Under the pieces are notes generated by a model, which saw only the letters and a list, made by a program, of their open reading frames with translations, did no database searches and had not been told where the DNA came from. A program made the position numbers and the translations under genes. 64,000 bases of DNA, taken from contig CM120646.1 of assembly GCA_051362555.1 (NCBI GenBank), positions 7,254,001-7,318,000 of the forward strand. The letters are read 5' to 3'. Of the stretch, positions 1 through 64,000 are shown piece by piece (the first letter of the stretch is position 1; each line of letters opens with the position of its first letter). This stretch comes from Lingula anatina (Eukaryota > Animalia > Brachiopoda).

Positions 1-550
1 GCCTCTCGAAGAAAATTCATACCCTGCACATGTTATGTTAACTGATCATACTGCATCCAAATTTCAACTTTTTAAAGAGAATCTGGTACGAATTTCTTCT
101 AAAATGGTGATAATGGATAATTCAACAATTCTATAATGCCACTTCCTAAATCTGCAAGTTTTCAAAAAAAAATCTTTCCACAGGGTTGAGCCGCGACTAT
201 CACTTTCTCTTTCAAAAAAAAAAAAAAAAAAAAAAACTTCTTCTGTGCTTCTATCATAACGAAATCCTGTGGCACATATCTTTATTATGAAAATCTCTCT
301 TTCCTTAAATCAGTATTTATATTGTACTGGCTTAGGCCTGTGAGAACGGTCTACCAGTACGGCGGTCAGGATACGGAACGTCCAAAACTGTACACACGAG
401 GCATCGATTCGAATCAATCCCGGGTATTTATTTGTAATGCGAGCACGTAGACAGATGTCGACCCGAGAAGTCACCCGGTTCGCTGTCCTGGGACCATACT
501 TCTCAAGTAAATAAATAATAAATAAACGGAGAGCCCCAGACATAAGACAT
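1..550. repeat. Interspersed repeat, second copy at ~10983-11670
   Basis: 1-550 aligns by eye with 10983-11670 (gcctctcgaagaaaattc...gtcgacccgagaagtca...cctgggaccata). The second copy has ~170 extra bp at ~11013-11180. Confidence 0.85.
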
Positions 551-1095
551 GACATTTCATGGCCTCTTTCGGCCGAGAACGATCGTTGATCAACAATAAA
601 AATCAGCCAAAACACAAACAAAGTTTATTTTTGAACTTTATTGATTAGTTTAACTTCGATACAACTACATGTACAAAGTAATAGTTAAACATTAGCTTGT
701 CGTGGAACACTGCTGATGGACGTCTAGCGGTCAAAAACATAAACAAACACGCGATCGGCTGGGTGAAGTGGCATTTTATTTTTTATTTCAATATTCCATA
801 AATGTCAGTGTTATTCAAGGATATTGTGACACAATATCTTGAAGGAGGTATGTTCTTTCCAAATTTTTGTTGTTTATGCTCTCATTTACCGACTTTTAGT
901 TGAGCTTGCCGACTTAAGTCTCCTCCCGAGGAGGCTAGACATCGTCGACTAGCAGCTAAGAAAAAATCGACGTAAGCGACCTTTTAGATTCTTTGTGAAA
1001 CGGGACTTAGTGACGTAACGACTTAATTACGTTGGTAACCAAGCTCTTAGTCAGGGAAACCGACTTAAGTTTTTTTGTGAAACAGGGGCCTGGCC

Positions 1096-4000
1096 TACAA
1101 AACGAAAGACAACCAATGAAAAAAGAATAAATAAATATTTACAAGCTTCATGGTAACGTATGTATCGGTAATGTATGTATCATATTGACGTAACAAACAG
1201 AATGAACGACCTACAAACGTGCGCACATATACAACATCGCACGCACTAACAAAGCCGTGACAACAGAAAACAAGCAATGGAAACAGCAGAAAACAACACA
1301 TTCATATTATTTGGTTATGTATATATCGGTAACGTATGTATCATATGAACAATTTTTACAGATAGTTGAAAGCAAGAAATCTTATTTGTCTCGTTTTCTT
1401 TCATTTTAATGTAACATTAAAACATAAGTGTTGGCGCACAAAACGAAATACAACCAATGAAAATAGTTACCATGTAGCGTGTAAATACTTTTATTTTATA
1501 TTGTTTGTTTATTATTCTTACGGTATACTACATTACAATAAGAAGGAAAAGCAGGGCAAGTAAAGATTACTTGTCTTGAAAAAGTTTGTTGAAATTGTTC
1601 ATATGATGCATACGTCACCGATACATACGTTACCAAATAATGTGAAGGTAGTGTTTTCTGATTTCATTGTTTGTTCTCTGTTGTCGCGACTCTGTGGTTG
1701 CTTGCGACGTTGTATATGTGCGCACGCATGTTATTACGTCGCTCATTCTTCTTTGTTACGTTAAAATGATACATACGTTACCATAAAGCTTGTAAATATT
1801 TTTTATTCTTTTTTCATTGGTTGTCTTTCATTTTGTGCAACAACACTTTTTTAATGAAACACAAATAAAATGACATAAGTGTTGGCCCACAAAGCGAAAG
1901 AAACCCAATGAAAACAGATTAAATATTTACACGCTTAATGGTAACGTATGTATCGGTAACGTATGTATCATTTTAGCGTAACAAAGAAGAATAAGCGACG
2001 TAAAAACAAGCGTGCGCACATATACAACGTCGCACGCAACCACAGAGTCATTCTTCTTTGTTACTTTAAAATGATACATACGTTACCATAAAGCGTGTAA
2101 ATATTTTTATTCTATTTTCATTGGTTGTCTTTCATTTTGTGCGCCAACACTATTTACATGAAGCATAAATAAAAGACATAAGTGTTGGCCCACAAAGCAA
2201 AGGAAAACCAATGAAAATAAAATGAATATTTACACGCTTCATGGTAACGTGTGTATCGGTAACGTATGTATCATTTTAGCGTAACAAAGTAGAATAAGCG
2301 ACGTAAAAACAAGCGTGCGCACATATACAACGTCGCACGCAACCACAGAGTCACGACAACAGACAAAAAACAATGAAATCAGAAACAAATACCTTCACGT
2401 TATTTGGTAAGGTATATGTATCATATTTACATAACAAATAAGAATGAGGGCCGTAAAACGTAGTGCGCACATATACAAATTCACACCCACTCACAAAGTC
2501 GTGACAACAACAAAAAACAATCAATGGAATCAGAAAACAACACCTTCATATTATTTGGTCACTTACATATCTGTAACGTATGAGTCAAATGGACAATTTT
2601 CACAGATTGTTGAAGGCAAGAAATATTATTTGTCTCGTTTTCTTTTAATTAAATGTAGCATTAAGGCATAAGTGCTGGCCCACAAACCGAAAGACAACCA
2701 ATGAAAATAGAATTAATAAATATTTACAAGCTTCATGGTAACGTTTGTATCGGTATGTATCATATTGACGTAACAAACAGAATGAACGACCTACAAAGAT
2801 GCGCACATATACAAAGTCGCAACAATACAAAATAAACATAACAAAGCCGTGACAATAGAAAACAATCAATGGAATCAGAAAACAACACATTCATATTATT
2901 TGGCCATGTATATATCAGTAACGTATGTATAATATGAACAATTTTCACAGATAGTTGAAGGCAAGAAAACTTATTTGTCTTTTTTTCTCTTATTTTCATT
3001 TTAATGTAACATTAAGCCATGAGTGTTGGCGCACAAAACGAAATACAACCAATGAAAATAGTTACCATGTAGCATTTAAATACATTTATTTTTATTGTTT
3101 GCCGTCCGTTATGTGAGCAAACGCCTTATTCTTACGGTACACTACATTACAATAAGAAGGAAAAGCAGGGCAAGTAAAAATTACTTGTCTTGAAAAAGTT
3201 TGTTGAAATGGTTCATATGATGCATACGCCACCGATACATACGTTACCAAATAATGTGAAGGTAGTGTTTTCTGATTTCATTGTTTGTTCTCTGTTGTCG
3301 CGACTCTGTGGTTGCGTGCGACGTTGTATATGTGCGCACGCATGCTATTTCGTCGCTCATTCTTCTTTGTTACGTTAAAATGATACATACGTTACCATAA
3401 AGCGTGTAAATGTTTTTTATTCTATTTTCATTGATTGTCTTTCATTTTGTGCGACAACACTATTTTAATGAAACACAAATAAAATGACATAAGTGTTGAC
3501 CCACAAAGCGAAAGAAACCCAATGAAAATAGATTAAATATTTACATGCTTAATGGTAACGTATGTATCGGTAACGTATGTATCATTTTAGCGTAACAAAG
3601 AAGAATAAGCGACGTAAAAACAAGGGTGCGCACATATACAACGTCGCACGCAACAACAAAGTCACGACAACAAAGAAAAAAACAATGATATCAGAAAACA
3701 ATACCTTCACGTTATTTAATAAGGTATATGTATCATATTTACATAACAAATAAGAATGAGGGCCGTAAAACGTAGTGCGCACATATACAAAGTCACACCC
3801 ACTGACAAAGTCGTGACAACAGAAAACAATCAATGGAATCAGAAAACAACACCTTCATATTATTTGATCACTTACATATCTGTAACGTATGAGTCAAATG
3901 GATAATTTTCACAGATTGTTGAAAGCAAGAAATCTTATTTGTCTCGTTTTCTTTCAATTTAATGTAGCATTAAGACGTAGGTGCTGGCGCACAAAACGAA

Positions 4001-5030
4001 AGACGACCAAAGAAAATAGAATAAATAAATATTTACAAGCTTCATGGTAACGTATGTATCGGTAACATATATACTATATTGACGTAACAAACAGAATGAA
4101 CGACCTACAAACGTGCGCATATATACAACGTCGCTCGCACTAACAAAGCCTTGGCAACAAAAAATAATCAATGAAAACAGCAGAAAACAACATATTCATA
4201 TTATTTGGTTATGTATATATCGGTAACGTACAGGGTATGTATCGTATGAACAATTTTCACGGATAGTTGAACGCAAGAAATCTTATTTGTCTCGTTTTCT
4301 TTCATTTTATTGATGTTACGTTAAAATGATACATACGTTACCATAAAGCGTGTAAATATTTTTATTCTATTTTCATTGGTTGTCTTTCCTTTCGTGCGCC
4401 AACACTATTTCCATGAAATACAAATAAAAGACATAAGTGTTGGTCCACAAAGCGAAAGAAAACTAATGAAAATAGAATAAATATTTACACTCTTCATGGT
4501 AACGTATGTTTCGGTAACGTATGTATCATTTTAGCGTAACAAAGAAGAATAAGCGACGTAAAAACAAGCATGCGCACATATACAACGTCGCTCGCAACCA
4601 CAGAGTCGCGACAACAGACAAAAAACAACGAAATCAGAAAACAATACCTTCACGTTATTTGGTAAGGTATATGTATCATATTTACATAACAAATAAGAAT
4701 GAGGGCCGTAAATCGAAGTGCGCACATATACAAAGTCACACCCACTCACAAAGTCGTGACAACAGAAAACAATCAATGGAATCAAAAAACAACACCTTCA
4801 TATTATTTGGTCACTTACATATCTGTAACGTATAAGTCAAAGGGACAATTTTCACAGATTGTTGAAAGCAAGAAATCTTATTTGTCTCGTTTTCTTTTAA
4901 ATAAATGTAGCGACAACAGAGAACAAACAAAGAAATCAGAAAACAATACCTTTAAGTTATTTGGTAACGTATACAGTATGTATCATATTTACATAACAAA
5001 TAAGAATGAGGGCCCTAAAACGAAGTTGTA
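1096..5030. repeat. Complex satellite with direct and inverted monomers
   Basis: The core ggtaacgtatgtatc...gtgcgcacatatacaa...cagaaaacaa recurs in both orientations, with a unit of ~340 bp at 1097-1437. A spacer plus inverted block recurs 1614 bp apart (1576 vs 3190). Confidence 0.9.
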
Positions 5031-5862
5031 AAAACCCCTTGATACATTCTGAACAAAAAAACATATGAATAAATAAATTCAAAAAGTGGCGTTACACTAT
5101 CCAATCACAGAAGTTTAATCTCTTTTTCTTTTTACGAAACACTGACCACAACAAAAAGAGTGAGTGATTGGGAACAGGGACGAACTCGTAATGTTCACGA
5201 ACCTGTGGTTGAAGCCTTGATAATGGCATTTGTGCATGCATGCCTGAGGTTTTCCGTGTACTAGCCAGTTATTTCAAACACACACGCACACGATTTGATA
5301 TGATTTGTATGTTAATAAATCTCAAAGACATGCTACATCCTTTACAAAAAAATTTACAAAAAACGAATTGCCCTCAGCCCCCACCCCTCACAAAAATATA
5401 TTTTATTATTTTTATTTTAATTACATAAACATATTCGAGTACATTGTGTGTCGTAGAGGGAGCTTTTTCTGTTTGAAAGCTAAGAGAAGACCACAGGACC
5501 ACAGAGTAAATGATCAGTTCGTGACTTAACCAGGGCGCTGTGGTAGCCAGCCCAGCTGTAACCCACCTCACTATTTACAGCTATTCTTATTTCATCCAGG
5601 GGTCATCTGCTGACCAGGAAACCGTATGGATACCAAAGAGGGTTGGCCGTGTTTGCAGTAAAGCAATGAAAAGTTATAATTAATTTTTTTTGTCCCTTGC
5701 GTGAGATTCACAATTTTTCGCCCCATTTTAACTATAGACATACGTAATAAATGGTGATCACATTTAATAAAGACAAATTTTGATAGTCACACACACTGAG
5801 ATTCCAGCTTGAAAATAAAAAAAAAAGAAAAAAAAACTTCTAAATGCAGGGTTTCATTCCCA

Positions 5863-5868
5863 TATAAA
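5863..5868 (+). promoter_or_regulatory. TATA box of Kunitz gene 1
   Basis: TATAAA lies ~30 bp upstream of an Inr-like CAGT (~5895) and 93 bp upstream of the ATG. Confidence 0.55.
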
Positions 5869-5955
5869 TGAGGTTGGGCGCCGGGCTAGAAGAACAGTCT
5901 TAGACAGTAAACCTTGTACAAAGACTGTGGTTGGTATTTTTCTCATCTTGGTAAA

Positions 5956-6238
5956 ATGCAGTTTAAGCTGGGTGTTAGCTTTGTGCTTTTGTTGGTGGCC
6001 CTTTCACTCGTCGAGGTAAGGTATTGATTGGTTTATTTTCAGTCTCGGTGGATCTAGAGTTATCTTTTGTACACGTGTAAATGGACATCCATTCCTGGTT
6101 TAATTTAGTGATATCAGCACATGAGGACTGGTTGTAGCACTCGTGATGAGTGTTTCATCCCTAGTAGTTTTATATATATTTAATTTCTCAGTTCTGTGCA
6201 TTAAGTGAGCCTTTGAAAAAACTGTTATCCATGTTTGC

Positions 6239-6279
<41 letters not shown>

Positions 6280-6559
6280 TCTCTCTCTCTGACTAGTACA
6301 TGTAGCAAATGATCCACTTAGACCGATGATGTCTAAAGCCCCGGCGGGGTTTGTTACTTTTATTTTTTATCTTTAGGCTCGGTTTCGACCCAGAGCTTGT
6401 TCCTTGCCTGCAGACCCTGGTAACTGCTTAGCGTATTTTCCAAGATACTACTTTAACGGATTTTTCTGTCGAAGATTTATCTACGGCGGCTGCGGAGGCA
6501 ACGGTAATAACTTCCCAACCCTTGCTGCGTGTCTGAGAACTTGTTTCTTTAAGTTCTAA
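5956..6559 (+). CDS. Secreted single-domain BPTI/Kunitz protease-inhibitor-like peptide (80 aa, 2 coding exons)
   Basis: Exon 5956-6015 is signal peptide MQFKLGVSFVLLLVALSLVE followed by gtaag. Exon 6377-6559, after tttag, reads [60 protein letters not shown] with six Kunitz Cys and the [13 protein letters not shown] signature. Confidence 0.93.
6241..6289. repeat. (CT)n microsatellite
   Basis: Read directly, inside intron 1 of Kunitz gene 1. Confidence 0.9.
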
Positions 6560-7362
6560 GTAAGTGCTCTTACTTCCTCTTCCATGCGTTTGCTTGTATC
6601 CTTGATTTGTCATACTTCTCTTTTCCTCGTCGCTTTCTCCTCCTTTCTCTTTTCTTCCATTTGGCTCTCTTCTTTTCTTATTCACGGCTAATTTTTTTAA
6701 AAAAATCTTTGGATACTTAATAATATATAAGGGTCTGCATCGGCACGCACTTTGCGAATCAGTTATGACATGATATGGATACTTATTTTCTATCTGTATA
6801 TGTTAAGCTTGCCATGCCTACATGGAGCATGCACATGCCTATAATTGAGCTCATGTTTGCGTCGTATAGGCCTATACCTCCCTTATACAGCCGCTTATAC
6901 ATGTAGATAAATATAGATTCGATACGTGACGTCATTGATATATATACTCTACTTTATAAACCCAGAGGAATTTCTTACATAGCTTTCTCTGTTTACACGG
7001 GGATCAAATGCATTAAAGAATATCGTTTGATTTAGTGCTAAAGAACAGCTAGTGTCGTCCGTTCTGTTCATCGTAGTACCCAATTCAGACCGCCAGACGG
7101 CAGTACGGTCGCCATCGTGACAAGCTGCAATCCTTCAAATTTTATTTCCGTTTGGTTGGTTGGGACGGTCATTTATCATAAGTCTCGCACGAAGCCCTTT
7201 CAGCGGTCATTCGTTTAATTAGACGACTATTAATCAATCTGTGCTTAACCTGCGGGAAAGCATCCCAAATGGCGACGATTCCTTTTAACAAGCAAGCTCC
7301 TATAGGGCGCTTCTAGTATAAATCGCTTTCAATTCAAAATGTCTTTTATTCTTTTTGTACAG

Positions 7363-7500
7363 GTGCAGCTTTGATCAGCCCAAGTGCACTCACGCCTGAG
7401 GAAAAGCAACAGCAGACATCTCTGGAAATCATTTCAAGATACTTACTGTCAGGTTTATTTTACACGCTGAGTGAGAATAAAAGCTAATGCTGCTCTTTAT
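7363..7500 (+). other. Probable 3' UTR exon of Kunitz gene 1 with polyadenylation signal
   Basis: A gtaagt donor starts at 6560, directly after the stop. A pyrimidine tract plus cag acceptor ends at 7362, and AATAAA is at 7476-7481. Confidence 0.6.
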
Positions 7501-7584
7501 ATCTCAATCTACTTCATTTATGTTTTGTCGTGAATAGTTTGCCAAGTTTGCTTGACGTTTGCTTGACGAATGATTTAAAGGAAT

Positions 7585-10277
7585 GAGGAATACCAGCCCG
7601 CTTGGCGCCAGGTGTCGCTAGTGTGAATTCAGTCCTTCCTAGGTCGCCATGTTGGATATTGTATTACGTTGGACTGTGGTACTGGCCTTAATAAACATGC
7701 CTCAGTATTGTTGTGTACCTGAATGTCAAAGTCGGCAAGGTGGGCATAATTTTCTTGAGGATTCAGGGCTTCGTTTGAAGTGAAGGGTTGCCCATGTCAA
7801 CACACCTTCCATGTTAAAGGGTCAGTTACAACTTGACCCAGGAACAGTAATTAGGCCCCTATAGATAGACGAGTTGCCTCAAAAAGATTACACGTAAAAA
7901 GGTTAATTGATCTTGGCAAACCTTATAAAGTTTTGGAAAGAGAGCTCCATAGCAAGAAAGTGCCCCTAGGAAGTATGATTTATCAAAGTGCGTTTTCTTA
8001 TGTCCGTAATTTCAGAAGAGTTGTCAGTAAATATATATAAGTCCCGGTAGCCTACTACCCGCATAAGGTTGTGTTATTAAGTAATACCCTTTTTTATTGA
8101 TGTATTGAGCATGACCGGTAATGTTAATTAAATAATTATTTTTATTTAAAATCATTATTCAGTACCTCGTAAGAATCATAAAACTAGATATAGTTAGATA
8201 ATTTATTTGTTCATGTACTGGGGAGTATAGATGCAATTTCTCAGCCAATGGAATAATGCGTGTTTGGAAATCTTTTTGTAACAGTTTAAGAAATAAAATT
8301 TAAAGATAGAAAACATTTTATAAATGAACAGTTTTTGTTCTTTTTTTTTTTACAAAATAGCACTTCTGAATTGTTTTACTTGAGTAGAAACACCATCGCT
8401 CTGAAAATTCATTAAAAAGCAGCAAAACCAAATATTTTATTTAAACAAAATAATTATTCAGTCCATAGTAAAAACCATGAAACCATGTAATACTTAGATA
8501 ATTTATTTGTGCTAACTTTCCTGAATATATAGCTGCAATTTCTCAGCCAATGGATTACTGTAGGTATGGAAAACTTTTTGTAACAGTTTAAGAAATAAAA
8601 ATTAAAGAAAGCAAACATTTTACAAATTAACACAGTTTTTTGTTCCTTTTTACAAAATAGTACTTATGAATTATTTTACTTGAATAGAACCACCACATTA
8701 TGTCATCACTTTGAAAATTCTTTAAAAAGCAGAAAAACCAAATTATTTGCTGTAAATACAACTAGCAATTTATTTCATCCCACTAAAATACTTTACAAAA
8801 TAGCATCATAGGTTTTTTTTCATTACAGTTAAATATTATTAAAAACAGCATAAACACATAAGTACTTTTTGTAAAGAATATAGCACCACCAAATTATTTC
8901 ATTTTAGTGAAAACATTTTTTAAAATTGCACTTCAAAATTATAATTGCAGCTAAAACCATCTCATACAGGGGTACTTTCTATAAACTGGTTGACACATAC
9001 TTCCTATAGTGTTTTTCATTAAAAAAAGTTATCCTGGGCAAAATACATGTAGAAAAATATCCAGCGTCAGAATGAATCAACCCCTAAAACAGATCTTTGA
9101 ATGTAAACACAACAAAATAGCAGAATGGGCGATTTGTAATGAACATCTGGCCTTCTAACTTAGTATAGTATTCGCGGGTTTTCTTTAGGCCCAGATTCGT
9201 GCACGAGATACACATTCCAAAAAGGGGAAATCGGGTCCGGGTCCAACTGTCATGTGTCTGCAATGGTTTTTGGACACAACAATTATTCATACAGTTTGTT
9301 CATATACTTCTCTGTAGCTGACATTATCTCTCCAAATCTGGAAGCAGTGATCCGCCATTGTCTCTCCTTGTGTCAGATTGCGCTCTTTCCTTGTTATAAC
9401 TTGCTATGCTCAGTGTCCTTCGCTGTTTGTTCCTCAACCTGAAATAGTCATATCCCATTAAAGCATGGTAGATGGTTACAGCATTAAATAGTTAAGATAC
9501 AATTTTATATTTCTATGATGTCACACATCACCGAGTTTGATAATTCTTTCTCATATTTGGGCCTGATTCTTAATATTAGACCTCTGTTTTCACTTACATC
9601 ATTCCCTCTATCCATGCATTATTGTTTTCATGGCACTTGGCAATAGTTGTTGTCCATCACAGCCGCCTGTAAGTCAGCTTTAGGGTAGGCATAACTGGTG
9701 GCTACATCAATCTTTGCCGCTGATGTGAAGTGACGGGTAAGATTCCTGAAGTAATCATTTTATCCTGCTCTTGAAGTTGGCTGTCCTGGGGTCTTGAAAT
9801 CGACAGTTTCAGGCTTTGCCCCCAATATATGGGCCTTCTTTGGGTAACCTTATAAAGAAAAAAAATAAGTACATTTACTAAGTATAAAAAATCTTCGTCT
9901 TTCGTGCTACTAAAACAAAATATGAGCGTAGGCCTACTCGTACCTACAGTAGTCTACATGTACATAACATGTCAGATTTGACACACACACCTCGACTAAT
10001 GTTCGATTTTTTTCAAGGAAAATAGTTAGCAGTCGTATTTTTCAAGCACTAAATGAAAATAAAACACATACCTTTCAGTCAATTCACATTTTCATCCAGA
10101 TGTTATGGCACCACATTCAAGTAAATTGCGTTTGAGTTGCTTCACTGTCAGCGACGCGTGCACACGCTCCATGTTAAACTCTGGTGTAAAGCCGTGAGCG
10201 AGATTCTGCGAGATTTAAGAAGGACTGCTTTCACCCCCACGCCATCTAGCGGCAGACCCTTAAAGCGGGTATTCCCC
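7585..10277 (+). mobile_element. Decayed, internally deleted ISL2EU/Harbinger-like DNA transposon (THAP-DDE transposase plus opposite-strand YqaJ-like nuclease)
   Basis: Imperfect TIRs gaggaataccagcccgctt / aagcgggtattcccc. On the + strand from 7697, MPQYCCVPECQSRQGGHNFLEDSGLRLK* (THAP N-terminus) is joined to a DDE C-terminal relic (NTPSMLKGQLQL...DRRVASKRLHVKRLIDLGKPYKVL). On the - strand, 9084-9290 contains LKKTREYYTKLEGQMFITNRPFCYFVVFTFKD (YqaJ-like motif). Confidence 0.7.
8190..8745. repeat. Two ~300 bp tandem copies inside the transposon
   Basis: ttagataatttatttgt...gcaatttctcagccaatgga...acagtttaagaaataaaa occurs at ~8194 and ~8494. Confidence 0.8.
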
Positions 10278-10982
10278 AAAATACGAAAAGTATCTACCTA
10301 TTTGCAGAAGTGATTATATAATTTTTCTCTAAAATTTCATGACATGGGGAATAACCGTCATATTTATGGATTTTTAAGTCTCTTAAGTTGTTGGGTTATA
10401 TATTCATATGGGTTATATACTCATATTCAGCGGAGCACGAACATTTTGATGAAATAAATCACTAATGCTGGAATATGCCTGTGCGTGAGATCCTTAGGTC
10501 CTTAGGGACTATTTATGGAATTTCCCGTTTGTCGCTGATAGCGATATTCCAAAAACAATACATGTACATAGAATCATATTATAATGGTAGCTTCTTCCAA
10601 TAACAGTTTAAGATCTGAGTTATGACCACTCTGATATTTCTGACATATTTATATCACGCCAATATTTCGTACTGAGAGTAGAACACAGCTGATGAAATTC
10701 TTTAATGTTGTAATATATGGACATAATTCCATGTTCAATCCATTCAAATTCATAAACAAATTGACATAAATATACGTTTTTATAATTGAGACACCTGTTT
10801 CGAGAACGTCGGAGGCGTGTTTGGTGATATTACTCTACACAGACGGCAGCTGTCTTATATTAACATCTTGTAAAATGAATACAAAAATTATGTCGATTAT
10901 TTATTATTATAAAACTTTAAGTGTATACGCTTATCTTCCACATCGGCTGCTTCCCTTTGAGAAAAGTGATAATTGTCTGTTG

Positions 10983-11670
10983 GCCTCTCGAAGAAAATTC
11001 GTACCCTGCGCATGTACCTGTAGCACCACGATTTGGGGTCTTTGTTTGGTAAGTTACCCTGTGATCAAAAATTTCCAGTCATCAAATTATTTCAGTGCTG
11101 ATTGCCATGTGAACATAATGGTTACTAAATTTTCCTGTCACTCCGCATATTTCGTCTTAAAGTACGAAAATGATGCCGCATTGTTATGTTAACTGATCAT
11201 ACCGCATCCAAATTTCAACTTTTTAAAGAGAATCTGGTACGAATTTCTTCTAAAAATGGTGATAATGGATAATTCAACAAATCTATAATGACACTTCCTA
11301 AATCTGTAAGTTTTCAAAAAAAAAAAAAAATTCCACACGGTTGAGTCGCAACTATCATCTTCTCTCTCAGAAAGAAAAAAAAAACTTCTTCTGCGCTTCT
11401 ATCATAACAAAATCCTGTGGCACATATCTTTATTATGAAAATTTCTCTTTCCTGAAATCAGTATTTATATTATACTGGTTTAGGCCTTTGAGAACGGTCT
11501 ACCAGTACGACAGTACGAAACTGGACACACGCGGAATCAGTTCGAATCAATCCCAGGTCTTTATTTGTAATGCGAGCACGTAGACAGATGTCGACCCGAG
11601 AAGTCATCCGGTTCGCTGTCCTGGGACCATATTTATCAAACAAATAAATCGACGGAAAGCCGAGACATGA
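10983..11670. repeat. Interspersed repeat, copy of 1-550
   Basis: Direct similarity to the start of the window. ORF-track peptides 310-621 and 11470-11673 are paralogous for this reason. Confidence 0.85.
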
Positions 11671-11749
11671 CATGCCCCCCCCACCTCTCGCCGTCTCACC
11701 CTAGCTGTTGGTCGGTAAAGCAGTATGGCCGGAAAGTACATGTATCTTA

Positions 11750-12005
11750 AGGCCCCATTCCCATAGAGACCTTCGGTCTACATGGATCTTCCCAGCTCTG
11801 CAAGGACTCTCGCTGACTGCAATCAGCTTGACACATCTCCCCCAGACGTTAAGTAGAATACAGAAAAGCTGGAGAATGTACATGTACTAGTGCGTAAGAA
11901 GCAAGACGAGGTGAGTCACTCAGTTAAGCTGATTGCACTTAGCGAGAGTCCCCGTACATTTGAGTCGATCCACGTAGACCGATTGTGTCTATGGGAATGG
12001 GCTCT
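11750..12005. mobile_element. MITE with long terminal inverted repeats
   Basis: aggccccattcccatagagac...ctctcgctgactgcaatcagctt is mirrored by aagctgattgcacttagcgagag...gtctatgggaatgggctct. Confidence 0.7.
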
Positions 12006-13223
12006 GAGACAATAACCAGTTTCAGTTAGCATGCCTCTGTGCGATTTTTAAGACTTCTTGTGGCATGGTGGCAATTTTAATTGATAAAACATGTTAAATC
12101 AAAACGTTTGTTTTCACTGGTACTGATAAGGCAGAGTCAGACAAGAAGAATTATAGGTTTGAAAAGCATTAGCCTCGTCAGCTGCACAGAAGGTGAAATA
12201 AATGCATAATTTGTATATAATTTAAGTGTTTTTTATTGATCTCAGCTAATTAAAATGCAGACATGAGAATAAGATATACAAAACCAACTGCTTTTCATTA
12301 AGGCATATGGCGACTGATGTCCCGCATTTTTTAATGATATGTATCTATCAGTAAGACATTCTCTTTCTCACCGTGTATTGCTCAAAATATCGGTTTGCTA
12401 TTTAGTGGTTTAAGAAGATCTTATTCAACTGCAAGTGCTGCTAGTATATTGATATTCACCTCAGCTAATGTCAATCGAAAGCACACAAACATGAACGAAA
12501 TGACAGATACACAAAAATGCCTTAAACAACTTTCCCATCTACAGCACTGATGTAATGAAAAATTAAATACTTCGACGCGCATACGGCAGTATTGGATACA
12601 TTGCAAGACTGATGTAGACGGAATGTGGGTTTCAACTTTAGACCTTAATTTTAAAGTTCTCCAATCCAGGATAAGTGAAAAGTCCTCCTATATGCTGTTA
12701 GAATGACAATTGGCCCAAAACAGACGCCTTTTCTTTCTTGTTACAGCACATGTGCACTGTTTCATTTGGTTGGGTCGATATTGATTTATCTTGGGTAAAA
12801 ATGTTTGAGCCAATTTTCTGGCTTTGTTCAGTAGTGAAATAGTTAGGTACCCATATACTCCGCAAACAGATATCATCAGTATAATTAGCCTCTAAAATGC
12901 GTCTTAAATGCAGTGCCCTTCTATCATGTGTATCTCACCCTTCAGCCACCCACAGAGCAGATCATTGTCTGTCAGCAACTTGTCTGCGGCATGAGGGCGG
13001 GGCAAGATGTAAATTAGCCACGCCTATCATAAAAAAGATTCACGCCCTCTTTTCACTTTACAATAAAGCGTATTGATAACGTAATGCTGGAGGGTTGGAA
13101 AAGGTAATCATTCTACGTAGTACACATGTAATAACTTTGTTTTGTTGGGTTCTTTTTCTTTAGGATAATTATAGAATTAAGTAATTGTGAAAACAAATTG
13201 ATACCGTGCTAAAGCAATTTTTG

Positions 13224-13225
<2 letters not shown>

Positions 13226-13266
<41 letters not shown>
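13226..13266. repeat. (GT)n microsatellite
   Basis: Read directly. Confidence 0.95.
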
Positions 13267-13268
<2 letters not shown>

Positions 13269-14458
13269 TAAGGAGGGGGTCATAGTATTATAATAATATT
13301 ACATGTAGTTTTGAACTCAGTTTTATAACACTAGTATAAGGTGACTGTTAACATTATATATTTTGCTCAAAAAGTAAATGGTACATGTAAGAAACATATG
13401 CAACTTATGAGTGTTATAAAGGCGATCTTCGTGATCACATAACAGTATTAAGTATTATCCCCACTGAGGCGAGAGCGTCAACACCTAGTCTGTATCAGGG
13501 CCAAAAAGTGACCATGAGTCTAATGTAAATGTTAAACGCACTGATTCGCAGGCGGAATACGGTAAAAGTAAGACGGAGCTTAGGTTCTTATTATAAACTA
13601 CAGGATGATGAGCCGGTAATATAGTAGAAGCATATGAAGCCCAGTGTAAAACCACTAGGTGAAATACACCGACAGTCAACAGAAATTACACCTGTAAAAG
13701 TAAAAGCTAACAAGAGAAGCATAAAAGACTAATTTGTATGAAAGTGAGACGAACAAAATGGGAATAAACGAGACAATAAATTAACAGCACTTAATGCATG
13801 CAAATAAGTTATGGCAAATACATTAGGTGTATAATGAGCCTTTTTAATTTTATCTAAAATAATTAAAAGACAAAAAATAAATTATAAAAGGGTTAGAAGG
13901 TGCAGATGGCACAGTTAAGTTAATCGGACAATTGCATGAGCACACGGATTTTAATAATCTTTTCAAATGTGTAAGTGTCGATCATTGAACTTAGGTCGTA
14001 GGATAATCTTCACCATAGAACTTTGGCAGCTTTTAAACAAACTGCATGTTCTTCATATCCCGTATGTCTTTACCATCATTCCAGAACAGTTGAATGAGAA
14101 TAAATTCAATGGTTCTTCTTATCATACACAGGATTAACATAATAATTCAATGTTCTAATTTTAGATCCGATCCATTGCTTATAGCCTTTTCGATCGCGTG
14201 TGAATTTAAAAGTATTGGAATAAATACCTCACGTGATAATTTTAATTAAAAAACAGGACTTCGTCCCAGCAACCTAATCAATGTTAATCTGCGCTTGAAC
14301 CCAGTCAACTAAGGCGTACTTCATATCTTAAGATACAAGCCGCATTTTAACCCAAAAGAAGCTTTATTTGAGAAAAAACTGGTTATGTTAAGTTTTTTCA
14401 CAATTATGGCCGTAAACCAACAAAAACGAGTCGGCAAACTGACGCAGGCCTCGGGCAC

Positions 14459-14466
14459 TATATATA
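14459..14466 (+). promoter_or_regulatory. TATA-like box of the 25-exon gene
   Basis: TATATATA lies ~30 bp upstream of an Inr-like ACAGTC and ~125 bp upstream of ATG 14586. Confidence 0.45.
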
Positions 14467-14585
14467 CCAAGGGGTTTTGGAGTTCGGCACACAGTCGTCA
14501 ATTGGTAACAACAGAATTGACGAGGTATATAGGCCTAACAGTAAGAGTCTTAATTTGTATATTAGGCTCTTGATTCTGTACAACG

Positions 14586-17500
14586 ATGAGGATCCTTGGA
14601 CTTTGCTGTGCTTTGTTGTTATTTGCCATGGCGGCAGCGAAGGTAAGATTTATTCTCATCTCTCTCTCTCTCTCTCTCTCGTTTTTAGAGATGATAAGTT
14701 CATGGTTTTCTCCATCATAATTTGTGTGTTAAAATAAATTTGTTTTTTTTTTATTTCAGCCGTACTCTCTTGGATGCGTAAGTATCTGACGTTTTAATTT
14801 TCTACTTTTATCGTGTATGTATTATGATTTTATTTTAAGCTTTTCTAAATAAATTACATACATGTCGAACGCGATTCCATTTGAGGACAATCCATCTTCA
14901 TCGCGACGCGTCCTTAGCTTCAGAAGCCTAGCAGCGGCTCACCAATGTACGTATTACGACCCTAATATTATCTTCATCGCTAGTTTCTAGAAACTTAACC
15001 GACACACTGACAAAAGAGGTGAGTTCTTCATTTACATTGAAACTCGAGGTGTTTCTCTCAGCGCTGGTGCATGTATCAGTGCGATGTCTCTGTTTTTAAA
15101 ACAGCCACAGTGTAAAAAGCCAGGTCAATTTTCTGGATAATAGGTGGCACTGAATTCCTAGTTTGCTAAGTGTGAGATGTGAGTTGTTATTTTTTGATAA
15201 ATAATTTAGATTATCAATAAATATTAAACGGTTACAGTATAGTGACCTCATCTATGATAAATTACGATCATGATATTACGTAACTGATGAGTTGAGGATT
15301 TTTTTTTAATTTAATGAAATTACGATCTATATGTTACGGTAACAAGTGAAATTCATGTTTGTCTCCATTACGAGCGTGACTGAAAAACTAAGTATTGAAC
15401 CTATCAAAAACACGTTTATGGATCGTAATCATGAGAACGCTTTTGGAGATGGTAGAGCTTGTATACGTTGGTGATAACGGGAAAAGTATCGAAATATCCA
15501 CGAAAATGAGACATTTGTTATATAGAGTTCATTTTATGCCTTTAACTTAATCTGCTCTCTCTGCAGGAACTGGCATGCCCTACCGGACAGAAGTGCGTCT
15601 TGCAAAAAGAAAAGTGTTACGCTCCGCACTGCCCTCTGGTGCCCACCTGCGTCGATGATCCTTGTCACGTAAGTGTACCCCATATGCTGGCTCTCGCGCT
15701 TGTAAGTTATGTACATTAATTAAACGTGTAATAAAAAATAAAAGAAACTTATCGCAAAAATCGAGAAAATGGAGCAGAATGTTTAATTATCGCGTGCGCA
15801 CACACCGGGTTTCAGTTTGAATACATTTTGACAAGAAGTAAAATGCATTTCTTTACTGGTATGGCCGTTTATAATTATTTGGAGCAGGCACATGCATTTG
15901 CAGTCAACAGTTAGGGTAACACGTAACATATAACACCAATTTAAAGAAGCCAAAAGATGCATATTTAATTAATATTCTACGGAGGTGCATATGTTTTCAT
16001 TTTAGGACTGCAACGGCGTTTGCGTATCTGACGACTATTGCGATATGCCGTGTGTCATAAACTGCACGTGTATCCCCCACTCAAACCAAAAAGCTGGATG
16101 TGAGGTGAGTGGCGACATCTTTAGTTTAGTCAGCGTGCCTATCAATAGATAAAACCAGAGTCCAATGATAAGCGGGTGGTTTATTCAACATCTTTACCCC
16201 GTTCGGTTACGAGCCTGTCATAGTTATTATATTATTATAGATCTTTCTGACATTTTTATCGTTTGAGTGATAATGATTTCTTTTTTTCCCTGGTTGGTCA
16301 AAACATTGGCGATGACGTCATTGGTCAATCTTTTGTTTGGAGATGTTTAATGTTATAATTTATCAGGCCTGAAATTCACAGATACTGTGTATATATGCTG
16401 AACAAATATATAAACGCACGAAACTAAAATGGTCAGTTGAAATGGACAATCATAAATTATGCTCAGGTTGATGGTTCTATTGTGAATTGATGGATTTGTT
16501 TTGATCAAGTATAGTGGTCTGGTTTCACTTGGTCGCTCCCCGTGAGTATGCTCAAAGGCTCAGCTATTCCACCCATAAGATTAATGGAGCATGACGGAGT
16601 GAAAGTCAATCTGTATGACCAATACACAGAAAAAGTGTGCATATTTGTCACTTGTCAACATGCCACAGATGTCCGAAATCATGAGGGAGCGTGCCATCGG
16701 CATGCTCAATACTGGCTTGTTGGTAACAGAAGTTGCAGCATGCCTGAATGTGCTTCATTCCACCGTCAGCCATCTGAGAACACACTTCAGAGACACTGGT
16801 AGCACTAGGAACCGCCCACATGCCCCCAAACCACGTGTTACCACACCCAATATGTCGACCATTGAACACCTGTTGGATGTTCTGGATCAACGTTTTCACC
16901 ATCATGTTCCAGCTCCAGGGAATGTTCAACTGCGGGTAGCACTTCAGAAGGAATGGGATAATATCCCTCAGGCCACTATTGACAACTTAGTGATGCCCAT
17001 GCGCTGCCAGTGTACTGCTCTGTGCGCAAGCTGATGGTGGCCATACTTGTTATTAGTGTCTGATGTGAACTCAGGATGTTGACCCCCATAGTGTAGTTGA
17101 TGCCCTAACTCATAATACAGTACAGGCAGATGGTCATCCTCGGCGTAATACAGAACATTTTAAACTGAAAATAAAACTGCGAATTTACATATACTTTTGC
17201 AGAAAACTTTAAACTGTGAAATGCTTCTTCTTTATATCTGCAGGCAATATTGTGTGCGCAGGGTAATGTTTGTATCGAGGATGAAAATGGTGTGGGCGAA
17301 TGCGTTGCAACTTGTCAGGTTTGTGTTGTCGTACCCTTCGATATGGGTCTCCAAAGTTTGTTTCAAAATTGAATTAACATACATTTGATCAATTTTGTAA
17401 CAAACTACACACACCCCTTTCGGAAGTTAGTGTTACTAGAGATAACCGTGAGGTAGATTTCTGATACATCTTGGCTATCTGGAATGTCAAGCTTATCCGT

Positions 17501-20500
17501 TTCTTAATCTATTAATTATTGACGTAAATTATTCATTGAGTGATATATATCTTAACGTGGAATTGCATTATCATATTTTAAAAAAATCTCAATTGCTTCA
17601 TTGAATAATTAATTAACTACAGTAGCAACATAGCTGTCATTTGACATTGTCGTAATTTAAAGTGATAATGTTTCCTTTTTTCTTGTTGGTGCCGTTGCTC
17701 AGTATTATATTTTTTCAGGCCTCAAATTCACAGATTCTGTATGAAATGTGCACAATGCATTATGGCAAATTCTGCAGCTTCTATGAAGACAATGCAATGA
17801 AAATAAAAATAACCTATTTAACAGTTGTACGCTATCACCATGAGCTACATGGGGTTGATATCTCAGTTTCTTAAATCTGCAGGTTATATTGTGTCCTGAG
17901 GGTGCTATGTGCGTAGAGGATGAACAAGGAGCAGGCGAATGCGTACCAACCTGTCAGGTTTGTATTTATTTACCTTCCGATAGATGTCTCTGCAGTCTGT
18001 AATAAAATTGGATAAAATGCTTTTAGTGTTACTAGAGATTGCCTTGAAGTAAATGTCTGATACGTCGCCTTGCATAATCATATTAGGATGTACATGTGCT
18101 GCCATATACAAGGGATACTCTTGTCTAGACCAATGTCTAAATTTTGTTAGTGAATTTTCACTTCCAGATGGTTGACTGCCTCCCTGGCTACAAATGCGTT
18201 GATACTGAATATGGTGCCAAGTGCGTGCAATATTCATGTATGGTATGTGTTGTAAAATTTGTTTTGAGGAATATTATATCCGTGGTAACTGACGTTATGA
18301 GTTACTTACATGTGAACACTTGATAAAAATGTCAACCATCAAAACATCAATTTGATATCTTAGTTTTTCAAAATATCTATACGGAGGGGGGGTGGGGGTG
18401 TTAACAATATTCCACATCAATCAAGTCGCGAAATTTAGGGATGGGAAAATACTTGGTTATGTCTCGTTTCGCTCTTTATGTATTTCCTTTTTTTTGGAGG
18501 GAGAGGGTTGAAAATAACGCAGGACCACCTTAATAGTGAAGGTAGGAGGGGGGGCTCGTCTTTTCCCCATTGACATGTAGAATTAATAATACTATTTCGT
18601 TAATTAGGTAACGGGTTGTCCGTATGGGGAGATGTGTGTACCATCCAACACGACTGGAGACAAATGTGTACCCACCTGCGAGGTATGTGAATATTTTATA
18701 CTCGGACATTTGTTTAATACCATTTATGAGAAATACTGATAGATCGAACGCGTTTGGAAAATACAAAAATAAAAAATAGATTTTAGGAGACTTTATATAG
18801 ATCGGATTTTTGCATTTATATATCTTTTGTTTATTGAAAATATTTAATTTTTAACTTCTTTGTAAATAAATAAATGGACGATACACGGCTCTACGGGGGA
18901 AGTAACCTTAAACTGCATTTTAAGCCACGTGTCTAAAACGTGTCTGACTATGGGATCGTTAAAATCTGCACATTTCGTCTTTTATTTGTTTCTTTAAGAA
19001 AAAGAATTGTACAGATTATCAGTACTGCAAAGATACTCCAATGGGAGGCGTGTGCAACGACATCATATCCTGTGACGTAAGTGGAGAAACTACTTTCTAC
19101 CAACCATGTTCTTCTCTAGAGTCATAGTGTAAAAACATTACCATAATATTATAGTGGTAAAAAGTGATTCATTTCTAAAGGATAATTGTGTGTTCCATAT
19201 GACGCCCCGACCCTTTATTTAAGGACCGTGATCAAATTTACATTGAACACAATTTACTTTTATATGCAAGAGACAAAGAAAAAATATTAAATTGCATTAC
19301 CTTATAGTTTACTAATGAGCAGAAAAAAATTACTAAAGCCCCAAGCCATCCCATATATCCTTGGCCAGCTTAAAGACACATGATTTTGTTGCTGAATATA
19401 TTTGTTTTGGATCTACATGGATTTTGTTGCTAAATATCTTTGTTTTGGATCTACGTGTATGTTTATCTTTGACCTCATTCATTATTTTCAAAGCTGCTTG
19501 TTGATCAGTTGTATAAAATTCACAACAAACTAACACTGAAAATGTATCTATCTATCTATCTTGCAATACTTTTGAAAGAACAATAAAATGTACAGAATAT
19601 ATGAAATACTCATATGATTGTCATACATGTTTCATTCGTTTTTCTATTTCGTACCTAATATTATAATTACCCTGAACATTACCCGCAATAACTTCTATCT
19701 CAAATTTTACTACTCAGTTCATTGACTGTCCATATGGAATGAAATGTGAAGAGGACGACTATGGGCAAGGAGAATGCGTACCAACCTGCAAGGTAAGAAA
19801 ATATATTACTTTATCTTAGCATTTATTTGAATTTTTGCCATGTACGAAGAACGACTTCAACTGATTTTGTGACAGCTGCAGGCTTTATAAACGGCTTAGG
19901 CGTTTCTAACTACCCGCAGATCTTTTAGCACTAACACCCATATTAACGTACCACATAACCCACGAATAAAGAACACACCGTAAAAGTATTCAATACTAAG
20001 AAAGCGATTCCTAGCACATTCTGCTATGGTAGTGCTAAATACGTTTATGGTGTGTTAGTTAATTCGTGGGTTATGAGGGTTAATATGGGTGTTAGTGCTA
20101 AAAGATCTGGAGATAGTGTTAGTAAACGCCTAATCCGGTGATAAGACCTGAACAAAAGCACCCTGGTAGAGAGTAGCTAGTTAGATGCCTTTACTGTCAC
20201 TGGGCACACTATGACAACACTACAATACAGGCATATTCACAGCTTATCATGCCATCACAGAGAGGCCAACTCGTAAAACAAGTTTAATGGTCACACTTGT
20301 GGTGGATAAGGTTCAAAGTTGTCCCGTGTATTAGATGCTTAGTATTTAAATTTTAATGACATAATTTAATTTTTATGTTAGCAGCCCTAATGGATTATTT
20401 ACTCAGATAATACAAAAGATAAATGAAGTACGGTATATATCATGCAACTTCCAGTATAACATATAAACACCAAACACCAAAAAAGGCACTAAAATGACGA

Positions 20501-23500
20501 TTAAAAAGTCAAGAAAAGCTGGTATCGTTCCCTTATGTTATCAGTGATAGTATTCACATACTTTATAACATGCCCTTTTAATGCCCTTTTAATGACCTTA
20601 CCCTTCATATTTTCTGGAACTTTCATTTTTATATAGAGAATTCTATTTTGTTTATTAGATAACTGGTTGTCCATATGGAGAGAAATGTGTCTCTGTGAAC
20701 ATGGAACACGTATGCATACCTACGTGTGAGGTACGTACATTTTATCTTATTATATATATATAATAAGATATTTGTCAAAAGTAAGAACCGTCTGACCAAA
20801 AATATCAATCAATACACTAAGCATGTTTGGAGGAAAATTCAAGAAAGGAAATTGAAGGTCTTTTTTGAAAATGATAGCACCTCTTCATGCAGTTATGCAG
20901 TATGTACGCCCTATTCATGCTGCACAAATAAATGTCAATAGATTCTGGTGTGTTTTCTGTCAGAACAATCTAACAAGTACTGTGGAATACGCAAATCTTA
21001 CCATGAAACCAGGGAAAAACTTGATTGTTGATATAGGAATCGATTTCTCCACAGATAGCCAATTGCACCGAGTACCAGGAATGCAATGACACCGATTACG
21101 GTCCCCAGTGCTACGATGTCGATCCTTGTGACGTAAGTAAAGAAAAAATTTGCAAGGATTTTTGCTAATGCAATATATACATGTATTACACGCCCAGTAT
21201 TCTATAGTTACTAGAGTCAACTAATGGATAACCTGAATGAATGTTATGCCTTAGTACATTTTACATTTTTCTACCAGAGCCACAAAGAAAATTTTGCAAC
21301 CAATGTTCACAGTTATGTATCTGGCTGTGTGCACATTTCTATATACCGAGAACTTCTGACCAAAGTTGACGTTAACACTCAACTGGCGTCTTGTAAAAAG
21401 CACTTTTGACTAAACATAAGTACCGTATCTTAATTTGGCCATGTTTCCCTTGTCTTGTTGTCTCAAGAAAAAAATACCAACAAGCAGTTAAAATATTTAT
21501 CAATTATGTTACCAGTCGATTGCATTACTGCAAAATTACAAAACAAGTTTAACATCCAATTATCAGCATCAAACAAAAAAATAAAAATAACCTTTCGTCG
21601 ATGCAAAAATTGTGATGTTCACTTTAACACGGTGATGGGCATTTCCACCAAAGTGGCAGTCTCTACACTAATGTATATACAGTAAAATAACAAGAAATAC
21701 CAAATGATTTGAACAACGCTTGTTTCATTATAACATGGTCGGCAAATAAAATAAGTTTAATTGTTTCCAGAAAATTATGTGCGAGAAGCACTACAGGTGT
21801 GTACCGAATGAATACGGTCCACCAATGTGCATACCTACCTGTAAGGTAAGTAGTAAATCTCTCTCTCTCTCTGAACCGTGCCTTACGGGTTCTTTGGACA
21901 GGGGCTGTTGTGACGAAATTTGTATTTTGCACCAGCTTTCTTCAACTTTGGCATTCATGACAAATCTCTACCTGGTCAAATCAGCAATGTTCCATGCCTC
22001 TTGTTTTGGGTTTAGTATGCGTAGTAGATGTTGGGAACTTACACTGTTTTAGCCAGTGGTTGATGACAACATGGTCATCATTTTCATTTGGGCCATGCAG
22101 TTTGTTGATAACCAGCGTTGCCCTCCATTTAAGTCGTGCACATATTCATTATTACATTCATTTTGCAACAACAGTGAAGACTATATGCCTTAATTATACT
22201 AAAATATTGTAACTCCTTTAAAAAATACGAAGATATCAATCATCCAGCTAAATTCTTAAGTGAATATACAAGCTTTATGATAGGGACCTAGTTGTCTTAT
22301 ATACATGTAGTTTTAAATGTTGAAGTACTTACATTTTACTGTCGATTATTCCTCCAGTTGATAGAATGCCCGCCTAATTATAAATGCAAAGAAGATGACT
22401 ATAGTTACAAGTGTGAGCCCACATGTAACGTAAGTAGTTTAGATATGTATTTCTGATTTGACTGTCATAAGGGACGTTATGTTAACTAAAATTACGAGTC
22501 GACTATACATAATTTCACGATGGTACTTTTCAAAATTATAAAAAGAGCTTATATGCCCAAAGGCAATTTCCACGCATTTTAGTAATGTAATCTACCTTTT
22601 CAATTGTTTTACATTTTGTATGATCGGTATGATTTCATTTTATTTTCAAGTTGACTGGCTGTCCCTTCGGAGAAGTGTGTGCACCTACGGGTCATTGTGT
22701 GCCTACCTGCGCGGTTTGTATACGCTTCCATCTTTAAAAAAATTTGCCCAATCCAATGCAAGTTCTCTATCGAGTCGACTGTACATAATTTCACGACGGC
22801 ATTTTTCAAAGTTAAAAAAAAAACATTTAAAAAACAGTGAAAGCACTTCAAAATATTAATGTCTTTTCAGTAAACCTGTCAAATTTTAAGTAGTGGGTGA
22901 CGAGCGGCAACCTATGTAAACTGGGTCGGTAGACGAATTTATCAAATTTATCAGATCCACAGTGTAAGCGATCTTTTATTCAAATATAAGAGCAATAACG
23001 TTTTTCAATTGGCCAATTGCAATTTTGCAACACTCTAAGCCAATGCTGTTTTTTTTTTTTTTTTTTCATTCGAATAAAGATTCAAAATCAGGGTCCGTCG
23101 CTCTCATTTTCCATTTTATCAATTTGGTCTATCATGAAGTGGTTTTATTCATTTCGATTTTTAAATCTCATTTTAGAACACAAATTGCAGCAATTCACAG
23201 GTTTGCATCGATACCCCAAATGGAGGCATGTGCGAGGACCCCACCTCTTGTGACGTGAGTGGACAAACAATTCAATCCCTTGACAAGTATTATTAAAAAT
23301 TAGTCTCGTTCTTATCAGTGGTATAATACAATTCACATTTCGGGCATTTAAAAGCTTTAACATTGAAAATAATCCACATATATAAGATATTAGAACCTGC
23401 CTTAACTTCTAAGGTTTTTTTTAAATCTCAAACGTGCGATTTAGCCCTGTCGCCATTTGCTTATTCGTGTAATCATCCTTTTGGACATACAGTGCAACAA

Positions 23501-23802
23501 GCTGTAGGTGCTGCAGTGTGTGTATCCAGGTACGCGCACTAGACCTTTGACTTCATTTCAATGTACATAAACGGTTCTATCTACAGCAAATCACATGTCC
23601 ATATGGAGAGAAATGTGTGCTGCAAAAGATGATGTGTAATGTCCCCTACTGTCCCATCGTTCCCACGTGCGTTGAGGACCCCTGCGCCGTAAGTGTACTG
23701 GGAATGCTGTTACATGATGCTTAAATGTAAATTAATATTGTGAAAGAAAAATCCAAATGTATCATTATTTACTTGCACATCTGAACCTCTGTGATGGATG
23801 GA

Positions 23803-23849
<47 letters not shown>

Positions 23850-26800
23850 TCCAAAATTTTGAAAGCCTTAGAGGTTCACGGAAACACAATGTTGAGATTT
23901 GAACTACCTTTTGACCATAAGGTGTTCCAGCATTGAGAGTGTTATTTTTCCAACGTTTTGGGGCAGGGTATATTACGTTGATAAAGTTAAAATTATTCTA
24001 TTAATAAGATGTTTATTTAAGGGTCTAATATTCACTGTGCACCTTTAATTTTGGGCCTTTACATTCATGTGTTTCTACAGAAAACGTTAAATTTGTCAAG
24101 GTTAGTTTATCTTCAAGATAAAAGTTCCAGGAGATTTCTTTGTTTTAACTTCAGGGCTGCAAAAGTCACTGCACATCAGCTGACTATTGTGAATCCCCGT
24201 GTAATCTTAAGTGTATGTGTGATACACCAACTCAAACTTGCGAGGTAAGTGGACACGGTATGAAAGATCCCGTGCAGCAATATACAGCTTATCTGCATGG
24301 AACGATTCTTGGTCAAGTATTTGACGTGCTTTCTTCATTTAATAAACTAAATAAATTTGAACTTAACTAATGAATTTCTATTTAAATTGCATACTAATTA
24401 GTGTTTTCTATGAGCCTAAAGCACTTCCTGGCATATTGGTATTTCTTACAAACATTCTTAAATTTATGTTCACAATTATGACTTAGAATACTTTCTATCC
24501 AATAATTTCATAGATAAGCTCTACTTGGATATATAAATACTGGTTATGTATAGGTACGGCTTATGATTATTTGTACTTCAGGATATCGAGTGTATGCCTG
24601 GCTTCCAATGTGTTGATGGTGCAGATGGGGCAAAATGTGTCAAAATAACATGTGACGTATGTAATGCAATAACGATATACATTTCCTACAACGTGTTATT
24701 TGTCGATGGAACCGCATGTTGTTTACTCTTCGAATTTTTTACCTTTAGGAAATATTACTGGAAGTTAGTGAACATGTATATGTAGATAAAAGTAATAATC
24801 GAATTCATACACATTCATCGTGTACTTCATGTCGCTGCTTTCAGACGCATAGACATTGTGAATTTTGTTATATTATCTTTCAAGATGATTGACTGTTTGG
24901 ACGGTTATGAATGCGTTGAGCATGAAGACGGCGTCAAATGCGAAGAAATTAAAGAAATAACATGTGCGGTAAGTGTTTTTTTTTTTTAAGAAATGTGGTA
25001 TGATTGCAAAAGAGATATGTATATGTGTATGTACATATGTCATGGTAGAAGCTGTCATCTATGAAGACCGTCGAGTATGCAAATGAAACGCAGGCTGGAG
25101 TTTCTGTGGGTTTGGTTCTGCGATTCTTTTGGTATAAAGTGACAAATAACCGTTCCACACAGGGGGTCTGGAAATTCCCTTTAATCCTGCGATAAACGTC
25201 GATATTTGGATGGATATTTGGATAGATGTATAGCTATTTGGATGTTTGGATAGTTGGATATTTTAATTGCTAGATGCTGAATATTTTTACTTTTGTTCCA
25301 TGTAAACCATTCTATGTACATTTCTTCTTCTTCTGTGACATTGTCTATGTAGAACACATGGGAACATACCCTCCCTTAGCCTTTGCCTCTTCTCCCTCAT
25401 ATAACGATGAAACGAGCGCGGATTTTTTTAAGTTTCACAATACTGGTGAATCCAGGGTTTTGCTAAGGGCACAATGATAAAATAATTGAAAAGTGGAGCA
25501 AGAGAAATATTTTACAGTGCAATGGGTCAATTTTACTGTTATATGTATGGCGACATTTGCTTAGGGATAGACTAGGCTTGGCTTGAGTTTTCTTGTGTGG
25601 TTGCTTTTCTTGTTTTCAAACCTTGCCTATACTTTCACTTTTATATTGTTCCATTTGTTTATATCAGATGATGCCGTGCATGGACGGTTACAGATGCTTG
25701 GATACCCAGTATGGCAGCATATGTGTCGAAATGACTTGTGAGGTAAAGGCCGTAGTAAATTACATTTCATGTAATATGTGTTTGAAAACATAACTATGAT
25801 GTTAGTTACACTGTAGTAAAATACACATCATGTAATATGTTCTTTTAAACATGTTTGTGATGAAAGTTACACTGAAGTCATTATCATAGTTTTAAATTTC
25901 CAGTTCGTTAAAAAAAGTAAATAATATTTTTAAAATTCTGAAAGAGAACGTCAATCAGTCAAGTTACTTAAAAGCAAACCGAAAAATCCTCTCTTAAATA
26001 GATAAACGGCAAGATATTTTATGAGCTGGTAGTTGCAGAGAAAGAAGGTGTCTGGAAGATCATAGCACTCACTTTTTCATCAATGTAATGCTGTGAGATT
26101 GCCATAACAGATATAAGACACACTTACCTGGCCTCTCAAACGATTCTTAACTTATTCAGGACGTCCAGTGCCCTAATGGCATGAAGTGTGTTGCAAATGG
26201 GAAACCTAAATGTGTATCGACCTGCATGGTACGTATGCCTAATATGATATACTGAGTATGTGCCATTTACTTTAGACATTACGCATTTCCCCCATGCAAG
26301 CCAAATGATCTGTCAAAAAATATAATGAAATCGGTAGACTGACGCATTTCGCTGTTTTTACGTTCAGATTAGACCACAGAATGCATACAGGCGTATACCC
26401 TAAACCAACATATATTCATTTAATGAACCTGTGACAGAATAGCCAATTTGAAATGTATGGTTAATGTATTTGCTGGATTATTATTATTATTATTATTATT
26501 ATTAGACTATGCAATGTAACGGTACTCATATGTGTAACGACACTGACCATGGAGCCGTCTGCGTGGTTCCCCCATCTTGTGACGTAAGTGGAAACAATTT
26601 TTTTCACCAGTAATGATATTCAGAAACTTTGGTTTTGTCTGTTTTAGTTCATTCTAGTGGCATGATATAGTTCAACGCATTACTTGTTTGAAACGTTCTT
26701 CTCGGTAATTAATTACAGGGGACTGAGGACATTTGAAGATAAATTGATAAAAATGGTCAAAGGGATCATGCCCCTTCTGGGTCCCTTACGGGCAGTGTAC

Positions 26801-27691
26801 TGTCCTATGGCTTTTTCTCGTATTTAAAAAAAAACATCCGTATATTTTAGTATGAATCTGGCTTCATTTGAAATTGTTTGGTATACTTTTATTGACGACT
26901 AACGACTCGATCTAAGCTATGGCCGCTTTCGTTATAAAGAATAGTGTGTCAGACATAATTTGAATAATTTACCTCGATAGAATGTGACGTGCCCAAAAGG
27001 ACAAAAATGTGTTCAAGAAAAGGGTATGTGCGACTACTCGGGCAACTGTCCTCCAACACCACCAGAATGCGTTCCCAGTAGGTGTTCTTAGTTTTGCTTT
27101 ATTTCTCATTACATGTAGTTCTTCGGATGTTATTTGTTGATTATTATAGAAAATAGAATGTAAAAATATACGATAGTAATTCAACTAATGAAGTAAATAA
27201 GTTGTATATAAACAGTAGTGACAAAATAATTTGTTGATTTTTGGTTCATTTCATATTCTATCTCAGCAGCTAGTATTCAAATTGCCACTCATCGGTGATA
27301 TGACTATCTTCAAAATGCACTTGACTCTCTTCTTGCTAATTTGACTGAAGTCGGTATGTTCGGGTTTGGCTCCCGATTACAAACATCTTATCACTTATAT
27401 CCCTTTGAAATGACCCTACTGATGTATCATAAAGATATTATATGTTATATTTGCTAAGAAAACCCCACGTTTGACAGATATGGCTCTAATAACAGTACTT
27501 TATTTCAAGTCCCGAAAGAGAAACCCTGCAAGCGTCCTAACGGTGGAGGTGACGACGCCCTTCAAATGAACGGGAAGGACGTGTGCTGTGGCCTGTGCGC
27601 ACACAGACAAGAGTGTCCTCCGACCCATTACTGCGCCCTTCACATGACTGAAAATTACGCCGTGTGTTGCCCAAAGTACTACTATTGGTAA
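14586..27691 (+). CDS. Secreted cysteine-rich repeat protein (~672 aa, 25 exons): signal peptide, 22 FOLN-like/Cys-rich modules, C-terminal Lustrin-type domain
   Basis: All exons are AG/GT bounded and join in frame: 14586-14642 (MRILGLCCALLLFAMAAAK), 14760-14777 (PYSLGC), 15567-15668, 16006-16104, 17244-17318, 17883-17957, 18168-18242, 18608-18682, 18999-19076, 19718-19792, 20659-20730, 21055-21132, 21771-21845, 22358-22429, 22651-22713, 23177-23254, 23587-23688, 24155-24244, 24582-24656, 24885-24968, 25668-25742, 26160-26228, 26506-26583, 26981-27077, 27510-27691. A typical exon is VILCPEGAMCVEDEQGAGECVPTCQ. The last exon reads ...DVCCGLCAHRQECPPTHYCALHMTENYAVCCPKYYYW*. AATAAA occurs at 27834 and 28071. 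Confidence 0.9.
16392..17060 (+). mobile_element. Internally deleted Tc1-like transposon relic in intron 4
   Basis: ORF 16615-17034 joins the paired-like HTH (RERAIGML...FRDTGSTRNRP...PRVTTP) directly to the C-terminus (IEHLLDVL...LQKEWDNIPQATIDNLV), so the DDE core is missing. Confidence 0.85.
19879..20150. mobile_element. Palindromic MITE
   Basis: caggctttataaacggcttaggcgtt...agatcttttagcactaacacccatattaac is mirrored by gttaatatgggtgttagtgctaaaagatct...aacgcctaatccggtgataagacctg. Confidence 0.8.
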
Positions 27692-28169
27692 CGCTTCCTT
27701 TCAGTCGGTTAAGATATCTTGTGTCAATTTGTCAAGGTGCCTGGCTAACAAGCACAGTGACCATATATTTAAATATATTGTGCTTACAACTTAGCTATGG
27801 TCATTTTAAGTGAGTCTAGCAATCTATTTGCAGAATAAATTTGCATGCACTTGATTATTGAAGTCCATTGCATTTTTACTCTGATTTTATGGACATTTGA
27901 TGCCTTCTAATTTCTGTTATAAGTTTGTTTTGTGGGGGTTATGGTTGAATGTGAATAGGATTGCAAATTTAAAGACGAGCATTGTTATACCGGAAACGTA
28001 TTTGGTTATATGCCAGTAAATCACTTCTTGTGTACTTCGACAAGACGTAGTGTATTGTATTGCATAAAAGAATAAAGCATGTTTCAAAAGTTGCCCCTTT
28101 GTGCGATACTATGCTACTTCAGAGATGAATTAAACATTAACTTGAGTATTTTAGTCTGGTAAAAAGCAT

Positions 28170-28460
28170 TAATAGGCCCCTATACATTGAATACAAAGGA
28201 AAAGGATTTGTTGCAGAAACACAATGTTCTGAAGATGGAACAACCATCTTTGAGCCCTGATATTCTTCATATTGAGTACCTGTGGCATAAATTGGAGTGT
28301 GCAGAGGAGAACTAATCCCAAATAATCTAAACCAACACCTCCAAGCTCTTTCAGAAGAATGAGACAATATCCCATCAAACTTAATTGTTACCCTTGTTAA
28401 AGGTTGTTGCGCCGCCCACAGGAGATCATTGCAGTCATGGTAGACAAACAAGCTATTAGA
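28170..28460 (+). mobile_element. Degenerate Tc1 transposase C-terminal fragment
   Basis: Translates as SPDILHIEYLWHKL...ALSEE*DNIPSNLIVTLV, matching the Tc1 SPDLNPIExxW and EWxxIP motifs. Confidence 0.6.
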
Positions 28461-28797
28461 CGCGTGACCTTTAACAAGCACATCCTAATGCTAATTGTGT
28501 GTAAATTTGGTCATATTTGGTTGTTTCTTTTCAATTTAATAGAATTTTTTCTCAGTGGAAATTACGATGAAACACCGGATTTGAGGTGATGCAAACTCTA
28601 AATTTGAATTAATGTAATAAAAAATTGACATTGTCACCGTTATTTTGCATTTTTTTTTTTTTTTTTTTTTTGCATCATTTATCATCTACGATATGGAATC
28701 TAGAACAAAAAGCAATGTTTATAACAATTTACGCCCGTCAGGTGATCATTTATAAATAAAAGTACGTGGAATTGGGGGTGGGACAACCTTTTTGACC

Positions 28798-28799
<2 letters not shown>

Positions 28800-28856
<57 letters not shown>
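28800..28856. repeat. (TA)n microsatellite
   Basis: Read directly. Another lies at ~44779-44841. Confidence 0.95.
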
Positions 28857-28863
<7 letters not shown>

Positions 28864-30314
28864 GTTTTGTAATACGCTGAAATTCTAAAAGAAATATCCA
28901 TGCTGAGTTTAAAGCTGGTGTTTGACGCCTGTTTTTTACTTTTCTTCAACCTATGACCTAAACTTTTCTCAAGCATATTTCGAGTACTTGGTGCTTGCAT
29001 TGTGCATTTTGTGCCCCGGTCCTTTTAAGTTTATAATATTATGTAACTGACACAAATGCATATTTCTGCGATTGGCATTCAACATAACGCAAAAGCATAG
29101 ACTTCCAAACACAAAACTTATAAAAGACAAATGGGCAAATAACTATTGAGAGGTGGCCAACTACTGCTTAACTTCAAGTTCAAAGTTAACAACATACGTA
29201 CCCTGTGCGAATCGTAAACACTCCCTGTGTCCAAAATTACAGTGATGTACATATAAAACATATTGTCGAAACTGTGTGCACTCATTCCAATCTCATTTTA
29301 GATTTATACATTTTCACATATTTTAAACTTGTTAGAAAACGAAAGGGGGTTTGAATTTGAGTGTGATGTTACAGTTAGTTATATTCTATATTCACTAATG
29401 CAGGTGACGGCCGGAGTAGGGGGGGGGGGTCGGTCATAACGGCAGAAATTAAGTTAAACACTCCCTTTTCGCCTTTATAAATCTGAGTGCCCCTTCCCAC
29501 GTACGCACACACTCTGAAATTTGCTTTCTATATGCGTGATATTGAAATTTATTGCCCGTGAAAGTTTTATCACCGAATTCTAAAATACACCTGTATGTTG
29601 TTTGCCATTTTAACATACCTAATAAATCATCACTGAACTTCACCCAGGCTAATAAATGTACATACAGAGTAATCACTTGAACTCGTTATTCATGGAATGT
29701 TTACAAACCATTCCCCTTATTGAATCTACATATGTTCCGACTCTTCATGAAGACATAAATTAAAAACCACAAGCAGGTTAATGTGTGATTGTGTGCTGTC
29801 CACAAAATATTTGGAATATCACTTCTTATGCAGTCACTTACTGTGGTATACGGCATAGTTTGGATTCCATGAAAAAATTGAAATCGGGCAAGGTCAGGGA
29901 ATACTGATATATTTTAGATGCCATAAAGATCATATCAAAAAGAACACTCTTGAAAATCGAAAAAGGATTAGTCCCTATTTTAAAAGTGTAGTGATTAGAC
30001 AAGAAGTGTATAAAATATTGTTTAAAAATCTTTTTTTTTTCTTTTCTTTTTTTTAAACAAGGGAATGTTTGCTTTTTTGAGATTGCAAATATTTTGTTAA
30101 GTCTGTTTGAAGGTCATAAGAATAAACAATATATAATATATACAGTGAAAAATTATTTATAGGGGTCGGAGTCTACTTCTATAGATGACAATTTACTTTT
30201 TGTAGAAATTAAGTCTCATGACAAACCAGTATAATGCAAAACCTGTCTGTATTAGTCATACAACACGCATACAGGTTTCCCTGTCCCTGTCCTTGTCTTC
30301 ATAGAAGAACAGTG

Positions 30315-30380
30315 TCAAGGTCACATTCAGCACTTCTCGACCAATAAGATCGTACACATTCTCTCAGTGACGTAATAAAG
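30315..30380 (+). promoter_or_regulatory. Proximal promoter motifs shared by paralogs A, B and C
   Basis: YCAAGGTCA (30315), CCAAT (30341) and TGACGTA (30368) occur in the same order at ~43588-43650 and ~52727-52795. Confidence 0.4.
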
Positions 30381-30448
30381 GAAAGATCCAGACGATTTGA
30401 TCACACAGGCTCCATACAGAAGAAGAACAATTGGCAGCGAGGATCAAA

Positions 30449-30707
30449 ATGATGACAACGTTGATACCATGCTTTGTATTGCTGAATATCAATTTGGCTT
30501 ATGGACTGGTAAGTTGTTAAAGACGGATCATGTGTGACCGCTGACAAAAAGCCCTTGTAATGTTGGTCGTTGTAATACCATATGTATTTGTTCTGCAGTG
30601 TACAAGATGACGATATATGAAACCATATTTTTGATAAGACACTATATATCCTTTTTATTTGTAACGGAACTACACGTATGAACTACTTTTTTATCTCTCT
30701 CTCTCTA

Positions 30708-30755
<48 letters not shown>

Positions 30756-33700
30756 TTGTCTATGTGTACCAACCGAGGACATCAGCACAACACCATACAA
30801 CCGAGGACATCTTATTCCTTGGTTAAATCAAAATAAAAACATTCAATTTAGGGTAAAATCTATTCGAGTATGAATGTTATAAATTAATTTTTTATAAAAA
30901 CTAATTTTTTGCTGACAAGAATTTTACATTCTAACCGAGGACACACACGGACACACACACGGACAGACACTACACATTACAACCGAGGACATGCATGCAT
31001 CTACATGTAATAATGATTGTACTTTTAATGCAAAGCAAATTTTATATAGCGTTTCTTTGCAGCAATTCACATTTTTATGAAATTCTTTCATATTTAAGGT
31101 AAATTCCAAAATAACACCAGAGGTGATGATTAAATGAACAGTTATACAATATTTAATGCTGGGCTTTGCCACTTTTTTAGAATTGAAGATTATGAGATAA
31201 AACATCAATTAATTTAGGAAAAGAAAGGATACTGATGAAATAAAATAAAAGACCAAAGAAATTCGTTTTCAAACATTTTATTTTCATAATGCTTATTTTC
31301 TATTTAGCACTCTTTTATTATCATGAATTTTGTATTTTGATAACACAAAGTGTCGTCCATTGGATACAGACTTGAACAGTACACAATTTTACAATTGAGG
31401 ACATCATGCCAGCAGCACCCAAAATTGTGCTTTCTTCCAATTTGATGCAATATTATATAATGCTTAACAGCATAATGATCATCAATTTTTTATAATAAAA
31501 TATTAGTATCATGAATATTCAGAAAATGTGACTAGCAAAGGTTTTCAGGTTCATGGAACTCCAAAGTCATACTTTGAAAATGCTAAATGTATACAAGAGA
31601 GCACTGTACTGAAATGGGTTTCTTTCCATTTTTAACTTTTTTACATAAAATAATACAGTTTACTGCCATTTCACATGATCAACTAAGAAAATTGTTGAGA
31701 TGGCAAAAATATCAATATAACAAGTTTAAATGTCCAATTTCCTCCATTCCGAACATTGTGAATGATTGAATCTGACAAACTACAATGATACGAGTTCATT
31801 TCCATTTTGGCACTTTTTTTACACAATACAAGATAACAGGTTTACCACCATTTTTATATAATCAACTAGCAATATTGTCAAGACGCAGAAATTGTCAAAC
31901 AACCCATTTTACATATCTAGTAAATTCAATAATGAGACTGTTTACATGCCTGACAATCAAATCTGAGGAAAACCACTTATATACAAATAAAAGCTGAAGT
32001 CCCTCAAAACTCAACCAATCAATCTTATTTTTAAATTTGATTTGTAAATAGATAACATTGATCACTCTTGTGAGTTTAATGACAACAGGCCTATCGGTTC
32101 TCCCTGAAATGTGCTTACAGTGTTACTAATATGCTTTTACTAATAATCATCAGTTCTGTGAGTTTCATGAAAACAGGCTTTAAGTTATTGGTTCTCCCTG
32201 AAATGTGCTTACAGTGTTACATATATGCTGAAAAAAAAAAAAAAAAAAAAAAAAAACATTTGAAAGAAAAGGGCCTGGTCTTGCTGATTTTCAATCTTGA
32301 CCATTCTTTTACTAATAATCATCAGTTCTGTGAGTTTCATGAAAACAGGCTTATTGGTTCTCCTTGAAATATGTTAACAGTGTTGCATGTACACTGAAAA
32401 AAGGAGAAAAAATGCAAAACTTTTGAAAATAATCACCCCATTTCCTCCATTTTGAGACACTGTATTACACAGTACATGATAACATGTTTACCGTCATATT
32501 TATATAATCAACTAGCAATGTTGTAAAGATGCAGACAATTTCAGAGAAACACTAACATATTTACATATCTAGTTAATTCAATAACGAAACTGTCAACATG
32601 CCTGACAATCAAATCTGAGGAAAACCACTTATATACAAATAAAAGCTGAAGTCCCTCAGAACTCAACCAATCTATCTTATTTTTAAATTTGATTTGTATA
32701 TAGATAACATTGATCACTCTTGTGAGTTTAATGACAACAGGCCTATCGGTTCTCCCTGAAATGTGCTTACAGTGTTACTTATATGCTGAAAAAAAACAGC
32801 ATAAAATTTGAAAGAAAAGGGCCTGGTCATGCTGATTTTCAATCTTGACCATTCTTTTACTCATAATAATCAGTTCTTTGAGTTTCATGAAAACAGGCTT
32901 TAAGTTATTGGTTCTCCCTGAAATGTGCTTACAGTGTTACATATATGCTGAAAAAAAAACAGCATAACATTTGAAAGAAAAGGGCCTGGTCATGCTGATT
33001 TTCAATCTTGATCATTCTTTTTAATTTACTAATAATCATCAGTTCTCCGAGTTTCATGAAAACAGGCCTATTGGTTCTCCTTGAAGTGTGTTTACAGTGT
33101 TGCATGTACACTGAAAAAAGGAGAAAAAAAATGCAAAATTTTTGAAAATAATCACCCCATTTCCTCCATTTTGAGACACTGTATTACACAGTACATGATA
33201 ACATGTTTACCGTCATATTTATTTAATCAACTAGCAATGTTGTAAAGATGCAGAAAATTTCAGACAAACACTAACATATTTACATATCTAGTTAGTTCAA
33301 TAACGAAACTGTCAACATGCCTGACAATCAAATCTGAGGAAAACCACTTATATACAAATAAAAGCTGAAGTCCCTCAAAACTCAACCAATCAATCTTATT
33401 TTTAAACTTGATTTGTATATAGATAACATTGATTACTCCTGTGAGTTTCATGAAAACAGGCTTATTGGTTCTCCCTGAAATATGCTTACAGTGTTACTTA
33501 TATGCTGAAAAAAAAAAAAAAAAACAGCATAACATTAGAAAGAAAAGGGCCTGGTCATGCTGATTTTCAATCTTGACCATTCTTTTACTTATAATCATCA
33601 GTTCTGTGAGTTTTATGAAAAGCCTACTCTGAAGTACCGAATAAAAGTACTGATGGAATAAAAGTACTGGGTGGAAAAAATCTCAAAATTTAATAAAAGT

Positions 33701-34384
33701 ACTGATGGAATAAAAGTACTGGGTGGAAAAAATCTAGAAATTTAATAAAAGTACTGGATGGAATAAAAGTACTGGGTGGAAAAAACCTTTACACCGCTCC
33801 CCCCCCCCAAAAAAAAAAAAAAATGAAATAAATAAATAAAAAGTAAAGAAGAAGAAGAGAAAGAAACAAGGCAGCAAAGCTGTCAAATGTACAGACAAAA
33901 ACCAGAAAATAAAAACGCAGGAAATAGGATACTGTCAATTCTGATGAACTTATGTATTATGCTAACTGTAAATGCATAGCCAAAATCAAATTCTTATTCT
34001 GCATAACATTGGATTAGGATGAAAGTAAAATGTGTATCAAGCATTAGACTAAGTTCCCATACCTAGATCAATCTAACAGGATCAATCCAACTCCAAGGGG
34101 TTTCTCACTAAATTGCTTTCAGTTTGAGAGTCTTAGGATTCTGGCATGCCAGTTTCAGTAGGCGTGACGGACAACTAAGCCACTTACATTGATTGCAATT
34201 TAGCGAGAATTCCCATGGAGATAGATCGATCCACAGTTAGCGTGATAGGGTCTGGAAATAGTCCCTAAGGTGTCAGGCTGATAAGAGTTAAACTTTGGAA
34301 ATGCCAGAATGAGGTACAGTGAAAATTAAACACAAAAAAAAAATTGCTTAAACTCATAAAAAAAAAAATATATATATATATATA

Positions 34385-34421
<37 letters not shown>

Positions 34422-37400
34422 TTTTTTTTTTTTTTTGCTGTATGTCAATCCTAAGAATCATTCTTGTAACTTAACAAAATACAGAAAATGTTACAAAGTA
34501 AGAGTACAGGGCTCCTGGCAGATGGGAGTGATAAGTCACGACTTGAAAATGCCAGTATAGCACTCTATAAACCTGCATTGCCTCCAAAACAGAAAACAAT
34601 CACACTGGTTTTCAAACACAAGCTGCACTTCTGTCTTATGAAACTTTTCAGTAAGTTTCAGTATCGTAAGTAACATGGTTTTCCCTTAACCGCTATCCTG
34701 GCAGCAGTGTCCAAAAAAGGGTTTTCTTCAACTTTCATGCAATAAACCATAATACTTAACAGCATAATGACCATCAAATTTTTTATAAAAAAATAAAATT
34801 ATCATGAATATTCAGAAAATGTGATTTGGGAAGGTCTTCAAGGCCATGGAAGTTCAGAGTCACACTTTCAAAATGCCAAAATGTAAACAAGAGATAACTG
34901 TACTGAAATGATTTTCTTTCCATTTTCAACACCTTTTTTAAAACAAAATGATCAATAAACTGTCATTTTTAAATGTTCAACTAGGAAAATTGTTGACATA
35001 GGAAAACTATCAATAGAACAATTTTCAATGTCCAATTTGCTCCATTTGCAGATGCTGAACATAGTGAATGATTAAATCTGACAAACTGCAATGATGAGTT
35101 CCTTTCCATTTATGATACTTTATTACACAATGCACAATATTATAACAGGTTTACCGTCATTTTTATATAATCAACAATATTGTTAAGAAGCAGAAAATGT
35201 CAAAACAACACTTTTACATATCTTATTAGTTCCATAATGAGACTGTTAACATGTCTAAGAATTAAATCTGAAGAAATAACAATTATATACAAAAATACAG
35301 AAAATGCACAGCACTTCTGGTGGATGGGAGTAAAAAATCACATCTTGAAGATGCTAGTGTTTGAAAAATTAATTAAAAAAAAAATTAAAAAAAAAAACGT
35401 AAAAAATTCCAATAAAGCTGCTATTCAAACTTTTAATCTAGCTGTATTAACTTGATATTAATAACCCCACCAAGTTTGAGAAAAATAAAGCACTGTTATT
35501 CATCTATAGCATGTTGGCATAACACATTCTTTTTGTTGTAAATTTATTTGCAATGTTTAACACCATTTATCTGCACAATTATCACCAAATCCTAATTTTG
35601 TGACACAGTTAAGAGAGCTAAACCTATGGGACTTTACAGGGAAATCTCAAGGAGTGTTTTATGTAATCTCATTTAATGGCCAATTGAAAATTAATGAGTA
35701 GGCAAGTGACTTTATAGACCTTAATTTAATTAGTGATCACCCAAGGGACAATTTTATAGACTGCCATCCATACAGTACCATCATATAGCACAAAGGTGTT
35801 GCATACATGCTGAAAAAAGTGAAAAACAGCATTACTTCCCTAAAAATGACCCAATCACGCTGATTTTCAAAATTGACCTGCGTATTATGAATATTCATCA
35901 GTTCTGTAAGTTTGAAACCAAAAGGTAAAATGGTTTTCCACTTATCGTGTTATCGGTGCTGCATATATGCTGAAAAAAGTGAAAAAACAGCATAAATTCT
36001 CTATAAGTGACCCGATCATGCTGATTTTCGAACTTGACCTGCGTATTACGAATATTCATCAGTTCTGTAAGTTTCAAGCCAAAAGAAAAAACAGTTTTCC
36101 ACTTATCGTGTTATCGGTAAAAGTGCACGGCGACGGCGACGACGGCGACAGCGACGGCGACGACAGACGCAGATGACGGCTATATGTACAGACACATCTG
36201 TGTCTGTACATAAAAAGCTAGCTATTGATCATTGTAGAAAAAAAAAAAATTCACCAGGTAAAATTCACTCAGTATTAAAATTTATCTTAAAAACGGGATG
36301 AGTTAAATTTCATAATTGTCAGGGGCCGAAGACCCAGATATATCGCACCTAAGCCGCCTCCGAGAGCCATACGGTTCATTCAGTAAATTTATTCTCAGAT
36401 ATAAGGTTCGTTTTGCATACCTGTAAACTCCTAAGGGTTTATCTTACATAGAAATGTGATTTAACATCGTTTAAATCATAAATCGGCATGAAATAATTGA
36501 CGTTTGAAAACAGACACAACTTCTTTGCTGCACTTGAAATGACCTCCTTAGCTATAAATATGATCCTATCACCTTGCGACATTGCATCATTCGATCGATA
36601 TACATGAGTAGTTGTCACTGCTGAAGGGAAAGCACGTCTATTTATAGAAACTGAAATCAGGTGACGCATGTACTGTTGTGTTCAGAGAGCGACTTCCGCT
36701 TGACCTACTTTCCAGTGCTGTTTGTGGAACAGTACAGTAATGAGTTGAGATCTCGATTTTCTTCTCATTATACTTCAATTTAAGAAAATAAAAAGCGTGA
36801 CTTGTACTTGTGTAATTTCCCACCGGTACAATAGGTATTTAATAAACATACCGGGTGGAAGATTTTTGAAAAATTAATAAGCGTAGGCTACTGGGTGAAA
36901 ATGGAGCGTACCGGCGGGAAGAAATTTGGAAAATTAATTAACGTACCGGTACGTTTATTTGATACTTCAGAGTAGGAGAGCTTAATTTGATAAAAAAAGA
37001 CCTTTAGTTTAAAAATATGAACTTACTGAATATATAGACATCTGAGATATAACATTAGTTTCAGTTTAGTCTGCCCTTTACAGCACAACCGAGGACGCGG
37101 AATTTGGTCCGCCCTTTACAGCACAACCGAGGACGCGTGTGTATAGCCCGATTTCAGACAAAAAGTTGGACAGTATTTCTAATACACTCGTGGCGGGAAT
37201 TTGGCCCGCGCTATACAGCATAACCGAGGACTGGCTCAGAATAGCGTCAAATTTCACCACCTAACTTGAAATGGGCCCCTTTATGCATTCCACTGCTTAT
37301 GTCAACCGAGGACGTCCTCGGTTGGAGGTGTGTCCTCGGTTAGTGGGTTTCGGGCGGGTGTGTGTCCTCGGTTAGAATGCGTGCACAAGAGCACACACAC

Positions 37401-40400
37401 ACACACTCACACACACACATTCATCGACTTAAAAGATCAAGCTGAATACAATGTGTTTGTTTCAGTCCTGGGTTAATACAGGCACAAAAACAGAAAGTCC
37501 ACTGGAAAATGAGCAATACCCTAATCGCGTGCATTTCTCCGTTAACATTTTTCATTAACAATTTATTTCTTATTTTTTTCAGGCTAGTGTTGTTGACTGC
37601 GTAAGTACTGCGTTTTTCAATTCATTTTAATCACAACCATTAATCTTTTTGTAGTAATTTATCATTTTTATATTAATTATAATTTTTGAAAGAATTTACC
37701 CAACAAGCTTGTTTATCTTTTCCATTTGTGGAGTGTATTTCCGCAAAAATACAGCCTGAAGATGTTATTTATAGCAAAGGTTATGTAAGTGTATAATAGA
37801 AGGCACATAGTTTTCAAACACGTTTTCAATATGTTAAAGTATATATAAATATATATTCAAAACTTGTCTAAAAACTGCCTGGTGATTAAAATACAGAAGA
37901 TTGAAATAGTGTCACTATAATTCCCCCATTATAATTCAGTCACGTGTGCAATTCAGTATTTCACATAAATCAAGGTGTGTTGTAGTGTTTTGAAGCACTC
38001 TACGTGAGATATGAATAATACGCTCTTAGTGTACCACAATAAATCAATGTCTTCAGACAACCATTGAGTGTCCTACAGGAGAAACTTGCGTTCAAGATGT
38101 GGTAATTTGTAAGAAGCCACCATGCAAACCGCCGGAACCACGCTGCGTTCGTGAGTGAAATATAAAAAGTGAAACATGACAAATAATAGAAAATAGTAAT
38201 TGTGAAGATAGAACCAATTAATATTGTTTGGGATAGTTCGCTAATGCAACACATTACATCATACCTGTTTATTATTTTAGATAAACCGAGCACACACATA
38301 CACATATACATATATTGAAAGCTAAGACCTTCACTGTCAGCAATGCGGGCATGTTCTCTGTACAAACAAATCCATATTTCAGAAAAAGAATTGTTCCCGT
38401 TTTTCACCAAGGCAAAATTCCGCATGCAGCGTTTATTGAAACGAATAACTATTTACTATGTCTTAGACACAAGTGGAATGGTATATAAATTGGTGAAAAT
38501 AAGTAAATTTCCAATCAAGTCCTTTCTCATGACAAATTATCAAAAGAATGCTCGAAAATGTTTTATTTTGCTTTTTGCTATGTTTTTTTTAATAATTTTA
38601 TTTGTTTTATCCTATTAATTTTTTAATTGATTAATTTCATATTACCTTAATTAATACTCTTCACAGCTATATGTATGGCCCCAGCCGATCCCGGTCCCTG
38701 TGATGGCTATTTCCCAAGGTATTTTTTCGACAGCAAAGCTTGCCAGTGTCAGAAATTCATCTACGGGGGCTGTGGAGGAAACGCCAATAATTTTAAAACA
38801 CTGGAGGAATGCCAACAGACTTGTCCCGTAACGTGTGATGTAAGTGTAAAATATTTTCACAAAGCTATATAATCTGTATAGTATAATACATTCATTATTT
38901 GTGCTATGATTTCTATTTTTTTATCTTGATACTAAATTACAGTCCATCCTTAAGTTTAAGGATGAATAAATTGTATATTCGATTTTGATTTTTAGTTTCA
39001 AAGTTTATGTTTTGATGGTTTGAGACATTACCACTCTGAGTGGAGGAAAGATATCAGAAAATTAGATTTAAATGTAGCATTGAACACGTTAAGTAGTGTC
39101 AGGATTTAGTTTAATAACACATGCCAAACAAACAAACTGGCAGCTACCCTGTAAATTAATCAGCAAATTTACATGCTCATTATCACTGTTAACTATACAA
39201 AGACCCAATTGGGATCTGACTTGTGATATATATGTAGAGGGAAGGAGAGCATTGTATTAATCATGGTTACCATAAATATCACATTAAATTTTTATCTTTT
39301 GGGTCCCCTTTACATAAGGATATTATTGTACGTAAGTTTTCATTGACTCGAACTTGTAGGTGTGCTTTTTTTCTTCAGTATATAAAGTGCCCTGACGGAG
39401 AAACGTGTGTCCTTGACAGAGAAATCAGTACAGAATCGCTGTGTCAGCCGCCTATACCACGGTGTGTCCGTAAGTTTATTTATTTGTTTATTGCATGCTT
39501 ATTCTTTACATATTTTCTTTAGTTTTGTGGAGGGGATGTGGAGGAAATATTTTTCCTGTTGGAGAATCCGAAGCAGGCATGCCCACGGTGTGACGAAAGA
39601 CTTCTAGTTTATTTAAAATTTTCCCTTTCCTTAGTCACCACAGTATAAAACCTATAAAACTAATTTTATCTTATCTTAAACTTTTATCTTACCTGACTGA
39701 AGAAAACAATCTCTTCGTAGCTCTCCATTTTTTTTAGACTTAGAATGTCCTGTCCAAGTCTGACAATAACAACACTCAAGATCGGATAGGCAGACAACAG
39801 ACAGTCTTTAACCGCTTTATATCTTATTCTAAAAATCATGCAGTCATAAATAACAATAGACATTTAGATATTTTATTATTGCTAGATTTTACATGCGTAA
39901 TATATATATATAAATATTATACATTTTCCTTAACTTACAACGGTATATCATATATATTACCTTTTATTTTGCGAGGTCCCAGATTTCACGGCCCTTTTTA
40001 AAAATACGGTTTCGACATTCATATTTAAGAATTGTATACCAAAGAAAAAGAAAAAACTTAAGTTAGAATTAACTCATGCTTTAGTATCAGATGTCAAGAG
40101 ATCCCCTCTTACATACACATAGACTTGTTTTTCTATCTTAGCGATCTGCGAGGCCCCACCAGATCCTGGACCGTGTGAAGCCTACATGCCAAGATATTTC
40201 TATAACAGCACTATAACAGCTTAACAGTTGTATACCAAAGAGAAGGGAAAATTAAGCAAAAAAGATAAACAAATCCTTTCTTTAGTATCAGATTTAAAAA
40301 CATCCCCTCTTACATACGAATGCATTCTTTTTCTATCTTAGCGATCTGCGAGGCCCCACAAGATTCCGGACCATGTGAAGCCTACATGCCAAGATATTTC

Positions 40401-41399
40401 TATAATAGCACTGCTGAACAGTGTCAAAAGTTTATCTACGGAGGCTGTGGAGGAAACGCCAATAATTTCGAAACACTGGAGGAATGCCAAAAGACTTGTC
40501 CCGTTACGTGTGATGTGAGTCGGTTTTTATTTATTTATTTATTTATTTAATTATTTATTTATTTATTCAATCGTTTATTCTTTACATATATTTCTTTGGT
40601 TTTGTGGAGGGGATGTGGAGGAAATATTTTTTCCTGTTGGAGAATCTTATACAGGCATGCCCAATGTATGTCGAAATACTTCTAGTTTATTAAATATTTT
40701 CCTTTTACCTGGTTCGATCCATTTCCTTAGTCACCTTAATATAAAACCATTACCATATTGAAGAAAATAATATCTCCATTTTTTAGAACTTAGAATGTTC
40801 TCCAGGAGAGAAGTGCGTTCAGGAAACAATTTACTGTTTTGCATACCCCTGCCCCCAGCCACCTGCCAAATGTGGTAAGTTATATTCTCCCCCTTTTCAA
40901 GACGGCGATGGTAGATGTCTCGGCTGAATATCTTTAGTGTTTGCAATTTTATTTAATCTGCATCTTCATATTCAAGGACCGTTGCTAGTATAGTAATTAA
41001 TCGCACATTCCCATGTTTTCAAATTTCGAATTAAAATAATACGTACAATGAATGAAATACAATTCTCGTATCATTGGTGTATAGTTTTTTTGGCTATGTG
41101 TGATATCGTTTGTTTTCACCAACCTATCTTTTATCATCTTAGCGTGTGCATATTGCAACATTGCAACTTGCCAAGGACACTTCATTCAACAAAATAACAT
41201 TATTTTGTATTTCTGTTAAGTCAAACCAGAGAAGCCTTGTCTCAGAAGTGACGGGAGGTACGACGATCCTCTACTAGATAGTAATGGTGATCCGATCTGC
41301 TGTGGTATGTGCCTGAACAAACAGGAGTGCCCGAAGGGTTACTACTGCGACATTCACCCTGCTGATGCTTGGGCTGTGTGCTGTCCGAATGAAGTCTAA
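30449..41399 (+). CDS. Paralog A: secreted FOLN-like/Kunitz/FOLN-like/Kunitz/FOLN-like/Lustrin protein (291 aa, 8 exons)
   Basis: Exons 30449-30508 ([20 protein letters not shown]), 37583-37600 (ASVVDC), 38057-38150 ([31 protein letters not shown]), 38667-38839 (Kunitz 1, [10 protein letters not shown]), 39379-39469, 40342-40514 (Kunitz 2, [10 protein letters not shown]), 40787-40874, 41221-41399 (Lustrin-type, ends WAVCCPNEV*). Intron phases 0,0,1,0,1,0,1 are all compatible. Confidence 0.9.
31460..33620 (+). repeat. Tandem-repeat-bearing element (about 660-720 bp higher-order unit)
   Basis: aatcaactagcaat...acatgcctgacaatcaaatctgaggaaaaccac occurs at ~31860, ~32505 and ~33225. Its 5' part is homologous to 34750-35290. 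Confidence 0.8.
34044..34252. mobile_element. MITE family member, with relatives at ~45780-46240 and ~53812-54035
   Basis: Shared inverted motifs gatcgatctatctcc...ctcgctaaattgc / gcaatttagcgagaattcccatggagatagatcgatc. Confidence 0.6.
34745..36216 (+). mobile_element. Helentron/HINE-like non-autonomous element
   Basis: Two ~160 bp core repeats (35801, 35961), a GGCGAC/GAC microsatellite (36128-36180), a perfect 14-bp hairpin tatgtacagacaca-tc-tgtgtctgtacata (36183-36212), then an A run. Confidence 0.6.
40142..40215 (+). pseudogene. Truncated duplicate of the Kunitz 2 exon (pseudo-exon) in paralog A
   Basis: An intact acceptor ttctatcttag is followed by [23 protein letters not shown], then the sequence breaks off 200 bp upstream of the complete exon. 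Confidence 0.8.
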
Positions 41400-42574
41400 C
41401 AATACTCTGTTGGCCATATATTATACACTTATATAACCTTTGGTGACAGGGAATCATATTTGAGCATTTTGTCTCATTCGGGTACTTTTTTTAAACGGAG
41501 ACAGCAGCTGGCAAAACTCACGTGTACATGTAACAAGATAAATTATAAATTTAGAACTCGAAAACGGGTGCATAAATTGTTTCCGCAACATTTAATATGG
41601 TATACCTATGTGATGAAGGGATGATTGTTAACCTTTTCTTGGTTATTATTATTATTATTATTATTAATTGTGCTACACTAAGGCGCCTTTTATTTAATGG
41701 GGTTAGTTTCACCTTCCAAAATAAGTAAATTATGTTTTCTTGTATTCCTGTTTATCTATATGTTAAACCAGTGGAATAGGTATTGCGTACAGCAGAATCT
41801 TGTTGCTGTCACTTTGTTTTAATTGGTCAAATAATTAAGCTGGGCATTCTACAAGTATGAAGATTTGTTTTTCAGTTTTTGCAATTGACCGGTGGCTGCA
41901 ATATTCCATCTCATTTCTTTTACCCGAAAATTAAGTTTTTCCTTTAAAACTGTAGTTTATGATTAACAAGTAAAATGCTAACCAATACTTAATCAGACGC
42001 TCTCACGAAATTTTTAAATTCTGTATGCACAGCTGTTAGATATCCAATTTACAGCTACCTGTATATCTTGTTAGACATATTGGACGCATCATGTTCAAAA
42101 ATAAAATTTTGCTTTACTTCTTAAGGAAATGTGTTTTATTTCAACATGCTTACTTTACCAAATTTTAAAAACCATTACCTTTTTGGCATAAAATCTTCCA
42201 AAACAAATTATTATTCTCATGTGTTATTTTCTTGCGTTTTTAAGGAGGAAAGAAGGTGGGTGGCAGCAATGGATCAAGATATACAAACATGTTGCATATC
42301 AATAAAAAGCTTATTTCAATAGCTTTTTTAATGTTCATACATGTAACTAAAAACAAATATTATACAAATAAATCCCAATACAGACTTCGAAATGCATAAT
42401 AGGGTAACAATTAGATATATCTGAACTATAAAGCTGAACAATCTTAGCTGTGCCATCATATTTTTTCTATCAGATAGACGTAAAACTTTTTGAAAGTGTT
42501 TATTTGCACATAACATTACTTTTTCAACATGTCATATTTTTAGTGCAAAGTTAACTACATATACGTACCATGTA

Positions 42575-42743
42575 CAGGGGCGGGTTAAGGCCGTCTTCTG
42601 GGTCTTCCGGAAGACGGTCAGATTTTCAAGTTTACAATGAAAGGTATCTATTTTTTTCTGTCGGAAGACGGTCAAAGAATGAAGGATGGATCAACAAATA
42701 TAATATGGAAGACTGTCAGAAAATATCTCTGGATCCGCCCCTG
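42575..42743. mobile_element. MITE next to the A/B duplication junction
   Basis: Termini caggggcgg / ggatccgcccctg. Absent from the homologous position upstream of A (~29200). Confidence 0.7.
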
Positions 42744-43723
42744 ATGTACTAATCATAAACACTCCCTGTGTCCAAAATTACAGTGATGTACATATAAAAC
42801 ACATTGTCAATACGGTGCACACTCATTCCAATCTCATTTTAGAGTTATACATTTTCACATCTTTTGAACTTGTAAGAAAACGAAAGGGGGTTTGAATTTG
42901 AGTGTGATGTTACACTTAGTTATATTCTATATTCACTAATGCCGGTGACGGCCGGAGCAAGGGGGCAGGTCGGTCATAACGGCAGAAATTGAGTTAAGCA
43001 TCCCCCTGTTCACCTTAATTTGACTGAATGCCCCCTCCCACATACGCACAATATTATGAAATTTGCTTTCTACGAGCGTGATATTGGAATTTATCGCCCG
43101 TGAAAGTTTTATCACCGAATTCTAAAATACACTTTCATGCGGTTTGTAATTTTTAACATACCTGATAAATCATTAATGAACTTCACCCAGGCTAATGAAT
43201 GTATAAAGAATAATCACTTATTTATGTAACGTTTACAAACCACTTCCCATTTCACTTGATTAGTCCCTATTTAAAAAGTGTAGTGATTAGATAAGAAGAG
43301 TAAAAAATATTGTTTAAAAATCAATATTTATTTTTTCGAAAACGAAGCAATGTTTGAATTTTTGAGATTGCAAATATTTCATATCTTAAGTCTGTTGAAG
43401 GTCATAAAACAAACATTATAGAACATACAGATAATTTAGTTATACGCCTATAGATGATAATTTACTTTCTTGTAGAAATTTAGTTTCATGACAAACCAGT
43501 ACAACACAAAATCTATCTGTATTAGTCATATTTTTGGGACAAACACGCATACGGGTTTCCCTGTCCTTCTCTTCTTAGAAGAACAGTGCCAAGGTCACAT
43601 TCAGCACTTCTCGACCAATAAGATCGTTCATATTCTCTCACTGACGTAATGAAAGAAAAGATCTAGACGATTTGTTCACACTGGCCCCACAAAGAAGAAG
43701 TGCAATCGGCAGCGAGGATCAAA

Positions 43724-44776
43724 ATGATGACAACGTTGATACCATGCTTTGTATTGCTGAATATCAATATGGCTTATGGACTGGTAAGGTGTTAGAGACG
43801 GATCATGTGTGACCGCTGACAATAATGTAATGTTGGTAGTTGTAATCTCAAGCGTATTTGTTCCGCAGTGTACAATATGACGATATGTGAAACAATATTT
43901 TTGAAATGAAATTATATATCCTGTTTGGTTGGAACGGAACTGCACGCCTAACTGCCCTTTTAACTGTATTTCTCTCTCTCTCGTTCATCGACGCAAAAAG
44001 TGAAGCTGAACACAATTTGTTTGCTTCAGTCCTGTGTCAATACAGGCGCAAAAAAATCACGAAAGTTAATTAACATTTCCTTATACGCGTGCATTTCTTC
44101 TTTAACATTTTTAATTTACATTTATCACTTATTTTTCCCAGGCTCGTGTTGGTGACTGCGTAAGTACTACGTTTTACAATCTATTTTAATCATAACCATT
44201 CATCTCCCTTTTTTGTTGAATATATATCATTTTCGTGTAATCTATAATTTTTAAAAGAATTTTGCCAATAAGCTTGTTTTTCTCTTCCCTTTGTATCATT
44301 AACTGAAAATATATACTAGCACGTACGCATATAAATTTAATCAGCCGCTACAGTATGTGCTGGTATTAATGCAGTTGCATTATTCACAATAGGTATTATG
44401 CAATATTGCACATGGAGTGTATTCCCGCATTAACACAACCTGAAGATGTTACTGATAGAGTTATATAAGTGTATACTAGAGGACACATGGTTTTTAGATA
44501 AGTTTTCAATATATACTGGTGGATTTAGAGAGGGGTCAGAGGGGTCCTGACCCCTTCGATTTCGGAAAAAAATCACACCAATATTCCCCCTTTGAAATAA
44601 GAATTTTGACTAGTTGAACCATAGTTCTAAACCATACCAAATGTCAGTGTTCGCCCTCTAAAAGACCAAAATTTGTTGGAGCCCTTCAGCGGGCTTTGAA
44701 CTCCACGCCGGGGGGCGGGGGGGGGGGGGGTTGGCTTTGCATCCGCGCCATCCCCTTTCAAATAAACCTGGATCTT

Positions 44777-44843
<67 letters not shown>

Positions 44844-47800
44844 AAAACTTGTATGAAAACTATGTGTTAATTCAAATTTCTGTTAAGATTTTTTTAAATG
44901 TAAAACATTTTTGTGGTCAATAAATTATTATTATTATCATTACTATTATTTAAATACAGCTTTAAGCCGTAAATTACAATCAAGATTGAAATACTCCCAC
45001 TATAATTCCCCCATTATTATTTAGCACTTCAGTACTTCATATAAATCAAGGTGTGGTGTAGTGTTTTGATGCGCTGTACATGAAATATGAATAATATGCT
45101 TTCAGTGTACCACAATTAAAATAATTTATTGGTGACAATGGAGATGTGAGATGGGATTACCAATGTTATGTAAGCTTCTTAGTGAATTTGTCACTTAGAG
45201 TCCAGGCAATCTAAGCCATTTTAGGGCCAAACCTCAAAGTAATTGCAACAGTTTTTATTTTACCACAATGCTTTCCTTTGAACCCCCCAAAATGACATAC
45301 TAAAACTCCTAAGGAATCCTAGCATGGGAAATATGAAAAAGCAAGATGGCCGCCAATGCCATAGGATGCCATTTATATATATATTGAAAACTTGTCTGAA
45401 AACTGTGTTAATTCAAATTTGTGTTAATTTTTTTTAAATGTAACAACATTTTTGTGCTCAATAAATTATTATTTTTTTTTAATACAGCATTAAGCCTTAA
45501 ATAACAATCAAGATTGAAATACTCCCACTATAATTCCCCCATTATTATTCAGTCACGTGTGCACTTCAGTATTTCCTATAAATCAAGGTGTTGTGTAGTG
45601 TATTGATGCACTCTAAATGAAATAAGAATAATATGTTCTAAGTGTACCACAACAAATATAATTTACTGGTGGCAATAAAATGTTTTATGTGAGATGGGAT
45701 TATCAATATTATGTAAGCTTCCTAGAGAATTTGTCTCTTATAAAATAAGCTCCAGCTGTTTCTTTGTTTTTCACACTTAGGAACCATCTCCAACCCCTAT
45801 CATACTAAAGCCTAGATACGATGAAATTGTACGATTAATTTTTTTTTAATCGTAAGAACTAAAGGCTACGCCGAGTATGTCTACATTACATGGCGTTAAA
45901 TCCGTACGATTACGTGCGATTTCGCACGGCCACCGTCTACCTCCGCTCAGACGCCGTACGAAAAGGGTATTACGGACAGTATACGTGCACTGCGTCGCAT
46001 TTCAAATGTAATCTAGGCTTAACTTTGGATCGATCTATCTCCTAGGGGGTTCTCGCTAAATTGCAATCAACTAAAGCGGCTTAGATGTCTGCCACGCTGA
46101 TAAAGGGTAATTAACTATCGTCTAGCAGCTTTAGTAGGCGTGTCAGACATCTTAGCCGCTTAAGCTGAAAGCAATTTAGCTAGAAACCCCATGGAGATGG
46201 ACCGATCCTGTTAGATCGATCTAGGTATGAGGACCCGGTCTTAAGACTTTAATTGCTTACAAGCTGCACTGGAGAGACACAAATAATGTTGGTGCAGCCT
46301 GATTTGACAGTACTTCTTCGCCTCTGTACGATCAGCCAAACGGAGGAGAGGGAATGCTCTCTTTCACTTCTTCAGAATATTCACATCGTTAAGTAGTTCA
46401 AAGTCCAGGAAAGAAAAATTTAAAGGTGAATTTTGGAAATCTATTCAAACACATAAATCAATGTTTTCAGACGACCATTGAGTGTCCTACAGGAAAAACT
46501 TGCGTTCAAGATGTGGTAATTTGTAAGAAGCCACCTTGCAAACAGCCGAAACCACGCTGCGTTCGTGAGTGAAATATAAAACCTGAAACATGAAAAATAA
46601 TAGAAACTAGTAGTTGTAATGCTAGAACCTATTTTTATTGTTTTGGCATCATACCTGTTTGTTATCTAAGATAAAATGAGCACACACATACATATTTACA
46701 TATATTGAAGCCTAAGCCCTTCGCTGTCAGCGATGTGGGTATGTTCTCTGTGCAAACAAATCCACATTCTAGAAAAATAAATGTTCCCGTATTTCAACAT
46801 GGCAAAGTTCCTCATGCAGCGATCATTGAAACGATTTACTATTTGCAATGTCCAATATCAAGTCATTTCTCATAACAAATTTTCAAAATGTATATGCTGG
46901 AAAATCTTTTATTTTGCTTTCTGCTATATCATTTTATTCGTTTTCATCCTATTTATTTATTTATTTTTATCTTATCTTATCTTATTTATAAATATTCACA
47001 GCTATATGTATAGCCCCAGCCGATCCCGGTCCCTGTGATGGCTTTTTCCCAAGGTACTTCTTCGACAGCAAGGTCTGTCAGTGTCAGAAATTCATCTACG
47101 GTGGCTGTGAGGGAAACGACAATAATTTCGAAACACTGGATGAATGCCAAAATGCTTGTCCGGTAACATGTGACGTAAGTATAAAATATTGCATTTACAA
47201 AGGTATGTAACTTATAACGAATAATATACTTCGTTATTTGTGCCATACCATATACAAGTGTTTATTTTGCTACCAAATCACAGTCTGTGCTATGATGGAT
47301 AAATTGTATATTAGATTTTGATAATGGGTTTTTAAGTTATAATAAAAGTTGATGTTTTGATGACATGAGGCATTACCACTTTGAGTCATTTAAAGCAATC
47401 TAAAAACCAGATTTACATGTAGCATTGAAGTGTTTAGTAGTGGCAGAGACCACAAATACCTAGGTGTGTGTGTGTGTGTGTGTGTGTGTTTGTATGTTTG
47501 TGTGTAAAAAGGGAGAGAAGGACAGAGAGAGAGCATTGAATTGGCCATGGTTACCTCAAATATCGCATTGAATACTTAAATTCTTTTGGATCCCTTTTAC
47601 ATAAGGGTATTGTTGTTCGTGACTTTTCATTGACTGGGACTTGTAGGTGTAATTTTTCTTCAGCATATAAAGTGTCCTGACGGAGAAACGTGTGTCCGTG
47701 GCAGAGAAATCAATACAAAATCGCTGTGTCGGCCGCCTATACCACGGTGTGTCCGTAAGTGATCCTGTCCAACTCTTTTAAAATAACTACACTCAAGAGA

Positions 47801-50800
47801 TAGGCAGACAACGGATACAGTTTTAACCCCTTTACCTGAAAAAACATTTATAAACAACAATAGATATTTAGATATCTTATTATTGCTATATTTCCCATGT
47901 GTAAAATTCTTTTATGATCCAAATGCTTACATTTCTTCATTTATTAATTTATGTATAATAGCGGTCATACATTTAAATTTGATGTTGCATGCAGACTCTT
48001 TCACGTATGATATATATGTCGCAATATACAGACGTGACATTTAATATGGAATATTTCAGTTTCAAAGGTATGCATATGTGAAAATGCGTTCGTTTTTCAA
48101 AAAACACCGATCTCATATAAGATATGTGAATGGAAAAGTGTGTAGTCAGGTGTGTCGCTACCAATTAACTGACTTCCATGTCTGTTGCACTGCTGTATTG
48201 TGTAATATGCAGTGATTTAATTGGGTAGTGCTCCTTTGGGCTGGTCTAAGCTTGGCTATGGCAAGGCATGGTTCTGTGAAAAAAGTTTCCATGTGTGCAT
48301 AGAAGAATTTGAAATTTTGCATGCAAGCGGTCAGTGTTTTACAAAACTGTAAAGCTGTGACAGAATGACACGAAAAAGACAGAAATTGCCAGTCAGATTA
48401 TTGCGCCAAACGGAACGGTCCGCTCAGTTTTATAGAGTTATGCTCACACTATGCTCACACCAACACAGAGGTCACACCCAATGTATCGAAATCTGACCAC
48501 CAGTGTACAGGGCTCACTGTCCTTCCGGATATGCTGCTGCCACTAAACGAAAAAAACACCCAGTCCGTTCAGAATGAGGGGCAAATTGCAACCAGAACGC
48601 GTTTTTCAAGACCCAAACACTAAACCGATTTTAGCAGGTTAGAATACCAGCCGCGACCTCTGAGGAAGCCACTGTTAAACAGCAAAACATCGTTTTTGGT
48701 TTGTCTAATGAATTTGGGACCATGACCGTTTCTGGCTAGAACACTGAAACGGTGTGACTTTCTTTATTGAGGTCAGATTTCACCCTTACCGTTCAACTAG
48801 TCAAAACCGAGTTAACAGACATTCTCAAAAGGCCTTCGACGAAGAATGTGCCGCGTCTAAAGCGACTAGGGTCATTCAAAGCGTAAGTATTACAATGGTG
48901 CCAAAATACCAATGGTAATTATCAATGAAAACCTGAACAAACCAAATAAACCAGACCAAATAAAGGAATAATCTGCGACCACTTGTCTATCATTTGAAAG
49001 GGGGCACCTTAGGAACATTTTTAGGTTGCACGATGAGATTGCCGACTCGCACAGAGCACTTTTAATAGCAGGTAGCTTACAGAACCAAGGAAATTAGCAG
49101 CTACCTTGTCCATCAAAATCGCCATGTTTGAACCACATAGTCAATATGTGGGTGGGTCATTACTCGACGAACCAACGGTCTACATGTCCTACAACCGATG
49201 CCTGGAATGTAATCCCAGATTGAACTCTAAAAACCTATTCCAGTGAATGCCTTACCGCTTGAGAGCCCTGGTAGCAGCCAATGAGGTGCGGCGAACAGGG
49301 ACCGTTGTTGTGACTAGACACTGACATGAGGGTCTTTTATGGGTCGTGTAACTCTTTTACAGAAGATAATTTGGAAATTATGGAGATCCAAAATATCGCC
49401 TTCAATGGTTGTCGTATGACTTAGAATAGGCAATGTATTTTTGTTTGCTTCACTGGCGAATTCTATTAATGAACTGATGTCACAATGACATCAGAGACAT
49501 TATTAAAAGTAATCAAGACACAATTTCAATCCTTATTTTCATTTACCAGTCAATAAAATTGGGAAAACAGATGAAAATGATTTGGAAAAAATATTCCATA
49601 TTAAATGACAAGTCTGTAAATGGCAAGTGTCACAGTATGAAATAGGCTTGCACGTGATAATACGTGTTTGGATGTCGTGCAGAGCTGTGATTAACATTTC
49701 AAAAAAATATATATATACAGTATATATAACCGAATGAACTACTTTACATGAATAACCCACCTTTCTTTTTTCAACTTTTTTCTACTTAGCACTCTACCCG
49801 ATACACACTGGAGATTGTATATAAAAGTGCTTAACAGTTGTATACCAAAGAGAAGGGAAAATTAAGCAAAAAAGATAAACAAATACTTTCTTTAGTATCA
49901 GATTAAAAAACATCCCCTCTTATATACAAATGCATTCTTTTTCTATCTTAGCGATCTGCGAAGCCCCACAAGATTTCGGACCCTGTGAAGCCTACATGCC
50001 AAGATATTTCTATAATAGCACTGCTGAACAGTGTCAAAAGTTTATCTACGGAGGCTGTGGAGGAAACGCCAAAAATTTCGAAACACTGGAGGAATGCCAA
50101 AAGACTTGTCCCGTTACGTGTGATGTGAGTCGGTTTTTATTTATTTATTTATTTACTTATTCATTTATTTATTCAATCGCTTATTCCTTACATATGTTTC
50201 TTTGGTTTTGTGTAGGGGGTGTGGAGGAAATATTTTTCCTGTTGGAGAATCTTATACAGGCATGCCCAAGGTGTGTCGAAAGGCTTCTAGTTCATTAAAA
50301 ATTTTCCTTTTCCTTAGTTACCACAGTATAAAACCATTACCTGATTTAAGAAAACAATCTCTTCGTAGCTCTCCATTTTTTTAGAACTTAGAATGTCCTC
50401 CAGGAGAGAAGTGCGTTCAGGAAACAATTTACTGTATCACCTACCCCTGCCCCCAGCCACCTGCCAAATGTGGTAAGTTTATATTCTTCCCCTTTTCAAG
50501 ACGGCGATGCTACATGTCTCGGCTGAATATCTTTAGTGTTTGCAATTTTATTTAATCCGTATCTTCATATTCAAGGACCGTTGCTAGTATAGTCATTAAT
50601 TGCACATTCCCATGTTTTCAAATTTCGAATTAAAATAATACGTACAATGAATGAAATTCAATTCTCGTATCATTGGTGCATAGTTTTTTTTTTTTTACTA
50701 TGTGTGATATCTTTTGTTTTCACCAACCTATCTTTTTTCATCTTAGCGTGTGCATATTGCAACATCGCAACTTGCCAAGGATACTTCGACAAAATAAATC

Positions 50801-51012
50801 AGCAAAATAACATTATATTGTATTTCTGTTAAGTCAAACCAGAGAAGCCTTGTCTCAGAAGTGACGGGAGGTACGACAATCCTCTGCTTGACAGTAATGG
50901 TGATCCGATCTGCTGTGGTATGTGCCTGAACAAACAGGAGTGCCCGAAGGGTTACTACTGCGACATTCACCCTGCTGATGCTTGGGCTGTGTGCTGTCCG
51001 AATGAAGTCTAA
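43724..51012 (+). CDS. Paralog B: secreted FOLN-like/Kunitz x2/Lustrin protein (291 aa, 8 exons)
   Basis: Exons 43724-43783, 44142-44159 (ARVGDC), 46471-46564, 47002-47174 (Kunitz, [10 protein letters not shown]), 47664-47754, 49952-50124 (Kunitz, [10 protein letters not shown]), 50385-50472, 50834-51012. Exon lengths are identical to A and splice sites are intact. Confidence 0.9.
44835..45740 (+). repeat. Local intronic duplication (~540 bp offset) in paralog B intron 2
   Basis: ttgaaaacttgt...caagattgaaatactcccactataattccccc...gtaccacaa occurs at ~44841 and ~45383. Confidence 0.75.
45807..46020. mobile_element. Small TIR element nested in another MITE
   Basis: Termini aagcctagatac / gtaatctaggctt. 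Confidence 0.55.
48029..49616 (+). mobile_element. Degenerate Tc1-like transposon in paralog B intron 5
   Basis: TA|cagacgtgacatttaatatggaatattt ... aaatattccatattaaatgacaagtctg|TA, with relic motifs RPLRKPLL and [12 protein letters not shown]. The site is empty in paralog C (~58826). A right-end fragment recurs at ~61436-61578. Confidence 0.8.
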
Positions 51013-51402
51013 TAAGGCTCTGTGGACCATATATTATACACTTATATAACCCTTAGTGACAGGGAATCAGCAGTAAAAAATATTCTCCTCTTGGTTTTAA
51101 AGCGTTAAACTTTTATTACGATAAAGTATTTCTTTTTTTTTTTTAATTTTAATGAGTTTCCCCTTAACCAACTTGATATAAGATATCAAAACTTTCCCAG
51201 CGTTGCCGTAGGAAAACCCGTATTTGAGTATTGTGTCTCATTCGGGTAACTTTTAAAATGGAGACAGCAGCTGGTAAAACTCACTTGTAACAAGATAAAT
51301 TACGAATTCAGAACTCGAAAACGGGTGCATAAGTTGTTGTTTCCGCAACTTTTTGATATGACATACCTTTGTGATGAAGGGATGATTGTTAAGTTTTTCT
51401 TG

Positions 51403-51437
<35 letters not shown>

Positions 51438-52368
51438 CTACACAAATGCCTAAGGCGCCTTTAATTAAATGGGGTTAGCTTCACCTTTCAAAATAAATAA
51501 ATGTGATTATTTCTTGTAAATCCATATGTTATATCATTGGAAAAGGTATTACATACAGCAGAATCTTGTAGTCACTTTGTTTTAATAAGTCAAATAAGCT
51601 AGGGTATTCTACATGTATGAAGATTTGTTTTTCAGTTTCTGCAACTGTCCCAACAGCTGCAATATTTTATCACATTTCTTGATCTGAAAATAAAGCTTTT
51701 CCTTTAAACTGTAGTTTATGATTTACCAGTAAATACAAGGCTAGCCAATACTTTATCAGACGCTCCTACGAAATTTAAATGTTGTTTGCACAGCAGTAAA
51801 ATGTCCAATTTGCAGCTACCTGTATATTTTGTTAGGCATATTGGACGAATCATGTTGAAAATAAAATTTTGCTTTACTTCTTCAGGACATGTGTTTTATT
51901 TCAACGTGCTTATTTAACCAAATTAATCCATTAACTTTTTGGCATAAAATCTTCCAAGACATAGTATCGTGTGTTATTTTCTTGCATTTTTAAGGATGCA
52001 AAGAAGGTGCGTGGCAGCAACGGACCAAGATATACGAACATGTTTCATATCAGATACATATACATTCATGTATCTAAAAACAATGATTATGCAAATAAAG
52101 CCCAATACAGACTTTGAAATCCATAATAGGATAACAATCAGATATGTCCAAAATATAAAGCTGAGCAATCTTAAAACTTCGTCATCACAATTTTTTTCCA
52201 TCAGATACACGTGAAAGTTTCTGAAATTTTTTTATTTGTGAAAAACAATATCACTTTTTCAGGCCAGTCACACTTCAGTGTACATTTAGACAGCAAGAAT
52301 ACTGTCCTTTGGTGAATTATATGTTCGCAGTTCAGAGTGTATATTTGGTCTGCAGAGTCAAATGTTCT

Positions 52369-52464
52369 TTACATGAGGCATGCATTCTGACAGCCTGCCA
52401 AAGTTTAAACCCATTGGCCTTTCCTCCACATCCCGCGTAGACGGACAACTCACACTGGCAGCTG
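52369..52464 (-). pseudogene. Fragment of the minus-strand Kunitz terminal exon captured by the tandem duplication
   Basis: The reverse complement reads CQCELSVYAGCGGKANGFK/LAGCQNACLM* with a frameshift. It and its flank are homologous to 63266-63360. Confidence 0.85.
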
Positions 52465-53107
52465 TAGATGCGCATGTCCTAGGTCTCCCTTTACTAGGAA
52501 CGCATGACCTAGGACATAATTCAGTGGGATTTTAAGTCCTGCGGACATACAATACAGAACACACAGTGAAAAATTGTGTATACGCTTATAGATGATAATT
52601 TACTTTCTTGTAAGGAATTTAACTCCTGACAAACCAGTATAATGCAAAATCTGTCAGTATTAGTCATGTTTTTGCGACGAACACGCATACGGGTTTCCAT
52701 GTCCTTATCTGCATAGAAGAACAGTGCCAAGGTCACATTCAGCACTTCTAGACCAATAAGAGCGTACACATTCTCTCAGTGACGTACGGTAATAAAGGAA
52801 TGTTCGAGACGGTTTGTTCACACAGGCTCCACACAGAAGAAAAGCAATTGGCAGCGAGGATCAAAATGATGACAATGTTGATACCGTGCTTTATATTGCT
52901 GAATATCAATTTGGCTTATGGACTGGTTAAGTGTTAAAGACGGATCATGCGTGACCGCTGACAAAAAGCACGTGTAATATTGCTCGTTGTAATGTTAAAT
53001 GTATTTGTTCTGCAGTGTACAATATGACGATATGTGAAACCATATTTTTGACAAGCCATTATATAGCCTGTTTGCTTGGAACGGAACTACACGTATGAAC
53101 TGCCCTT

Positions 53108-53138
<31 letters not shown>

Positions 53139-54552
53139 ATACACAAAAATCCAAGCTGAACACAATCTGTCTGTTTTAGTCCGGTGTCAATACATTTTAC
53201 GAAAGTTAATGAACATTTCCTTGTTCGCGTGCATTTCTCCTTTATCATTTTAATAAACATATGTCACATCTTTTTCAAGGCTCGTGTTGGTAACTGCGTA
53301 AGTACTACGTTTTACCATTCATTTTAATCATAACCATTCATCTTTTTTTTGTTGTAATTTGTCATTTTCATGTCAATTATTATTTTTGAAAGAATTTGCC
53401 CTTAGCTATTTAGTCTGTTTATCTCTTCCTTTTGTATCAGTAACTGTACATTTATACCAGCACATACTGCATGTATATATATATATACCGCTGCCGTATG
53501 TACTTGTATAAACGCTGTTGAATTATTCACAACAGATACTGTGTAATATTCCGCATGATGTGTATTTCCCATTAATACAGCCTGCAGATGTTACTGACAG
53601 AAAGGGTAATACCTGCATAAGTGTATAATGGAAGACATAGTTTTCAAACAAGTTTTCAATGTGTTGAAGTATATACTGTATATATATATACTGTGTGAGT
53701 GTGTGTCAATGTTTTTTTAAGCTTCTCAGGAAATTTGTCTCTTATAACAAGAGGTCCAGAAGTTTCTTCCCTAATTTCAGTCAGGATGTCCCCTCTTTGT
53801 TTTTCACACTTAGACTGCATTCCCAAAGATTGAGATCGGTCCATCTAGATCGACCTAACTCCCTGGGGGTTCACTCTAAATTGATGTCAGCCGAGCGCGC
53901 ACGGTAGTAAATTACCCCCTTACAGCTTTTAGTAGGCGGGACAGACGCTTAAGCCGACTAAGCTGACAGTAATCTAGTGGGACTCCCTACAGGGATAGAT
54001 CGATCTAAAATCTGTGAGAATGGAGTATATGACTTTAATTGCTTAGAGCCAGATGTGTCCGAGAACATATCTGGCCTTCTCTGGTCGTAGGACATATCGG
54101 GTCGTCACAACAGTGGCTAATTAGCCTCTGTAAATCAGCTAAGCAGAGACATACGAGTCCAGTTCCACAGAGGAGACGGAGGGCTCTCTCTCACTTCTTC
54201 AGAAAAATTCACATTGTTTAGTAGTTCAGTGTTCAGGAAAGAAAAACTTAAATGTGAATTTAGGAAATTTATTCAAACACATAAATCAATGTTTTCAGAC
54301 GGCCATTGAGTGTCCTAAAGGAGAAACTTGCTTTCAAGATGTGGTAATTTGTAAGAAGCCACCATGCTGCGTCCGTGAGTGAAATATAAAATGTTAAACA
54401 TTAGACAGCTTATATGGATGTGAATGTTAGACAGCTACTAGAAACTAGTAATTGTAATGATAGAACCTATTTATATTGTTTTGGATAGTTTGGAAATGCA
54501 ACAAATGATATCATACCTGTTTGTTATTTAAGATAAACCAAGCACACACATA

Positions 54553-55714
54553 CAGACGGGTGACGTACATATAATTACTCTACGTGTTTTTCGGTTTATT
54601 TCTCGGTTTACCAGAGATGAGTTTTCATCCATGTGTACTATAAAAGGTGCATCCGAAGGTAAAAGGTTCTTTTAGCTGTCACGTTGCCACCATGGTGAAG
54701 GAACGGGAGCTCACAAATGAAGAAGGAAAGAAATTGTTTCTCTAAGGGAAGAGGGTATCAATGTTACCTAGATAGATGCCATATATGGTGTAACTCCTCG
54801 AACTGTGCATTTTGATTGCAGAAGGATGGAGGACATTGGTGATGCCCATAAGTTAGACCGAAGTGGCCGCCCAAGGGACGACAGGCGCCTTTTTATGCTG
54901 TCAAGGCTAAGGAGGTTTGAGCCGTGCAAGGAATTAGCGTTGCAGTGGTTGCGCAGTTTGCAGGTTGAGGTTAGCAAAAGAACTGTACAAAAAGGCTCCA
55001 TGCTTCAGGTATTCACAGCAGGGTTGCCAGGAGGAAGCCATTCACCACCTGGATAAACATACGCGGAAGAGTGACATTGGATGCAAGAACCATTGCCTGG
55101 ACAGTAGGTCAGAATTGTTGCCATTTTTTTTCTGACGAGTCCATATTCACAGTTAACAGCGTGGGTGGACAAGTGAGGGTACGGAGAAGATCATCCACTT
55201 GTCGTCTACCAGAAAATATGTATTTCCTCACTAGACAGGCCACTTCACTAATGGTTTGGGGCTACATTGGTTTCTACGGTGTTGGTGAGCTTGATAAATG
55301 GAAAGTTGAATCACCAGCGATACATAGAAATTCTCGACTGGCAGGATGTTGAAAACCAAGTGGCAAAGGATCGCCTCTTTACCAGAAACGCTCCAATCCA
55401 AAGTGCCTTTAGAGCCTGGGCCAGCATAACCCCCAGAAGTTTAATGAACCTTTATCAGTCTATGCCTAGAAGGATGGTGGACATATTGAGATCACGTGAC
55501 TATCCAACAAAATATTAATCCTGACATAATAGCATGTGTTATGTAAAGGCAACGCACTGTTCTTTAAACCTAAAATAAAAATACTTACTTGACACAGTCA
55601 GTTTTCAATAACATGACAATTGAAAAAACTAACTAATCCAGCTGTTTTTCCCCTTAAAGAAAAAAGGTGCAATACTTTTGCCCCCCTCACCCCCCCTCCC
55701 CCCCCCCCCCCCCG
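54553..55714 (+). mobile_element. Degenerate Tc1-like transposon in paralog C intron 3
   Basis: Fragmented transposase (RSGRPR, FFSDESIF, LMVWG, LYQSMPRRM...YPTKY). TA on both sides, and the site is empty in A (~38299) and B (~46689). Confidence 0.85.
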
Positions 55715-57038
55715 TACATATTTATATATACTGGAACCTAAGACCTTCGCTGTAAGCGATACAGTTAATTTCTCAGTAAAAACAAATCCATATTCTTAAA
55801 AAGGAAATGTTCCCGTCTTTCACCAAGGCAAAATCCAATATGCAGCGTTTCTTGAAACGATTATCTACTCAGATACATAAGAAACGAATTTTGTGTAACT
55901 AAGCAATTCTCCGATGTCAAGTCATTTCTCATGACTAAGTATCAAGAAATATGCTTGAAAAGACATAGTTGGATTCTCCTATATTTTATATATATATATT
56001 TTTTAATTTGTTTTTATCGTATCTTATTTATTTATCTATCTTTATCTTATCGTAATTGTTATGTTCACAGCTATATGTACGGACCCTGTAGATCCCGGTC
56101 CCTGTGAGTACAGCATCCCAAGGTACTTCTTCGACAGCAACGACTGTCAGTGTCAGAAATTCATCTACGGAGGCTGTGAGGCAAACGCCAATAATTTCGT
56201 AACACTGGAGGAATGCCAAAAGACTTGTCCTGTAACGTATGATGTAAGTGTATGATGTTGTCTTTATAAAAGTACGTGACTTAAACATGTATATGTACGT
56301 CTTCATTTATGCGAGGACATCTAATAGAGTCTATCTATATAATATTAGATTATAGTTCGCCCGTGCAGGTAGGGATAGAGAAAGTGCATAATAGATTTTG
56401 GTACTGTATTTTTAAAGTTTCAGTGGAAGTGGCTGTTTTGATCAATTGAATGACACTTAACCACTCTAGGTCTAGGACAAAATCAGAAAATGAAACATAG
56501 CATTTAATCGTAGCGTTGAGGCATTTAGTAGTGGCAGAGGCCAAAGACAGCTAATACATTAATATATAGAGAAGAGAGGAGAACATTGTATCGGTTACGT
56601 TTACCTTAAATATTAAGTTAAAACATTTGAATTATCTTGGACCCCTTTAACGCAAGGATATTATTGCACGTATTAAAACACGTTTCACTGACTCGCACTT
56701 GTAGTTGTGATCTTTTAACTATTATTATTCAGCATATAAAGTGCCCTGACGGAGAAACTTGTGTCCTGAACAGAGATGTCAATTCAGAATCGGTGTGTGT
56801 GCCGCCACGGTGTGTACGTAAGTGATCCAGTTCGGGAAGATACACTCATGAGAAAGGCAGAGAATAGACAAAGTTTTAATCATTTTATTTCTTTATATAT
56901 AATCATTTTAAAACACAAGCTAGAATGTCTTCATACTGTAGTATGTGGTAAAGCGTCGTCGTATAATAGCCAGGGCCTTTTAGCGGTCAGTAACTCACAC
57001 ATCAGTCTGATGAAAGCCTAAGTCCTGGTTGGCCATAA

Positions 57039-58522
57039 TGCCCCTATTTCACACAGAACACGAATCCCTACCCTGAGTGTCTGAGCTACGTAAAAGCTAG
57101 CTTCTTAAATATACCTTATGAAGGAGTCGCTTTTACTAGCTCTGACGAACATCGACAATCTGAGGGCTTTCTTCTACAAAATTTTGCCTGGGGCGCTTCC
57201 AAATTTAGAAGTCACACGTCACAGCTGTGTCCGCCTGGATCCATATTTGGAAGTCATAAGTCTCGTACGTCACAGGTTTGGCCGCCTGGAGCTGCCTTTC
57301 CCGCCTTGCGCTGAAGTTATCTCGTGCAGACGAGACAATAAGCATTTTTAGTGCCTGGCGCGGACTGAATTGAAAATATCATGCAGTCAAAGGTCAGTGC
57401 CACAATACAAGCAACATTCTGCTTTAAAAACTGATTTTGGTGTAGCCATTGCGCAGCCCTTCCCGCATGAAAATGCAGTAGTATCGAAGTAGCAAAGAAG
57501 CATTAACGCAGTAGTGGTGTGGAGCATATTTGCAGTAGAAATGCAGTATAGCCTACTGCAATTCTACTTCAAAAATAACCTAGGGTTGTACAGAGGAGGA
57601 GCATTAATGCAGTAGATTAGCAGCATGATAGAAGCATGTTTCAAATATGCTAATTAGCTCCCCTATCGAAGCAGATTTGAAGCATGTTTGCAGTATGATT
57701 GCAGTAGTCTACTGCGCTGGAGTATCTACTTCGTTTTCGTGCGGGTTATAGTGGTATCGGGCATACAGTGTAGCTGTCAAATTTGGCACACGGCAAGCAC
57801 GTGTATTGTGGTAGTGTATATCTCAGGACTTAATGTTCTTTGATAAGCAAAAAATACAAAACATTGGATATATCTTTTCTTTTCGAAGAATATTACTTAT
57901 TTTTTCACTTTACATCTTAAATACAGCAAATAAAATTTTAAAAAGCAGAATTAAATCTGTTTTACGTTTCATATTGGTCTGATGACATTCAACTGCAGAT
58001 TCACTGCGGAGCAGTTCTATTTGATTGACGGAAGGGCAACATGGCCGCTGTTCACTACAGCCGGTATTGTTGATATGGGTTATATATGAAATCAAGATCG
58101 AGCTGGCAATACCGGAATCTAGAACTTAGGGTACGAATGCCACGAATCGCCAGGAATTGACAAAGTTCAGGATTCGTGGTTGAATCGTAATCAGTTCGTG
58201 AAGTTCTTAACGTATATAATCGTAGTCAGTTCTTGCAATTCTTGATCAATCGGGAATTCGTGGCAAACATTTTGAGCTGTTCAATATTTTGGCCACGAAC
58301 TCCCGATTCCAAATAATCGTAGTGAATTTTTGACAATATTCGTGCGATTCCAGCCGAATCCCACGAACATTCGTAACACTGTCGCACCTGTATCGTAACT
58401 GAATCGTAGAGCGTGTCGAATTAGGCCAGAAAATTTGCAAAATCTCACGAATTCTCACGAATCCTGAAATTTGTCAATTCCTGGCGATTCGTGGGATTCG
58501 TGGTCTGTGTGAAATAGGGGCA
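57039..58522. mobile_element. Non-autonomous PIF/Harbinger-like element with TAA target duplication, with a nested MITE at ~57460-57747
   Basis: TAA|tgcccctatttcacacaga ... tctgtgtgaaataggggca|TAA, with CACGAAT/ATTCGTG subterminal repeats. The inner element has ends cccgcatgaaaa / ttttcgtgcggg. Confidence 0.8.
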
Positions 58523-58700
58523 TAAGGTTACGGTATGAAAACTTACGGCTTGTGTTTCATAATTATCATATTTGATCAACTACCAAGCTAATGGACATTT
58601 TTCATTTTTTATTTCTTAACTTAGAAAATAGATATTTTAATATGTTAAAACAATAATAGACATTTTGATATCTTATAATGCTTTACACGTGAACCATTCT

Positions 58701-58731
<31 letters not shown>

Positions 58732-60696
58732 CGAGTGCTTGTTCAGCATGTAATGTATAAAAGATATCAAATATTTAAGTTTGATGTTGTACGCGAACGT
58801 TTTCACATATTATACATTGTTCGCAATTCAAATGGCAAGTGTCACACTGTGAAATATGCTTCCACTTGATGATATGTGTATATAATACATAGGTGCGAAC
58901 CCACCTTTCTTTGTTCACCTTTTTCTACCCAGCATTCCTCTAGATCATCCTGGAAATGTATTTTAAATATGTTAAAACAGACTTAAAATATGTTACTCAA
59001 GATCAAACAACTTACATGGTCATGATATGAAGTTGTAATGTCCCCTAACTGTTACCTTAAATCTTTATTACATTTTGCAAGGCCCAAGATGTCACGGTAC
59101 TTGACGTAAAAATATGTATTCTTATTTACGAAAGACAAAGAAAAACGTAAGCAAGAAAGTGAAAAAAATCAAACTTTGGTATCAGGTTAAAGACATCCCT
59201 TGATTCTTACATACATGTAGAGCATTCTCTTTTCTATCTGCGTGAAGCCTGCATGCCAAGATATTTTTATAACAGCACTGTTGGACAGTGTCAAAAGTTT
59301 ATCTACGGAGGCTGTGGAGGAAACGCCAATGATTTCGAAACACTGGAGGAATGCCAAAAAAACTTGTAACCTAACATTTGAATTAAGTCGGATTTTATTA
59401 ATTAATTAATTAATTATGTTATTTATTCATTTAATGCATCTCTGATTCTTCACATTTATTTCTTTAGTTTTGTGGAGGGAATGTGGGGGAAATTTTTCCT
59501 GTTGGAAAATCCTAAACAGGCATGCCCAAAGATGTGTCGAAAGACTTCTAGCTTATTAAAAAATATCCTTTTACCTGGTTCGATCCTTCACCTTTGTCAC
59601 TACGGTATAAAACCATTACCTGATTGAAGAAAACAATCTCTCATTAGCTCTCTCTATAATTTTGTTTGTTTTTTGTTATTAGAACTTAGAATGTCCTCTG
59701 GGAGAGGAGTACGTTCAGGAAACAATTTACTGTATCACCTACCCCTGCTCCCAGCCACCTGCCAAATGTGGTAAATTTTATAATCCTCCCCTTTTCAAGA
59801 CACCGGAGGTACATGTCTCGCTTGAATATATTTGGGGTTGCTACTTTATATAGTCAGTATCTTCGTGTACATGTACTAGTACCTTTGTAAGTATAGTTAT
59901 TAAACGCACACCCCCATTTAATAGCGTTGTCTTCAGATTTTGAATTGAAATAATACGTACAATGAAATACATTTCATTCTCTTATCATTGCTGTATAGGC
60001 TATGTGTGTTATCGTTTGTTTTCACCAACCTATTTTTATCATCTTATAGTGTGTGCATATTGCAACATCACAACTTGCCAAGCAAACTTCATTCGACAAA
60101 TAACATAATTTTGTATTTCTGTTAAGTCGAACCAGAGAAGCCTTGTCTAAGAAGTGATGGTAGGTACGACGATCCTCTGCTAGCCAATAATGGTGGTCCG
60201 ATTTGCTGTGGCAGGTGCCTGAACAGACAGGACTGCCCGAAGGGTTATTACTGCGACATTCACCCCGCTGATGCTTGGGCTGTATGCTGTCCGAATAAAG
60301 TCTAACAAGGCTCTGTAGACCATATATTATACACTTATATAACCTTTGGTGACAGGGAATCATAATTGTATGACGCGTTTCAGCATTTAGCACGTTCTCC
60401 TTTTAAAGCGTTAAGCTTTTTCTTACAATTTTGTATTTTTTTTAAATTATTATTTTAAGGAGTTTCCCATTAACCACCTTGATCTAGGATATCAAAACTG
60501 TGCACAGCATTGCCGTCGAAAAACGTATTGTGTCTCATTCGGGCATTTTTTAAACGGAGACAGCAGCTGACGAATCTCACTTGTAACAAGATAAATTACA
60601 AATTTAGAACTCGAAAACGGGTGCGTAAATTGTTGTTTCTGCAACTTTAACATGGTATACCTATGTGATGAAGGGATGATCGTGAACTTTTTCTTG

Positions 60697-60732
<36 letters not shown>

Positions 60733-61685
60733 TGTGTTACACAAATATCTAAGGTGCCTTTTATTTAATAGGGTTAGCTTCACCTTTCAAAATAAATAAA
60801 GTATGTTTTCTTGTATTCCTGTTAATCTATAAGTTAAAACAGTGGAATAGGTATTACGTACAGCAGAATCTTGTCACTTTGTTTTAATTGGTCAAATAAG
60901 CTAGGGCATTCCACATGTTTGAAGGTTTGTTTTTTTCATTTTTTGTAACTGTCCTTTGGCTGCGATATTTTGTCACATTTATTTTACCCGAAAATTAAGT
61001 TTTTTTCTTTAAACTTTATGATTTTCCAGTAAATACAAGGCTAATCAATACTTTATTAGACGCTCTCACGACATTTAAATGCACGGGTGTTAGATATCCA
61101 ATTTGCAGCTACATGAATATTTTGTTAGGCATATTGGATGCATCATGTTCGAACATAAAGTATTGCTTTACTTCTTCATGAAATGTGTTTTATTTCAACA
61201 TGCTTATTTTAACCAATTAAGCCATTATCTTATTGGCATATAACCTTCCAAAAAGCAAATTATCATGTGTTATTTTCTTGCCTTTTTAAAGATGTAAAGG
61301 TGGGTGGCATCAAAGGACCAATATATACCAACATGTTGCATATCAATAAAAGGCTTATTTCAATAGCTTTTCTTTAATGTTCATACATATATTTAAAAAC
61401 AATAATCAATAATAATAAAAAAATAATAATAATGAAATGATGTCACAATGACATCAAAGAGACAATTAAAAATTATTAAAACACGATTTTAATCCTTATT
61501 TTCATTTATCAGTCAGCAAAATAGGAAAAAACAAATGATTTGGGAAAAAAATAATCCATATTAAATGTCAAGCCTGTATCTAAAAACAATAATCATATAA
61601 AATAAACCCCTATACAGACTTCGTAATGCATTACGGGTAACAATCAGATATATCTGAAGTATAAAGCTGAACAATCTTGGAACTA

Positions 61686-63071
61686 CACACACTGGACAAA
61701 AGAAGTGTCACCCCCTAACTCAGAGTAATAAAAGTAGGCAGATCTTGGGTACTTATAATACCTGGTCTACTTATAATGTGACTAATGAGTATAAAACCGC
61801 TATACCATGGAATTGTATTCTTGGTCTTGTACATGTACAGCAAATGTTATTCCTGTCTTCCTCCAGTATGGCAAGATACAGGTAATTATCTAACGGTTAT
61901 AGGTGCAAGTTATTAATCTGAAGAGGCGGAATATAAGCAATGTCAGAATATCGATACAATTGAATTGTTCAGTCAGAACCGTGCAGAGGGTCTGGTCTCG
62001 GTATAGAAACACTGGATCAAGAGACAAATTGCCTCTGATGGGTCGTCCAAGAAAAAATACTGGCCGTGAAGACCGACGACTGATTTTGATGTCCAGGTTG
62101 TCAAAGTTCGACACTGCTTGTCAGTTGACAACACAGTGGAACAATTTCACACATAAGAATGTGTCTGTGAAAATTGCTAGGCGTCGGTTACATGCTCAGA
62201 GAGTGTACAGCAGGGTAGCAAGACTGAAACCTCTTATATCGTTACAAAACAGGCAACGTAGAGTAAACTAGGGTCAACAGGATCTGGAACTGGACAGTTC
62301 ATGACAATTGGTCCTATATATTTTTTCTGATGAGTGTCGCTTTGGTCTGACCTCTGATGACAGACGGGTACTATGCTGGCAAACTGCTGGTAAAGCATTT
62401 GAACCACATGCACTGAATTTTCGAACCCGGAGCAGCATATTCATCATGGTGTGGGGCTGCATCAGCATCCATGGCTTGGGAGAATTGATAGTGGTTAATG
62501 GAAACATGAATCACTAGAAATATATCGATGTTTTGGAGTCAGGCTTGCTACCATCTATTACTAACATGTTTGGTGAAAGGAATTATCCATCTGTTCACCA
62601 GGATGACAATGCTCCTTGTCACAGGCCCAGAGCAGTTGATGATTGGTTTGACCAACATGACATTCGCAAGGTGATGTGGCCTGCCCAGAGTCCGGATACA
62701 AACATAATAGAAAATGTGTGGAATGATATGTCAAAACTTTTTACAAATGCCCGTCTAACCAGCAGAGAAACTCTGTTATATTCAGTGTTTCATGCTTGGG
62801 CCAGCATAAGCCCTGAACGCATCAGACAATTATACGAATCCTTGCTTCGTAGACTGGCACCTATTATTAGGTCACGTGGCTATGCCACTAAGTACTAATT
62901 TTGGACTTGAAACTACATATTTTTTTAGAATGTATATTTTGTTCTCATTTTGTGATTTTTTGTGAAATTTGATGTTAATAAAATGATACCAGGAGCATAT
63001 CATTCCACAGTCATTTATCTCCCCCGTAGTATTGGCTCAGTAGGGGTGACACTTCTTTTGTCCAGTGTGTG
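61686..63071 (+). mobile_element. Full-length Tc1 transposon with inactivated transposase (~61868-62898)
   Basis: TA|cacacactggacaaaagaagtgtcacccc ... ggggtgacacttcttttgtccagtgtgtg|TA. Motifs GRPRK, FSDECRF, MVWGCI, QDDNAPCH and WPAQSPDTNIIENVW are present but broken by stops at ~62271, ~62303 and ~62517. The site is empty in the A and B flanks. Confidence 0.95.
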
Positions 63072-63265
63072 TATGTCATCGCAATTTTTCGATTAGATAG
63101 GCGTAAAACTTTTGATAGTATTTATTTCTGCATAACAATATCGCTTTTTTAGCATGTCACATATGTACAGTTCAGTGTTCATTAAGACAGCAAGAGTACT
63201 GTTTTTCGGTGAAATATATGTTCGCAGTTCAGAGTGTATATTCGGTCTGCAGTGACAATCTTTCC

Positions 63266-63432
63266 TTACATGAGACATGCATTCTGACAGTCTTCCAAAG
63301 TTTTAAACCTATTGGCATTCCCTCCACATCCCCCGTAGATAAACGTCTCACACTGGCCGGTCTTGCTGTTGAAGAAGTAACTTGGCATATAGGCTTTGCA
63401 CAGCCCGGGGACTGCTGGAAGCTCGCAGATTG
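63266..63432 (-). CDS. Terminal exon of a Kunitz-domain gene (P1 Lys); upstream exons not found in the window
   Basis: Minus-strand acceptor tttttag, phase 1, then [55 protein letters not shown] minus-strand AATAAA lies at 63121-63126. Confidence 0.9.
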
Positions 63433-64000
63433 CTAAAAATTTTAAAAGGGTATTCTTTAGTTGATACAAAATGCTTGGCTGTAGTCTAACTTGTCAGTCA
63501 CACATTTCTTTAATTACGAAAACTGATGTCTGGAATGATATCTATACTGGGGCTTCGCAAATTGATTCCCGTAAGGCAGAGTATCTCTTATACTTGTTCC
63601 ACCTGATTTGGCTAATCTCTGGCATATTTGCACATAAAAAACTCTACCTAATGAGACAATGGCGTTCTGTAATATGCTTTTCTACATTATATATTTGTTA
63701 AGGAATATATCACCATAATACCACGCACTAAGAACTTTAATTGGGCTGGTGATAAAGTCTACGTGTACAATGAAAATAAAAGCAGTATAACCAGTACTTC
63801 TGTAAAATAACTAAACTGTGTCGCCCCATGAAGCAGGAACAATTTTCCAATTGTCTGATAGCTTTTTCGAATTTAATATAAAGAAATGTCGGAATTGGTG
63901 CTTTATTGAGAAAACGGATAGAAAGTACTTACGAACACAGCGGGGTTCGGGCTGTGGACATGGCGCCTTTATACACATGACTTTGTCCTGAACGCACGTT

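What the first reader, a model, noticed from the sequence alone, without database searches (positions are those of the whole stretch)
14586..27691. Hidden 25-exon secreted gene built from 22 consecutive symmetric mini-exons: a candidate combinatorial splicing cassette system
Seen: exons 2-23 (18-102 nt) are all multiples of 3 and phase 0 at both ends. Seventeen of them encode a diverged 4-Cys unit of 21-28 aa, with Cys fixed and the loops highly variable. Known: the C-x4-C-x5-C-x(5-9)-C spacing resembles the follistatin N-terminal (FOLN) module, and runs of symmetric small exons generate isoform diversity in schistosome micro-exon genes. Inference: any subset of exons can be skipped in frame, giving a variable-length disulfide-bead protein for extracellular matrix, shell, adhesive or recognition functions. 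I do not recognise this architecture as a named family.
Basis: partly seen in the sequence, partly recalled or inferred. Interest (0 to 1): 0.85.

Follow-up and report, generated by a model that had tools for sequence, protein, structure and literature searches.

The report
Brachiopod-type disulfide bead-chain protein gene
This is a real, spliced 25-exon gene, likely from a brachiopod or close relative, predicted to make a secreted chain of about 20 small disulfide-stapled modules like those of the bird eggshell-membrane fibre protein; its frame-preserving exons were seen joined only in order, so they likely reflect repeated exon duplication rather than mix-and-match splicing, though occasional skipping is not excluded.

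Summary
The gene model holds: 25 exons, 672 aa, 110 Cys, exons 2-23 all phase 0/0. RNA reads show 17 of 24 predicted junctions, all between neighbouring exons; no skipping joint was listed. At this depth ~30% skipping per exon is excluded, ~10% is not. The Cx4Cx5Cx8C module does not match the exon: an intron sits just after its first Cys in 20 of 20 modules, so skipping would give hybrid modules. The same phase-0 intron lies in neighbouring Kunitz-bearing paralogs whose exons are asymmetric, so the symmetry is best explained by tandem duplication of one exon. A Lingula anatina RefSeq protein has the same layout, plus Kunitz and TIL domains. The module spacing is that of avian eggshell-membrane CREMP (PMC12723725), a structural bead-chain protein. 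Most likely a secreted structural matrix or coat protein; the Lingula homolog is absent from a published shell proteome list. New member of a known kind; the combinatorial cassette is not shown.

The parts
14459..14466 (+). TATA-like element 127 nt upstream of the ATG (candidate only)
   Evidence: sequence, motif scan
14586..14642 (+). E1, signal-peptide-like 19 aa (judged by eye; no predictor run)
   Evidence: reads in X8 cover it; 9 of 16 non-Cys positions identical to the Lingula homolog
14760..14777 (+). E2, 18-nt micro-exon giving the first Cys of module 1
   Evidence: equivalent 18-nt exons in paralogs; no junction read shown
15567..15668 (+). E3, six-Cys variant module (extra Cys pair in the hairpin loop)
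   Evidence: E3-E4 joint 18 reads
16006..16104 (+). E4, second module type; with the last Cys of E3 it has 7 Cys, one more than the Lingula equivalent
   Evidence: E4-E5 joint 13 reads
16390..17110 (.). Tc1/mariner-like remnant in intron 4; source of most laid reads, which come from other copies
   Evidence: (loose ends, 84-95% alike), translation
17244..17318 (+). E5, 4-Cys unit
   Evidence: joints E4-5, E5-6
17883..17957 (+). E6, 4-Cys unit; closest pair with E5 (73% DNA)
   Evidence: joint E6-7 13 reads
18168..18242 (+). E7, 4-Cys unit
   Evidence: joints E6-7, E7-8
18608..18682 (+). E8, 4-Cys unit (subtype shared with E11, E15, E22)
   Evidence: joint E7-8 (table 5c)
18999..19076 (+). E9, 4-Cys unit (subtype shared with E12, E16, E23)
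   Evidence: joint E9-10
19718..19792 (+). E10, 4-Cys unit
   Evidence: joint E10-11 18 reads
20659..20730 (+). E11, 4-Cys unit; all 16 covering reads carry an in-frame 12-nt deletion in its loop
21055..21132 (+). E12, 4-Cys unit
   Evidence: joints E11-12, E12-13
21771..21845 (+). E13, 4-Cys unit
   Evidence: joints E12-13, E13-14
22358..22429 (+). E14, 4-Cys unit
   Evidence: joints E13-14, E14-15
22651..22713 (+). E15, shortest 4-Cys unit (21 aa)
   Evidence: joints E14-15, E15-16
23177..23254 (+). E16, 4-Cys unit
   Evidence: joint E15-16; weak EGF-type Pfam hit E=0.009
23587..23688 (+). E17, six-Cys variant, duplicate of E3
   Evidence: joint E17-18 16 reads
24155..24244 (+). E18, second 7-Cys module, duplicate of E4
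   Evidence: joint E18-19 13 reads
24582..24656 (+). E19, 4-Cys unit
   Evidence: joint E18-19
24885..24968 (+). E20, longest 4-Cys unit (28 aa)
   Evidence: no junction read shown
25668..25742 (+). E21, 4-Cys unit
   Evidence: joint E21-22 23 reads
26160..26228 (+). E22, 4-Cys unit
   Evidence: joint E21-22
26506..26583 (+). E23, 4-Cys unit
   Evidence: joint E23-24 8 reads
26981..27077 (+). E24, third six-Cys variant; phase 0 in, phase 1 out; ends on the module's last Cys
   Evidence: joint E24-25 16 reads
27510..27691 (+). E25, 8-Cys Lustrin-cysteine-like C-terminal domain and stop
   Evidence: PF14625 E=0.0026, 18.5 bits, under the 27-bit cut-off; 23 of 49 non-Cys positions identical to the Lingula homolog
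27834..28076 (+). candidate polyadenylation signals (AATAAA at 27834 and 28071)
   Evidence: reads reach this 3' region
30449..41399 (+). Paralog B, predicted 8 exons, 291 aa: signal, micro-exon, module, Kunitz, module, Kunitz, module, Lustrin domain
   Evidence: Lustrin exon passes the Pfam cut-off; no RNA laid
43724..51012 (+). Paralog C, tandem duplicate of B, intact 291 aa
   Evidence: Kunitz exon E=2.4e-21; no RNA laid
52866..60305 (+). Paralog D, likely pseudogene (truncated second Kunitz exon, lost Cys residues, weak first donor)

Best explanation
The locus is a spliced gene, expressed in some samples only, that is predicted to encode a secreted, acidic chain of 20 small two-disulfide hairpin modules of the CREMP/follistatin-N type capped by a Lustrin-like domain, and it likely serves as an extended structural or scaffolding component of a secreted matrix or coat, with its exons likely joined mainly in series. 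Shown: exon structure, in-order splicing, module spacing, homology to a Lingula protein. Inferred: the family has a phase-0 intron one residue after the first Cys of each module; repeated tandem duplication of the piece between two such introns (E5/E6 pair, triplets E7-9, E10-12, E14-16, E21-23, block E3-4 = E17-18) built the array and made every copy symmetric. Each module would fold with C1-C3 and C2-C4 bonds across an exon junction, like beads on a string. Relative to the Lingula homolog and the neighbouring paralogs, this gene lacks Kunitz and TIL inhibitor domains, has twice as many modules, is strongly acidic, and has two modules with an odd Cys that could link chains to each other or to other matrix proteins.
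For: Model and register. 17 of 24 junctions seen, all adjacent; joints in X7, X8, X9 only, none in X1, X2, X4, X6. Splice sites no weaker than those of the paralogs' asymmetric exons (donor match 7.0 vs 6.6 of 9, p=0.12; pyrimidine tract 0.68 vs 0.67). Same intron in paralogs B and C, whose exons are 0-1 and 1-0, and signs of it in Lingula: one RefSeq model reads through right after Cys+1 and isoform X3 lacks exactly two such units, 49 aa. Eight short homologs inspected all start their arrays at C1, so the fold unit is C1-C4, not the exon. 17 of 17 plain modules are Cx4Cx5C and 10 of 17 are exactly Cx4Cx5Cx8C, the CREMP spacing, solved as C1-C3/C2-C4 hairpins on flexible linkers (PMC12723725). 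AlphaFold models of two homologs show one beta-hairpin per module; Foldseek ranks follistatin first for the Lingula model (E=6e-5) and CREMP 9PGB fifth for the short homolog (E=0.014). Duplication pattern from DNA identity. pI 4.4, 16.5% Cys, 4.9% Tyr, net charge -51. Only two dibasic sites, so not a peptide polyprotein.
Against: No tissue, localisation or biochemical data: the structural role is by analogy. The joined protein itself was not folded or scanned against Pfam; only single exons and homologs were. Disulfide pairing was not read from the models; TM-scores were low (0.1-0.3) and VIA Z at most 3.3. Depth is only 8-23 reads per junction and 13 joint rows were hidden. The reads are mostly 84-97% alike, so they come from divergent individuals, a sister lineage or a close paralog. 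Lingula isoform X3 shows an in-frame two-unit loss. The family's other members carry Kunitz and TIL domains, which points to defence or protease control as an alternative.
Confidence: 0.62

Rival explanations
1. Combinatorial splicing cassette: exons are skipped in varying sets, giving length variants and, because the intron lies inside the module, new hybrid modules.
For: Frame and Cys register survive the loss of any 4- or 6-Cys exon. Lingula RefSeq isoform X3 lacks two whole units. About 10% skipping per exon is not excluded (P 0.70-0.85 of seeing none) and would make most transcripts shorter than full length. Seven junctions were not seen and 13 rows were hidden.
Against: 0 skipping joints against 44 reads on 9 adjacent joints (untruncated) and 191 reads on 14 adjacent joints; 30% skipping has P=0.02 or less. 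Splice sites are ordinary. X3 falls in a near-identical duplicate pair (22 of 24 residues the same), where an automatic model can be a mapping artefact (inference). Symmetry follows from tandem duplication.
Confidence: 0.15
2. Soluble defence or protease-control protein: a multivalent binder or inhibitor from a Kunitz/TIL/Lustrin cluster, with variable hairpin loops as binding surfaces.
For: It sits among five Kunitz-bearing genes or remnants; the Lingula homolog has Kunitz and TIL domains; two profile hits join these modules to WAP, one of them also to Kunitz. The best PDB sequence match of the exon profile is the injury-induced sea-star peptide KASH2, same C1-C3/C2-C4 hairpin (E=0.58, not significant; PMC11891777). 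10 of 15 read substitutions checked change an amino acid, none a Cys.
Against: Gene A has no Kunitz, TIL, WAP or Kazal domain; no basic P1-like motif recurs in the loops (sequence); KASH2 is a single processed peptide, while gene A lacks regular dibasic sites. The substitution sample is small and was picked by read support.
Confidence: 0.17
3. Shell-matrix protein that binds mineral through its acidic modules.
For: pI 4.4; Lustrin-like cap; likely brachiopod host; Kunitz and TIL proteins occur in Lingula shell lists.
Against: None of the 5 Lingula homolog accessions occurs in the supplement of the Lingula shell proteome of PMC13425148, control accession 13 times; the Lingula homolog is basic (net +14); PMC4595640 reports no secreted acidic proteins among 65 Lingula shell proteins.
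Confidence: 0.06

Closest known systems
Lingula anatina RefSeq XP_013401613.1-615.1 (auto-named 'keratin-associated protein 10-7' / 'notch homolog 3'; uncharacterised)
   Same: Signal peptide, six-Cys first module, E4-type module, array of Cx4Cx5Cx8-9C modules in matching order over E5-E9, Lustrin-like C-terminal domain; 33% identity over 690 columns; same intron register
   Different: About 10 plain modules instead of 17; has Kunitz and TIL domains; basic rather than acidic; its E4-type module has 6 Cys, gene A's two copies have 7
[quoted passage not shown]
   Same: [quoted passage not shown]
   Different: 81 near-identical modules, 3059 aa, linkers 5-17 aa, VWD and C8 domains at the end; gene A has 20 diverged modules, linkers 3-7 aa, a Lustrin-like end; no significant sequence match found
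Dictyostelid spore-coat/prespore follistatin-like repeat proteins (e.g. Heterostelium XP_020436831.1; Dp87-named Atlas cluster)
   Same: Arrays of the same module; XP_020436831.1 is among the 36 profile hits with 13 stretches; Atlas top hit cluster is 61% FOLN, score 0.82, a lead only
   Different: No Lustrin domain, different lineage; likeness may be convergent
Follistatin/SPARC N-terminal module (Pfam FOLN PF09289)
   Same: Cys spacing; short helix plus beta-hairpin in models; follistatin is the top Foldseek hit
   Different: No Kazal domain follows; Pfam FOLN not hit by the exons or the Lingula homolog
Schistosome micro-exon genes, MEG (PMC10526429, passages)
   Same: Secreted product, run of exons in multiples of 3
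   Different: MEG exons mostly 15 bp, many isoforms, often disordered; here median 75 nt, each exon a duplicated fold unit, only in-order joints seen
Sea-star KASH2, disulfide-directed beta-hairpin (PDB 8V2M/8V2U; PMC11891777, part 1 of 5 and passages)
   Same: Four Cys, C1-C3/C2-C4 hairpin; weak profile match E=0.58
   Different: Single processed peptide after an acidic pro-region, not an array

Membership tests
CREMP | Tandem modules with Cx4Cx5Cx8C spacing | tested here: met
   17 of 17 plain modules Cx4Cx5C; third spacer 8 in 10, 9 in 5, 7 in 1, 5 in 1
CREMP | C1-C3/C2-C4 disulfides over a beta-hairpin | tested here: inconclusive
   One hairpin per module in models of two homologs; 9PGB rank 5, E=0.014, TM 0.22; bonds not read; gene A itself not folded
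CREMP | Very long module run plus C-terminal VWD and C8 domains | tested here: not met
   20 modules, 672 aa, ends in a Lustrin-like domain
CREMP | Component of egg-membrane fibres | not testable with these tools
   Runs carry no tissue label; no proteomics
FOLN / follistatin module (PF09289 plus Kazal) | Reaches the Pfam FOLN cut-off | tested here: inconclusive
   Single exons lack C1 and give no hit; Lingula homolog gives no FOLN hit at E<=1, only CFAI_FIMAC_N E=0.009-0.02; 2 of 35 profile hits give sub-cut-off FOLN; joined protein not scanned
FOLN / follistatin module (PF09289 plus Kazal) | FOLN followed by a Kazal domain (recalled definition) | tested here: not met
   Modules follow each other after 3-7 residues; no Kazal hit
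Schistosome MEG | Exon lengths in multiples of 3 | tested here: met
   22 of 22 internal exons E2-E23
Schistosome MEG | Very short exons, mostly 15 bp (6-81) | tested here: not met
   1 of 22 is 36 nt or less; 17 of 22 are 81 or less; median 75 (PMC10526429)
Schistosome MEG | Many isoforms by exon skipping | tested here: inconclusive
   No skipping joint listed; heavy skipping excluded, about 10% per exon not
Lustrin_cystein (PF14625) | Reaches the Pfam cut-off of 27 bits | tested here: not met
   E25 18.5 bits, E=0.0026; the paralog's equivalent exon passes at 28.5 bits, so E25 is a diverged relative
Lingula XP_013401613-type module/Kunitz/TIL/Lustrin proteins | Matching N-terminal modules, array and Lustrin-like end | tested here: met
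   BLASTP E=2e-61 with composition adjustment; non-Cys identity E1 9/16, E3 11/27, E25 23/49; E8 and E9 best match Lingula units 3 and 4 in order
Lingula XP_013401613-type module/Kunitz/TIL/Lustrin proteins | Kunitz and TIL inhibitor domains | tested here: not met
   Absent from gene A; Kunitz present in neighbouring paralogs B and C

The most novel reading that the evidence does not exclude
Because the intron lies inside each disulfide module, low-level or tissue-specific skipping of these symmetric exons would not just shorten the chain but rebuild modules, joining the first Cys and helix of one to the variable hairpin of another, giving a splicing-tuned library of bead-chain proteins of different length and surface in a brachiopod matrix or recognition system, cross-linked through two newly gained odd cysteines.
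Probability: 0.15. Interest if true: 0.6.

Novelty: new member of a known kind. Interest (0 to 1): 0.3.

Why it matters
It extends CREMP/spore-coat-type bead-chain proteins to a likely brachiopod gene cluster and shows how one arises: an intron inside a disulfide module is duplicated into a symmetric array while Kunitz and TIL domains are dropped. It gives a meaning to Lingula proteins now misnamed 'keratin-associated' or 'notch', and a candidate for an uncharacterised secreted matrix of brachiopods. It is also a clear case in which exon symmetry is not evidence of alternative splicing. If regulated skipping were found, it would be an unusual way to recombine disulfide modules.

Tried and rejected
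No whole genome was held, so copy number and synteny beyond the window are untested. No indexed RNA holder was listed; nine same-label raw-read runs were offered, 7 laid (X3, X5 not), 6-30% of each read; X1, X2, X4, X6 gave only repeat-derived reads. E25 alone found no longer homolog. The Lingula array as query found only itself and one unnamed protein among 318 candidates. PDB sequence searches gave nothing significant. VIA-align gave Z of 3.3 or less for both models, which shows nothing either way. Atlas hits were all under 0.9, leads only. A scan of gene A introns for further frame-preserving exons gave 4 weak candidates without the motif, rejected; a 20-nt AG..GT segment at 24081-24100 is out of frame, rejected (sequence). 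Peptide-polyprotein reading rejected: two dibasic sites only. Paper searches for a description of this brachiopod family and for CREMP exon structure or a general paper on symmetric tandem exons (0 papers) found none in the library; subscription papers and bioRxiv supplements were not searchable. Earlier-findings look-ups by place, sequence and the first word set were blank. No complex prediction was run; the report claims no binding.
Full report
Observation. I rebuilt the gene from the sequence. Twenty-five exons from 14586 to 27691 (+) join into a 2019-nt frame of 672 aa with one terminal stop and 110 Cys. All introns are GT..AG. E2-E23 are 18-102 nt and phase 0 at both ends; E24|E25 is phase 1. 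Seventeen exons carry four Cys in 21-28 aa. A mechanical exon-plus-motif scan finds exactly these 17 on the + strand, none on the - strand and 1 in 10 simulated windows.

Expression and splicing. No indexed RNA run held the stretch, but nine same-label raw-read runs were offered and seven were laid, 6-30% of each. X1, X2, X4 and X6 gave only repeat-derived reads; X7, X8 and X9 (one study) gave spliced reads. In one search the joint table was not truncated: 9 exon joints, 44 reads, all between neighbouring exons, plus 4 rows inside the transposon remnant of intron 4. In one search, 14 of the 15 rows shown are neighbouring-exon joints (191 reads; X7 reads overlap those), 13 rows were hidden, and table 5c adds E5-6, E7-8 and E9-10. 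In all 17 of 24 junctions were seen, with the predicted intron lengths; E1-2, E2-3, E8-9, E16-17, E19-20, E20-21 and E22-23 were not. No skipping joint was listed. A Poisson estimate puts the chance of seeing none at 0.02 or less for 30% skipping per exon, 0.07-0.30 for 20% and 0.70-0.85 for 10%; 10% per exon would still leave only 11% of transcripts full length, so a weak form of the cassette idea stays open. The reads are mostly 84-97% alike to the window and all 16 reads over E11 carry an in-frame 12-nt deletion, so they come from divergent individuals, a sister lineage or a close paralog. Of 15 read substitutions checked, 10 change a residue and none a Cys (15 of several hundred listed or hidden).

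The exon is not the module. Each exon reads x3-C-x5-C-x(5-9)-C-x(3-7)-C-x. The C-x4-C-x5-C-xn-C motif therefore starts in the previous exon in 20 of 20 cases: 17 plain modules and three six-Cys variants (E3, E17, E24). The lone Cys of E2 opens the chain and E24 closes on a fourth Cys. Eight short homologs inspected (8 of the 36 profile hits) all start their arrays at C1, which fixes the fold unit as C1-C4. E3/E4 and E17/E18 add a second module type with seven Cys; the Lingula equivalent has six, so two Cys are left over and could cross-link chains (inference).

Why the exons are symmetric. Downstream lie two intact 291-aa paralogs and a broken third: signal exon, 18-nt micro-exon ending in Cys, module (0-1), Kunitz (1-0), module, Kunitz, module, Lustrin domain. 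They have the same phase-0 intron one residue after C1, but their exons are asymmetric and cannot be skipped singly. Gene A's splice sites are no weaker than theirs. DNA identity shows duplication in steps: E5/E6 73%, E9/E12/E16 about 67%, E8/E11 67%, E3/E17 63%, E4/E18 60%. Tandem copies of the piece between two phase-0 introns must be symmetric, so symmetry follows from how the array grew (established reasoning on exon duplication, recalled; the paper search for it was blank).

Relatives. A profile of the exons found one protein among 797 candidates, Lingula anatina XP_013401614.1 (E=3e-19), and 36 among 1.84 billion representatives, with the Lingula protein second. It matches gene A from the signal peptide to the last domain (33% over 690 columns; E=2e-61 with composition adjustment) and in module order for E8 and E9, but has fewer modules, Kunitz and TIL domains and a basic charge. 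Its isoform X3 lacks exactly two units (49 aa) from a near-identical pair, and a second model reads through right after Cys+1: the intron position looks conserved, and X3 is the one hint of skipping, from an automatic model. The window is thus likely brachiopod or close (inference). Other hits are arrays of the same module in a dictyostelid 'follistatin-like' protein and in unnamed records, two with WAP or Kunitz domains.

Fold and function. Models of the Lingula fragment (pLDDT 60; 60-89 over most of the array) and of a three-module homolog (pLDDT 86) show one beta-hairpin per module. Foldseek lists follistatin, EGF arrays and CREMP, with low TM-scores; VIA-align was uninformative. PMC12723725 (parts 1-3 of 6 read) describes avian CREMP as 81 tandem Cx4Cx5Cx8C modules, C1-C3/C2-C4, independently folded on flexible linkers, first recognised by likeness to Dictyostelium spore-coat proteins, and compares it with octovafibrin, DUMPY and Chironomus Sp185 (these known to me only through that paper). 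Gene A has the exact spacing in 10 of 17 plain modules. It works like CREMP most likely, but is not a member: no VWD/C8 end, far fewer modules, no sequence match. A shell role is not supported: none of five Lingula accessions occurs in the supplement of PMC13425148 (passages and supplement searches), and PMC4595640 (passages and supplement search) found no secreted acidic shell proteins. A defence role remains possible given the Kunitz cluster and the weak match to sea-star KASH2 (PMC11891777, part 1 of 5 and passages). The MEG comparison fails on exon size (PMC10526429, passages).

Verdict. Observation confirmed; interpretation partly supported. Best reading (0.62): a secreted, mainly constitutively spliced CREMP-like bead-chain protein built by tandem exon duplication, likely structural. 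Regulated combinatorial skipping 0.15, soluble defence protein 0.17, shell-mineral protein 0.06. No description of this brachiopod family was found in the searches; bioRxiv supplements and subscription papers were not seen. New member of a known kind; interest 0.3.

Noticed in passing
window 5956-6559 (+): Two-exon gene for a small secreted single-Kunitz protein (80 aa; Pfam E=4e-16; intact); Leu at the position that usually sets specificity (recalled).
   Followed up: partly
window 30449-60305 (+): Three tandem copies of a module/Kunitz/Lustrin gene (B, C intact; D broken). Their Kunitz domains have Asp or Glu at the usual P1 position, unusual for trypsin-type inhibitors (P1 meaning recalled).
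   Followed up: partly
window 40142-40218 (+): Truncated duplicate of the start of paralog B's second Kunitz exon, 200 nt upstream of the real one.
   Followed up: no
window 63265-64000 (-): 3' end of another family member on the opposite strand: six-Cys module exon cut by the window end and a terminal Kunitz exon with Lys at P1.
   Followed up: partly
window 61700-63050 (+) and 54700-55500 (+): Tc1/mariner-like transposase remnants; the 62-kb copy is one frame with a few stops.
   Followed up: no
window 1090-4950: Nested direct and inverted repeat array of about 300-1000-nt units, with a 15-nt doubled core; 31-516 is repeated at 11182-11649.
   Followed up: no
window 19909-20126: Short inverted-repeat element in intron 10, present in many other transcripts (loose ends).
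   Followed up: no
P0024, P0025: Unnamed proteins that join the same module to WAP (and Kunitz) domains: the module recurs as a spacer beside protease-inhibitor domains.
   Followed up: no
P0010-P0013, P0016, P0017, P0028, P0030: Short secreted-looking proteins from unnamed metagenome records made of the same modules; some look prokaryotic, which suggests a much wider spread of the module than Pfam FOLN covers.
   Followed up: partly

What the first reader, a model, noticed from the sequence alone, without database searches (positions are those of the whole stretch)
14586..60305. One gene chassis, two payloads: the FOLN-array gene and the Kunitz paralogs are the same modular family
Seen: both gene types have a phase-0 signal exon, an 18-nt micro-exon ending in Cys (PYSLGC vs ASVVDC/ARVGDC), extended modules of the form CPxGxxCVQ...C...C...P.CV, and a phase-1 last exon EKPCxR...CCGxC...AVCCP. 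In A, B and C the Kunitz exons (phase 1 to 0) end in the connector PVTCD (PVTYD in C) and pair with a phase 0 to 1 module exon, which makes a two-exon symmetric cassette repeated twice. Inference: a Kunitz exon was recruited from neighbouring Kunitz genes (the 63266-63432 exon also starts in phase 1 with x-I-C-E) into the repeat scaffold. This looks like exon shuffling caught within one locus.
Basis: partly seen in the sequence, partly recalled or inferred. Interest (0 to 1): 0.8.

Follow-up and report, generated by a model that had tools for sequence, protein, structure and literature searches.

The report
Brachiopod mix-and-match cysteine-rich gene family
A lamp shell (the brachiopod Lingula) carries a cluster of related genes for likely secreted, cysteine-rich proteins that share the same end piece but differ in their middle blocks (a long repeat array in one, protease-inhibitor-type Kunitz domains in the others); they likely diverged by gaining, losing and copying whole exon blocks, a tidy example of a well-known process.

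Summary
Observation largely confirmed; interpretation half right. The window is likely Lingula anatina. Array gene F (25 exons, 673 aa) and Kunitz genes A and B (8 exons, 292 aa) are intact; C is broken. They share a last module and an 8-Cys Lustrin-type end (0 of 2000 shuffles as good). An unlinked Lingula protein, P0010, holds both payloads: F's signal peptide and array, plus a module-Kunitz-module-Lustrin end like A's. So they are one family.

The proposed donor is not an independent Kunitz gene. The 63266-63432 exon has its own module exon 500 nt upstream, so it is another family member, and its synonymous sites are saturated against A. The unit that moved is a module+Kunitz exon pair whose Kunitz exon carries the next module's first Cys. 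It likely predates the split of P0010 from A-C (92/87). Whether F lost the pair or never had it is unresolved. Molluscan proteins mix the same modules. The A-C Kunitz domains have acidic P1 residues. This is ordinary domain shuffling, unusually legible. The scan had not noted this family elsewhere.

The parts
14586..14642 (+). Gene F signal-peptide exon (phase 0); alike to the P0010 signal peptide, not to A's
   Evidence: F-P0010 0 of 2000 shuffles as good; F-A 952 of 2000
14760..14777 (+). Gene F 18-nt micro-exon giving Cys1 of the first module
   Evidence: splicing not seen in reads
15567..26583 (+). Gene F array: 21 phase 0-0 exons (2 extended modules at 15567 and 23587, 2 seven-Cys units at 16006 and 24155, 17 short four-Cys units); each exon ends with Cys1 of the next unit
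   Evidence: junctions 15668>16006, 19076>19718, 21132>21771, 21845>22358 seen in RNA
26981..27077 (+). Gene F last extended module, phase 0 to 1; best F match to the last module of A, B and P0010
27510..27691 (+). Gene F last exon, 8-Cys Lustrin-type domain (Pfam PF14625 18.5 bits, under the cut-off of 27)
30449..30508 (+). Gene A signal-peptide exon, followed by a 7,074-nt intron
   Evidence: reads run on into micro-exon and module 1; same join in P0001
37583..37600 (+). Gene A 18-nt micro-exon
38057..38839 (+). Gene A cassette 1: module exon 38057-38150 (0 to 1) and Kunitz exon 38667-38839 (1 to 0; P1 Asp; one extra Cys; tail gives Cys1 of the next module)
39379..40514 (+). Gene A cassette 2: module exon 39379-39469 (lacks one Cys) and Kunitz exon 40342-40514 (P1 Glu)
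40787..41399 (+). Gene A last module exon 40787-40874 (0 to 1) and Lustrin-type last exon 41221-41399 (PF14625 28.5 bits, over the cut-off)
43724..51012 (+). Gene B, intact tandem paralog of A: exons 43724-43783, 44142-44159, 46471-46564, 47002-47174, 47664-47754, 49952-50124, 50385-50472, 50834-51012
   Evidence: A vs B dN 0.042, dS 0.126
52866..60305 (+). Gene C, likely pseudogene paralog: shortened first module, two Cys-to-Tyr changes, second Kunitz exon (about 59230-59385) without acceptor and frameshifted; last exon 60127-60305 still open
63266..63432 (-).
63933..64000 (-). Gene E extended-module exon, cut by the window edge; phase-1 GTAAGT donor 500 nt upstream of the Kunitz exon; closest to module 1 of A and B
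   Evidence: scores 95 and 93, 0 of 1000 shuffles as good
52181..52459 (-). Broken copy of the 3' half of gene E's Kunitz exon and its downstream flank, left between B and C by the tandem duplication

Best explanation
F, A, B, C, the opposite-strand gene E and the unlinked P0010 gene are one Lingula family of predicted secreted, disulfide-rich mosaic proteins that likely diverged by in-frame gain, loss and tandem copying of whole exon blocks, not by recent capture of a lone Kunitz exon.

Shown: the repeat unit has a phase-0 intron just after its first Cys, so every array exon is a 0-to-0 block, and a module exon (0 to 1) plus a Kunitz exon (1 to 0) is also a 0-to-0 block. Either can be added or dropped without shifting the frame or splitting a unit's Cys set. 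P0010 has F's signal peptide and array followed by module-Kunitz-module-TIL-Lustrin. F matches it with the module+Kunitz pair and TIL absent. A-C match its C-terminal half with the pair doubled and a different signal exon.

Inferred: a module+Kunitz pair of the E type (ending in a stop, as in one whelk protein) gained the Cys tail once, before P0010 and A-C split. Unequal crossing-over in introns then doubled it and copied the gene in tandem.

Inferred function: extracellular matrix or mucus proteins. In A and B the Kunitz domains have Asp/Glu at P1 and would be poor trypsin or chymotrypsin inhibitors, so they likely serve as binding or scaffold domains, or inhibit an acid-specific protease. 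The Lys-P1 domains of E and P0010 would inhibit trypsin-like enzymes.
For: Exon phases and Cys positions.
Last exon A-F: 27 of 55 identical, 0 of 2000 shuffles as good. The CCGxC form is in 5 of 5 family rows and 3 of 88 other rows. The family is one side of a branch, 87/90, in a 28-row tree.
P0010 architecture.
Unit-by-unit match: its first six internal units each have F exons as top hits, consistent with F's order (F03, F04/F18, F05, F07/F19, F08, F09/F16); its pre-Kunitz module matches A/B module 1 (99.5-101.5); its last module matches A/B module 3 (104-109) and F24 (95).
Gene E's module exon.
Cassette tree (whelk,(E,(P0010,A-C))) 92/87. Synonymous saturation E vs A; K1 vs K2 dS 0.88.
P1 residues. 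Acidic P1 binds common serine proteases weakly (PMC9312475, passages). Duplication and deletion of domains by unequal crossing-over, helped by same-phase introns (PMC3927616, passages).
Against: All trees rest on 52-84 columns and no key branch is starred.
Grouping A-C with E is not rejected (p-AU 0.065 and 0.12; 0.095). By raw identity A's cassette is closer to E (52 of 76) than to P0010 (49 of 84).
The Kunitz-only tree does not recover A-C with P0010, and rejects A-C+P0010+E as one clade at p-AU 0.039.
The order of F, P0010 and A-C is open (p-AU 0.43 and 0.59).
E's module scores higher against a whelk module that is not followed by Kunitz (71) than against the one that is (61), which weakens the link to the whelk pair.
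P0010's introns are not known here. No functional data exist, and PMC9312475 itself warns that P1 alone does not fix specificity.
Confidence: 0.62

Rival explanations
1. Local fusion. A-C arose in this locus when the 5' part of an E-type gene (signal, micro-exon, module, Kunitz) recombined with the 3' end of an F-type gene (exon tail, last module, Lustrin). The crossover inside the two exons made the Kunitz exon with a Cys tail. P0010 would be a later recombinant with an F-type front.
For: Both putative parents flank A-C within 50 kb. E's module is closest to A/B module 1 in protein and DNA. A's signal exon is unlike F's. The Kunitz tail resembles F exon ends. A-C+E is not rejected.
Against: The best cassette tree joins A-C with P0010. 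E and A Kunitz exons are saturated at synonymous sites and their upstream introns are no more alike than shuffles (151 and 390 of 1000), so any such event is old. E's 5' end lies outside the window.
Confidence: 0.2
2. One reading: a lone Kunitz exon was recently copied from an unrelated neighbouring Kunitz gene into the repeat scaffold of this locus.
For: Shared phase-1 start and 33-34 of 51 identical residues between E's and A's Kunitz domains; physical proximity.
Against: The neighbour already has the module exon. A lone 1-to-0 exon would break the frame. An unlinked paralog has the same tailed Kunitz. Synonymous saturation. The one truly separate Kunitz gene in the window (5956-6559) has a phase-0 exon and groups with none of them.
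Confidence: 0.06
3. Not one family, only independent assemblies from a common kit of mobile modules, as in molluscs.
For: Whelk, abalone and other molluscan proteins combine the same modules with Kunitz, WAP and Lustrin. The CCGxC Lustrin form also occurs in a jellyfish protein (P0048). No other Lingula Lustrin domain was available as a control.
Against: F and P0010 share a signal peptide and a matching array front; P0010 and A share module-Kunitz-module; all share the last module and last exon, and are each other's nearest rows among 93.
Confidence: 0.08

Closest known systems
Molluscan mosaic WAP/Kunitz/Lustrin proteins (Nucella lapillus ACOMHN_029794 = P0157; Haliotis XP_048258469.1 = P0101; Gigantopelta XP_041353911.1 = P0091; database records)
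   Same: Same short and extended Cys modules, combined with Lustrin and protease-inhibitor domains. P0157 ends in module+Kunitz+stop like gene E, and that module is the best non-Lingula match to A's module 1 (101, against 77 or less for 16 others).
   Different: They are WAP-rich, their Lustrin domains have the usual 6-Cys form, and none has a long pure array or the (module-Kunitz)x2-module-Lustrin order. Their intron positions were not seen.
Nematode Kunitz-Lustrin matrix proteins (C. elegans MLT-11; ZC84.1, the name RefSeq gave P0001)
   Same: Secreted, with Kunitz plus Lustrin domains. MLT-11 has 10 Kunitz and 3 Lustrin domains, acts in cuticle assembly and may be a scaffold (PMC13181417, passages).
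   Different: In the Kunitz-Lustrin repeat proteins fetched here the two domains alternate and my module profiles find no such modules (P0017, P0024, P0067; species not looked up). The Lingula genes have a single terminal Lustrin.
WFIKKN/GASP and papilin (exon-shuffled multi-inhibitor proteins; PMC3427181, passages)
   Same: Mosaic secreted proteins built from Kunitz and other inhibitor modules by shuffling and tandem Kunitz duplication.
   Different: They have WAP, Kazal, Ig and NTR domains, none of which is found here. The classical shuffled unit is a class 1-1 domain (PMC3927616), whereas the doubled unit here is a two-exon 0-to-0 block whose borders cut through a module.
FOLN (follistatin/osteonectin N-terminal EGF-like domain) and the four-Cys hairpin peptide KASH2 (PDB 8V2U; PMC11891777, passages)
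   Same: C-x4-C-x5-C-x(4-11)-C spacing at 21 places in F. The short-unit profile's only PDB hits are KASH2 (E 0.58, a weak lead), whose disulfides are C1-C3 and C2-C4.
   Different: No Pfam FOLN hit and no Kazal partner. KASH2 is a free cleaved peptide, not an array.

Membership tests
One Lingula family (F, A-C, E, P0010) | Homologous last exon beyond shared Cys pattern | tested here: met
   0 of 2000 Cys-preserving shuffles as good; nearest rows among 93; 87/90 branch, not starred. E ends in Kunitz and has no such exon in the window.
One Lingula family (F, A-C, E, P0010) | Last exons group apart from other Lustrin domains of the same genome | not testable with these tools
   No genome held; of 20 proteins looked up, only P0001 and P0010 were Lingula.
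One Lingula family (F, A-C, E, P0010) | Homologous signal exon in F and A | tested here: not met
   952 of 2000 shuffles as good; F-P0010 is met, 0 of 2000.
One Lingula family (F, A-C, E, P0010) | A member that holds both payloads | tested here: met
   P0010, XP_013401614.1; a database model whose exon joins were not checked against reads here.
Kunitz/BPTI (PF00014) | Pfam match over the curated cut-off | tested here: met
   7 of 7 Kunitz exons tested score 59-84 bits, cut-off 21.
Kunitz/BPTI (PF00014) | Canonical inhibitory P1 (basic or hydrophobic; position after the second Cys, numbering recalled from BPTI) | tested here: not met
   Asp or Glu in 5 of 5 intact A-C domains; Lys in E and P0010, Leu in the 6377 exon.
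Kunitz/BPTI (PF00014) | Protease inhibition | not testable with these tools
   Needs an assay.
Lustrin cysteine-rich domain (PF14625) | Pfam match over the curated cut-off | tested here: inconclusive
   A, B, C 28.2-28.5 bits (over 27); F 18.5 bits (under); P0010 no hit. An 8-Cys variant.
FOLN (PF09289) | Pfam match | tested here: not met
   0 of 25 module exons and no hit on joined modules in P0001 or P0010. Atlas clusters in which 61-70% of members carry FOLN score 0.85 at best, a lead only.
FOLN (PF09289) | Four-Cys spacing C-x4-C-x5-C-xn-C (recalled pattern) | tested here: met
   21 places in F, 3 in A, 12 in P0010.
FOLN (PF09289) | C1-C3, C2-C4 disulfides and EGF-like fold | tested here: inconclusive
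   Single-sequence model of P0001 unusable (mean pLDDT 41.6).
Classical class 1-1 exon shuffling | Shuffled domain flanked by two phase-1 introns | tested here: not met
   The Kunitz exon is 1 to 0 and carries the next module's Cys1; symmetry holds only for the exon pair.
Lingula shell matrix proteins | Listed in the shell proteome | tested here: not met
   Accessions of P0001, P0010 and P0133 not found in the supplement of PMC13425148; no Kunitz or Lustrin term in the one supplement file of PMC4595640. F has no known accession to look for.

The most novel reading that the evidence does not exclude
The locus still holds both parents of an exon-fusion event: an E-type module-Kunitz gene and an F-type array gene recombined inside their exons to make a Kunitz exon carrying the first cysteine of the next module. 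That created a new mobile two-exon cassette whose borders cut through a domain, which then doubled and switched its reactive site from Lys to Asp/Glu, with a compensating disulfide between Kunitz 1 and module 2.
Probability: 0.2. Interest if true: 0.6.

Novelty: new variant of a known kind. Interest (0 to 1): 0.36.

Why it matters
Domain shuffling in secreted lophotrochozoan proteins is well documented, and has been reported for Lingula itself (EGF-collagens, PMC4595640, passages), so the process is not new. This locus is useful as a readable case. At least six paralogs show the array only, cassette only, both, terminal pair and decayed states. The mobile block is a 0-to-0 exon pair that straddles a domain, not a textbook 1-1 module. 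It also corrects public annotation: RefSeq fuses A and B into one 600-aa model, attaches C's exons to an astacin, and no record of F's last exon was found. The acidic-P1 Kunitz domains are a small, testable biochemical oddity.

Tried and rejected
- No whole genome is held, so genome-wide Lustrin and Kunitz trees and gene E's 5' end could not be reached.
- The search with F's last exon among longer proteins found nothing at E 0.001 (1 candidate); this is weak evidence that F is unannotated.
- The structure prediction of P0001 without an alignment failed (pLDDT 41.6), so no fold search was run. The 15-row alignment A4 (mean column identity 20%) was too ragged to use.
- PDB profile searches gave only weak hits: KASH2 at E 0.58 and a carboxypeptidase inhibitor at E 0.029.
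- Atlas searches scored under 0.9, so they are leads only.
- The apparent likeness of the introns upstream of E's and A's Kunitz exons failed a shuffle test.
- P0002 (astacin with a family-type end) was considered as a shuffled Lustrin exon and rejected. Its start is intron sequence plus C's last module exon, and its end is half of a last exon, so it is likely a chimeric model.
- The 93-row Lustrin tree did not finish its careful search; the quick tree is what is cited. Rows dropped before it: P0001, P0002, and hits with domain score under 30 or under 45 residues. The 28 rows were picked by hand and include all 3 outside CCGxC rows.
- Co-expression: 4 runs of unknown tissue are too few. F junction rows came from X18 (plus one read in X20); A-type signal-exon reads came from X15, X18 and X20 and carry letters of other alleles or paralogs. 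No RNA holder was listed in the index itself.
- Literature: (Lingula or brachiopod with Kunitz, lustrin, FOLN, domain shuffling, tandem duplication) listed no paper on this family; only the listings and the passages cited were seen.
Full report
Source. A search with A's last exon returned a Lingula anatina RefSeq protein at 98% identity (P0001). Its two halves match my models of A and B at 286 of 291 and 283 of 291 residues, so the window is likely from this brachiopod. No whole genome was held.

Anatomy. A splice-site scan and coordinate models give four plus-strand genes. F (14586-27691) has 25 exons, all introns GT..AG, and 673 codons: signal, micro-exon, 21 phase 0-0 array exons, one 0-to-1 module and a last exon. 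A (30449-41399) and B (43724-51012) have 8 exons and 292 codons: signal, micro-exon, module, Kunitz, module, Kunitz, module, last exon. A vs B gives dN 0.042 and dS 0.126, consistent with constraint. C is the same plan but decayed: a shortened first module, two Cys-to-Tyr changes, and a second Kunitz exon without acceptor and frameshifted. Pfam confirms Kunitz in 7 of 7 exons tested and Lustrin in A-C, while F's last exon falls under the cut-off; no module exon hits FOLN. RNA reads support 4 of F's 24 junctions in one of four runs, and the signal, micro-exon and module-1 joins of the A type in three. The Kunitz junctions were not checked against reads.

The key structural point, shown by the sequence. 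The repeat unit has spacing C-x4-C-x5-C-xn-C, and the phase-0 intron falls just after its first Cys. The micro-exon, the tail of each array exon and the PVTCD tail of the Kunitz exons all supply Cys1 of the next unit. The Kunitz exon is therefore a Kunitz domain fused to a module head. It cannot move alone without breaking the frame, but module (0 to 1) plus Kunitz (1 to 0) is a 0-to-0 block equivalent to one array exon. A's second module is closest to its first, so that block is what doubled.

Is it one family? The last exons of A and F score 166 against 49 for shuffles that keep the Cys positions, 0 of 2000 as high. A's and B's last module pick F's last module as best match among 22 exons. 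A profile of the four last exons, searched against 1.84 billion representatives, gave 129 hits. The only hit that matched nearly the whole profile at a high score was P0010, a Lingula protein on another scaffold. It reads signal, micro-segment, module, 7-Cys-type unit, ten short units, module, Kunitz, module, TIL, Lustrin. Its signal peptide matches F's (0 of 2000 shuffles) and its first six internal units all have F exons as top hits, consistent with F's order. Its pre-Kunitz module matches A/B module 1 and its last module matches A/B module 3 and F24. F, A-C and P0010 are each other's nearest rows in a 93-row quick tree and one side of a branch at 87/90 in a 28-row tree. The extra CCGxC pair is in 5 of 5 family rows and 3 of 88 others. 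Against: A's signal exon is not detectably related to F's, no branch is starred, and no other Lingula Lustrin domain was on hand as a control (2 of 20 proteins looked up were Lingula).

Was Kunitz recruited from the neighbour? The minus strand at the window edge holds the 3' part of a module exon ending in a phase-1 donor at 63933, 500 nt upstream of the 63432 acceptor. It is closest to A/B module 1 (0 of 1000 shuffles). The 'donor' (gene E) is thus a family member ending in module+Kunitz+stop. Its Kunitz differs from A's at 23 of 30 synonymous sites, whereas A's two copies differ at about 15 of 30. A tree of the module+Kunitz pair rooted on a whelk protein gives (E,(P0010,A-C)) at 92/87, but A-C+E is not rejected (p-AU 0.065). 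The Kunitz-only tree of 36 rows resolves neither grouping (p-AU 0.095 and 0.27) and rejects all three together at 0.039. So the tailed cassette likely arose once and long ago. Whether F lost it or branched off before it appeared is open (p-AU 0.43 and 0.59). An old fusion of E-type and F-type genes in this locus remains a live rival.

How old is the kit? Molluscan proteins combine the same short and extended modules with Lustrin, WAP and Kunitz. Of 17 non-Lingula extended modules in the fetched proteins, one is followed by Kunitz (Nucella P0157), and it is the best match to A's module 1. However, E's module prefers another whelk module, so this is a single lead. Kunitz-Lustrin matrix proteins are known in nematodes (PMC13181417, passages). 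Assembly of such mosaics by exon shuffling and unequal crossing-over is established (PMC3427181 and PMC3927616, passages), and domain shuffling was reported in Lingula for EGF-collagens (PMC4595640, passages). Four searches listed no paper on this family.

Likely function (inferred). Signal peptides, 13-16% Cys and no other domains point to secreted disulfide-rich proteins. Mature A and F are acidic (pI about 4.5) and P0010 is basic. All five intact A-C Kunitz domains have Asp or Glu at P1, which binds common serine proteases weakly, though P1 alone is not decisive (PMC9312475, passages). I put about even odds on a matrix or mucus scaffold role with non-canonical Kunitz domains, against inhibition of an unusual protease. 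Kunitz 1 has one extra Cys and module 2 lacks one, leaving 38 Cys in mature A; a bond between the two spare Cys is predicted but untested, as the fold model failed. The accessions searched are absent from one shell-proteome supplement (PMC13425148, passages and supplement searches).

Verdict. A real family, well spotted. The mechanism is block-wise exon gain, loss and duplication from an old kit rather than a fresh local capture of one exon. New variant of a known kind; interest 0.36.

Noticed in passing
window 5956-6559 (+): Separate two-exon gene: signal exon and a phase-0 single Kunitz exon, 80 aa, Arg/Phe-rich, P1 Leu; does not group with the family's Kunitz domains.
   Followed up: partly
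window 40025-40212: Tandem copy of the acceptor and first ~70 nt of A's second Kunitz exon inside the preceding intron; resembles the splice-junction repeats noted elsewhere in this genome.
   Followed up: partly
window 61684-63073: About 1.4-kb insert with 31-nt terminal inverted repeats and decayed transposase-like text, likely a Tc1/mariner element (label recalled), sitting in the flank of gene E.
   Followed up: partly
P0001 (XP_013384770.1): RefSeq model fuses genes A and B by splicing into B's 5' UTR.
   Followed up: yes
P0002: Astacin-CUB model whose ends are intron sequence plus gene C's last module exon, and half of a family last exon; likely a chimeric annotation.
   Followed up: partly
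P0131, P0132 (isoforms of P0010); P0133: Isoform X3 lacks exactly two array units (49 aa) in frame, as the 0-to-0 exon logic predicts; a second partial copy of this gene lies on a third scaffold.
   Followed up: partly
window 30508 (loose ends): Reads from the A-type signal exon continue into micro-exon variants that match none of A, B or C exactly, hinting at further paralogs or divergent alleles.
   Followed up: no
window 15567-16104 and 23587-24244: Internal block duplication in F: the extended module plus 7-Cys unit pair occurs twice (score 140).
   Followed up: partly
window 1090-5026 and 31400-36100: Two complex satellite regions with direct and inverted copies; the second fills much of A's 7-kb first intron.
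   Followed up: no
P0048 (Rhopilema esculentum): A jellyfish Kazal/WAP protein carries the same rare CCGxC Lustrin form and sits near the family in the tree at 89/87: convergence or an old variant.
   Followed up: partly
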